DNA of 64,000 nt from Takakia lepidozioides (taxonomy: Eukaryota > Plantae > Bryophyta): NCBI GenBank assembly GCA_030704615.1, contig CM060734.1, positions 54,684,001 through 54,748,000 of the forward strand, written 5' to 3'. Positions within the stretch are counted from its first letter, which is position 1, and every line of letters starts with the position of its first letter. Positions 1-64,000 of this stretch are shown here, in pieces. The notes under the pieces are model-generated. The model ran no database searches. It worked only from the letters and a program-made list of their open reading frames with translations, and had not been told where the DNA came from. The position numbers were made by a program, and so were the translations under genes.

Positions 1-269
1 GTTGTAGGTCTCACGCGTCAGTGAAGCTATTACATCTTGATCTTCTTCACTGTTTGGAGAACCCCTTCAACAAATTCCTGTATTGACTTTCTGAGTCCTT
101 TTTTTCCCTTGGCTGGAACTTCCTTTCTACATCTGTGTGAACACAGCTGTTTGATCAAGACTGTCCCAAGCATGGACCACGCTGTATTTACTTCTAGTTT
201 TCACCTGGACTAGAACAAGCATTCTCTTCTCCCCTAAAATCACACACAAACATCAAATCCAGTCCCATG

Positions 270-480
270 CAATTGTCATTCCAGTGTGGAATACCAATGT
301 GAGTGTAGTTTATCATTATCAACTTCCAAGGTATAAACTATAAACATCCAATCTTGATAGCATGTAAGCTCTCTCCACTCATCTTTTATGCCCCATCACC
401 TTAATTGTTCATTTCAAAGCATGGGTTGATAAAGCTGAAACTACACGCACGCCGGTGTTCCACACTGGAGATGACAATTG
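270..480. repeat. Fold-back inverted repeat (MITE-like) with arms of about 55 bp
   Basis: CAATTGTCATTCCAGTGTGGAATACC...TTATCAAC (270-324) is the imperfect reverse complement of GTTGATAA...GGTGTTCCACACTGGAGATGACAATTG (425-480). Confidence 0.75.
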
Positions 481-1288
481 GAGCAAGAGATTCAGAGGAG
501 GAATAATAGCAAGCATCTCAGCATGTGCGTGGGGCAGGATTGTTTTCATGCAAACTGCTGCTCCTTCCATCAAAACCTGGTGTTTTGTCAGAGTGACTCT
601 AGTCTACTACTAACCAAATGAGAAAGATATACCTATTTTCAGTTCACATTTCTGGGTGAGAAATCTAGGTGGAAGCTTGTGTCACTTGCATTGCAAGCTT
701 CACTTAACTGGGATACAAGGGTCAGGATTCTGATGGGTATATATATTCTCTCTCTCTCTGACCTGCAGAACAGAAACATCAAATCTGCAGTCATCAACAT
801 TTGCAGCTTCTGTTTGGCTGGGAAGGGTTCTAAGCATGCAGGGTTTCATTTCAAAAATAGAAGCAGCTAAAATCGTAAATTCTCCACGGTGTTTCATTGG
901 GACCAACTAGAAGGGACGAAGGAGACAAGCTAGTTTGCTAGCCACTATTAATACGGAGGAGATCCTGCCATTCAGGATCAGGATTTCAAGGTCTATGTTG
1001 TTTCTGGGATTCCGCACCAAATTGCCCTTACTGGGTAGAAACCTGCCAGATACGAAGCTAAGATAAGCTAAAATAAGGAGAGATGAATTGTGCCAAGTGA
1101 ACAGCCAATATTGTAAACTTGCAGTCAAAACTCATTTAGCAGAATAAGAATTGTTGATACAAACTCCATAGAGAATACACCACTTCAAACAACTTATGCT
1201 AACATATACAACATAACTGTACAAGCATTATGCTAAAAACCCACACAACACCGAAATCTCACATCATGCTACAAACCACCTGTTCCTG

Positions 1289-4052
1289 CTAGTGTGACGG
1301 CTGTGGGTCTTTTCCACATCTCATGAGGGCATGAGTGAGCATCATGTTACCACGGCGCAAAGTCTCAGCGGCACGACCCACCAAAGGAACTTTCACTGTT
1401 TTCCTGTTCCACAGTGGCTTGTTGTTCCACCTGTCACACCTCATGCTTTGTGAGATTTCACTGAGGAGAGAACATTTCAATACTTTCAGACTTCAATAAA
1501 ATAAATTCTGCAGTTTTGGGAGATACTATCAATTTATTTTATATTGAAGTCATGGAAAACATGAGTTATCAGAAGGTCAGGTATGCTCATCCACAACAAT
1601 ATGCAGCTAGCAAGATGATCCCATGATATGTAAGGTCAGAAAGGAAAGCTCACCAATCTTCATGGCGCACCACTTTCCCGTCTTCAACCTGCACCCAGAA
1701 GGGCCAATATCATTATATTAATAACGCACATGGGAGGCCTTTGGACAAAGTAGAAATACACCTTAGATCCCCCAATTTGTATGATATTCTGCCAAACATG
1801 AGGAATCGCTAAAAAGAAACCAGTATCTTCCCCTGGACTTGTAGGGGATGAGATAAGGAAATGTCTTGGCCCACTTGTCTGGGTAGCACCTGGAGATTGT
1901 TTCGAAACAATGGAACTTCTTCCGTATCCCTGTCGTAATCTGTGTGAGAATTGCCTTGGAAGTTTGCTCAAAACCCTCATGAGGGGGTTTTATCCTTAGT
2001 GGAAGGCACAACGGAAACCCCAAAGAGCTTCTGGGACAAGAATGTATAACAACAAGAGAGAGAAAAAGAGGAAGTTATGTATTGTGTCCAAAGTGGGGCA
2101 CATGAGAGAGATTGTACTCATAAGACGTTGTTTGCTGTAGCCTTGTGGCCATTGACCCCGCGCCCAGTTTGAGCGGGAACAAAAGGGACAGAACCTACCT
2201 CTGTCAGGGGCTGACGTTGGTAGTAAGACTTACCTCCATATATAGAATTAATCCGGGTTTTCCAGATATCCTCTAGAAATCCCTTCACACAAGCATCAAT
2301 CTGCTGTGTGTGATTTGCCCAAAAACTAGGCCTCAGGAGGGCCTGGGCTTTTGGCTCAGCCTCGAGACTTTCAAAGTTGGTAAACAGGGGTACAGGCACA
2401 ATTCCCTTAATAGATTTGAAGAGAGCGTCTCTTTGGTGAGAGAACCCCGGACAGTGTATCAGAAAATGAATACTGTCTTCAGATTGCCCACACAACGGGC
2501 AATTGCACTCTCCCTTTCCTCTCTGCTTCTGTTTGCTGTTCAAAGGTAGGCTTCCTGCCCTGAGTTTAAATTTCAGTCTAGTGCCGAGAGTGGGTAGACC
2601 CTTGAGGTCATCCAAGCCAGGTCCTTGAGGATCTCTTCTACTCTTTTCTGCCAGGACTTAGCCTGTTTGACAGGGCGGTCCTGTTTCCAAGATATAGAGT
2701 CGATTAACTTAGGATATCTGGTGTTGGGCATATGTTGCAGCTGACCCCACCATCTGACCTTGAATTCATCTCGTCGGGAGCTTAAGGACGGAATGCCAAA
2801 CTCACCCCGAACAGCCACATTGGCTGTTTTGGAGCATGCTGACATACACTCCTTAAGCACCCCCACTTGAATGGATTCTAGAGACTTAGCCTGGTTGGAG
2901 TTATCAACCCATATAGCAGATCCGTACTCCAAGGCAGGTCTAATAACGCGACAAAGCATGGTTTTCTTAACCTCAGAGTTGACCCCTCTGCAGTGGAAAA
3001 ATTTAGTGAGCCCCAGAGCTTTGCCCTTGCCAGTTTGAACAACTTTCCGGATCTGTGCATCCCAATTACAATTGGAGGAGAACTCAACGCCCAGGTAAGT
3101 GTAGGAAGGGAGGACCGGGATCTCTTGGCTACCCCACTGCCACTTAAGATCACTTCCTCCCTCTTCTCTGTCGTTGAATGCTACCACTGCACATTTGCTG
3201 ACATTAGCCTCTAGCCCCCAAAGATCAAAGTATCTCTTCGCGCAATCAATCAACTCCTGGAGATTGGTTGGAGTCTCCCCTATGCCTGCGAAGTCATCCG
3301 CAAACATAAGGGCTGGTATGGTGGTATCACCCACCCTTAACCCAAATCCCTCACTTTCCACATCATCGAGGAGTTGATTGATGAAAACATTGAAGAGCAG
3401 AGGGGAGAGAGTACATCCTTGAGCTACACCTTGGTCTATGTCAAAGAAGTTGGACTTCTGTCCGTTAACAGTGACACAGCTTTTGGTGTGAGCATACAAG
3501 TTGTGGACAACTCTCCACATCTTTCCCTTGATCCCACAAGACCAGAGGCGGAACCATAGGCCATCTCTCCACTGTGTCATAAGCCTTTTTGACATCCAGG
3601 AAAAAAACATAAGTGGGTTTCCCTTCATTTTCCCTTCCCTGGATAATCTGGCTTAGAGTGAAGATATGATCCACACAGCCCCTGTTTCGCCGAAAGCCAG
3701 CTTGGCCTTCGTGGAAACAACCTCTAGACTCCAGATCAACCTCGAGACGAGTACTTGTAACTCTGCAGAATGTCATTGAGAAGCGTGATGCCACGGTAGT
3801 TCCCCGGTTCTTCTCTGTCACCCTTCTTGTATAGATTGACAATGACCCCCTGTCGCCAGCGAAAGGGGATCATTTCAGTCTTCCAGATAAGGTTAAAGAG
3901 GAGAACTAGGGCCTCTATCATGGGATCACCACCGTGCTTGATAAGCTCGTTGACAATACCATCAGGTCCACCAGCTTTATATCCATTTAAATGTTCAATT
4001 GCTTCCACAATCTCAGAAGAACTAATGGGAGCATTATAAGCCATTGAAATAT

Positions 4053-4143
<91 letters not shown>

Positions 4144-6209
4144 AAAATGCCATCAGATGCAATGCTTCACTGATTTCTAGATTGAATCTAACCCCCTAAA
4201 ATTTCACAACATCACCAACACAGCCAGTCTAGAACAGAATGAGATTCGGTGCAGAAAACAGCTCTGGCGTGCTTAAGCAAAGAAGGACCTGTAATGTGAT
4301 GAGGGACTTCATATCAATTGTCTTCCCGGCAACCTTATATCGTTGCAAGTTGTCAAGAGATATCTGTATCATTGACATTCCACGACAAAATTTGAACCCA
4401 CGAGTACTGCTGCAACAGAAGTAAACAGACATGGTCCTTGCCCTTGATGGGCCATTCAAACCCGTAATTTTCCTCCCATCACAGACAGTGTCATGACCTC
4501 ACGGATCTCAATGTTGGTTTTCCACCCACAAACGGTACGAAACTTAAAATTACGTAGTGTTTGTGCACACCACCGACGATGCAGTGAAGGGGATGGTTAA
4601 GGGGATTGTTATTTTTATGATACAAATCATAACAATGCAGCACTGAATAAACTCATTGTCCACCCTTCTTCTCTACCCAACCCCTTCTCTCTCACAAGTC
4701 TCCCTTGCAGATGCCTTGAGTCTCATGTTCTATTGCACATGGTACGAACAATAGAAAAAACAAATCATCTGTTCGATTGAGATATTAATCATTCTTGCAC
4801 ATATCATTTACTCTGTTGCTGACAATAGCTTATGGCCCTTGCTTTCAAAGTTTGAGTAGTGCAACATTTGTCTAGATTTAAAGAACCTTGCCAATGAAGA
4901 AGCCCACATGCACATCCCATATGCCTGAAAACAAAACAGATACCTGGCCAGAGCCTGGTGTTGTTTCCTCCTCTTTGACTGTATACTCCACCATTTGAGC
5001 CTCCTTGAATACCTGCCAGTAGAACCCTCTTATGTCTGTGACCGCTGCTCTGTGATCAATTGCTCCACTCACTATTCACCTTGTCTATGAGGAAATGTGA
5101 AATGATGGTCATGAAAGGATGTATTTTTTCCCCCTCTTGATCCCCATCCCCTGCTGTCCCTTCTCTGCTTGTGGCCACTTTTTGCTTTCGGAAAAGCAGG
5201 CCTAAAATACTACTCTTATGTCAATGAAAACCTCAAAGCATCAACAAAAATTTGAAAGATTGAACACTAAAATGCAAAGAACAGAACTTACACCACCTTA
5301 GGAATGGAGTAGAATGCTGACTTTATTTGTTTCACACTGCAAACAAACACAACAGCTTGTAACGCATGAGAAGTCAGATGTGATAACCTGAACAAATTAG
5401 GCAGAACATTGATTGGATTGTTTTGGCTGCCAGAAAATCCATCTGAATAATGGCCCATTGCATCCCACCTCAGTTCTCTCTCTCCATCTCTCCCCCTCTT
5501 CCATCTCTCTGTCGGTCTATCTGAATGAGGCACTTCATGTTGTGTATTTCTTGTTCTACATTGACCTGGGGGCCCTCGGGACTCCCTGTGGGCATTATAA
5601 AGGGTCATTCTTTCTATGTTCCAAATAAATATTTTCTTCCCTGTAATATCCCCGTAATATCAGTTGTGCGGGCAAGGTCTATGGCCACAAGACTACAACT
5701 TCTCAAATGATAAACATCCAACCTCTCGACATAAATTGTATTGTTCATCATTGTACTTGTAATTGTTTCCTCAGTAAAAATGCCTTGAAGATAATTGAGA
5801 ACTTGGTACCCATGAGCACTCATGAGAGGATCCTCGAAGGTGGCATTGGGAGCATAAACCTCAAAATCAACTGCTGTGGCAGTGCAGTTATATCTGCAAG
5901 CACCCAACCACACATTATTAAAGCTCCAACGTATGGTAACCTGAACAGTGGACATTGAGGCTTTCCACCTGAAAAGCTTCCTTTCGTTCACATGATGTTG
6001 CAGAACTCAGCATTTATGCAGTTGTGGGGAGGGAAAAAGACAGAGAGAGAGACAGAAAGATGTATCCATGGTTAATCTCTGCGAATGTAAGCTATGCTGT
6101 ATTATTGAGGGCTGTATATCTACCATGGAGTAGCTTACAAATTGAGAATGTGGGGAATGATATTCATTCCAAGTCTCCCTAGCTCCTTGCTTTTGTCGAC
6201 ACTGTCCAT
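1289..6209 (-). CDS. NTF2/SnoaL-like family protein (plant NTF2-like), about 171 aa, 7 exons: 6209-6139, 5893-5810, 5336-5297, 5012-4944, 4363-4289, 1688-1654, 1430-1289
   Basis: Exons join in phase across GT-AG introns to give NIIPHILNLYNCTATAVDFEVYAPNATFEDPLMSAHGVKQIKSAFYSIPKVFKE...ISLDNLQRYK...VEDGKVVRHEDWWNNKPL...GKDP. YAPxAxFEDP and HEDWW are typical of plant NTF2-like proteins. Start codon is tentative. Confidence 0.85.
2112..4054 (-). mobile_element. 5'-truncated RTE-X-like LINE, copy 1 (RT domain to C-terminal CxxC/HxxxC), in intron 5 of the NTF2-like gene
   Basis: Frameshifted ORFs with [46 protein letters not shown] and [15 protein letters not shown]. The 3' end reads ...AACGTCTTATGAGTACAA. 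Probable TSD TCTCTCTCA at 2103-2111 and 4055-4063. About 160 bp deleted relative to copy 3. Confidence 0.93.
4056..4140. repeat. (GA)n/(TC)n microsatellite, about 42 units, abutting the 5' junction of LINE copy 1
   Basis: Perfect dinucleotide run seen directly. Confidence 0.98.
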
Positions 6210-7175
6210 TCCTGTCTTGGGCTCTGAGGTGGATGTCTCACTGGAAACAGGCGGTGCTGACTCTCCTTTAGACGCCCCATAACAAGTCACTCAAGTTAGA
6301 GACGAAACTAATTCAATGACTAAACGATATTTCCCAAGTAAAGTGCTTCTTGGGGGCCCTTCATTACTTCAGTAGCATCTAATTTCTAATCCTCATAAGA
6401 TTGTCCTGTAACTATCAGAAGTCCAGGACCCATAATTTGGCAAGGTGAGGCAGATGTGCATTTTCCAGTGATTCCATTCATTGTACATCTTCTAAGATCT
6501 CCTTCAACTGCACTCACCTCTAACACACACACAAACCCTTCCTTCCAAAAAGCCTAAGACATTGCAGTGATAACCTTCTCAAAAATACTACAAAATTTAC
6601 TTTAGTCACATGATGGTGGGTATATCGAAATCCTCTCTCTCCCCCTCCCTCCCTCCCTCTCTCTCCACGATATATTTCATTTATAGGAACAAAAAGAATT
6701 GGTTGCCACGCTTACCAGCAACCCTATCAGCCATGGCGAAGGAGGCAGGGAGGTGTAGAGCGAGCACACCAAAAGGAAGGGAGAAGGATCTTCTCACAGG
6801 CCAGGCAACACCAGCAAATGCACGGGCCTGCAAGACCAACTTGAATGCAAACCGAGGACAGATGGACTTTTGCACTTGCGAGGTGTGAAAGCGTACAGCA
6901 CACTCATCAAAGCTTACTCGTCAAAGCGTGCGTACATCACTCTGCTTTTGCATCAAAAGTGCTTTGCTTTCGTGGCAGACGGTGAGTGCAGGGTGACTCG
7001 TGAGGATTCCGCTCAAGAAGAAGACGAAGGAGGCGACGACAGAGAGGAGCGAACGACAAATGAACGAACGAATGAGTGCAGCTGAGTGTTTTTAGGGTTG
7101 TTGTTCTCTTGTGAGTATTTTGTGGCGATGCTGGAGGGTTAAGTTTATTCCTTCTGATCTCTCCGCAAACGTACC

Positions 7176-10100
7176 ATGGGGCGCAGTGAGTCCATGGACT
7201 TGGTCGAGCATGATGCTAAGGAGAAGGAGAAGGAGAAGGAGAAAGAGCGTCGGAAGGCTCGTGAAAAAGAGAAGGATCGAATCAGAGAGAAGGAGAAGGA
7301 GAAGGAGCGGGATCGAGATCGAGAGCGCGACCGAGACAAGGAGAGAGGGAAGGAGAAGGGGGCAGAGAAAGAGAAGGACAGGAGTAGGGACAAGGGCCGA
7401 GAGAAAGAGAAGGAAAGAAGTAAGAACCGAGATAAGGATAAGGTTCACGAAAAGGATGGCGGCAATGCGAAGGAGAGGGACCAGGAATCTGAGTTGACAA
7501 AGAAAGACAAGCTGAAGGATTTGGAGCGCGAAAAGCACAGTGAAAAAGAGAAGGATCAGGGTTTAGAATTGAGAAGAAAAGAAAGAACAAAAGAGGCGGA
7601 GCGAGCTAAGGATAAGGACGCAGACAAACACAGTGAAAAGGAGAGGGATGAGGAGTTGGACATGAAGAAAAAAGATAGACCAAAGGAGTCGGAGCGAGCT
7701 AAGGACAGGGACGTAGACAGGCACACCGAAAAGGAGAGGGACCGGGAGTTAGAGTCGAAGAAAAAAGAGAGATCGAAAGAGTCGGAGCGAGCAAAGGATA
7801 AGGACACAGACAAGCACGCCGAAAAGGAGAGGAACCAGGATGTTGAGGCGAAGAAACGGGACAGATCAAAGGATTTGGAGCGAGCTAAGGTCAAGGACAC
7901 AGATAAGCACACCGAAAAGGAGAGGGACCAGGAGTTGGAGTTGAGGAAAAAAGACAGGGTCAAGGAATTGGAGCGAGATAAGGACAAGGCAACAGATAAG
8001 CACACGGAAAACGAGAGGGACCAGGAGGTAGAGGTGAAGAAAAAAGAGAGATCAAAGGAGTTGGAGCGAGATAAAACTAAGGACAGAGAGAAGCACAGTG
8101 AAAAAGATAAGGCTATGGATAAAGAGAAAGAGAAACGTGATCGGGAGAAAGAAAAAGAGAAAGAGAGAGAGAAGGAAAGGGAAAAGGAGAAGGCGAAGGA
8201 GAGAGAGAGAGAGAGGGAGCGGGAGAAGGAAAGAGAAAGGGAAAGGGAGAAGGACAGGGAGAGGCATCGGGCCCGGCAGAAAGAGCGAGAGAGGGACAGA
8301 GTACTGGAAAGAGAGAAGGACAGGGACAGAGATGGGGACAGGGAGAAGGAGAGAGAACATGATGGGGAGAAAAAGGATAGAGACAGAGAGAAGGATGATA
8401 AGGATAGTACACGAAAGGAATCTGATCAACCTCCAATCTCCGCTACTGAACTTGCAGAGCGTGTTTCCAGGTATGTTACCTTACCTTCCTCTCTAAATTG
8501 CTCACATTGAGAGGCACAGTTGCTCATGGTGCAAGGAATTTAGGGTTTCTTTCCTGGTTGCTGCATATCATCAATAACATTTGCTCATGTAAATGTAGTA
8601 CAGGTTTTTGCTGGTTCCATTGTACTTCAACATGTTGTGTACGTATGTTATACCCCATGTGGATCAGGCGATTGGCCCGAATCATGAAGGGAGTTGTATA
8701 GGGCACTTGAATGCAGAGATTGAACTACTGTATGCAAGTTGTGTCCTCTTCATTCACTTGCTCTTGCTGTTTTACATCATTTTCTCCAGGATGCAGGAGG
8801 AACGTAAAAAAGGTAATGCTGAACAGAGATCAGGGCGGAAAGCACCATCTGAGAAGCATGAGGAAGTTGATGATGTTGCCACCTGGGTCAACAAGAATAG
8901 GAAGCTTGAAGAGCAAAGGAAAATGGAGGAAAAGGGAAAAGCTGCACGCATGGCTAGGTTAATTGCGGAGCGGGTTAGTGCCCTGTTGCTCCACTATCTC
9001 TCTTAGTTGCACTGTTAGGATTTACAGGACGCTTCATCTTTGATTTCTTGAATGAAGCCTTACATCAGTAAAATTTATAACGAGGAGCAGTATTTTTACG
9101 GATTATGGAATATCTGCTTTGTGAGCTGCATCAATATCTATCGTAGTTGACTGTGCCAGTAAGCTCACCTTAATGAGCGCATGTCCACATTCCCATCCTT
9201 GTCCTATGTATCCGGATATGTGATTTGTTGCATCATAAGTAACTTGGCAACTCATAGCACCACTGCTGGTTGTTTTCAGGATAATGGAGACGAAGATGAA
9301 AGTGATGACGACCTCCGCCCCAGCGGATACGGGGGAAGTAAGTTGCAATTCTGTTCTTTGGGCTTTCATCTTATGGATGTAACAGAGGAGGACTGGTTGT
9401 CTCTCAGAACTGTTTAAGAGGCACCCAATCTATGGAACGGATCTTTTTACGATTTCAATAGGTTGAAGTCCAATTGATGTTCACTGGTAGGTTCTGTGGC
9501 AGAGTGCTGAGCAGAGTTTTCCAACATCATCTTTGACTGAATAACATCTAGGAGCCCCACGAAGGCCTGTGTTTAGATTGGGAAGTATCTGTTTGTTGTT
9601 GAACTTTAGTGTGTTATAAGTAGGGTTCTGGTCCTACCTCAAATTAAGAGAATCTGTGGAGAGCGGTTTCTGTGTAGAAGTACTGTTTTACTCCACTGCA
9701 ATGTTGACACACTGGATATATCTGAAAGGATGGTAAACTGATGGGCTTTCTGGGCATGGGATATATCATGTGTTTTGCAGAGGACCTGGCAGGCTTGAAA
9801 GTCCGACATGGCCTCGACAAAGTGATGGAAGGTGGGGCAGTGATGCTCACACTGAAAGACGCCAACATTCTTACTGACGGCGGTGTGAATGAAGGTAAGA
9901 TTACTCTGAATACTCTTCCATACTGGATTTGTTACCCCTCAGAAAGTAGGACAGGGAGGTATGGGTGATTCCATTGGTTGTGGTGGAACATTTCTTGCTA
10001 CTTTAAGTTTTCCTGGTGGTGTTCACTCAAGACATAGATGGAACTGTGGGGAATCAACTCATTGGAATCTTAGTCTTGAAGTTTGTCAGGAGAGGATTTA

Positions 10101-13100
10101 TATGGACTTTTTAAGTCAGGGTAGAATCTACATTTGAGGGTATTTCCAATCTTGGGATTGTTTTCAATAACAACAGGGGCCTCCCTACTGATATGACAGC
10201 CATCTCACCTACATGCAGCAGGAGATGAATTTTTTGTGGTTGTTTGTCAGTTAGAGTTAAGATCCTAGTGATTTACTTTCATGTACCAGTCTGGAAGCAA
10301 AGAAGAACGTGATCATAATCAGGATTCCAAATGTCATCATGGAGCATGTTCTGCATGTCTAAGGAACCATGAAGGTGGTTGCTGTGCGCAGTCATCAGAG
10401 TGTGTTGTCTGCAAGTGCTGTGGATCAGCTTTGTTCAGAATAGGTCTCCAGCTTTGTATTGATGGGTTGTTCCCTGCCTGTCCTAGTGTTGCGATGTAGG
10501 TTAGAAGCGCTCATCATGGGTTAGTAATATAGTGACAGTAAGTTCCATGGTTTTTGTCTTGTTGTGCTGGTTAGGGTCTTATTCAAATGCTCTCCACCTG
10601 ATCTATGTACTGTTTTGCTAGCTGGCAACTTCTACATTTGAGTCTGCTCAGTTATTGAAAATGGAGTTGAAAATTTGGGGTTCATTTCTCACATGTCGTG
10701 TACCCTGCTTCTACTATTGTTTCTTTCCTGTGAGAGTAATTTAGCCTCTAATCGTCGCTCACACCCTACTGTATTGTGGCTCAAAATCTTTCCCAAAATG
10801 TGTGCACCACAACAGTTGCTTGCACCATAATGTGTGTTTCTACCCTACCTGGTAAGACTCTGCAGTCCTTCTCTGAATGGGCCTACTGATGTGTTGGATA
10901 CTCTTTTTTTGTGTCTTGTTTAGACATGGATGAACTGGAGAACGTTGAGCTTTCTCAGCAGCAAATTCGTGAAGATGCCTACAAAGCCGCCAAAAAAGGG
11001 CCTGGGAAATATGAGGATAAGTATGCCCTTGAACATGTGTTGGAGTGTAGGCTTTCAGTTTACTGGAGGTGCATGTTGTTGCTGATGTTACTGAAACCTT
11101 TTTTTTGGTGCTATTGAAATTGTCCTAACTTGGCACAATCATGATACATCGTTAGTTATCATTTGTGTTGGGGTTTTTAGTGCCTTGTGTTGGTCTGTCT
11201 TACAGGTTTGACAATGATATTTCGGGCCTACAAACAATCCTTCCACAGTATGATGATGCCGTAAAGGATGAGGTAAAGTCAGGGGCTGCTGATCTTGAAC
11301 TTGGTGTTGGTGACCAAGGAATGTAAAGCTTGAACAGTTAAAAAATTTCAAACGTCTAGGTCAGTTTACTAAGTAACGAGCCCACTACTGAGATCTATGC
11401 TTATGTGAAGACATACCCAAGAGACTGCTTGCATTTTGATGCTCATCTCTTCCCTTCACTTTTCTCATACTCAGGTTGTACTGAAATTCTGAAGGAGATG
11501 ACCAGCTAGTTTTTCATTTGGAGTTTGCTGGCTGGCTTGGAGCAGTCTTTCTTAGGCTTTTTAGGGGCAACTTTGGAGTGTGGTAGATGGACATTTTGTG
11601 TTTTCAAGAGTAAATGGTCATGAGATGAGATACCAAACAAACCAGCTCATCCTTCCAGCTACCCCATTTTTGTTCCTAAATGCAGGTCTTGCAAGCATAA
11701 TGTGTTCTATTGAGGTTGATTAAGATCTGGTTTACTGCAGGGTGTTGTCTTGGATGATACAGGAGGTCTCAATGAGGAGAGCAGGAAAAGACTGGAAGAG
11801 GTAATCTCTTCACAAGAGAACGATAGGTTGTACAAGTGGGATCTATGCTTGAAATTTATGGGATATATTCCAACCGATGAAGAGTGTTGACTCAAGGTAA
11901 CATGGTGGCTATTACTGCTCCTGCATTGTGTAAGGAGGATGCTGGTTATACACTGTAGTTGAGCTCTATGTGCTTTATCGGATGCATGCCGATCCAGGTG
12001 AGGACTAATGGATGGGTAAGTCTCCTTGAAGCTCTCTTTGACCCATTTATAAGCCTTTGAAGTGGTATCAAGGAAACTGGGACAAGAGATTCTGCTCCAT
12101 TATATTGTTTTTCCAAGCAAGTGCTGTTTTCCCGTGCAGGTCCGTCGAAGGCTGCAGGTTTCAGCCATGGGAGACCGTCCAATGGAGTCTCTTGACACTG
12201 GACCCACAAGTGTGGCATCTGATTACTTCTCACATGAAGAGATGCTACAGTTTAAGAAACCAAAGAAGAAGAAGAAGCTACGCAAGAAGGACAAATTAGA
12301 CCTGGATGCCCTTGAAGCTGAGGCATTGGCCTCAGGTATAGGCACTGGAGACCTGGGCTCCAGAAACTCTGCAGCACGCAGGACAGCAAGGCACCAGGAT
12401 GCAAAAGCAGAGGGGGATTCAAAGAAGGCCGCTTATGAGAATGCCCTCTCAAAAGCTGTCGATGCTTCTAGAGCTCTGAGGGAAGTCAGCACTGTTGGGG
12501 CAATGGATATTGACAAGGATGAAGAAATCCCTGTGTTTGGGGTGGAAGAAGATGAGGACCTTTATAAATCGGAAGAAAGGTCACGACAAGCTGCCTTGAA
12601 GAAGCAACCTGAGAGTGTGGCTGGTCCCCAGGTAGTTGCGGCTCGGTTGCTGGCCCTTGTGCAGCAGTCTGGAGAGGGTGGCCAAGCGCCAGGTAGTGGG
12701 GAGGTTGAGGAGGGCAAGCTTGTGTTCAGTGACACAGGGGAGTTTTGCCGGAGCTTGCAGCTTGATGAAGGCAATTGAATTTGACCCGTTGCCCCACAGC
12801 TGTTGTGTCAATTAATTTTGAGTGTTGGGATTCTTGTTTTGGTGTTGCCGAGTGATACAGACACTTTCACAATATATAGGTAGGAGGTCTAGATTCAGTT
12901 CATTTACCTTTCACGCCAATAGAAAATCAGTAGCTAAGGTTGTTCCTTTTTGTTTTGGTATTCTCCAGCTATAACTCGAAGGGCTGGGCCCAAAGATGCA
13001 TTTGGGGAAGACGACGAAGAAGCTCCAGCAGCAGCTAAGGACGAAGAGGCCCCTAAAGCAGTGGGAGGGGGAGGGGGAGGGGGATGGACAGAGGTCAAGG

Positions 13101-14784
13101 ACGTAGAGATGACCGAAGCTCGAGGGGAGGTAGAGAAAGAAGATGAAGACCTGGAGGAACCAACCCAGGAGGTCGCGGTTGGGAGAGGGTTGGCAGGTGC
13201 TTTACAGTTACTAAAGGAAAGAGGTACACTGAAGGAAACAGTTGACTGGGGTGGCAGAAACATGGACAAGAAGAAAAGCAAGCTGATCGGGATTGTGGAT
13301 GAATCAAACAATGTTGTTGGTCAACGAGATATTCTTTTGGACCGTGTTGATGAGTTTGGCCGGACGGTACAACTTTTGATCTCTATTAGTCACTCTGTAG
13401 ATTAGATTTGGATGATGTCAATTTTGAAATGCCTTTCAGGGTTCCTTTTGAACTGGCATTTATGTTAGAAAGCCTTGGAAAGTCTCATGAGATTCCTTTT
13501 CATTTGAATATGAGGTGTCTGTGCTGTCGGGATGAAGTGAGCCCTAAAGGTGGACACCCGTGTTTTTTTTGCAGATGACACCTAAAGAGGCATTCCGGAA
13601 GCTCTCACACAAGTTCCATGGGAAGGGCCCCGGAAAGATGAAGCAGGAAAAGAGACAAAAGCAATTCCAGGAAGAATTGAAATTGAAGCAGATGAACTCA
13701 GGGGACACTCCCCTCATGTCTATGGAAAAAATGCGTGATGCCCAAGCTAAGATGCATGCTCCTTATATTGTTATCAGCGGCCACATTAAACCCGGGTAAG
13801 CTCTTCAAATTATTCAGCAGGTCCCACAAAATGAACCCATTATTTTATGTGGGTATGCCACATGCTCTCAATTAAATTATAAGTGCATTCTACATAACAA
13901 GGTCAATGATGCTCTTCATTCTTCCCCAGCGGTGGGCATTGCTTCCTTTTTTCAGAAAGTCTTGCTGTTCCCTTAAAGAGAGAATACACTGGCAATCCCC
14001 ATACAAAATGTGGTCTCATTTTGGTAAGCAGTGTGAACTTAAAGCTCTCCGATCATGTCAACAGTCATCAGGGGGTAATTTCGTTGTGGGGTGGACAGGG
14101 TTCCTCTTGCAAGCCCTTGCCCTCTACTACACTCGACAAGTAAGAGACAGACAGACTCGCCCACAAACAACATGACAGTTATGAAAGTTTCTAAAAAGAA
14201 GTCCTTTGTGCTCTGTGACTTGCAGGCAAACTAGTGACCCACGGAGTGGATTTGCAACTGTTGAAAAGGAACCAGTGGGTAGCCTAACTCCCATGCTGGG
14301 GGACACCAAGAATGTGGGCAGCTTGACACCCATGTTGGGGGATAAGAAGGTAAGACTGTACCTGCCACTACACATAGTTCGCTAATTGTTGGCTGGGGTA
14401 GCCTCAATCACTAGTCTGTCAAGTCTAGAAGACAGCCAACTTGGCCATGGCCTTAGCTGTTAAGTGTTAAGTAGGTGCTGTGTGAACTGGATGTATACCT
14501 GACAAGTCGCTTGCTTTGGGCTCTGCATAGACGTTTTGGTATCTAGTTATGACTCGTCTGGAAGGTGGTTTTTCATGCAGTCTGTTATGTTAATTTATAC
14601 AGTCCAGTTGAAGTTCATTAATTTGTCTGCAGTCTGTAAAAGCTTTGCTTTCACAACATCTTTGCAAATGGAGGGTCATATGTATTCATGTTTGCAGGTA
14701 GCACATTTTCTTGGAATCAAACGCAAGCCAGAGAGTGGGAGCATGGGTCCTCCCCCTCCAAAGAAGCCCAGAGGAGAGCAGTGA
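7176..14784 (+). CDS. SART1: SART-1/Snu66 family U4/U6.U5 tri-snRNP-associated protein (Arabidopsis DOT2/MDF-like), about 12 exons
   Basis: Long K/E/R/D N-terminus, then spliced exons with [100 protein letters not shown] and GSLTPMLGDKKVAHFLGIKRK. Approximate exons: 7176-8470, 8790-8973, 9280-9336, 9781-9894, 10924-11019, 11207-11272, 11741-11800, 12140-12770, 12969-13366, 13574-13795, 14226-14349, 14698-14784. Confidence 0.95.
7470..8102 (+). repeat. Coding tandem repeat: six 31-aa (93-bp) units plus one 25-aa unit in the SART-1 N-terminus
   Basis: Units follow KERDQELExKKKxRxKExERAKDKDxDKHxE in the translation. Confidence 0.85.
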
Positions 14785-16017
14785 TTTTGGACCCTGCAGA
14801 CCCCGGACACAGATGGCGGTCCTCAGTATTCTTATCTGGTTATTTGTCCTGTCTTCGATACAAGTTGGACAACAACAAGGACTCATGTGGAGATGAGAAA
14901 CTTGCCCCGCCCCTTCAGGCAGGACTCTTAAAGCACATTTAATTGTGTCAATACAGCATCCAAAGCTCCTTTTCAAATTGGTTGTGTGCATAGGATTGTG
15001 GAGGAGAGGTCAGATTGGAAACCTTACTGGACTCTCATCCTATGTTCCCCCTTGCGGCCCCCAGTTTCCTGTAGGAGCAAAATGCAAACCAGAGCATTGT
15101 AGTTCTTACTAGGGCTCCCACTTTTAGTCGACTTTTGACGCTGGTCTGGCATGTGTGGATGCATCAGGTCTAACGACCCTCCTATGGCTATCAGCAGGCC
15201 CGGCAGTTAGCGAGTTAAACCTATGCTGCTGGTCCTAGCTGCTCCTGCTTATTTCAACTTCTCTCTGGCACCTCAGTACTCTTAACGAAGATGCACATGT
15301 AAGTGGAGGATGAGAAGCTGCTTATATTTTAATGTGAAACTGCCTTGATAAAACCCAATCACTCTTACTGCGGGAGCTTGGGAAGAACTTCATTGGCATG
15401 CTTTAGTTGTATGGTACTTTTAGCTCCTGACATCAGTGTGGAGCAGCATATTTTTTAAACACTGATGTTTGAAGCTGTATCTGGAATGATTACAAAACCT
15501 TTGGTTGTAAGACAAGGAGACCAAGCAGTTAATTCAGATGTTTATCTGTGCTCTCCGCATTTTTAGTACAGAAGTTGGTCAGCATGTTTTGGATGGGGTG
15601 TGGCTTCTTTGTCGCAGCTGAAGCTCTCAGGGTCAAGCGAGCATGTTGAGGCAATTAGCTTTTCCCCTCAGTACAAGGTAATCTCACATGAATGTATGGA
15701 TAGATATGTGCTGCCATTTTGTCTAGTCCCAGTTTGTGTTATTTGCTTTTTACTTTCCCTTGCAGGGAGTAGGAACTTGCTTGCACATGGGGCTCAGTCT
15801 GGAGTATGTGTGACTGTTCACTGAGTACTGGTCTCTCTGTCTCTCTTCCATCTTTTAAATGCTATTCCAGCATTGCAGGCTGGTTTCCAGATGTTCAAAT
15901 TATGAGATCTGGAGGCACGGCTAATGAGTATGCCTTGGGTTAGAAAAGCAGGTTATGGCTTTCTATAAGATTGAGCCTTTGTCCAAACATATGCCAGAAA
16001 AAAAGCTTATGGCTTTT

Positions 16018-16087
16018 GAGGCCAGTTAATAAAGATCTTCAGTTGATGAGAGCCCAGTTAATAAGATCTTCAGTTGATGAGAGCCCT
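16018..16087. repeat. Two-copy tandem duplication of about 32 bp in the intergenic/3' region
   Basis: GAGCC(C)AGTTAATAA(A)GATCTTCAGTTGATGA occurs twice. Confidence 0.8.
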
Positions 16088-17004
16088 GTGTTGTTATCAT
16101 TTTTTTCTGCAATCTCGAGTCTTTGGAATGCATGCTAAACACCTAGTTGGTCCACTTGGTGTTTGGTCTCTTCCAAATGCATTTTGTTGTTCTCATACAT
16201 GTCCCAGGAAAGGCCTAGCTCAGTCCTCGTCTCAAATTCATTCAGTTTATCACAGCTATATGCATCTCAACTCAATAACAACAAAGTTTCCTCAAGTGTC
16301 ATGTCAAGTTAAAATGAAGCTTTCAATTAGCACTGGTAACCCTGGAAATAGTGCTATGCTGCACTCCATGTCTTTCCATCATCTTTCCCTTGTACAGTAG
16401 AGCCTTAGGCATTGTATGTATGTTTTCGTGCTTTCCTCCATGATGGGTGTTCCAGACAATTTTGAGCTCCGCTCCGCACGACTGCATTGTAGTTGCTTAT
16501 GGAAGATGTGACAAGAGGAAATCAAAAACTAAATATATGGATCGTCTCAAATCCTGTTCTAGAGGGACACAAAGAGCAGGAAAAGTAAGTACATCAGATC
16601 ATGAAACAGAATTAAGAACCATTCATGTGATACAAAAAATCCTCCTAATTTGTGGGAGATGTCTCGAAAGTGCAACAAATACACACCATCTTCCATCATT
16701 CATTCAAAGCATTTACAGGAATTCTTAATCACAAGGATCTCATAAGGGTACAAGTCCATGCCAACAGTCAAGGTCAAAGAAAATCCAGCATGCATGTAGA
16801 ATTTCATAAATATGTTGCGTGAATGAGAATATGAGACACTTTCTAACAGTAACCTGAAATCTCTCATCACTGGAATGGAACAGTGAGAATGGTCCCTTCC
16901 TCATCCTGTATGCTGACCTACAAAGTCTTCTGGTTGTGATATTTTCTAAGGAGGAGAACTATATGCACATTCTGAAAACGTAGAAGCTGTTTTGCTTTAG
17001 ATCC

Positions 17005-20000
17005 TCATCTTTGTACAGTCCACGGGGAATTTCCCAGCCGCTTGTCATGGTAACCAGAGGAAGCCCTAGGAGTGATGAGAAGAGACGAGGAGACGAGCCC
17101 TTGTTGAGCTGAACTGTGTGGAGTTACCACAGCAGCTCCCTGTTGGAGGTGACTGTGGGGATTATGTGGAGGAGCAGAAGCTCCATGGCCACCTAAACCT
17201 AGAGGACGACCTGTTGCTCCACTTCCTCCAGCTGTTGGCCCTGCCCCACTGTGCGTGGGGCTCACATGGGAATGGCCAACTTCAGCAGCAGTGACCACAG
17301 CTTTTTGAGAATGGAGTGCTGCTGCTTGCTGCATTGCCTGAAAGACAACCATCAAAATAGCTGTTAGCAAACATTACATTATTGATCACTTCTGTTGGTT
17401 CCCCTTCCACCATCATCTTGTAAGTGATAAAGATAGTAGTCAACAAGGCTGTTCTCTTCACAACCACATTGCTAGAAAATAGATACCCACTTAAATGTGT
17501 GCAGGTATTTCTTTGAGAGAGGAATTTGCATTTGCAGATCCATGCAGCGTTCTGGCCAATGCAGATACATTAGGATGAAGAAGAACACCTGCATGTATCC
17601 TCATATACCTAAGGCCTTAGGAGCCCTGTTGATGGTCAGTCACAATATTCCATAGAAGCACTCCCTAAAACACTGGTAACTTCCACTGGGTCAACTGTCC
17701 TGACTTCAGAAGGACTTCCACCAATCCTAACATACACAAGAACATACTGAAGAGGTGATGGGCTAGAAATCAGGCTATGACACTGAGGTCAAGTCTTAGT
17801 GCATATCTGGTAAGAGGGAAGTCCATGATTGGATAACATTAACTAACCATATGTGGATATGCACGACCACCAAAGCCTGGAGGCACATTCCCGACACAAC
17901 TAGCGCCTGGGGATATTGCACCTGCTGTTATGGTTGCACCAGATGCAGCATTTCCCAGTCCCTGTGTATAGTATGCCCCCGAAGCAGATCCGCCCTGAAA
18001 CACCACAATTGACACCGCACATGACTATCTTTACTGAAGTAACAGAAAAGAGAATGAATGTATTGTGGTGCAGATTGTATACCCACTTGCTCAGAGTTAT
18101 GACAATTTTGTTCGTGATTCCTGACTAGAGACACAACACTAAAACAAAGGACAGGGAACTCAAGGGAATCAAACTTAGGGCACTACACCAACTGAAGACT
18201 CTCTCACTATCAAGGACAAAGATACCTGGCCTTCACATAAATGTAGCTGTCGGCCAGGCACAGGCCCCACAGAAGGGGAAGGGGGCCCAACAGAGGTGTG
18301 GGAGGTGGGAGGGGAATGTGAAGCAGGGCTTGGAGTTCTGACGTATTCCAATTCTCCTTCTTCCCTATCTGCTGAAGCATGGATATGAGCTGCCCCTGCA
18401 CCATTGCTCCCTGGTCGAGCAGAGGTAGCTGCCATTAAATCAGCCCCGCTTGTAGCCCCAACAGGAGCATGTAGGACACCTATTGATGGTGGCGACTGTA
18501 ACATTCCCTGGCCTCGTCTCTTTGACTCCTCTTCACTGTTCAAAATCTGCGAAGTTGATACATGATTGGTCACAGAATGAACTTCCAGCTTAATTGAAAT
18601 ACAGACGGATAGTAGGAAGTGCCCTATGCATGTATTCTTCAAGAAAATTACAAACTAACATAGTTGAAAGTATCCAGCCAATATTTTGCATATACCATGT
18701 TGCCAGTGCTGCCCAAGGTTTGTAGCATATTACGTGTCTTGTTCTTTTTTGGGGTGAAAGGTTTGGCAAGACCTGCTTCAGCATCTGTACTAGCCGATGT
18801 TTTTCTGCTGTCAATTCTTTCAGCTTGGCCTCCACTTCCTCTCTTTTATTGGCCTTCATGCCAATCCCAGACGCTTCCAAGGGTGCAACCTGCTTCTGGG
18901 AGTGATGGTTCTCCTCTACCTGCAACACAATTTTTCCCAACATGAAATAGAAGTTAGATGCAGGTGAGTCACAATGAACGGAGGATGGATACCACAATCT
19001 GGTCAAAACCAGTAAACCATGACTGGTCATCACAATGAGAAGCTTGTTCTTTGTCTGCCTCAAAAGGACATTTCAAAAAATGGTTGATCATTGATGTCCT
19101 GTCATCTTTTAGTTGATTTACTAGGATTGAGTGATCCCAGAGGACCTTTGGAGTTCAAGAAGTGCACTGGAATGTCAGCTGCCTACATGTTGGTTTCAGA
19201 GAGACTAAAAGATGTACTACTCATCATTCCATGTGAATGTGTAGGAACTTGATCTACTATTTATTGCTTTATCGAAGTTTGTTTTTGTCTTCTTCTATGT
19301 TTTACTCTTGACTGCCTCATAATTTGAGTAGAACTACATCCCTTCCATAACCAGTCAGGACGTTTTAACCCCCAACATAGCGACATAACCCTGAGATTAG
19401 TTTTGCGATAAGAGCTGGCAACTCACTCACTCAAGACAACAAACTCACTTGCTTTGCACAGGCGTGCTCCTCAAAATCGGCAGGTGGAGTGGCCGGTGCT
19501 TCCATTTTGGTAATCAGCTTCTCTCTATCCGTCTCCCTATCGTTATTACCCTCATTGTTTCCTCTCAACCCTAAATCGGACCCAGTATCAGCAGTGTCCT
19601 CTCTTTGTGGTCGTGCCTCTCCTGCCTCCCTCACTGGGTCATAACCCATCCCAGCCTCAGGCATACCAATGCCCTTAGTTGCTCGGTCCACAGCTTTAAC
19701 ATCGACCTCCATCTTATCAGGCTGATCGTCTCCATCCACAGCCATGGGCTCTGACCCGGTATCATTGCCTGCATTGGAAATGTCGTCGATTTGGTCGTCT
19801 CTCTTCCTCTTTCTGTCGTTCCTTCTTTCGCACACTTCATCTTCCTGATCAATCTCCTCCTCTCCACCGTCCAGTTTGAATCCATGGTCGCCAGACCCCG
19901 AGGGTTTAGCTATGACATCAGTATCTGAAGGGCTTCCAGACTGCGAGTCTCTACCATGCTCGCTTCCATCTTCTCTCCCATCAGCATCCTCATCCATCAA

Positions 20001-20261
20001 ATCCTTGCAGTCACTCTCTTCCCTTCCTCCCCCCACATGTCCACTCGACGGGGAACACTCGACAGAAATATCATGATCTCGCAGTGCTTGGCGAGAATAA
20101 GGAAGTTCGACCTTAGGAGCCGAAGTATGGCCCCGAACGGCCGCATTCCGCTTTTCGATGGCAAGCTTGAAAGCAGGCAAAGATATGGCAGGCTTGGGGA
20201 ACGGCCATTGCCTCGGGACACCTGACACCTTGTGCAGCTCACCCCTGGAAAACGATATCAT
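17005..20261 (-). CDS. Conserved uncharacterised land-plant protein, about 586 aa, with an N-terminal RGxLHKV..PRxWxxP motif, an acidic disordered middle and a coiled coil; exons 20261-19449, 18919-18773, 18546-18226, 17994-17848, 17337-17005
   Basis: Five phase-0 GT-AG joined exons. The start MISFSRGELHKVSGVPRQWPFPKPAISLPAFK resembles a plant family of unknown function (from recall). Coiled coil KREEVEAKLKELTAEKHRLVQMLKQILNSEEE. Confidence 0.75.
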
Positions 20262-20344
20262 CTCCCTCCTCCTTGTCTAATGCCTCTCCACATTATCTGC
20301 CCCCTAACTACCAGACATCCAGAAACTCCACACACAGAGAAAGA

Positions 20345-20453
20345 AAACCCTAAACTATCTCCATGTCTGTCGAACGAAATATGTGTAACGAATCACGTAA
20401 CGAAAGTATATAACTTAGGGTTAGGGTTAGAAAGTGGAGCCAGGTTAGGGTTT
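20345..20453. promoter_or_regulatory. Telo-box-like (AAACCCTA / TAGGGTT) cluster in a bidirectional promoter of about 280 bp
   Basis: AAAACCCTAAA near 20345, TTAGGGTTAGGGTTAG near 20415 and TTAGGGTTT near 20445, between divergent ATGs at 20261 and 20538. Confidence 0.55.
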
Positions 20454-20537
20454 CCAGAGCTCACTCTTGGAGTGGGGGGGTTGGGGGAGGGAGGAGGTGA
20501 GGAGCAGACGCGAGGGTCTAGCAACCCGCACAACGCC

Positions 20538-23500
20538 ATGGAGCTGTCAGTGGGAGGCCGCATGCTGGCACTGTTTCTCTACATTTTATGTCTGCATGGA
20601 TTCGCCATCCTCCTCTTCACTCGCGGATTTCTTCTCACGCGAACGGAACTTCCTTTATTCAGTACCTGCGACGATGTACGCGAGTCGCCTTGCTGCCCGA
20701 TGCACACAGGTGCGACGATCTAATTCTCTTGTTTGAAACAAAATGTTTGTGTGAGAGAACCTAATTTATCAGAAAACTCTGTTTTTTTGGATCGTTCTTT
20801 CTGTCGGGAGGTAATGTCCTGCAGTTATTGGATACTGGCATTGAGTTGTTATGGACGCTCTGGATTTTCTCTCCGGATTGGTGGTGGCTCATATTTTTTG
20901 TATGAAGACTCCGCGTGTATCATTCGTGTTTTATTTGTTCGCAGTTGTGCAGCTCGTTTTCAGAAGGCTGTTGATTAAATAGGATATCATGGAGTGCTCT
21001 AGGACTGTCTCAAACATAAAACGAACTTGATGTCCATACATTGCCGTGTTGCGAATGAATACACAGGACAACAGGAGGAGGTCTATCAGGATTTATCAGG
21101 TGTGTTGACGGAAGAGGCAAGGAAAATACATCAGGAGATAACGGTGACAGAAGGGATGGACAGTCAGTCTTATATCCCTAACCCTGAAAAAAACAAGGTA
21201 TTTATGGCCGTTGCTTAACGTGCATAATTTGTTGAATACCTCAATGGTGCAGCCCCCAATTTGGCTGTGGACATCCTGTCACAGAATGTGGCTGGATGTC
21301 TTAGCAGTCCCCCGTGGTAAATAGAACGCCCAAGAGGTTTGTTGCAATCCTCTGAAGATCTGGTAATAGTCAGCAGCAGAATTAGAGACTGAAGTATTTG
21401 AAAGGGAATGCTCTGGAACAGGTCAATAACACTGGGGTAGAGGAAGGCAACAAAGATGCAGGTCTAAAGACACACAGAGGATTCACCCAGAGTCTTGGTG
21501 AATGCACTTTTACTTGGCACAATGAATCATTTGCTGGAAGCAGTAGGGGCATGGATGAGAGGGCATGCTGGACAAAGCCTGCAATTAAGCGAGCAATCAT
21601 AATCATAATTGACGCTTTGAGGTAATACTGCTGGCTTATTATACATTCACAGTAAAATAGGCTGTGATCTTGACGTAGAATGTTAGTATCACTATCCAAT
21701 GATAACCTACATTATTTTTAAGTATTTTGGTCTTGAGTTGTCTTGTACTGCGATTGACTCTCTAATATGGGAAGGCTGCAGTTTTCTTGGATCATGCTCT
21801 TCTCACCCTCTTTCATTTAGGTTACTCAAATTTGAGTCCAGAGCTCACTCTGCACTTACATGGATATTTTCTCTTTTTTGTACCCAGGTTTGACTTTGTG
21901 GCGAAGAGTAACAACTTTGCCGGAGGTATGATTTGCCAGTACAGTCTTCCACTAAACCTGGTTGGAGACCCTTTGTCTTCTTTAGCCAATGTTGACTGCC
22001 CAAGTCTCTCTGGAGCTTTTTATCCGTAAGCAAGGGATTTATGCAGAAGTCCATTCAAGCACATCTAACTGCAGAGTGAAGCAGCAGATTGTCCATTTGT
22101 TCGAAGGCCAGGACAAAATGAAGCTCAATTCCTAACTTAACCACTAGAAGTGCTGTAACTTTTGATTGTGAATGTGGTTTGATTTGAATCTTCTCCAAGC
22201 TTGGGTAATCATAGAGTTTGAGAATGTATCTCTCAGAACCCCAACCATGGATGGACAAGCTGCGGGTACTGCAGCGGTTGGAGCAGGAGGAAGGAAGGGC
22301 TGCTCGCATCTTCAAATTTGTGGCTGATCCGCCTACAACTACTCTTCAAAGACTGAAGGTGGGCTTGGAGCATGCTATGGGTGATTTGATGGCATTCTGA
22401 CATTTTAAGAAGACTGCTTCAAAAGTTATGAAAATTCTGCATGTGCGGAGTCTTCCTGCAATCATCGATTTCTTCTAAGTTGGCAGATGATGAACTCATT
22501 GGGAATACAGCAGGTCCTTTGTTAGCTGACAGCATTGGTTTGTTGAATACACATAAAACTTCACCATACAGTCAGAAGCCACAGAAAGTCAAATGTCCCT
22601 CTCTGTGGCAATTGCTTTATAGAGTTGATGCTTATCGGATTGTGCCAAGTCAAGTTTAAATTGCAGTGTTTATAGGTCTTCTTCACATTGTCTACAGTCA
22701 AACTTTGAATCACGTTTTACTCCAGCCAGCTTCTTGAGATTTACTTTAGACATTGCTTGGTTGATGAGCTTATGCATACAGTGGTGTTGTAGGGTCTGAC
22801 CACGGGAGGTTTACCAACTTTCGTGGATATAGGACATAGCTTTGGGGCTCCAGCAATTGTGGAAGATAACTTGATCTTGCAGGTGAATGAAATTTCTCCG
22901 TCTCCTTTCATTTGTCATGCTGCGATGGAATTTGATCACTCTTGTTGGTCGGAGTTTGAGAAGTATGTCACTTTTTCTAACTGGGAGCCTACGCTGTTCC
23001 AGCTCGTGAGAAGGGGCAAGAAAGTTCGCATGATGGGGGACGATACATGGATGCAGCTTTTTCCTTCCCACTTTGCAGAAGCTCACCCGTTTCCTTCCTT
23101 CAATGTCAAGGACCTCCACACTGTAACTGCTCTCTCCTATGTCTGGGTTCTCCTGCATCACCCTGTGAAACTGATTGGACACCATGATTGACTGTCGCAA
23201 TTACGATTTAGAGACAAAGTTCTGTAGCCCATTGGTTGGGCATTGCATTGGATTATCAGGCTCTGCCTCGCAGCACAATGGGCTTCCTGCTGAGCCAAAG
23301 AAGATAGAGCAGCCATGTAACTGCTGTAGTACTTTTTAAATTTTGAACGAGCTGGCTTGCACAAAACAATTGCTAATGTGGGACACCCATGAGCATTTCG
23401 ATGCCCACAGCAGTGGCTCCCAGACTACGATTACTTTATTATGGAGGAACATGTGATGCGTATCATGTTTTCATGAGGATTGCATGGGAGGCTAATCTTC

Positions 23501-26500
23501 TATTTGCCAGCAGTTGGCTTTTCTTTCCCTGTGCTGGTCAATCTCTCCCTTATTGCTTATCATTACCCTCCATGTACCTGAATCCTTCTTGAGAATCAAG
23601 GAAAATCTGCAATTTTACTCGTGGATGATTGTGGGTATGCGTGGCAGGTGGATGATGGAGTGATACGGGAAATTTTTCCGGCGTTGCTCCAACCTGATTG
23701 GGATGTGTTAATAGCACACTTTCTTGGCGTGGTACTTCTCTGAAGACCAGGCATGCTAGCTCTGCCATGATGCCCCCTGCCTTCTGGCATGTGTTTTCAG
23801 AGTCACAATCATAATTTGGGGGCCACTTCAGGTGTGGAGGTTGTTCTACTTACAGAACATCATAGGATTCTCGTCCATGAAGCACTGACCAATCCTAGGC
23901 CCTTTCTTAGACCTGTCTACAGGCGGAGAATAGCAGATCCTGTATGATTCTATTATTGTGAGTCCTATGTGAGTCCAGGTTCCTTTGTCATATTTCTGGA
24001 GCTCTCTTTATTTAGTGTCTGGATGACAGGACTCGACCTCGGGAAGATTTTCTGAACCCTGCAGTAGGCAGGACTTTAAGGATCTGAGAAATGTCTGACC
24101 AATACGAGTATCTGAAAGCAAAATATGCAGTATCAAAGTGCCATACATTTCGATGCTGTGGCCAACCAAGCTAGGTCCACGGTGAGATTTATGTGAGACA
24201 TCCACTTTCCCCAATGAGACTTCCCATGTTGAATATAAAACATGAAGGAGATGAAGCTGTATCTTGTTGCGGATGGGTATGTTATGTGTGGGATCAGTTT
24301 ATTGTCTTCTCCCGAACAGAAAGGCCCAGAGCAAAGGAGGTCATGTGTATTTCAACCTGTCATCACAGGGTGGAAGTTCTCAAAAGCAGTTTCATGTTTT
24401 TTGGACAGGACCATGTGGGCCACATTTTTGGAGTTGAGTCACCACTGATGGTCAGTAAGCTGGAGCAGTACAATAGTGTCATTGAGGTACTCTCTCTGGC
24501 AAACAACTTCGTATGAGGACATTCTCTCTCTCTCTCTGGCCTCCTGCTCTAGGAAGAGAACTAAGGGTGGGGACTTCAACTTGAAAGTTTCTAACCAGTT
24601 TGATGCCCTGGATGAGGTTGATACCAAGCAACCACACAGACTAGCTGGCCCTATGTGTGCTGAGTCTGTCGAGTATGTCCAGGCCTTTCAAGAGGCTCTC
24701 CCCCACTTTGTCCATTTGCTCCAAGATCTTCAGTGTCGCTCTGGCAATGCAAGAAATGAAGTCGAAAGAGCGGTGGATTCTTGGGAGAGTTTCGTCTCCT
24801 CTGTGGCTGACAAGGTCAGTGGGAGGAAACTAATTGTCTGGTAAAGCTGTTAATTGGTGGACCAATGAGATCAAACTCAAGATAGCGGAGTCCTCTGTAA
24901 AGAGTGCAATTTGAAAGTCAACAAAGAATTGTGGGCTAGGTACTACCAGATCCGCAAAGATATCAATCAGCTTGTAAGGTCTCAGAAGAACTTATATTGG
25001 GACAAGTTATACTGATAAACTCAAACCACCGTGGTGGTAATGACAAGAGATTCTGGTTGGCCCTTCAACATTTGTACAAGCCAAAAACTTGTCAGCAAGT
25101 ACAAGCGCTGAGGACTACCAAGGGTGCAGTGGTTACTTCAACGGTTGACATTGTCAAAACCTTTGAAACTCACTACAGTATCCTTGGCAGAAATTCTAAG
25201 TCTAACAGTGAGGGGTCTTCTGAAGAATGGAAGGACAATTGAAAAAACTGTTCCTCTGATTCAAGACAGCCCTGATGAACTGGAGTATATTTCAAAGGCT
25301 TACAACATTCCCATTAGTTCTTCTGAGATTGTGGAAGCAATTGATCATTTAAACGGATATAAAGCTGGTGGACCTGATGGCATAGTCAACAAGCTTGTCA
25401 AGCACTGTGGCGATCCCATAATAGAGGCCCTTTCGCTGGCGACAGGGGGTCTTTGTCAATCTACACGAGAAAGTTGACAGAGAAGAGCCGGGGAATATAC
25501 GAGGCATCATGCTTCTCAATGCAGTTGGCAAGATATTTTGCAATGTTATAAGTACTTGTCTCGAGGTTGATCTGGAGTCTAGACGTTGTTTCCATGAAGG
25601 CCAAGCTGGCTTTCGGAGAACAGGGGCTGTGTGGATCATATCTTCCCTCTAAGCCAGATTATCCAGGGAAACCCACTATGTCTTTTTCTTGGATGTCGAA
25701 AAGACTTATGACATTGTGGAGAGATGGTCTACGGCTCCGACTCTGGTCATCTGGGATCAAGGGAAGGGTGTGAAGAGTGGTCCATAACTTGTATGCTCAC
25801 ACCAAAAGCTGTGTCACTGTCTAACTTCTTTGACATAGACCAAGGTGTAGTTGAAGGATGTACCTTCTCCCCTCTTCTTTTCAATGTTTCTATCAGTCAA
25901 CTCCTCGAGGATGTGGAAATTGAGGGATTTGAGTGAAGGGTGGGTGATGCATACTAGCCCTTATGTTTGCAGATGACTTCGCAGGTGTAGGGGAGACTCC
26001 ATCCAATCTTCAGGAGTTGCGAAGGGATACTTTGACCTTTTGGGGGCTAGAGGGCTAACGTCACTAAATGCGCAGTGGTGGCATTCAATGACCGAGGGGA
26101 GGGAGGAGGCAATCTTCAATGGTGAAGCCAAGAGATTCCTGTCCTCCCTTCCTACACATACCTTGGCGTTGAGTTTTCCTCCAACTGTAATTGGGATGCA
26201 CATATTCCAAAAGTTGTTCAATCTGGCAAGCGCAAAGCATTGGGTCCCACCATCTTTTCCACTGCAGGGGGATCAACTCTGAAGTCAAAAAAACCATGCT
26301 TTGCCGTGTTATTAGGCCTGCCTTGGAGTACTCTGCAGTGTGGGTTGATAACCCCAACCAGGTTAAGTCTCGGGTGCCTAAGGAGTGCATGTCAGCATGC
26401 TCCAAAACGGCTAATGTGGCTGTTTGGGGTGAGTTTGGCACCGCTCCCTTAAGCTCCCAACGAGATGAATTCAAGGTCAGATGGTGGGATCACCCTGTCG

Positions 26501-29500
26501 AATAGGCTAAGTCCTGGCGGAAGAGGGTAGAAGAGATTTTCAAGGATCTGAATCTAAGTCCGCAAGTCTTAACCCTGCTGCATAAATCTGACTTAGAGGC
26601 CGTAGTGTCCAAAGCAATGTCTGTTGCCAGGAAATTTTCTGATGAAAATGAAGTTAGGCAGAATACTTCCCTGAACTTCTTTCCAGTCTGTGACATGGTG
26701 GAGGACATCATGGATGACCTCAAGGGTTTACCCACTCTCTGCACTAGACTGAAATTTAAACTCGGGTCAGGAAGGAACAGCAAACAGATGCAGCAGAGGA
26801 AAGGGGGATTACAAATGCCCGTTGTGCTGGCAACCTGAAGACAATATTCATTTTCTGATTCATTGTCCTGGGTACGCTCACTAGAGAGACGCCCTCTTCA
26901 AATCCATCAAGGGATTTGTGCCTGTACCTCTGTTTACCAACTTTGCAAATCTCGAGGCTGAGGCAAAAGCCCAGGCCCTTTTGATGCTTGTGTAAAGGGA
27001 TTTCTAGAGGATATCTGGAAAACTTGGAGCAATTGTCTGTTCCAGGGTAAGTCATACTAGCGGCGTCAGCCCCTGACAACAGTAGCTCTGCCCCTTTGTG
27101 TTCCTCTCAAATTGGGCACAGGGTCAGTGGCCACAAGGCTACAGCAAACAGCGTCTTATTAGCACATTCTCTGGCCTCCTGCATCCCATGTCCCTTGGGG
27201 GCTAGGCCCAGAAGGCTATGTGTAGCCAATGTCAATTAGGTCATCGATTACATCTCTCCCTCCTTTTCTCTTTTCACACAATAGTTGGACTTTCAGTGCA
27301 ACCTTTCTCAAGGATCGGTCAATGAGTACATTCTCTCTCTTTCTAACTCAAATCCAGGCTTCGGCAAACGTCTTATGAATACAATCTAATCTCAAATCCA
27401 GAGATTGTCTTTTAAGTGGTGCTTTTGTCATAGAAGTCATGAATGTTCCATGTTGACATGAAAGTTGACTTGCAGGAGGTGGTGGCAGTGCTGAAGAAAG
27501 AGTCTGGTCCCGCGGGCTTGCATGAAGACACTCTCCTGGTAGTCATGGGGGATCACGGGCAGACCCTGCATGGTGACCATGGCGGGGGCACTTCTGAAGA
27601 GGTTCTCTGTGTGTCTTCCACCAAAACCATGTCTTTCTTAAGTTCGGGGCATCTTGCTACAACAAGATAAAACGAATTGTTACAGTCCTTCTTTCTGTCT
27701 TTGCTGTTGCAGGGTAACTTTTGGTTGAATGCAATTGGCTAATACAGTGTTGGATGGATTTGTCAGGTAGAGACAGCACTGTTTGCAATGGGTTTGAGGA
27801 ATCCCCCAAGTTCACTACCACCAGACCTGCGATCTTCTCCTTGCAATAGGGCATTGGTACAGCCATTTTCCTTGTATTTATTGAATCAGGACTGCCAAGT
27901 TGAAGGGGTGTGGTTGAGGTCATATTGCATATCAGCTTTTGTATATTAGGCTGAAGACCACCTTTTTTGTGTTGTGTCTATCAGGATGGTCAAGATGGTG
28001 ACTGTATCAGCACATTTCCCCAGGTTGGTCACTTTGCAAATTCTCTCATTGTTTGCTTTGAAAGGGCGGTGTATGTCCGATGTATGAAATCCATTGCATG
28101 ATTCTTAAGCACTTCTTTCCTCGACAAGATATGATGAATGTCTGGTGGATCATAAAGTTTGTCCAGATTCTTACACCCGCACTAGATAAGGCCTAAGAGC
28201 AGTGGGGTTGTCTTGACAGTTGGACTTCTCTGCAACACTTGCAGCCCTCCTTGGCTTGCCCTTACCATATGGCAGGTGAATTCCAACTACTGACCAGGTG
28301 GTGATATGAGATGGCTTGAAAATGATTAAACCTCTGTTTGGTTCTTATTTGTTATATATCTTCCAGATTGGGAAGGCCATTAATTGCAGCCTAGTAATTT
28401 CCAAACTCGTCTTTCCTGCAGTGTTGGACGGGTGAATCCAGAGTTGTATGCCTTAGCTGCCGGCACTTGGCCCTCAACAAGCACTGCAGTAGCGTACAAA
28501 GGTCACGGTCTTCCTTTGGTTCTTGACTGGATGGAGCGTTACAAAGATGTGCTGTGCATCAATAGCTGGCAGGTACATGTTCAGCATCCGGTGACCCAGA
28601 GAATTTGTTGTACTTCCAACTATACCCAAGCATTGGCTTTCTCTCTTATTTGTTGCTGTCATTCCTTCAATAGCAAGGTATTATGAAGCCTTTGCAGGTG
28701 TTTTGAAGCAGATGATGCATTTCTGCATCTGGTATTTGGATGAAGTTGTAAGATAAGGACATGCAGCTGAGTCTGTTGTTGATACAATGTCATTCACAGT
28801 TTAATATGAACATGGCAATATAAAATAGGTCCTGCAGAACCATTTCATCCTACTTCAAATCAAGCAGTGTTTCTGGAATGGTAAAACCATACTTTTTTCC
28901 CTGAAGAATTTGCTCTCTGTCTTCACTTGGGGTCTGATTGAAGTAACTGACCTAATCCATTGGCTGTGTACAGGTGCAGCGGTACCTTGAAGCTTATTCA
29001 GCATCCACAATACAAGGATTTCAAGAAACAGACTTCTCATATGTTCAGAACCTATATGCAAATGCGCAGTCCCTGGCCTCAAATGCTGTACAGGCCCTCA
29101 AATGCTCTATGCTGAGTGTGTCTCCAAATAATTTTGGCACAGCAGCGAATGGTTCCAACATAGATGCAGAATTGCTAACCCAGAAGAGCAGAGGGCTGAC
29201 AAAACAGATACTACACTACTTCACTTATCTGGATGCAGCTGCTGATTTGGCACGAGCCCAGTGGACCCAATTTGAGGATGATTGGATGGCGGTGGGGCTC
29301 TCCCTTTTGGGTGCATCTGTAGTGGTGCACTTGGTTGCTCTCTCAAGAACCATGGGGCTATCAATTTGGTTGCCTGAAACATCACAAAGGGAACCAGAAG
29401 TGTGCAACCGACAACCGGATGAGTTTTTTGCTAGTTTGTTTCCCTTCAAACGAATGCTCCTGGGTTGTGGACTTACAGGGCTCGTCACTACTGGTGCGCA

Positions 29501-32500
29501 AAATCTATATCGACTGAACGAATTGTCTGTCAAAGTGGTTATTCTAGTTAGTTGCTTCTTCTGCATTCATGAAGTTAGCAGATCATGGCCATAAGCTCGT
29601 TTCCTGGAGCTTGTGCGTATGATAAGCTACAGTTCAATGATTGCTGATGCACCCTCAAGTCTCACTGGTTATATGAACAAGTGGCTGTCAGGGCGGTTGC
29701 TGGAGGGTGCGATTCCAGTTTCTTTCGCACCATATTTGTTATCTTGCATAACGAAACTTGGAAGTGTAATGACTATCGCTCTCTGCATGCTCAATGCATG
29801 CTTATGGAATCCTGCCCTCTTCTTAGGGATGTGGCCTTGAGTCTTCTAGTCATGCTACTAATTTTACCACCGGTTGGTAACTCTTTGCAGGTATGTTGTG
29901 GGGCTATCGGGTATTAGCAGCATGGAAGCAATTCGGAGCACCAGCCGCCTTATCCAATGGACAGTCAACCGTTGTAGTATTTGGCACCATTTTGTTAGCT
30001 TCCATTATGACATATGTTTGCCCTATCTTGAAGCACAGGGGAACGAAAACAAGTTTCAAAACTTCTGTGGCTTTCAGGTCGAATTCTGGTTGCAAGCAAG
30101 AAGAGGGTACTCATGAAGTAAAACAGCAAGGAGTTTCTATGGCAAATTTGAAGTCCATCACTGCTTTACTTTTCGTTGGGGTGCATGCTGGCAGCTTTCT
30201 CTCGAATAGCTACCTTGGTGTGCAACTCTTCTCTACCAAGGTTATAGCTGCGAATGGGCAGTTGCACACAGCTAGTCCAGTCAGTGTGAAGTCTTGATAT
30301 GCTTTGTGGTTCTGCCTTTCAGATGGTTTCATACTGCTCAGCAATGTGGCAAAAGGTTGCTTATGTTAAAACCTGCATCTCTGTGCCTTTTGGTCTTCAT
30401 CTCACTCATTCATTGGTTGGATTTAGTTGGTGAAGGACAGGTGGTGAGCTTCCTCTTGGCTTCTTCTGGCATCCTCTACCTTCGACAGGCCCTACAGGCT
30501 GGGTCCAAGGTTCCCCAGGTTTGTTGCTGTTCAAGCAGTCTCTTCTATTTGATACTATTGCATAGCTTCTAAACAAACATAAAGGTTGTAGCTCATGTCT
30601 CTTCCATTACGGAATATCCCCTACTCGCAGGTACTTGCTTGCTTTTACAGGAGCTGTCACCAGTAGAGAGGGGAGGTGGAAAGGGAATCTTATGAGAGGG
30701 ACACCCAGATTAAGTAATCATGATGAAATGACAGGCACTCCTTTTCCTGGCGCTGAATGGTGGTATGGCGAGTGTCATGCTTGCTGGAATCTTCAAGGAC
30801 CCGGCAACTGCCAGAGATCCTGCCACAAAGGACAACCATTCCCTGGCCTCATGTTCCTTAAAGCAATTTATTACTTTGTCAGTTGTAGCCTTGACTACCA
30901 CGGCTCTTCCCCTCTCTGCCCTCATGTGGCTGATTCTTCGACGGGCAAATAAATTCCAGTTATACTCCCGCAGCCTTGGTTGGACTTTAAACCTGGGGGT
31001 TCCCCTTGGTTACATCCTTATTGTGCTCCACTGGTTCATCATGGATTTAGCTGCCTCTCTCATTATCATCCCGGAGGCTGTCAAAGAATTTGCCCGGCTA
31101 CTGTTCCCACAGCTAGTGTACTCCATCAGTTTGGGCCTTGTTTTTGTAACATTTGCAGCAATGAGAATGAGCAGCACAAAAGGTGGTGTTACGGTCCCAA
31201 TTGGGGGTTTACTGGTGGAGGCGATTGTAGCTGTGTTAACTGGGCTCAGTGGGACAATCATACTGCTACTAGGACGGAAGGGGCCCACCATTGCACTGCT
31301 CGCTGTTCTTGAAGGTAAGCAGTCTTTGAGGATGTTGATTAGAACCTTTGGACCTGATATCAGTGAGAACAACATACATTTGGGCATTAGCTGCAATAGA
31401 TCGGGTGTTACCTCAGCTGGAAAATTAATGTACGACTCATTCATAAGTTCACTGGTTTCATGCTCTTGGTTCCATATCTGACTGAAGATAGAGCTATACC
31501 TGCCAGCCTGTAATATGATGCTTTGGAGTCTCTGAATGTGTAAATGTGATGGCTCTCTTGTCCAGTTTGGTCATTGCTGGATCTGCAGGGCCTTGGCTCA
31601 CCATCCAAAAGAGAGATTGGGATGGACAAGGGAGGGTCTGAGGCAGAAAACATTGTCATTGGAGAGTTAGAGTTTGGATCACGCTTTGCAGCGGTGGTTG
31701 ATTGGAATTTGGTAGCAGTGCAGCTTTTCTTCTGCACAGGCCACAGGTTCGAACTTGAACCCTCTTCCACTTTATGAGGTTTTTGATTCAATCGTTCGGA
31801 CCTTGTTTGCCCTTTAATTTGGGTGACCACTAGGCTGAGTTCAAGTGGCAGTGCTCTGGCTGGAAATGTGCCCAGCTCTGGGTTCGCTCCTTTAAGGGAG
31901 ACTTCGTAGACCAAAACGTTTCTCTGTGCCTCTAAAGTTTGCATGTGTCAGGTTACCCCTGTAATTACCATTGTTCACAGGGAATGGTCAAATTGGTCCA
32001 CTGAAATCTTCTATGCTTATTTCTTACCTGTATATTCCACTGACTTCTGTGTGTGGTGATGACTCAGATGTACATTCGATGGTCTTCACTATACAGCGGC
32101 TTTTATAGGGTAAAATTGTGACTGCCTTTTGACGTTGTCAAGCACTTGAAGTGTTCTAGGTGAATCTCGCTGTCTCACTTGAAGCAAAGTGGCACCTGAC
32201 CTAAAACTCAGGCATTGAGTTTTTCCGGTCCCCTGTGTCAGGTTTGACAACTTCCATTTTTATAGACAAGGTGCGCTGCTGGCTGCTGATACGTTTGGGG
32301 CATCCCACATACTGCCTGTCATTGGGCTTCCTCTACTTGTGACAACACTTGGAATGTCCCCCTGGAACATCCGCTCTTCCATGTCCAAAAACGACTCTCT
32401 TGCTTTGGAGATCACTAAGGTATGAGTGATGATGCATAGTCGGAGTTTTTCTGTAATTTTTTATCTAGGATTAACGCCCAACCCGAAGGAAAAACTCATT

Positions 32501-35100
32501 ATTTTCACTCAACTTGTTTTTAAGGACAAATGTTGTTCTGCTCATGAGTATATCTTCCTTTCTCACTCTCAATCTCTCTGTCTCATGTTTAGAGTTGTCA
32601 CTGTTAACGGACAGAAGTCTAACTTCTTTGACATAGACCAAGGTGTAGCTCAAGGATGTACTCTCTCCCCTCTGCTCTTCAATGTTTTCATCAATCAACT
32701 CCTCGAGGATGTGGAAAGTGAGGGATTTGGGTTAAGGGTGGGTGATACCACCATACCAGCCCTTATGTTTGCGGATGACTTCGCAGGCATAAGGGAGACT
32801 CCGACCAATCTCCAGGAGTTGATTGATTGCGCGAAGAGATACTTTGATCTTTGAGGGCTAGAGGCTAATGTCAGCAAATGTGCAGTGGTAGCATTCAACG
32901 ACAGAGGAGAGGGAGGAAGTGATCTTAAGTGGCAGTGGGGTAGTCAAGAGATCCCGGTCCTCCCTTCCTACACTTACCTGGGCGTTGAGTTCTCCTCCAA
33001 TTGTAATTGGGATGCACATATCCGGAAAGTTGTTCAAACTGGCAAGGGCAAAGCTCTGGGGCTCACTAAATTTTTCCACTGCAGAGGGGTCACTCTGAGG
33101 TTAAGAAAACCATGCTTTGTCGCGTTATTAGACCTGCCTTGGAGTACGGATCTGCTATATGGGTTGATAACTCCAACCAGGCTAAGTCTCTAGAATCCAT
33201 TCAAGTGGGGGTGCTTAAGGAGTGTATGTCAGCATGCTCCAAAACAGCCAATGTGGCTGTTCGGGGTGAGTTTGGCATGCCGTCCTTAAGCTTCCGACGA
33301 GATGAATTCAAGGTCAGATGGTGGGGTCAGCTGCAACATATGCCCAACACCAGATATCCTAAGTTAATCGACTCTATATCTTGGAAACAGGACCCCCTGT
33401 CAAACAGGCTAAGTCCTGGCAGAAGAGAGTAGAAGAGATCCTCAAGGACCTGGACCTGGATCCGCAAGTCTTGACCCTGCTGGATAAATCTGACTTAGAG
33501 GCTGTAGTGTCCTCAGCCATGTCTGTTGCCATGAGATTGTCTGATGAAAATGAAGTTAGGCAGAAAACTTCCCTGAACTTGTTTCCAGTCTGTGACATGG
33601 GGGAGGACATCTTGGATGACCTCAAGGGTCTACCCACTCTCGGCACTAGACTGAAATTTAAACTCAGGGCAGGAAACCTACCTTTGAACAGCAAACAGAA
33701 TCAGAGAGGAAAGGGAGAGTGCAATTGCCCGTTGTGTGGGCAATCTGAAGACAGTATTCATTTTCTGATACACTGTCCGGGGTTCTCTCACCAAAGAGAC
33801 GCTCTCTTCAAATCTATTAAGGGTATTGTGCCTGTATCCCTGTTTACCAACTTTGAAAGTCTCGAGGCTGAGCCAAAAGCCCAGGCCCTCCTGAGGCCTA
33901 GTTTTTGGGCAAAGACAGCAGATTGATGCTTGTGTGAAGGGATTTCTCTAGGATATCTGGAAAACCCGGTTTAATTCTATATATGGAGGTAAGTCTTACT
34001 ACCAACGTCAGCCCCTGACAGAGGTAGGTTCTGTCCCTTTTGTTCCCGCTCAAACTGGGCGCGGGGTCGATGGCCACAAGGCTACGACAAACAACGTCTT
34101 ATGAGTACAATCTGTCTCATGTTTAAGTCCACTAACCGGAGTGAGCCCCTCAGAAAGGTAGTGTCTGTTCCCTCTTGTTCTGCCCAAACTGGGCGCAGGG
34201 TCTATGGCCACAAGGCTCGCCAAACATTCTGTCTCTCTCACCACTGGTTTCCAGATGTTCTGCTATTTGTTGTAAATTGCAACCCTCTAACACAAATTCA
34301 TGGAAGGGATTGTGATCAGCTGTATGTGACAGCTATGGCTATGAAGGTTAAGATTTAAAACTGTGGAACCCCAGTAGTACTCCAGAAGTTGGTATCTGGC
34401 AGCTCCAAAGTTTATGTCAACTAACATGCATTGGCAATGATGGGCAGTAAGTACTGCCCATCACTGGTGAGCAGTAAATCACTTTTGCCTCTGGATTTGC
34501 TGGTAAATCTGAGTGCGTGTGTGTGGTTAGCTCTGGTGGAGAATATATGAAGGTGTGGAGAGTCTGACTCATTTTGGGGGAGGGGCAGGTTTATGTTTCA
34601 TACGGACTTGTTTGTACCATTCTCATGACCATGAGCATGGCGGCTGTCACATTGCATCGGCGGCATCTCATGGTTTCTTATTTTACACCCTTTTCTGTTT
34701 CAATTTAGAGAGGTGAATCATTATGGGAATGTTTGCTACTTATTGCTACGCTGACATTATGTTCACACTCATCAGCCCTAGTTCAACTGAAATTAAATTA
34801 GGTGGGTCACAAAGGTGGCCTTATTACTGGTCACATACAGAGTTTGCAGTTATCCTCAATGACCTTTGGATAATGATGGCTAAGTTATGGTCTGCTTGCT
34901 TGCAGGGTTTATGTAAACTTTGTTAATAGGAAGATTGGGCTTGGTGGATGCAGGTATGGGGTTTATTCGCACCAAAATACGTCTTTGATGCAGTGGGCCT
35001 TTTGATTGTCGATATTTTTATTGTATTAGCAATGTCATTTTATCTCTTTCTCCAGCCAGGGAGAGAGACAGAGACTTCGAACTCAAACATAACAGTTTGA
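20538..35100 (+). CDS. PIGO: GPI ethanolamine phosphate transferase 3 (PIG-O/Gpi13), about 23 exons
   Basis: [101 protein letters not shown], many TM segments and C-terminal [20 protein letters not shown] at 35098-35100. Confidence 0.95.
24498..24522 (+). mobile_element. 25-bp 3'-terminal stub of the RTE-X-like LINE, 11 nt inside a PIGO intron
   Basis: GGCAAACAACTTCGTATGAGGACAT matches the family 3' end GGCAAACAACGTCTTATGAGTACAT at 22/25 and is flanked by TCTCTCT on both sides. Confidence 0.75.
24548..27167 (+). mobile_element. RTE-X-like LINE, copy 2 (longest, older, many indels), in a PIGO intron
   Basis: Same RT motifs as copy 1 plus about 700 bp of further upstream ORF2. Perfect 15-bp TSD TCTCTGGCCTCCTGC at 24533-24547 and 27168-27182. 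Confidence 0.93.
27358..27384 (+). mobile_element. 27-bp LINE micro-insertion with its own TSD
   Basis: GCTTCGGCAAACGTCTTATGAATACAA (family 3' end), flanked by TCTAACTCAAATCCAG (27342-27357) and TCTAATCTCAAATCCAG (27385-27401). Confidence 0.85.
32592..34110 (+). mobile_element. RTE-X-like LINE, copy 3 (5'-truncated, near-identical to copy 1), in a PIGO intron
   Basis: RT motifs [19 protein letters not shown] and the zinc motif. Ends ATGAGTACAA. Perfect 15-bp TSD TCTGTCTCATGTTTA at 32577-32591 and 34111-34125. Confidence 0.95.
34135..34228 (+). mobile_element. Older 3' fragment (about 95 bp) of the same LINE directly downstream of copy 3
   Basis: ...GCCCCTCAGAAAGGTAG..CAAACTGGGCGCAGGGTCTATGGCCACAAGGCT.. 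aligns to the family 3' end and is followed by TCTGTCTCTCTC. It lacks the ATGAGTACA terminus and no TSD was identified. Confidence 0.85.
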
Positions 35101-36213
35101 TGAATATGACCATTTGCCTACAAACATGTCAGGTACAATTTGGGCATCGGTTTGTCCTGTTGCTCAAGAAATATTTCTTGAATTTCACTGAGCACTTAGG
35201 TCAACCTGTCATTTTGTACTATTAAGGTATTTTCATGCGTGTCCAGTTTTGCTGACACCTGATCACTGTGGGAAGTCAAACTTTCCTCGTGGAAAGAGAC
35301 TACTACTTCTCTGCGAAGGATTATATAAGCTTAACACTCGAAGATGCGATGTAATCCATGTCCAGGACGTGCATTTGTAGGAATGTGCACAAATCAAGTC
35401 TTCAAATCCGCCAGTTAAACTACCAGTCTCCCCTGATCACAAGAAACCATCCCTTTCCATCTGGAAAGAGATGAACAGCCTTTCCAGAGCTGAAACTCTT
35501 AAATATATAAGCTTGAACAAATTGCAGCTGTTGTGAATCAGAGAATGGCAGCAACTTGACAATCCACAAACTGGGGATCTCCAGGATTTCAACATTCTGG
35601 GTGTCCCCATTTGAATGCTCTCGCATTTTCCCTTCCAAGTTGTCAAATCGATTGATAGTTTTGAAGTACTGCATGGTAGGGTCTGTTCCAAGGTACATGG
35701 GCTGGGTTCATAACTGCTATTTGATATGGAAGGGCCCGACATAGCAGCTGGCTTGACTCATGGTGAGCCTTCCCTTGTTATGGTTGGGCAATGATTGAAT
35801 GATTGCTCATACCTTATAATTATATCAAGCACTCTATCTTACAAGAACAATAAATGTACAAATGCAATACAGTCTACAGTATATATGTGTTACAGGTGAC
35901 ATAGATATTTAACACATAGATACATCTTTCGAAAGTCACACTTAGAGATCAAACACTCATACACATAGCTTGAAAACCAGAATCTAACACTTAAAAAAGT
36001 TTAAATAATCCCCATGTTAAGGAAAATTAAAGAGCTAACAGGTTTAATTGATATATGTCATGAATTCAAGTTGTCTTGCTATACGTATATGCATTTGAAC
36101 AAAAATTAACACTTATTGTACCTTAATAATTAACACTTATCTGAAAGGGGGCTAATTTATCTGAAAGGGGGTCATTTAGGAAAGGAGGTCGGGAGTAAAC
36201 AACATCATAACAC

Positions 36214-36457
36214 TTTTTCTTTTTCTTTTTTAATTATAAAAAGGCAACCTGGAGCGACTGCTCACAATTCAGGCCCTTGAGGAGGGGAAAAAATTAACCC
36301 CCTTTCAGATAAGCCATTAGGCACACAGGTGGGAAACGTCACCACCAGACCAGCCCGTCACGAACAATCCACATATAGGGCAGGGCAGCGGGTTTGAACC
36401 CCGAACCACCAAGGCGACACACTGTGCACTTACCAGCTGAGCTACCAGCTGATGTGC
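36214..36457 (-). mobile_element. tRNA-derived SINE of about 245 bp with an A-rich tail
   Basis: Minus strand has A box TAGCTCAGCTGGTA (36444-36431), B box GGTTCAAACCC (36400-36390), an unrelated body and an A-rich tail (36231-36214). 8-bp TSD CATAACAC at 36206-36213 and 36458-36465. Confidence 0.8.
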
Positions 36458-38651
36458 CATAACACATTTAACACTTCCTTTGTAAAATCTTCGAGGGTAA
36501 AAAATATATAACAGATAAAGGGTTAATAGATATGGAGGGTGGACTATCTGTAATCACTTTTCTTTTCAGGTCAAATTGTAGGCTGCGGGGATGCGAGTCC
36601 AGAAACTCCATGTACATGTGCCTGTCCTGTTATACACTTACTGAAAGAATTGTATAGTGGGCAGGGTTCGGGTTCCTTCTGTCAATCATCGTCCTCTTGA
36701 ATATGGTCAAAACTCTGCAAGGTGACAAGTTGCTGGAGACAAGCTCTGTCTCCAAATTCATTGCAGGCAATGGGGCAGCAATCATAGCATCGTAACTCCA
36801 ATTTAGTACATGAGTCCCAGACATTTGCAAGTCATTGACTTCCTTGGTCAATGCTGTTTGGTCATGGTTAACAAGCACCACCAGGAAGACCAAAATTACG
36901 TTGCTTTCTCTCGGGAGTTCCACTGCAGCTGATTTGAGCTCTGCCTGAGAGGCAGCTATCATACGTTCCATCCACACCTTCTCGGCAAGGCGGATGATCA
37001 GAAGGAAAGCTACCAGCGTGCACGATTTCACAAGAAACATGATGTTTGTGTCCACTGGCCCTCCCTTGGGGGGTTGTCTCCAGTGTCAACTTCTGTGTCT
37101 GAATTCATCCATGCAAACAATGCTTCCGCCACTGATACAGCAGCAGGCAGTTGAAATAACTCATTGACGAACCTGCCAGTGTGAGATAACATGCAAATCT
37201 AGCCAAATATGTGAATGTACTAGAAAATAACATTCTGCCCCAAGAATCCCAGTGGAAGGTGCAGGAAGAAGTCTCTTCAGCCAAAGGTTGCTGGGCCACC
37301 TAGTTCAGAGTAACTGTGACAAGGAGATGCAGCTTAAATGACATGGTGATTGTCAAGATGATCTACTCAACTTTGCTAGAAATTCATACCTTCAGCTTAC
37401 CACACATGATATTAAAACACCGTAAACGCACTTGCAGCTACATACATGTTCCTACATTGCTGATCCAGTATGAAAAGATTCACAATGCAATTGCTGTCGA
37501 AGAGGCTCTCAGAAGTAGTTGCTACCCGCATGAGGTAGGATTTGAAGTTACTCATGGTCAGTACAGCTATTCCATTTGGAGCCAGTATTGAGAACAAAAG
37601 TACATCAGAGAGACAAATCCTTGAATAAAAGGGCGGAGATCTTAAGTGATCAGTCAGCTACTAACCTGTGATAAGAGCCGCCAAGCATCCCAAGCGAGAT
37701 GTAGGGCGTCGACTCCGGATGGTGCTTGACATGTGACAACTGGGCAAAGTGATCGGGAAAGTCTCAAAGCAGGATGGTATCGAGCAGGATGGTATCGTGG
37801 CCGACACTAGTGCATGTGCGGTGATCGGGAGTTGGCGTCCGTAGAGTTACCTGTCTTAAAGCTGGACGACTTCCACAACATGGGATTTGGCAGCGGCTCT
37901 GTCGCAGGGGAGCGCCTGCTGGAGGTGGGGTTTATCCACAAGGGGGCAGCGAGTGGATGGACCTTGTGAGCGATCTGCAGGCATGCGAGTCCACTGAGAG
38001 CTCTGCTTTGCCTATGGTTGTGGATGTCTGGCAGGATGACTTTACTTTACCCCAAGACCTATGTGTGCAGTCTGAATCATCAGAGGAGGTGGGTGTTGCA
38101 ACATGGCGGCCTACCGCGGATGAGCTCCTGTCGCTCCAAAACAAGGCAGTGCATGAGGATCGGTATGACATTCAGCACTGCCTACATCCCTGCAGCAGCT
38201 GGATCAGCTACAGGAACAGGCTTTCCCGGATGACACGGCGCCTGCAAGGAGTGGGAAGGAGCAGGCAGACATGGAGGTGGGAGTAGGAGACGGAGAAAGG
38301 GTGAGCGACTACACTAGGGCCATCATGTTGCCGAAACCCTTCCCCTGCTTGCAGATATCTGCAGTCCGTCCTAAACCGTTCATCAGTCCAGAGTAGTTGT
38401 CATGCATCTCTTTGGTGGACTGATGAGCGTATATGCGGGCCAACAATCTCAATCAAAACAATTGGGCAGCATCACAAAAGGTGGGAAGTTTCTCCAAGAC
38501 TAGCCCAATGCGTGTCGTATCATGTACTCATATACTCTGCATAGTACATGCCAATTGCCACGTTAGGCATTGCCATTTAAACCAAATTCTGGCTTTGACT
38601 TCTAGAATGGCAAGTAGTTGGTCCCCGCAAAAAATAGCTGCATCTGGCTCC

Positions 38652-38750
38652 TGCTTAAGTAATGCATCCTGGTTCCTTCACAGATAAAAGTCCAGGGTGT
38701 TTGCTTAGTAATGCATCCTGGTTCTTTCAGGGATAAAAGTCCAGGGTGTT
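38652..38750. repeat. Two-copy tandem duplication of about 49 bp
   Basis: TGCTTA(A)GTAATGCATCCTGGTTC..TCA..GATAAAAGTCCAGGGTGTT occurs twice. Confidence 0.85.
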
Positions 38751-39240
38751 GTCAGGATCCATTCCACGATCTGTACAAATGTGGGATTATGTGGGATTCC
38801 TCAAAATGAAAGTACTCTTGCATACTACACAATGCCTCCACGGCCATCCAACAATATGTCGAAATTTCTTGTGTATGCGACCCGTCCCGAAATAGTGCAA
38901 AAGACTTGTGTGCCAGCTGTATTGGTGGCATGCCAGAAGCTGAGCCTGGGTGGTGGTTGCAGAGCAATGGTCTCTTTGTGGACTTCTGCAGCTTGCACAA
39001 AGATTTGTCCTCCTGTGGCAGACCCCCAAGTATGCAAAAGAGTTTGAAAATCCTTCCAAACACTAAGCGTGCTGTCCATGATACACTATGTATTCACCAA
39101 AGCTTGTTAGGATGTACAAGCAGTAGCTCCTCTTTCCTATCCAAGGATGTGCATTGTTCGCTTTGTGGGCTGACTAAGTCTACAAACAAAGTCTCGAACA
39201 GGATAATTTGTAATTAGGTTGTGATCGTAGAAGTAGAAAC

Positions 39241-40121
39241 CAGTGTTGTGCGGGTCCGGGTTTTGAAGGCGGGTACCCGGCGGGTTAGGATCCGGGTTAC
39301 CCGGACCCTAACCCGGATTCATTTCTAAAATGAACCCGGAACCGGACCCGGACCCGCCTGCTGGGTCCAGAACCCGTTAAACCCGCTACCCGTGGGCCAA
39401 TGTAGCGGGTCAGGGTCCGGGTCTTAAATTTAGACGGGGCATGCGCGGTCCACCTTAGATTTGGTAGGTTTTGTCATATGTGTGGGGACGAGCAGCAATC
39501 CGCAGCAGCCAGCCCCACCACGTTGTAGCCCACTGGTAATGCCCACATACCACCTCAAAAGCGGTTGTGGGTTCAATCCACGGAGTGGTGTCACAAAGTT
39601 GTGCCCTCTGGGACCATAATTTTCACCTCCCAAAGGAGACGACATATATTATTATTATGCCAGATCCCATGCTATAGTGATCTACCCTTGAGGCATATTA
39701 CTATTCTTAACATGTTTAAACAATTGATATTGAAAAATAGAAAATGGAACTCAAACTTAATTTAATTCTTATTCATGGTATACATATTCATATTCACGGT
39801 ATATTTTGAAGGAATGTCTCTTAAAATAAAATTCATTATTAGGATTTAAAGTTTTTTCCAGCCAAAAATAAATTTATTCCTAATTAATATTTTTATTTAA
39901 TCAATAAATTAGGACCCGGATCCGAACCCGTGATCCCGCTAATATTTCCCAACAATTACCCAGACCCTAACCCGAGTCCGTGTTGACAAACCCGGACCCG
40001 AACCCGGACCCGGATTTTCCAAATTTCAAAAACCCGGATCCTGACCCGGACTTGGCTCCGAAAAAAAACCCGCACCCGGACACGGCGGGTTCCTTAAAAA
40101 GGCAGAACCCGCACAACACTG
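39241..40121. mobile_element. Non-autonomous hAT-type element (881 bp)
   Basis: Perfect 15-bp TIR CAGTGTTGTGCGGGT, 8-bp TSD GTAGAAAC/GCAGAAAC, dense subterminal ACCCGG/ACCCGA repeats at both ends and an AT-rich core with no transposase. Confidence 0.9.
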
Positions 40122-41099
40122 GCAGAAACGTAACTCGTGGAGAAACTTCAACAAGAGGTGTAAACTCTAACCAATGAAATTACGGAATTTGGTTAAACAT
40201 GAAGGCAACGAGGTGATGAGGATGTCATCCATACGCTGACAAAGACCTATTGATGCAAGCGAGGAAGGAAAACAGATCTTGCAAACCCACGTTCTTGCAG
40301 GAGGTGTCCATAAAGCTGGGGCTAGGGCTAGAACGTAGTAGCCGTCCACCAACATCAACGTCGTTTACATATTCCACACCGTAACCATTGGAGTCTATCA
40401 GGCGACCACCTCCAAGTGCCTGCTCCAAAGTGTCAAACAGGACACTCTTTTGCATAGGACGAGGCTTACATTTGTCGTCACGGTACCATCCTTGCCTATA
40501 ACCGTTACTTCGATTCTTCGCCATCACCACCGAGGCCGCTGAAACATCAATTCAGCCAACTCGGCATAAGCTGAAAAACCTTCACACGCAACGGCCTCCA
40601 AAACCGAGAGAAACCCAAGAAGCCAAGCCCTACAAGTTTCCAAGCTTCCTGAAAGACGATTTCCAAGCAAAACCCGATTCAAAAGGCCTCATTGGATGAA
40701 TATCGTCTTTTTTTCCAACGAAATCCTCAAAGAACGAATGCTAAAATGTCCACAAATGTTGGATGAACAGAAATCTTTCCTATGGGTGGCCCTTTGCAAA
40801 TGCGTCGTACAAGTCTCATTTTATTGACCGTCGCACTGAGTGAAGAAGCTTAGGTATAAATTACATCGTGGTTTGCTTGTATCGTGAAAATACACTTCGA
40901 TCTGAGCAAGGACAACGGGAATATTCTGTCACAAATGGTTTTCGCCCCATCGTTGAAAATTTCTCACCTGAAATCACCATAATTTTTTTTTTATAAAGTA
41001 CAAAACTATGACGCCTCCTTAATCTGTGTGAGAGGACAAATTGCGAGCTTTCCACCCCATCGTTTGAAGTGAGGAGTTTGCTGCATGGATGTTTGCTTG

Positions 41100-41473
41100 T
41101 TTCCAAAGTAGTAATCCCGAATCGCTCACCCAATAGTCTCTGAGATGACTTGGCACTCACCACACCTGAAGGTTCTTCATGACACAAAGATGTGGTGCTG
41201 ATGAGGCCAAAAGCATGGTCAGCTAGTTCTCGATGTGCTGCCAGCGAGAAAAACATTTTGCACCTCCTGGACATGAATGTGATGTACAAAGTGCATGTCA
41301 GGCACATATCCAACCTGCTTCATGTGCCCAGACAATCTTTTCAACTCAGCAGAGATTTCCTCCGTTTGTTCAACCTGAGCTGTGCTCACCTTTGTCAGAA
41401 CTGTCCTCCATCATTATTCTAAACTGCACTTGATCCTCCCACCTGCCCTCCTGCAATCAGTGATTTTCAATAG
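41100..41473 (-). pseudogene. Degenerate E2/E+/DYW coding remnant behind the PPR stop codon
   Basis: Frame-shifted peptides EGRWEDQVQFRIMMED, QTEEISAELKRLSGHMKQVGYVPDMHFV, HRELA..AFGLIST and VMKNLQV(C)GECQ match the E2, E+ and DYW consensus in order. Confidence 0.85.
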
Positions 41474-43801
41474 CTAAGTTCCAGGGTCCTGCGGACCCAG
41501 CTTCAGGAGGCATTTTGCTGCCCGTTCTGCAAGTTCCACCTCACCATGAAGATTGCAGGCACCAAGCAAGGTTCGCCACACCGAAGCATCTGGTTCCATT
41601 GGCATGTTCTTGATGAAGTCCTCTGCCTCATCCAAATGCCCTGCACGACCAAGAAGATCCACCATGCAGCCGAAATGCTCCATTGTAGGAATGAGGCCAT
41701 GATCTGAACTCATGGATTTAAAGTACTGATGGCCTTCATCCACAAGGCCCACATGACTACACGCAGTGAGAAGACATATAAAGGTGATACCGTTTGGCTT
41801 AAAACCTTCCTTTTTCATTTGTTGGAATAGCTGTAGGGCTTCTATACCACATCCATGCTGAGCATATCCGGCGATCATGGAGTTCCATGAGACAGCATTA
41901 TGTTGAGCCATATTGTTGAATACCTGATGTGCATTATTGAACCTCCCACACTTGGCATACATATCAACAAGGGCATTCTCCAGATTGATGTTTGGCACCA
42001 CTTCAGCTTTCAGGATGTCAGCATGAACCTCCATGCCCTTTTCCAGCGCTGCCAGGCCGGAACAGGCATTGAGAACGCAAATGAACGTGACCCTGTCGGG
42101 CAGCACCCCTTCATGCACCATTTGCTCATAGGTCTCTAAAGCCTCCCTACCACATCCATTGTGAGCATATCCTGCGATCATTGCACTCCATGAGACCACA
42201 TTCCGTTGAGCCATATTCTCAAACACTTGACGTGCATCCTTCATGCTCCCGCATTTGGCATACATGTCAACAAGAGTATTCTGCAGAATGTTGTCTGGCA
42301 CAATTCTAAATTTCCTGATCTCAGCATGAACCCACATGGCCTTTTCCAGGGCTGCTAAGCTCGCACATGCATTTATGACAGAAATAAACGTGATGTTGTT
42401 GGGCGTAAGCCCTGCCTTTACCATTTGCTCATAGACCTCTACAGCCTCCCTAGCACAACAATGCTGAGAATAGCCTGCAATCATGGAGTTCCAAGAGACC
42501 ACATTTCGCTGAGCCATGTTGTCAAACACTTGACGTGCATCCATAATGCTACCACATTTGGCATACATAGCCACAAGGCTATTTTCTAGAATGATATCAT
42601 GCGCAAGTCCAGCTTTAATGATGTCAGTATGCACCTTTCTGCCCTTTCCCAGGGCTGTGAGGCTGGCACATGCATTGAGAATGCAAATGTATGTGACATT
42701 GTTGGGCCTCACTCCTTCCTGTGTCATTTCCTCGTACATCTCAGAAGCCTCCCTACAACACTGATTGTAACCATATCCTGCAATCATGGCATTCCATGAT
42801 ACCACATTTCGTCGAGCCATATTGTCAAACACTTGACGTGCATCCTTCATGCTACCACATTTGGCATACATGTCAGTAAGGGCAGTCTCCAGCACAACAT
42901 TGGGTAGATTTCCCGCCTTGATGATGTCAGCATGGAGCTCCTTGCCCTTGTCCAGGGCTGCCAAGTTGACACATGCCTTGAGAAGGCCAATGAATGTGCC
43001 CTTGTTGGGTGTCACACGCTCCTGCTTCATCCACTTGTAGCTTTTGAAGGCTTCCCCACCACATCCCTCCTGAGTGTATCCTGCAATCATCGCATTCCAT
43101 GAGACAACAGTCCGTTGAGCCAGGTTGTCAAACATTTCAGAAGCATATTTTACCCTCCCGCACCTGGCATACATGGCAACAAGGGCGTTGTCCAGAGTGA
43201 CATCTGGTGCAATTCCGGCTTTAATGATGTGATCATGGACCTCCATCCCTTTTTCCAAGGCTGCCAGACTGGCACACCCATTGAGAATGCAAATGAACGT
43301 GACCTTGTCCGGTGTCACCCCATCCTGTATCATTTGCTCATACATACCAAATGCCTCCCTACCACATCCATGTCTAGCATAGCCTGCTATCATTATATTC
43401 CACGTAAACAGATCTCGTTTAGGCATTCTCTCAAAAACTTGGCGAGCATCCACCACACTCCCGCACTTGGCATACATATTGGCAAGGGTGTTTAGTAGGA
43501 ATATGTTTGGCTTGAATACAGTCTGGATCATATGGCAGTGCACCTGCTTTCCTGCTGATAGGTCTTTCATGTTAATGCACTCATGTAAAAGACATACGTA
43601 AGTAATGAAGTCCACTGAACTACCAAGTTGTTTCAAAATGAGCAGTGCCTCGTTGAGTTGTCCTGCCTTACATAGAGTCCTCACAGTTCCACAAGTGCAG
43701 GAAGAGCTCTTGTTGCGTCCCTTTCTTGATCCTCTTTCAAAAGCAATGGTCCTGGTGGAGGTGCCTGATACACTCAACTGTGGCTGGTTCACTCCTGTCA
43801 T
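41474..43801 (-). CDS. PLS-class pentatricopeptide repeat protein (about 20 motifs ending P2-L2-S2-E1), truncated at the start of E2
   Basis: Intronless 775-aa ORF of regular L-S-P triplets (MYAKCG, VSWNAMIAGY, VTFICILNAC), then HFGCMVDLLGRAG and VWRTLLGACNLHG. An acceptor-like CAG just before the ATG means an upstream exon is possible. Confidence 0.93.
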   Translation of the reverse strand: MTGVNQPQLSVSGTSTRTIAFERGSRKGRNKSSSCTCGTVRTLCKAGQLNEALLILKQLGSSVDFITYVCLLHECINMKDLSAGKQVHCHMIQTVFKPNIFLLNTLANMYAKCGSVVDARQVFERMPKRDLFTWNIMIAGYARHGCGREAFGMYEQMIQDGVTPDKVTFICILNGCASLAALEKGMEVHDHIIKAGIAPDVTLDNALVAMYARCGRVKYASEMFDNLAQRTVVSWNAMIAGYTQEGCGGEAFKSYKWMKQERVTPNKGTFIGLLKACVNLAALDKGKELHADIIKAGNLPNVVLETALTDMYAKCGSMKDARQVFDNMARRNVVSWNAMIAGYGYNQCCREASEMYEEMTQEGVRPNNVTYICILNACASLTALGKGRKVHTDIIKAGLAHDIILENSLVAMYAKCGSIMDARQVFDNMAQRNVVSWNSMIAGYSQHCCAREAVEVYEQMVKAGLTPNNITFISVINACASLAALEKAMWVHAEIRKFRIVPDNILQNTLVDMYAKCGSMKDARQVFENMAQRNVVSWSAMIAGYAHNGCGREALETYEQMVHEGVLPDRVTFICVLNACSGLAALEKGMEVHADILKAEVVPNINLENALVDMYAKCGRFNNAHQVFNNMAQHNAVSWNSMIAGYAQHGCGIEALQLFQQMKKEGFKPNGITFICLLTACSHVGLVDEGHQYFKSMSSDHGLIPTMEHFGCMVDLLGRAGHLDEAEDFIKNMPMEPDASVWRTLLGACNLHGEVELAERAAKCLLKLGPQDPGT

Positions 43802-46422
43802 CCTGCATGCCTCAATCCTCTTAGGTACAAACCGTCACACTGAAACTGATGTAATGTATCTCAGAGCTCCTAGATAGAGCAAAGAAAGATCTCTGCGTGA
43901 GGACAAGCTCATTGTTATATGATGGCAGGTTGCTGTAGTTTACCTTTTTACAACACAGCCAAAAGATGCAGCCTTTTAAAACCATAGTATATCAGTAGAG
44001 CCACTTCTGACAACTGTGTTCGCCTCATGCTGACAAACAGCTATGACACAAGAAAGTCATGTACGACTCCTCCATTGTATAACCTCGTATTCTACCCTAA
44101 CACTTTTTCTCCCATCCCCACTAAATGGAGAGAGGTAACTCACACCTCATTCAAAACACAATAACTATGCAACAGATGGCTGATTCATGGGTCCCCTCCT
44201 GAAAATTATGAGGGTACTTAGAACATCCCATGAACCTGGCAGAGGACGCGGCTCGGGAGTCTGCATCCGGGTTAAAAGGAGGGACTGACTGGAAATACAC
44301 TGACATTACCCCTCCAACAGCAAGCGCTGAACACTTCCCCATAGCTGCTTCCAGCTTCTCCAATGAACCATCTGCCCATGCAGGGTTCCTGTAGCTATCA
44401 ATCCACAGGGCCTTGTTGGTACTGTTGTGCTTGATATTTGGAACACTGGGACTGATCTGCACCCACACATCATCCTTGCCTTATTCAGCTATCCTTGCCT
44501 CCAAGACAAAAAGCATACAACGCTACCCTTTGTGAATATGTGGGAAGATGATGTCTGTGTGAAGGGAGGGAGAGGGAGGTGATTACAAAGCTCAACATGA
44601 GTTTCCTCCCTCTTCCTTGCCCAAACAAAAGTACAGAATAGGTCCTGGCGAACCTCTGCAGAACTCATCCCCACTGGATATGAACCCTGACATGGGTAAG
44701 CTGTAGGTTTGACCCCATCGGAATATAAACAATCAGGCTACTACTATCATACTGCTTGAACACATTCAACGGAATGATCAATCCTACTACTGGGGAGTTA
44801 GTGTTGAACTAAGGGCTGGTCTTAATATCATGTTAGAAAGCAGAATGTAGATGTCAGCACTGCAACTTTAGCCCTCCATCTTAGATATGACACATGTGGC
44901 TGTGGTGCCCTGATGTGCATAGAGGGAGGGTGTCATCATTGACCCTTCTGACACATCATCTCCAGGGCTTTGTACACGCAGGTTGTGGTTTCAAACCCAC
45001 CGAAGTATCTGAAGCGGAATTTTCCATGGCCAGTGACAATCCAATTCTGGATCAACCTCACAATTGCAATGCCAGTGCATTGTCAAACACTCGCTTCTCT
45101 GTAACTGCTCCATTAGCCCTCTAGATTGCAAAGTGCCTTAATTGAATGGGGTTGCACTGGCTGTGACAGTGCTAAAGAGAAAGGAAAGGAAAAAACAGCA
45201 AGGATGACAGAAGGAAATATCATTAAGTTGTGAAAGTTTCCTAATGCATTTTGTTGTCTGCTTCTGCTCACTCACCTTTTTGGCTGCATTGTCCCACCAT
45301 TGCGTGGGGCTTGAAAAGAATTTGCTCCACAGCTTGCCGGCATCTGTGCTACATATATATGCACATTTGCCTGCAACCCCAGTAATAATATCACATTACA
45401 CCACTCACCAGACAAACCAACTTACAAAGCCCATCATAAAAGGTTCCCATACATGTCATGCAACTGGTGTGGAACCTAGACCTAAATTTCCGAGAACAAG
45501 AGCTCACCTCAGCTGTTAGCCGGGCAAGAAGTTGAGAAACGTCAGAAAAGAGCAAGAGGGCTACTTCCCTGGTCAATGAAGCTATGGATCACTGAAGTAT
45601 ACTGTGGCTTTCAGGAGAATATAGTTGCTCGGCTTGCCAAAAAGGTTCCCTCCTGATTTAATAAGGAGCTTTGACAGGGTGTGATGAATGCAAAGTCCAC
45701 CCAACAACTGCTATCAGATACAGCAAGCTAGATTACACAGAGGAATAAGGGAGGAGTTAAACTTGAATGCAGCAGCATTCACAACTAACCACCCCCACCC
45801 CACAAAGGAAAAACCCCATATCCAGATGGGTAGGAGAGACAGGAGTACTTAATTACACTTTGCTCGTCATAAGCCTCGTGGCCATGGATAGCATTCGAAC
45901 TTTGGCCATGCAAAACGATGTAGGGAGAGGGGCAGGGAACAGGGGGAGAACAGACAAATGCACTACATTGGGAACTTCAACCTGCCATCCCAATGTTTAT
46001 CAATACCTTTGCAACGTTCTCACCTGTGGCACTGTACCCATATCACCCTCCCATGCATGCATAATTCCTACGACTACCGCTGCTTGGTTTAACTAACTCT
46101 TGTCGACTAGTCCAGGTATTGAGATGGTACTTTGATGACATCTTGCATAGAAATTGAGATAAATTTGGTTAGGTTTCTCTGGCTGTCCACAGAACGCATA
46201 TTCTTATTCCCCTATCCCCAATCATCCCTTCGAAAGGACTCCTTGGAGCCCATCAAGCCATACCAGTCTGAAAAACAGATTACCTGTTGGAAACCTCAGT
46301 TTTAGAAAGGCTGGCCAGGTTGAATTCCGTATACATTCTTCCGGTATCCATTGTGTTGGCAATTTCCTTCCCTAATATGACCTGGGGCGTACACTGCCTG
46401 TGATTGCGCTCCACATTCCAAC

Positions 46423-46459
46423 CACCACCTCCACCACCTCCTCCTCCTCCTCCTCCTCT
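46423..46459. repeat. (CCA/CCT)n trinucleotide tract
   Basis: CCACCACCTCCACCACCTCCTCCTCCTCCTCCTCCT seen directly. Confidence 0.8.
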
Positions 46460-47073
46460 TCTTTTTCTGGTCTCCACAGCCCGGCAATTGGCTTGAAACT
46501 GCTGCAAACAGATCTCCATGCAATGCGATTTGGAACATGCAGAGGGGGAACTAAAGTATACACCCCACATATTCTTAAATCATTAAGTACAAGGCGAATA
46601 TTGGAAACAGCGTAGCCTTGGAGAGACTTGTCAGGACCCTCAAAAAGTGTCACGGATCAGCGGATTCTCGGAAAGTGGAAACCCATGCAGACGACGAAGT
46701 TCTGCAGAGCACCACACGGAAGCCCTGCATTCAAGCGGAGATGAGACTGCAAAACCTGACTGTGCAAAACCTACTACCGTAGTGGGATAGCCCGTGGCTG
46801 CCTAATAATAATTATTCGGCAGTTAGGCACCTTCAAGAAATTTTTCTAAATTAGGCATCTTGAATGTGAGGCTAAACGGATGGCTCAGGAACAGTGAATC
46901 CGATGGCGCTCCTTTCTTTTCTTGGGCAATCAGGAGTTGGGCTTTTGGTCTCGGGTCCAGAGTTGTCTGTAGAGAAGCAGGCCTGCGGGATTCAAAGCAA
47001 GGTAGCGGGAACTTAGCACATGGAGGCAGCATGTGCGTTTGAGATCCTGGGCTTGGAGTTTTAGATTGGGAAG

Positions 47074-50000
47074 ATGGCAGGCATGATGCGGGGAGGTGGA
47101 ACTCCTCAGAGATCCACACTCCCTTCTCAGGAGCTTCTGGATGATCTTTGCAGGTGGGTCGGGTTTTTTTTTCTCATTGTTTTTGCTGTGGTTGCAACTG
47201 TACAGCGGTAGTGCTAGCATCTGAGAGTGAATAGTTTATGCTGTGTGCAGCCGGTTTGTGTTGAATGCCCCAGAGGAGGAGCTCCAATCATTTGAAAGGA
47301 TTCTGTTCCTGGTGGAGCAAGCGCACTGGTTCTATGAAGACAACACAATGGAGCAAAATCACTCCTTAAAGACTCTGTCATTACGTGACTTCACCTCTTT
47401 AAGTATCCTATGGAGTGCATATTTGCTTGAGTGTACTATGGTGGTTATCAAGTTTTCCAAGTTAAGATTGCTCTTGAAAGAAATGCAGAGAGGAGAGAAG
47501 ACTCTGACCAGTGAAACTAGGCCATAACAATGAGACAAGATTCAAGCTCGGTGCTAGTGGTGCACATGGAACTTAGAAAAGAACAGGCATTGACTATCTG
47601 TAAGGCCCATTTTCTGGAGAGTTTCTATAGGTATCCATCGAAATCACAGCTGCAAATGGCCCTTCATGAGTCCTCTCGAAGTGACTCGGGCATCGAAGGA
47701 TCAGGTGGAAGTGTGATCTATTCAGGGGGTTAAACTGGAATACGTAATAGATGATTACTGGGGTTCAATGATTGTTGTGTATCCATTGGTCTGCAGAACT
47801 TGCAATCTGCAAGAATTCCATGGGATTGGGCTCAATCAGGCTTGTGTCTGTCTGTCCCAATCAATTGAAAAGAAAACTATTTGCTAAGCCGCAGTGGGAT
47901 ACTTTTTTTAGGATATCATGGAGGCTGCTAGGATGACACTATGTAATTTTTACTTTGCCTTAACCTTGCTATGCTGCAAGTGTTTCAGAGCTGTTCAGCA
48001 TTGCGACCATACATAGGACACATTGATGATATCTATAAAGACTTCAAAGATTACAAGACTCGCGTGCCTGTGACTGGTGCCATAATTCTTGACGATTCAT
48101 ATGAGAGGGTGGGTGCTGTTAGTACCTTTAGTGATTGACTTTCATGTGCTCTTAAAGTGGAGGATATAAATCAAAGGAAAAGGAAGATTAGTAGGGAAGC
48201 ATGCATGGAGATTTCACTTGCAAATGTGGAGAGATGCTTGTGAGTCGTGGCAAATGATTCGCCTCTGGAGGTGCAAGTGGATTATTTTTGGCTTCCCACT
48301 AGGCTGTAGGTCTGGAATTTGGCTAAAGCTCTCCTCTGGTCATGCAGTGTTTGCTGGTGAAGGGTTGGAAAGCTGGTGCAAGCTGGAGCTTCCCTCGAGG
48401 CAAGAAGAACAAAGATGAGGAGGATTCCAACTGTGCTGTAAGGGAGGTAAGTTTTAGATTTTTTGTTGCGCATGAAACCCATCCTTGGAGTGGACTGAAG
48501 CTCCTAGTATTGATGTGGATGTGCGCAACTTTGCAGGTATGGGAAGAGACAGGGTATGATGTGTCAGGGCAGCTGAAGGTGGAAGATCACCTGGAAGTGG
48601 TGATTGCGCAGCAGCGAATGCGCCTCTATATTATTGGGGGTGTCAAGGATGACACCCCCTTTGCTCCTCAAACCAAAAAAGAAATAAGTGTATGTTTCAC
48701 TCCTTGTATCTTATGCGCACCTTCTTAACCCTACCTTTCTGATCTGGAGAAATAATACGGCCTTGCTTAAAGGCTGGAAGGTGTGCGCTCAGTTAGACTC
48801 ATGTAAGTTATACATTTTATTCTATGCCAGATTACGCCCACTCTGGCATGACCTCTCTATTGCAGCTGTGGTGTGCAGGAGATAGCCTGGCACCGAGTGG
48901 ACGAACTGCCAATGGGAAGCAATGAGACCTCATCTCATCATCGGGGTCCAACTGGGCTCAAGTACTTTATGGTCTGGCCGTTTGTTGGGTATGTGTCCTA
49001 TATTCACACTCAGAGTTTCTCATCTCTAAGGTAATAACAGCTGGGATGTCACTGTGTTGAAAAACAGAGTCCTGCAATTCTCATGTTCTGTGCAACTGTG
49101 TGAGCTGTTCTGCTCAATAGTTCAGGTTTCCCTCTCATGAAGAAATCATGAGGAGTCTCTGTCATAGAGACCAGTTCAATCTGCTGTACAATGCCTTGAT
49201 GGAGCTGGAGATTATGAGTAATTGATGATTCGATTCATGTGTGATTTCCCATGACTTATTATTGGAGTGTGTTGCAAATACCCACGCTGTCTGCTGGGCG
49301 ATACAGACCATTACAAGATTGGATAGTCACACACCGTCCTCCAGGGCTCCCAAGATCCGAGACTCCCATTAAAGGCACGAATACTTCCATGCTGTATCTA
49401 TCTATTGTAGGAACTTCACTTTTCTGAATTGAGAATTATAGGACTTCAGGGATGTTATTTCTGTAGACTCCAGATGCGAGAGCCTTGTGCCCACTCTGAA
49501 GAGTTGGGGAAGAGGGGGAAGGGGGATGGAGAGAGAGGGGGGTTAGAGACATGACCCTGACTGAAGTCATCATCGAGAGCCTCCTCCTCTTGCAGGTACC
49601 CTTTCGGGGGTGGGCAGGGGGATGGATGGAGAACAGGATGGGGGCCATCACTATGGTGGAAGGCTTGCTATAGAAGTGGGATGTAACCAAGCTGGGTGGG
49701 TTAGCATTTCTTTACTGACAAATGTCATGATTTAGGTTTTCGGTTTATGAAGTGTGGTATGGGTTGCTTCCCTCCTTGCAGAAGTAACAGCAAGGGGGAA
49801 GGTGGGTGTGGCAAGTGAGGGAAATACATCTGATGTATACACCATGTTGTCATTTTCATGCAGGAACTACAGTTTGGAAGGTGAAGAACGCTTCTTCCAG
49901 CAGTTCTGGGCTTCTGGCCCCTCCTGGTCAAAGCATACCTTTATTGCCGACGCCCATTGCCATCTCTGCTTCCCCTTCTGCACCCCCTGAATCAGGGGAG

Positions 50001-50096
50001 AGCCAAGTCAATAGTCCTAGTCAGGACCTTCCTGGGAAGGCGTTTCGAAATTTCAGATTTGATTTTGCTGTTATTCTGCAGCAGCTGGAAGGCTAG
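47074..50096 (+). CDS. DCP2: mRNA-decapping enzyme catalytic subunit DCP2; exons 47074-47153, 47251-47402, 47981-48108, 48348-48446, 48537-48689, 48878-48988, 49307-49374, 49864-50096
   Basis: Box A LLDDLCSRFVLNAP..SFERILFLVEQAHWFYED, YKTRVPVTGAIILD, Nudix box WSFPRGKKNKDEEDSNCAVREVWEETG, FAPQTKKEISEIAW and C-terminal PGKAFRNFRFD. Confidence 0.96.
47403..47980 (+). other. Probable U12-type (minor spliceosome) GT-AG intron in DCP2
   Basis: Donor GTATCCTA (consensus RTATCCTT), branch site TGCCTTAAC at 47956-47964 about 17 nt before the AG, and only a weak polypyrimidine tract. Confidence 0.75.
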
Positions 50097-50499
50097 TGAT
50101 TTTTGCTTTTTCCTGAGGGACTATGTGGCAGTGCTGGTAGCCTTGTGCCTACTGTTCCTTTGGTCTCCTTGGATGTTATGGGGCCAAGGAACAGGAGGCT
50201 TGCTTCTATAAAAATGTAGCATCTCATCAGTTTTGAAAACAAGGTCCAAGTGATCTTGGAAAATTTGTAGAGGTTTCATGAGCGTTCGCTTGTAAATTTC
50301 CATATACTGTACCAACAATTATTTGATGCTGCCTAATTTTTCATCCGATCTGCAATGTCTACTACGGATTGAGATCCCCACTCTCACTCAGTTGAAATGA
50401 CTTGACAACTGGACTGTGTAGGAGTACATTTCTTTTCACACATAAAAGAAAGGTTGGAGGTGCAAAAGCAAAGGTTGGCTCATGCTACTTCTGACCATG

Positions 50500-53400
50500 C
50501 ATAGATAAGTTATGGAGTGTTTGCAGCCTTCATTTCAACTACTAGAAAGGGGCTAACTGGGTCAACTGGTTACTTAAATGCGTGAGTCCTTGGGACATTT
50601 GGTTCCTTGGGGGAGGGTTGGGTAACCGCAATGGCCATTAGAAGGTGTTCACCTTCCAATGGAAGGCATTAACAACTTCATTTTAGTGTATGGATTTCAA
50701 TTCTTCACACATGGGCCTCGACATAGGACACGTGTGGATAGATAGGGGATTGCACTTGGACTTATGTGACATTGGACACTTGGGCCAACAGCACAGGCTA
50801 CCCTAGTATTAGTTACGTACCATAGTGAAAAAAATTATTGGTTCAAACTTGTTCCATTTGGATTTACTGCATGACTATTTTAACTTTAATTAAAATAACT
50901 GACATTAGTACTTTTGACTCAAATTGTAGTGGAGTGGATAGTATGATGCCCAAGCGACCTGAATCAGGTCGATCCCAAATTCATCCACGAGATAACTCCC
51001 ATGAATGAAAGTGGATGAAAAAAGTGCCTGAACAAAAAATGTGCGCTGGCCCAACACGCACATGGAGCAATTTATCCTCCAGAACTGTTGACTTGCCGAC
51101 ATGGCATGCAACTATTGGCTGGTCTGGAAATTGTTCCAACCCACAAAAATTACCATCTACACATGTGGATTTGGAATTTTCAAAAAAATTTGGGATTCCT
51201 CTTTGTCTTCTCCACCACAGGAATTTGCATTTCATAACAAGCACTGCCTTCCAGGCAGCTTTTTCATTTGTTGGAGTTGTTTCACTGGTGGCCTGTACCC
51301 CTCTTATTGGACATACAAAGGAGGCATATGCAATTTTTGGAGAAATCCCTCCAAATTTGGAGAGTACCCTTGTAACTGGGCATACTGTGTGAATGTAGAG
51401 GTCCGTGCCTCAGCAAAAATCAGGAAGGTCGCCAATGACCTTGGTCAAACTGCATTTCTCCATCTCCATTTCTGTGTTTTTGCAAAATCCACCCTATATA
51501 AATGTTATAATCTACCAGTTCTGACGGTCAAATCTCCCCTAATTTTGTCAGCAGGTACATGTAGTAGGTAGGTACCAGTTGGTACGGTTCATACTTGTGG
51601 ATGTATGTCAGCTGTCAGATACAGCTTCATCCATGGGACTAGGTCTTTTGGGGCTGACCCACCAAAAGGGCTCGCGACCCTTAGGGGTTAAAGCTGGTCA
51701 CACTTATTTGTTCCAATACCACCTCACTTTCTCACTTTTGGTCACCCCACTTGGGCCTTTTTTATAAAGGTATGCGCCATGCAAGGGCTTGATTCCCACC
51801 TGGCTTTTGGGCATGGATGAATGGTACCGTGAATGGAGTCTCTTTGGTCTGCTGGACATCCGCTGCAGGGCTAGTTTCTGCAACACTTCCCTGCCCAACA
51901 ACCTGCCCTTGCGCTCGATGTTCATTCATGCTAACGAATGACACCGGATGAGGCTTTCAGTTAATCTTAGCTGGATGTAGGTGGAGTAGCCGTTACGCAT
52001 TAGACGCTGATATAGCTGGCTATATTAAGTTGATGTTGTCTTTAGTTAACAGTTAGATTAGGATCAGATTAGATGATGTGGCAGGCTTGTGTGCCCTGGC
52101 TGGGATGGCATCTGGCTGACCAATGGAAGGCAGCCGTTTGGCCAAGATAGGATTACGTGCTTAAATACTATATAAATCAAAGCACTCCCGGTGGTGGATT
52201 TTGGATCTCATTTGGTGTACTTGTGTTGGATGGAAAGTGGTTCCTTGTGTTAAGTTGTTGGAAGATTCCCCCTACTTAGGGTGCTCTGCTTTACAAGGCA
52301 TACATCCCCAATGCAGGTCATTTCCCGGGATAGAGAGGAATAATCCGACGGCCCCAGAATCTAGCCTCACAGCCCTCTCTCTCAATGTGACAAACGGCTA
52401 ACCTCCCAAGCGACCCGAATTGGGTCACTTGCTTTGGGAGATTCGTCACAGCATCATAAGATGCTCTCGGATGGGAATGAGGTCTGAACGAGAAATCTAG
52501 ATCTGCCTCTTAGGAAGCCTCTCCTGAAAATAAAAATAAGAAAATAAAAAAAAAGTGGCACGGGCGAATTTAGGCCCGTCAGCATTGCCCTAAACGAGCT
52601 GCGCTTCTTGAGTTGACTGGACAGGTGGCAGGTACAAAGCACTAAGCCGGCTGTAGTCCCGACTTAGGGTTAGGCTGCATGCGGCGGCCCACCCTATCTC
52701 ACTTCGTGTTTTAGGTTAGGCGGGTGGCGCCACGTTGCCCCTGCAGCCCCATGGGGTGGCAGCCCACGGGACGTGACCCCCCAAAAACGGAATATTCTTC
52801 CGGAAAATCCTCCCTGAGCCCCACCTGAAGTCAGGTTGTGGGTCCCAAGACAATATTGCACTTAGGGCCAAAAAGTTTCCTAAAAATTTACTAAATTGTA
52901 TAAATTTTTTCACATTGTGGAGCATTGGCATGGCACCTACACAACTACAATCTGGTTTTTCAAAAAGTTGGGAAATATTGCACCTCCTTTGGAGGCTACT
53001 GTCACCATTCAATTTTTCACCTTTTTACCAGTGTTGGACTGGTATATAGGTGAAGGACTGGTATAAAGTACTGGTATATGCACTGGTATTAGATACCAGA
53101 CCAGTCTGGTATCGTTTGGGAGAATACTTGGTCATATACCTGACCAGGCTGGTATCAGTTTTTCCATACTAGCCACAATACCAGTACTCCCCCGCAGTCT
53201 ACCTCATTTACTCTGGTATGTGTACCATATTAATTTATGTGTACATTTGCCTATACATTTATATTTATGTATATTTACTTCTAAAGCCATCTTGAATTAC
53301 AAGTTTATCAAATAACAAATATCAAGTGAAAATAAATACAATACACGTAAAGGATGATACCAGAGTTGATACCTCATACCAGCTGGTATTGTGGTCATGA

Positions 53401-54480
53401 TACTCATACTCATACCAGTATTTGTACAAATATACATCCACCATTATATAGACCAGACTGCTTTGTGATAGGCCTGGTACCATGACCAGACTGGTATGTA
53501 ATAAACTTGATACCAGTCCAACACTGCTTTTTACCCCCACATACACCCATACAAAGCAGCCCATGGTTTTTTCATATTGCCCTAAAATTTGGCAAGGACA
53601 TAGTCATGGCACCAGTGCATTGGAATTTGTGGGTCTGGAAAAAACAAGCATTTATTCTGGTCAAACCTTTTTTGGTAGGAGTATTGTCAAATTCAAGGTC
53701 CACAAAGGCATTATAATATTTCTATTTCCATGGTGGAATCATGCCAAATTTGGAGGGGTTATACATAACCAAGCTAGGTACAATGTTGTATGGTTGAAAC
53801 ACTGGGCAATGAAGCATAGGCCTGGCTGGCCTTGTGTGCAGCTCTTCCCCGAGCTTCAGATCGGCGCAGGTTGCAGCTTCTCCAGAGGTTTGATGACTGG
53901 TGCAAGGATGGCCTCCTCGGCACCTGTATTTCCGACACTGCAATGCAATGGAAAGACACCTTTCCCCACCAATGGGACATCTCCAGCTGACGGGGAGGAG
54001 CAAGACTTCAATTGGCGCCACAAACGTGCAAGGGAATCTAAATCCAAAGCACAGGTCAAGTTTTAGAGCTCAGCTTAATTTATCAAGGCACCAGCAGGTT
54101 GTTCTTAGGCACATAGGACTTGTGTCTTTTTCTGGTCTCATCACTCAGTTTTGCATCTCGCAGCTCTAGTGCTCTTCTCTTTCTCTCCCCTTAGAATTCC
54201 TCTTAGTTCCCCCTGACTTGCAATCCTTGTAAGACAAACACAGCTTGCAGGTTGCTCTTAGCTCTCTGATCACTCTCTGCTTTCTGATCTCTGGTGCATT
54301 GTTTGATCTCTTCTTCATGGTTCCTTTGGTCATGGGGTGGTATCACCGCAGTAAGGCTTTACGGCTCCAGGGTGGTTATTTTTTCCACTTCCTTGTGTCC
54401 TCAATCGTCCATTAATAAATTTCCAGGGCCACTGACGGTCCCCTGTTCTGTTTTTTTCAAAAATAAAAAATAAAAAATAG
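50500..54480. mobile_element. Composite non-coding repeat-derived region with LTR-like segments; boundaries uncertain
   Basis: No host exons. TATA-like CTATATAAA near 52168 is followed by a segment ending GGGAGATTCGTCACA (52450). GGGGTGGTATCA near 54335. Nested hAT MITE. No paired LTR or TSD was confirmed. Confidence 0.35.
53029..53526. mobile_element. hAT-type MITE (498 bp)
   Basis: Perfect 17-bp TIR CAGTGTTGGACTGGTAT, perfect 8-bp TSD CTTTTTAC at 53021-53028 and 53527-53534, many subterminal ACTGGTAT/ATACCAG repeats. Confidence 0.93.
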
Positions 54481-54714
54481 AAAACTCTACACTAACACTT
54501 TTAATTGAGCTACATGATGGATACATATGTCATGGGTGTGGGACCACCGAGCTTTCAAAATGATAGAAAATACTGGTAGCATTTTCGCAAAAAAGAAGAA
54601 AAAAAACACAAACTCAAATGGGTGTTGCACATCTTTGATATACCCATGTCTATGTTCGTGGGGTGAGATGAGACAGTCTCTAGTCATTCGAAAAGAGAGT
54701 CGAATAGTCCAATC

Positions 54715-55358
54715 CAGTGTTGGCCGGGTATGCCATCTTTACATGCATATACCGCGGTTATTTGCCGGTTATGCACATATGCAGAACCGGAAAGTGCAGC
54801 CCCCACGAGAACCGGTTATGGAAGGGAACCGACAAAAGCCATTGAGCTTCCTAACCGGCTAGAGATGTGGATGGCGTAGAGGCGGTTCTACATAATACCG
54901 TGTAGGGGTTGGTGATGGTAGTTAAGAACATGACAGATGGACAGATCCTAAGTGGAATGTTATATCTTACCAATAACAATACGATTACAATGGTTGGGGA
55001 GACTAGGAGCACTACATTGAGAATGTCCAAGTAGATAGGAAATTAATTAGTTGGCCATTTGGCTAAAACAATAGTTGTAAGTTGTAAGCATACTATAGGG
55101 CAGAGCCCCCAGCCTGAAGGCATAGAGATAGATGACAGTGGTTGAAATACCCACACCCAGACCCAAACCCAAACCCATAGGCCACACTCGCTTACCACCA
55201 GGCCACAACCCTCTTGTGTAGTTTTACACACATCCACAACACAAATGCTAGAAAAAGCAAGAAAATAAAAATCCCATAACCGGCACCATCATGGAACCGA
55301 CATTTTTAAAGATGGCATAACCGGTAGATTGAGAACCGGACAAAAAAAATTCAGGCAC
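54715..55358. mobile_element. Partial hAT-type MITE with AACCGG/CCGGTT subterminal repeats
   Basis: Starts CAGTGTTGGCCGG. Clusters of (A)ACCGG at 54720-54860 and 55275-55340. Right TIR and TSD are not intact. Confidence 0.5.
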
Positions 55359-55479
55359 TCTCTCTCTCTCTCTCCCTACATAAATTTGATACACAAAGCA
55401 TCGACATAAGATATTCATCTATAATTAATAGGAATGATACAAATACACAAACATGTAAGAATATATATACTATACTTCC

Positions 55480-56530
55480 CAACCACATGATAAGGAGTGT
55501 CCCTCTTTAGGACATGGAGCTTTGGGTTGTTCCTCATGCGCTTGTCTTTATGGCCTCCTTTCCGGGAAATAATTTCCCAGTCCACTCTTTACAGCATGGA
55601 TTCCGAGGAGTTGGTGGTTCTTTCCCAAAAATGGGTGAGGCTGCTGGTTTCTCTCATGTGGGTCACATATGGGATCAGGGGGACCCTTTCTTACTCCCTT
55701 ACAAGTCTCCCATTATATCAGTAACAGAAGGATTGCCAGTAGCTGATCCTCTCCCTGCCGGAATCCCAAACCCAAGGCCTTTCCTTCCAGGCCTTGTCTA
55801 ATGGGCTTTTCTCTTATCGCGGCGCTGTCTCCCTTCCTTGCTCTGGTTTATTTGACATCAGAGTCATCAATTGTTTAGACGGTGCTCCGAACTCTTCCCC
55901 TCCCTCCCTTGGGTGCTGAAGAAAACTGGGCTCTTCATGCGAAGCTTTTTTGGTTCTTGCAACATCCTGTTGCGGGTCTACAATTTGATCCAGGCGAATG
56001 GACCTGGATGGATACAAGGCATACTCCTTTCTTTGGTTATTCTGCAAAACTGGGGTATTCTTTTCCTAGACCCCCAATGGCACGGACTGCTACTTGGAAC
56101 AAGAAATGGCAGTTTATCCTTTCCTCAAACGGTTTAGAAGCAGATCTGGAGATGACTTTGGAGGAAAGACAGACCGGCTAGAGTCTCTGCATTTCTGTGG
56201 AAAATTGTTGATCACATTTTGCCTCTTGCATTCCCAGTTCAGACTCTTCTGCCTTTTCACTTTGTCTTGTTCAGATTGAAGAATCTATGAGCACTGTTTG
56301 CTGACTTGCCCAATGGTAGCCGAAGTTTTGCCGTCTCCGCTTATTTACTCCTGGGCCAGCCTCCCAGATCTGATTCTGCTCAATCTTTCTGCTGGATCGC
56401 TCCGGTGTGCTTGTCCGATATGGGCGAAGTCTAAGGGCTCCTCCCTATGGCATATTTGGAACGTCAGATGCAGGTTTGTTTTTGAGGGGACAGCCCCCAG
56501 CATTAGGCTCCTTATGTTTAGAATCTGAAG
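55480..56530 (+). mobile_element. Degenerate L1-type LINE 3' fragment (zf-RVT-like region)
   Basis: Broken frames read ...LWRKDRPARVSAFLWKIVDHILP...EHCLLTCP...LWHIWNVRCRFVFEG, typical of plant L1 ORF2 C-termini. Confidence 0.75.
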
Positions 56531-57286
56531 ACGGGAAGGCCTCAGCTGTTCTGGGTTCAGCTCTTTCATTGTCTCCTTTCACTGTTCCTTGTCCTAGTTT
56601 CATTGTGTTTATGTCTTAGACATTGCTTCTGTTGGTTGTCTGTTGTTCCCAGTGCGGCTCTCACAAGGTGGTACCCGGATGATCACACGCGGTTTTCGGG
56701 CTTGTTCGGCTTGGGGGCACTGATTGGTGTGCTCCAATGTCATTGTTCCCAGTCATGACAATCCATGTCTCTTTTCTGTCTTAAACCTACTGAAACTTCT
56801 TCCTCAAAGCATTATCTATTGAAGAACCACCAAGGAAGATGCTTTAGCTGAGGAGACTGCTAAGAAAATAAGATACTGAGGAGAAAAAATCATTACATCA
56901 CAGCAATAATTGCAGATCGCAACATACCTCAGTGAAACAATGGAAGAACGATGTGAGGTTGCAGACTTCAATGAAATTTTCAAGAGCAAACCAGAATACC
57001 GAGAGGCTTTGCAACACCACTAAAGCAACATGCCTTTGAATTCGCCAAAATTGAATACATTCCAGTGGGTGACTTCCTGACCAATTGATTGTTCGTTGAC
57101 TAGAAACTTGTTCGAACTGCACCCGCAATTCGCGCTGCCGAAGAACATACATTGATTCTAGGCTCAAAATGAAATTCCAGGCCTACCGCTAAACACACTC
57201 CAGGACCAGCAAGTCATTTTACAACACTGAATTGAAACAACACCCTCACAAAAAAATATGAACCTGGACAAAGCTCAGTGAGAGGA

Positions 57287-60200
57287 TTAGCTGCCACCCC
57301 GACCTCTTCCTCTACTCCGACCCCTACCACGGCCACCTCGGCCTCCATGGGTCCTATCACTTTTCAAGCCTAGGGATTGAATGCCCCGTTTATGGGGACC
57401 CCTACCTCCTCGGCCCCTAGATCCATCCTTGTCTGAGCTGCTTCTGGGAATGAAAGTGAGTTGCCGGCTTCCTCCATGGCCTCTAACCTCTTCCCCAAAA
57501 GTAGATGCACTATGATCCCATTGCCCTTTAGCTGCTGCTGCTGCTACTCTTTCCTCCAGCGGCAGGCTCCGTTCAGCAGCCAATGAGATTTGGTTCTTAA
57601 ATGCTTGGGCGTGCACATCGTCCTTCGCTTCATACAGCCTGTCATGACAAACAGGCAAGGTTTAGTTTGTAGCAATTTTGCACCCATATTTCTACTATAG
57701 AAGTCCATGCTCATTTCTCATGAAGGTGAAAACACAGTAAAACCACCTAGATCATTGTAAAAACTCATAAAGACTGAATCTCGGTAGTTGTTTGACAACC
57801 CAGAGAACATGCTGCATGCTGCAGGTCTAGAGAAGGTCAAATTAGTCTTGCTGAAGACACGATGATGGCCCTCTTGAACAAGCAGCAAGCTCTACTGCCA
57901 AAATCAGGGGTTAATTGCAGAGAAGATTTAAGCGTGAGCCTTTTTCTTGCTATAGCCTAGTAGAAGAGAGAGGTAGAGGGAGACACTAAATTTTTTTGGG
58001 GAGTACATACCTCGGCTCTGATGCTTTCCCAGTCCTCCCTCCTTTCTCCCCCTTGCGCCGGTCCTGTTTTGGTTTGTGCTTTGGAGAAACTCTCACATCC
58101 TCATCAGAAGATGAGCTGCCAACATAGTCATCTTGCTTGTTCTCGAGGGCTGTCTCTCTTTCACTCTCACTCTCGGACACCAGGTCAAAATGTTCGTTTA
58201 CCAAAGAGGTCTTCCTTTTCTCCTTGTTGGGGTGCAATGTCTGATACTCAGGTGCTTCCTCGTCGACCTCAAAAGCCTAACAGAAGGTTGTCATGTCAGT
58301 ATCAAAAAAAGAAGCGGTCTCAAGTGCTGGATTTTTAGCTCACCAAACACAAATATGGTGCATCACTGGGACGTGCATGACCTTTTTGATGGAAATTTGA
58401 GGAGACGTTCACTCTGGCAGAGAGAAAAACATTGAAATCTCTCAGAGCCATTTAGCAATGAGAATATTTGATTCATCTTTCTGGACATTAATGTATGCAT
58501 CAAATCTCTGCTGTTCCTACATATTTCGATACAGTATATACCAGTAAAAGATGAATGTATTACCTGGTCTGTGAACATAGCTGAGAAACGCTCATCCTTC
58601 AGAAGATTGAGACGTGCTTTCTTCCGTCTGCGAGCAGGCCCCTCCTGTACATTGACCTCAGGGGTCGAAGTTGAGAGCTCCTGTCTGCCGTCCCTGTCAG
58701 CATCACCCGCAGCAAGCAGACGAGCAGCCAGCTCTCGGTTCACCTTAGGCAGTTTCTTCTTCACCTGTAGGCATATGCCACTCCACCCCTTTTGTCAAAC
58801 TATCTAAACAAGTACTAGAATATGTACCAAAAACAACAGAAATCACCTCTTCAACAGAAGACGGCGAGAACTGCCGTGGCTATTTTGCTCGGGCACACTG
58901 CAGATGGTCTGCCCTTTAGTTGCTCTTGACCTACATAAATTTGTGCTAAGTAGTCCCACCCAGTCGGGGCATGCGTAAAGCCCTCTGAAATTACTCACCT
59001 ACAGACTTTCAGTACACTAGGTGGAAAATTAAAGAGTCAAAGTGCCCTATCGCACTGAAAAGCTTAACACATTATCATTCCTCTCATCACATCAGTGTAA
59101 AGCCACCCCATCACAGCAGGTAACTCGGACACCCTTTGTGGGTAACACTAACCAGGGTCCACATGAAAAATATGCCTGTCAGAAGCTCATAGGTGTGGCT
59201 TTTGCATCCCAGCACAGTAAATACATATCATATCGACGACTGACTAAGTGCAGGTTTACTCTATGAAGATCAATGCACAATTACAACCGGGTAGAGTAGG
59301 GGTCACCGTGATGCGTGTGGCTCGTTCGGCATCCAGTTTCTCACGAACACGTTGTTGCCTATATTCCTCATATGCAAAAGGGTCCGCCAATGACTTAGCC
59401 TGGTTCCCCCAGTTTTCCACTTCATCATTCAAGAAAGGCAATAATTCTCGTGGCTAAGTTCCTGTCTATAAGCAGTTTCCCACTTCTTAAAGAATCATAG
59501 TTCCCATAAGAGACCTGGGGACAGCCATAGAGCAATACAGCTTTGGTAAATGGCTAATATAAACAACTTACAGAATTTGTCTGTGACACTGCAATAATTA
59601 CCATAGTCATCTAATTGATTGTAATGTGATGACCCGAAAAGAGAGAACTTCCTTAGGAAAACATAGTAAAAAGTGCGAGGACATCAGAGGGAGCATGCAA
59701 TGGTTATCTACAGAGACACTGTTAAGGGCACAGTTAGCGGAACCAAAATTGCCAGAGGAAAGTAATGATGATCCAGTAACAAGGGAACAAGTGTTAAATT
59801 GAAGGCTGACTTATCATACTGAAAGTAGGATGTTGAGTTGAGCACTAGAGAGAGCGATGAATGCTTGCACCCTGCTCCAAGTTTGAAGTAGCACAAAGGA
59901 AAAAGAAAATGTACCCATAAGACGTTGTTTGCCGTAGCTTTGTGGCCACATGTACTCATAATAATGTACTCACAGCACAAAGGAAAAAGAGTGGTATGGA
60001 GAGCAAGACCTTAGCATAGAGGCGGTGGTCAATGAAGAAGCCATGCATGTAGGCACGCAGCAGGTTGGTGCCAAGCAAATTTGTCAGGTTTAGTTGATCC
60101 AAGTCGTCACGGGTGACAAACTTGTAGTCATCATAGATTGTGTTCTGACCTGCCTCTTCTAACTCCTCCTGTTCCACACATGAACCAAATCTTGGTTAGA

Positions 60201-63200
60201 GAGATGGACATACATAAATCATCATCTTATGCTAAAATGGTACTTACAAAGTTCAATGCTTTTCCATTGCACATGCAGTTGCCTTAAGGATATTGACACA
60301 TGGCTCCAGAAAGGGTGCAAATCACTGCGATGAACTGCCAAAGGGCTCACAATCTTCCGATGCAAAATCAAGCAATAGTTTGCCTGGTTGCAAACTTCAA
60401 CTTGAGATTAAGTGATTAATTCTGGTATTTCTGTGCTGAAGTATGTGTGTGTGAGAGAGAAAAAGAAATACAGAAAGAAACATTAGACGGGCACCTGAGA
60501 GCCTGTGGGTCAAGTAGAACAACATGAAAAACTACCTCACGAAGCATGTAGAACATGGTCAACATTCTTGACAGAGAGCATGGAGGGAAAAACCTCCTCA
60601 CCATTGTGGATGTTGCTAACAAGGAGCAGCTCAAAGCTCTGCTCCTGCAAACACCCAAAGGAGCTTTTCCAAAGTGGCAGCAAAGTGATTGTGCCTCATG
60701 CAGTTAGGCTATGTTGAACTTATGGTCCTCAAAGCTGAAAGCCTCTTCTGAAGATGGGGAGTCTCTAAAGAGACAACAGTCTCTGCCTAAAACCTTTTAG
60801 TTTGCAGGAGAGGAGAAAAGGGATGTCATTGGCTCTACTTCCTGGCGGTACAGACAGGACAGATTTGAGCCTTGGTGGATGTTTAGTCCGACACCCCGTC
60901 TCAATGCTGAGGATATGAGAAGTAACTCAGAAAGTATCCGAGGCCTTCATCAGGGATGCAGAGAGCTTCCCAGAGGTAGGAAGGAGTGATTAGATTGTCC
61001 TGATGACAAGGAGAGTATCACAGCTCAGTGAATGAATAATGTTGGTTCTATCATGGCCATAAACTCCATGCCTGGTTTCCATGGATCATACAGGACAAAA
61101 GCAGTAGGGGATTGCTACCATCCCAGAAGGCTGGAATGGGACTTCCTCAGCTTAACTGTGAAAATGCTGGTCCTCTCACTTTTCTCAAGAAAGACCCTTG
61201 ACCATTGTAAATGCAATAACCATGTCCACCCTATATTTCCGACCCAAGAAACACCACAGCTTTTGGCATTGCCTTGAGCCTCTTGAGTGGGGAAAAATAC
61301 AGCAAAAGAGTATCCATTGCAACAAATGTGCTTGCTGCCCTCACCAGCATACCCACAGATTGGATGCATGGTTCCCTTTGTCCTAGTTAGCTTGATGTAA
61401 AGCCGTAGCTACCCTCATCTTTTTCTTTTTTTGGCCTCCTACTGTTTCGGCACGTGTGCAGATTTTTCCTAATCTGCTACAAACCTCTTCTGAGCTTCTT
61501 CCAGCGTTTTAATGAATAAGTGGAACTCAAAGACTATATCAGGGGCCACTCAGTGCACTGGACAAGATTGGTAAAGAGGCTCACCCTAACCTGTTACCTT
61601 TGGAACCAAACATACTTTAAGCTAAGCAGATATCCATCCAAAGGTTTTCCCAAAACATCAGTTATCTGAAATACAAATATCACTCCAAAGGACAAACATA
61701 CCGTGAGATTTTCAAGGAAGGGACACCAGTTTGGAGCTGGACCAAGAGAAGGAATGAAGTATGAGGGAATGCGCGGAGAGTCCAGAGCCATGAACAAAAG
61801 GCCACTGTTGGGCATCACACACACATCATTGATTTCCCCAACAGGCGCCTCTATGCTGGTCATGCCATTCCCCTGCAACAGTTCTCCCCGTTTATCATAC
61901 TTTAGTGGCAGCTGAGAGAGAAAAACTAAAACTTTAAAGGTCCACAGGAGGTGGTAGGAGATGAGAGAACCAAGAAAGACCATATGAGAACACAACCATC
62001 ACTCACAGACAGTGCTAAGCTGCTAAGCCTTCAGAGAGTGACTTTTGCTTGCTGCATCCTAGCATAAACCTCACACACCCAGTATAGGGGAGCAAGAAAG
62101 GGTGGACAGATAGACAGAGGTAATAAGGAGGGAGCACTCACAGTTTGTGGGTCCCAAATACGGACAACATGACTGTCAGCAGTAACCAAATGTTTGGATG
62201 CAGTGCTCACGCTCTCATGCCATTTAATATCTACTATGGGACTTCCATACCTGCCAAAACATTAAATAAAAGTCAAATGAGGTCTCACCGAACCCGTAGG
62301 AAGCTTTCACTTTATTCAGGCTACGGGGAAATGAAATTTTGCTCTCATCCACCTTCAAGACCTCTGGCAACTTCCATGCTTTCCAAGGAGCCAACATCCA
62401 GAAAGAGCCTAAGCATAACATGGTTCAGATGTTTCACTCTTGGTTTCTTCACTGTCGCTTCCAGTACCATTGCCAGTGTCCTGCTACTTGGGTTTGTTAC
62501 CAAAACTGGCCCAGGCCAAGCCAGGTGAATGCCAAAGTTGATATCTTGAATGGCAGAGCCCTAGCATGTTGTAAAACTTGTTTGTGTGAAGAATTTGCTC
62601 TTCAAGGAAATCTTGGATCCCACAAGGGAGGCCCTAAGAGTCACTGGGCAATCGGACCGATACCACAAGAATGTAACACAATCCATGTGAACAAGACCCT
62701 CAACCAGATAAGCTCCAATTTCACCTGGGACAAGGATAACTCCCAATCAAGTCTCATAAGAAGATGAATAGAGCCCTGTTCATGGGGAAGGGAACAATAA
62801 CACAAGACACACCACTTGAATCTAAGAGAAAGGAGCGCACATATGATCCTTGATGCGAAGGGGAGTAGATGACCGCAAATCAAAAAGCAGCACCTGGTAA
62901 CCCACAACATTTGAACCACATGTTGGTGTAGTAGTGTCAAAATAAAGAAAAACTCATGACACAGTGCACACGAACAAACCAAAATTGGACATAGTCAGTG
63001 GTCAACATGCTTTTAAGTAGACGAGAATCATCCAATACCACCACTCCCAGACCTGGAAAAGGTATTCCGAAGCAATATTTTCTTTTCTGGCGAAATATCA
63101 CCAGATTTCGACCTGAAAATGGGCCAGCTACTTGTACGAAGGAATTATGGGGGCTAAAACTCGGACAATTCGCCAAAAAGTGCGAGTAGCTGAATAGCAG

Positions 63201-64000
63201 GAGCCTGATTTTCTCATTGTGGTCGAGTTAAAACATGCGGCCTGTTATTTAGCTACTTTTCTAACCTTGCCACCTCGTTGTTCTCGCCACATGGGCGCTG
63301 GGTAGAATTCACATGTGGCCCCTCTGGCGATTTTGGAAAAATGAAAAAACAAAAAACGCCGTTCCGAAGACAGGAGAGAATGAGATCTACCTGGCCAGCA
63401 CTTGTTCCAACAGCCAGCAACATTCCTTCACGCTCCTCAAACCGCAAAGAAGTTACCTCCTGCATACCCATGTGGAACAGATCGTAACCTTGAGAGGACC
63501 TCACTTGTGTAAGAAGAATTTGTTCTTTAGATCAAGTTGGTTATAGTGCACCACTGCTAGTTAATGGCTCTGCTGCACAAAACTACATCACATCCATCCC
63601 CTCTATCCCTCTATCCATCTCTATCTACATCTGCTTCTGCTTTTCTGCTTTCCAATACATACCTGATCTGCATTTCCTGTTGGCCCAACAGCATCAATTC
63701 GTCCTACAGCAGCCTTCTGCCTCAAATCAAAACACTCGAGTGCCCCATCGTCTCCGCCACACGCAATCAAACCATGCAGCGGGCTTCCATGACCGTCAAG
63801 AGTCAATGCACCCAAGTTAGATAGCTATGTCTTCATGTTTCAATTCAACCCAGCATACCAAAATCATCGAGGTAACTCACTGCACAAGGCAGTACCATTA
63901 AGGGCATTATAATCTGCTGTAGCCTTATACTTTAGTGCATAATGTACAAGAAACAACTAAAGATAAAGGGCAGACTACACATACCTTCGACAGATAACAT
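57287..64000 (-). CDS. NOL10: Nucleolar protein 10 / Enp2 (WD40 + NUC153), 3' part; 5' end lies outside the window
   Basis: Spliced exons include HGLIACGGDDGALECFDLR, LLAVGTSAGQV, INDVCVMPNSGLLFMALD..YFIPSLGPAPNWCPFLENLT, IYDDYKFVTRDDL..LLGTNLLRAYMHGFFID, DPFAYEEYRQQRVREKL, KKLPKVNRELA, NUC153 DERFSAMFTD and an RGG-rich tail. Stop at 57287. Confidence 0.94.
59907..59973 (-). mobile_element. 67-bp LINE micro-insertion with stacked 3' ends, in a NOL10 intron
   Basis: Minus strand reads GTGAGTACAT-TATTATGAGTACAT-GTGGCCACAAAGCTACGGCAAACAACGTCTTATGGGTACATTT. Perfect 17-bp TSD AGCACAAAGGAAAAAGA at 59890-59906 and 59974-59990. Confidence 0.9.

Follow-up and report, generated by a model that had tools for sequence, protein, structure and literature searches.

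Several insertions of one LINE family lie in gene introns of the Takakia window (the whole 64,000-nt stretch of DNA analyzed), which raises the question of whether the element seeks transcribed introns or whether its target sequence places and orients it. The reading favored here, with a probability of roughly 0.6, is that this is an abundant, tail-less LINE targeting TC tracts, and that the target strand, not transcription, sets the sense direction of its intronic copies. The choice of target is the probable reason that most copies in the window are both intronic and sense.

LINE copies within the window

An earlier note on this DNA had recognized seven insertions of a single family (A to G in the list below), and these were upheld in family and position by self-BLASTN identities, a shared 3′ terminus, and RVT_1 matches. 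They comprise three 5′-truncated, frameshifted LINE copies (A, B, and C) and four short 3′ fragments. Copies A and C share 96.7 to 98.3% identity, and copy B is ∼80% identical to both. The terminal 23-mer of the LINE was matched five times in the window, with 0 matches expected. Copies of 24 to 2620 nt end at one 3′ terminus and vary in 5′ truncation, a trait of APE-type LINEs, and most of the seven insertions carry target site duplications (TSDs) of 9 to 17 nt. The elements and their flanks are as follows.

2103-2111, minus strand: 3′ TSD copy of copy A, TCTCTCTCA, beside a (TC)n run
2112..4054, minus strand: copy A, a LINE truncated at its 5′ end, with ∼97-98% identity to copy C; has RT followed by a C-terminal CX2CX7HX4C motif, an internal deletion of ∼150 nt, and a frameshift
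4055..4145, no strand assigned: target tract of copy A, (GA)n on the plus strand and hence (TC)n on the element strand; abuts the 5′ end of copy A and contains the 5′ TSD copy
5634..5700, plus strand: fragment I, an old 3′-end fragment ending ...GGCCACAAGACTACAAC, then TTCT; overlooked in the earlier note
24499..24522, plus strand: fragment F, the last 24 nt of the element, 12 nt past the PIGO-like donor (GT 24487), within a CTCTCTCTGG tract
24533-24547 and 27168-27182, plus strand: TSD of copy B, TCTCTGGCCTCCTGC, 15 nt, read directly
24548..27167, plus strand: copy B, older subfamily, with many frameshifts; 5′ truncation just after the endonuclease region
27320..27331, plus strand: possible remnant H, CAATGAGTACAT then TCTCTCTC; precedes fragment E
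27342-27357 and 27385-27401, plus strand: TSD of fragment E, TCTAACTCAAATCCAG, read directly
27358..27384, plus strand: fragment E, a 27-nt 3′ end
32577-32591 and 34111-34125, plus strand: TSD of copy C, TCTGTCTCATGTTTA, 15 nt, read directly
32592..34110, plus strand: copy C, young subfamily, frameshifted, 5′ truncation within the RT; in the PIGO-like intron 32420-34588
34137..34228, plus strand: fragment G, a 3′ region without the last ∼20 nt, stacked head to tail behind copy C; then TCTGTCTCTCTC
59907..59973, minus strand: insert D, 3′ ends stacked three deep within a single 17-nt TSD
59974-59990 and 59890-59906, minus strand: TSD of insert D, TCTTTTTCCTTTGTGCT, 17 nt, starting 19 nt after the NOL10 donor

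F and B both entered a single tract, and stacks are present at C-G and H-E. Matches to the motif at 13878 and 38519 appear fortuitous, and a diverged 3′-end-like stretch on the minus strand at 45855-45900 was not significant (nhmmer; E value, 0.7). Metagenome scans with the LINE 3′ terminus gave no match.

Coding features, abundance, and expression

A 351-amino-acid ORF of copy A matched RVT_1 (E value, 4.8e−16), identifying a non-LTR-type RT. Library proteins matching the LINE RT at an E value of ≤1e−10 numbered 8553. The best match of this intact frame in either protein library was only ∼51% identical; the best named matches were from Ectocarpus. Relatives combine Exo_endo_phos with RVT_1, some also with zf-RVT, and full-length relatives at 33 to 39% identity carry Exo_endo_phos. 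No endonuclease is seen in the window because the 5′ truncation of every copy there lies 3′ of that region. The TGA stop codon lies inside ...TTATGAGTACAA, 6 nt before the 3′ end, and no A-run follows, so that the element lacks a poly(A) tail and has a very short 3′ untranslated region (UTR). It is plausible that this tail-less family is APE-type and RTE/RTE-X-like; its features and nearest relatives plausibly point to RTE/RTE-X and away from Tx1. Classical RTE elements are not known to carry the CX2CX7HX4C motif. In a possible conserved 3′ hairpin (GTCAG-CCC-CTGAC), fragment G has a single compensatory change; the comparison covers five sequences, too few for a conclusion.

Summed DNA depth over copy C reached 0.8 to 1.5 million against 64 for single-copy sequence (X4) and 0.2 to 0.8 million against 28 (X1). 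The family is therefore very abundant, its summed depth being roughly 10^4 times that of a single copy. RNA contigs near-identical to copy C (1 difference in 182 to 193 nt) had depths of 279 to 390, compared with 9.9 for the PIGO-like exons, and the family is probably still transcribed.

Host genes and introns

Four host introns had been claimed, of which the two in a PIGO-like gene and the one in NOL10 could be confirmed, while that of copy A is unverified. The intron holding copy B runs from GT 24487 to AG 27475 with the reading frame kept; for copy C, an RNA contig leaves just 486 nt for 31313-34952; and the exons flanking insert D align to human NOL10 residues 358-418 and 411-451. Around copy A, Pfam searches of eight candidate exon frames yielded one weak DUF2358 match (E value, 0.08), and a homologue search for a DUF2358/NTF2-like gene there returned nothing. 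The PIGO-like exons, searched singly against Pfam and PDB, gave weak alkaline-phosphatase-type matches only; a protein atlas pointed to Phosphodiest clusters (0.84), which serves as a lead only. The window also contains a 775-amino-acid PPR ORF whose best matches, from the lycophyte Diphasiastrum, are ∼50% identical and at paralogue level.

The first insertions had also been described as lying 10 to 240 nt after the splice donor. The figures for the confirmed introns are right (10, 157, and 19 nt) but carry no information, since before insertion these introns measured just ∼280 to 520 nt. Fragment E sits at ∼70% of the length of its intron, and splice acceptors lie 75 to 360 nt downstream of the insertions.

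Target site preference

Two earlier claims about the target were borne out. Every readable TSD starts with TCT within a TC-rich tract, all being pyrimidine-rich, and the proposed semi-site-specific TC target can be stated as a semispecific, strand-specific preference for TCT in TC-rich DNA, seen both in the window and at hundreds of other copies. TCT stands directly behind the element end at 7/7 window junctions, and it originates from the target, as the 5′ TSD copies contain TCT too. Outside the window, contigs assembled from the plant's own DNA runs were used: behind the element end, the loose ends of 340 to 370 DNA contigs per run read W-TCT and then C/T-rich sequence. Those behind position 34109 included TTCTTTTTCC, TTCTTTTCTCC, TTTTCTCTTTC, and TTCTCTCTTCC (140 to 145 DNA contigs per run), and those behind 34113, after AATCT, included CTTCCTTTCTC, CTTTCTCTCTC, CTTCATTCTTT, and CTCCATCTTTT (202 to 221 contigs).

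As in Kibi elements, insertions enter TC repeats with a constant orientation to the repeat strand, which is seen at all seven window junctions and in the loose-end consensus. The family is not restricted to true (TC)n microsatellites, as the targets TCTTTTTCCTTTGTGCT (of D), TCTGTCTCATGTTTA (of C), and TCTAACTCAAATCCAG (of E) are no more than pyrimidine-rich.

Orientation and location relative to genes

All insertions had been described as co-oriented with the host transcript, which fails at fragment I. This eighth fragment (a 19-mer match with 0 mismatches, of which 0.01 would be expected) lies on the plus strand, antisense within the minus-strand DUF2358-like gene and downstream of the exon that has Pfam support. 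The strand on which the fragment reads is locally rich in TC, and TTCT follows the fragment's end. Fragment I is thus antisense to the gene yet runs along the TC-rich strand, which indicates that direction follows the tract and not transcription.

Target-like tracts were scored by a rough rule of our own, TCT in at least 12 of 15 pyrimidines. In the verified introns, whose sense strand is 34% T and 24% A, they were distributed 8 sense to 0 antisense; combined with a strand-specific target, this yields sense orientation with no link to transcription. Over whole gene spans the tract strand is not biased to sense (NOL10, 19:19; DUF2358-like gene, 5:8). Tract density was 3.0 per kb in the verified introns versus a window average of 4.9 per kb, and 124/281 tracts in the window fall outside the six recognized genes. 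No copies were found outside gene spans in the window by nhmmer or tblastn. Because intron tract density is not raised and no copy lies outside genes, tract availability alone does not predict that all sites are genic. The location of all 5-6 sites in gene spans has a P value of about 0.02 to 0.04 at best, given six recognized genes and incomplete annotation, so that the evidence for a restriction of the copies to genes is suggestive only. Taken with the 8:0 tract asymmetry, the antisense fragment, and one unverified intron, these values do not support "intron-seeking" and "sense-oriented," the terms of the earlier note, as properties of the element.

Alternative explanations

A true preference for transcribed DNA would draw the integration machinery to transcribed gene bodies, with priming on the template strand and an excess of sense copies beyond that expected from tracts; (TC)n.(GA)n structures formed under transcription, or tethering to the machinery of transcription or splicing, could for instance provide the route. 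In keeping with this, every one of the 5-6 sites is genic although the 124 tracts outside recognized genes offered targets elsewhere, the introns are not enriched in tracts, and the family is well represented among RNA contigs. However, the independent sites number just 4-6 and had been seen before the hypothesis was formed, an antisense intronic fragment exists, regions counted as outside genes may contain unrecognized genes, and the tract asymmetry already accounts for orientation within introns. In Marchantia, moreover, LINE/RTE-X peaks around centromeres and not in genes (10.1101/827881). We therefore regard such a preference as a tentative alternative, and it is similarly doubtful that, genome-wide, the LINE integrates preferentially in transcribed introns, in sense, beyond what the strand of TC tracts predicts.

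Less probable still, and in our view unlikely, is that insertion is indifferent to genes and that survival is unequal, with intergenic DNA turning over fast and sense intronic copies being tolerated. Antisense copies would be lost through disturbed splicing or pairing with abundant sense LINE RNA, and the tolerated sense copies would carry no poly(A) or splice signals. The copies differ in age, with A and C young (97-98% identical) and B (∼80%) and the degraded I old, which would fit such a history, as would the old and short state of the sole antisense fragment and an element with a minimal 3′ UTR and without a poly(A) tail. Yet an old antisense fragment did survive, and the selection bias on mammalian intronic LINEs and ERVs runs the opposite way, to antisense (PMC3192792, PMC1794541). 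An introner-like element, whose insertions themselves made the introns, could be suspected from the LINE share of the host introns (∼2.7 of 3.0 kb for copy B and ∼1.65 of 2.17 kb for copy C) but is highly improbable. It is contradicted by the anatomy: splice sites lie 10 to 157 nt outside the elements, which neither supply nor abut them, and ∼280 to 520 nt of unrelated intron sequence is left. With its best RT match at only ∼51% identity, the family shows no link to known introners.

Proposed mechanism

Target-strand control of direction, the preferred reading, builds on the observed family, TSDs, TCT/pyrimidine target, and abundance, on the three intron loci, and on the tract strand asymmetry. 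From these we infer a nick site, a priming step, and a role of selection. Integration would pick 5′-Y|TCT-3′, read on the element strand, in pyrimidine-rich (TC) tracts, which would place the first nick after ...AGA-3′ on the purine-rich strand. The nicked purine-strand end could then prime reverse transcription at the fixed 3′ terminus, ...GGCCACAAGGCTACGGCAAACAACGTCTTATGAGTACA plus A or T, which spans the ORF end and just beyond. A second nick would fall mostly 15 to 17 nt away, and most copies are 5′ truncated. With a target recognized on a single strand, element direction would be set by the strand bearing the TC tract; T-rich intron sense strands carry such tracts, so that intronic copies would be mostly sense. 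Purine-rich exons would bear the tract on the antisense strand, with insertions there presumably removed by selection. Since the TSD duplicates the target, later insertions could adjoin earlier ones and form head-to-tail stacks.

Comparison with known retroelements

APE-type LINEs targeting (TC)n are already known as Kibi of fish, and Koshi, Waldo, Mino, and Dong are further microsatellite-targeting LINEs (PMC3812793). Kibi elements are the closest known kind: both they and the Takakia family, itself probably APE-type, are LINEs that enter TC repeats with their direction fixed by the repeat strand and regenerate their target, so that arrays can form. The Takakia family differs in its land plant host, in features and relatives that suggest RTE/RTE-X rather than Tx1, in a summed read depth some 10^4-fold that of single-copy sequence, and in a looser target, TCT in any pyrimidine-rich tract (e.g., TCTTTTTCC or TCTGTCTCA) and not only long microsatellites.

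RTEX families occur in brown algae (PMC12477816, PMC4421812), RTE-X being the most abundant LINE class in Ectocarpus (PMC12477816), and Marchantia has a LINE/RTE-X class (10.1101/827881). Shared with RTE/RTE-X are the missing poly(A), the minimal 3′ UTR, frequent 5′ truncation, high copy number, and relatives with APE plus RT, whereas in the Takakia family the CX2CX7HX4C motif follows the RT. Its window copies lie in gene bodies, in contrast to the RTE-X of Marchantia, which is reported around centromeres (10.1101/827881). Mammalian L1 and ERV insertions in introns are biased toward antisense (PMC3192792, PMC1794541). The Takakia copies are likewise intronic retroelements with nonrandom orientation; their bias is opposite, and its simplest account is the target strand and not the selective removal of poly(A) or splice signals.

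Implications

If only the target preference holds, the family would correspond in a plant, and in a different LINE clade, to the (TC)n-targeting elements of fish. Through this LINE, introns have become up to about ten-fold larger, those of the PIGO-like gene having grown from ∼0.28 to 3.0 kb and from ∼0.5 to 2.2 kb, and its ordered head-to-tail stacks are a natural record of insertion order. Should an intron and sense bias prove real after correction for tract strand and abundance, this would point to a link between LINE integration and transcription, which would be unusual for LINEs. Preferential sense-intron integration, if true, would mean template-strand-primed reverse transcription coupled to transcription, and intron growth in this plant would be driven to a large extent, and directionally, by the family, with an orientation bias opposite to that of mammalian L1.

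Copies and anatomy of the LINE family

Comparison of the window with itself recovered the following members of a LINE family.

LINE copies identified by self-comparison of the window
2103-4060, - strand, copy A (long, 5′ truncated)
about 24548-27172, + strand, copy B (long, 5′ truncated)
32592-34119, + strand, copy C (long, 5′ truncated)
34137-34226, short 3′ piece (G)
59904-59948, short 3′ piece (D)

Copies A and C shared 96.7 to 98.3% identity, and copy B was ∼80% identical to both. In the window, five matches with up to three mismatches (0 expected) were obtained for the 23-nt terminus that the earlier note had put forward, and a shorter terminal motif added tiny fragments at 24512, 27321, and 27374 (pieces F, H, and E, respectively). 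The seven insertions described in that note are real, lie where it placed them, and form one family; its observation is largely right, apart from one overlooked antisense fragment and one tentative intron. All three long copies were 5′ truncated and carried frameshifts. In copy A, RVT_1 was identified in a 351-aa ORF (E value, 4.8e−16), with a CX2CX7HX4C motif region downstream; the stop codon, TGA within ...TTATGAGTACAA, lies 6 nt from the element end, and the 3′ end has no poly(A) tail. A hairpin (GTCAG-CCC-CTGAC) was seen ∼90 nt before the element end, with pairing kept in fragment G via a C-G to G-C change, in only five sequences, too few to rely on. Insert D (59907-59973, - strand) contained three stacked 3′ ends (GTGAGTACATT, ATTATGAGTACAT, and then a 43-nt tail) within a single 17-nt TSD, which suggests repeated restarts of reverse transcription.

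An additional fragment was identified at 5634-5700 (+), where the 19-mer GGTCNATGGCCACAAGRCT matched with 0 mismatches (0.01 expected); it terminates in ...ACTACAAC, followed by TTCT. Profile searches of the whole window, first with the three copies and afterwards with the 3′ ends, revealed no further copies outside gene spans, and tblastn searches of the window using family proteins and relatives identified no other RT remnants. At 45855-45900 (-), ATGGCCACGAGGCTTATGACGAGCAAAGTGTAATTAAGTAC followed by TCCTGTCTCTCC resembled a 3′ end, since diverged, from this family or a sister family, at a nonsignificant level (nhmmer E value, 0.7); this stretch lies near same-strand ORFs with an OSB-like WWDN motif.

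The family looks RTE/RTE-X-like rather than Tx1-like, a putative placement. Relatives with 33 to 51% identity encoded APE plus RT, and some also zf-RVT. The best named protein matches were from Ectocarpus, in which RTE-X is the most abundant LINE class (PMC12477816). In Marchantia, LINE/RTE-X elements peak around centromeres (10.1101/827881), which gives no hint of a clade-wide intron preference.

Abundance and presence in RNA

A search gave four DNA runs of the probable source sample and two RNA runs, the latter (X5 and X6) taken as RNA because their contigs were spliced. DNA runs X4 and X1 and both RNA runs were compared with 29200-35150, counting matches from 80% likeness. Summed depth, which is not copy number, was 64 (X4) and 28 (X1) in single-copy parts and 0.8 to 1.5 million (X4) and 0.2 to 0.8 million (X1) in copy C. 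This ratio of ∼10^4 in both runs, again not a copy number, indicates that the family is very abundant. In X5 and X6, RNA contigs with one difference in 182 to 193 nt from the RT region of copy C reached a depth of 279 to 390, compared with 9.9 for PIGO-like exons (28 to 39 times), so the RNA includes the young subfamily. The family occurs in RNA chiefly as 3′ pieces. Depth of the element 3′ end relative to the 5′ part was ∼30 times in RNA and ∼1.5 times in DNA.

Host genes and introns

Exons of the PIGO-like gene and NOL10 were searched singly. Insert D lies between two NOL10 exons on the same strand, its TSD starting 19 nt past the donor; exon 59959-60195 (-) aligned with human NOL10 residues 358 to 418 (E value, 3e−19) and the following exon, 59259-59453 (-), with residues 411 to 451. 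In the PIGO-like gene, the exon preceding copy B (...NSVIE) ends at 24486 and is followed by GT, the acceptor (...ttgcag) ends at 27475, and the reading frame resumes as EVVAVLKK...GDHG. Domain matches of this gene were weak (Sulfatase and Phosphodiest; E values, 0.04 to 0.1), and the protein atlas led to Phosphodiest clusters. In record 23 of X6, which is an RNA contig, positions 723 to 1303 corresponded to 30732-31312 and positions 39 to 236 to 34953-35150. Only 486 nt of this contig cover 3,640 genomic letters, so the 1.5-kb copy C was spliced out; the exons as read in this region (about 226 + 178 + 84 nt) agree with the 486 nt. Upstream of copy A, one exon had a weak DUF2358 match (E value, 0.08), pointing to a minus-strand gene, and no downstream exon could be shown by a domain search of exon frames or a homologue search. 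With an in-frame stop at 4232, copy A would fall within the 3′ UTR or further downstream. The proposed intronic location thus holds for copies B and C and insert D, on exon or RNA evidence, and is tentative for copy A.

Other genes were also recognized. DCP2 (47231-48725, +; box A E value, 1e−20, plus NUDIX) had no LINE fragments found in it. An intronless 775-aa PLS-type PPR gene (41474-43801, -) carried internal repeats of about 300 nt, and its best matches were Diphasiastrum (lycophyte) proteins, about 50% identical. Tandem repeats at 7470-8107 (+), 70 to 78% identical with offsets mostly of about 93, 186, 279, or 372 nt, lie within an Arg/Glu/Asp-rich 450-aa ORF (stop to stop, 7158-8507) upstream of SART-1-matching ORFs.

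Target sequence and proposed insertion mechanism

Every TSD listed in the earlier note could be read directly in the window, each starting with TCT. The 5′ TSD copy also has TCT, so these nucleotides derive from the target and not the element. Loose ends of contigs in X4 and X1 extended this to other copies: behind ...GAGTACA, 140 to 145 DNA contigs per run read on as TTCTCTCTTCC, TTTTCTCTTTC, and similar, and another 202 to 221 matched through AATCT, followed by CTTCATTCTTT, CTCCATCTTTT, and similar. Other copies also provided the tail absent from fragment G (ACGGCAAACAACGTCTTATGAGTACATTCT). These junctions show a genome-wide rule in which the element end is followed by A or T, TCT, and then pyrimidine-rich sequence, and targeting of TCT/TC tracts is well supported. 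APE LINEs targeting TC microsatellites are known from fish, the Kibi elements (PMC3812793), whereas the target of the Takakia family is looser. Copy A adjoins, at its 5′ end, a run of approximately 45 GA units (4055-4145) that greatly exceeds the tracts at other sites in length and may be either a true microsatellite target or a postinsertion tract expansion.

The data fit target-primed reverse transcription, in which the first nick would fall after AGA in the purine-rich strand (a putative nick site), synthesis would be primed at a fixed 3′ end of the RNA situated in coding sequence, and the second nick would mostly lie 15 to 17 nt from the first.

Sense orientation and intron location

The earlier note contrasted sense-oriented insertion here with mammalian introns, where L1 and ERV insertions indeed show antisense bias (PMC3192792, PMC1794541). 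Its statement that all insertions were co-oriented with their hosts fails, as fragment 5634-5700, within the minus-strand DUF2358-like gene downstream of the DUF2358-supported exon, is antisense. Local TC-richness on the fragment's own strand fits a tract that sets direction. With elements masked and target-like tracts defined by a TCT in a 15-nt stretch with 12 or more pyrimidines, 281 tracts were found in 57.4 kb. Verified introns (2.6 kb non-LINE; sense strand, 34% T and 24% A) held eight sense and no antisense tracts, and antisense tracts were mostly in purine-rich coding sequence, including 26 TC tracts on the antisense strand of the Arg/Glu-rich SART-1 ORF, none with a LINE. Given this 8:0 ratio, sense orientation is expected of a strand-specific target once insertion is intronic, and is most simply a by-product of tract location.

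Intron location is less well explained by tracts than orientation. Tract density was lower in introns (3.0 per kb) than the window mean (4.9 per kb), and 124 of the 281 tracts lay outside the six recognized genes (DUF2358-like, SART-1, PIGO-like, a PPR, DCP2, and NOL10; 53% of unmasked sequence). Counting stacks (F+B, H+E, C+G, and the D triple) as reinsertions into a regenerated target gave five or six independent sites; the probability of all lying inside genes was about 0.02 to 0.04, a lower bound given that further genes may exist, for a post hoc hypothesis. Distance to the donor was uninformative, since preinsertion introns were short (about 280, 520, and 450 nt) and sites were spread over their length (at about 4%, 68%, 30%, and 4%). 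Intron seeking by the family is at most a possibility.
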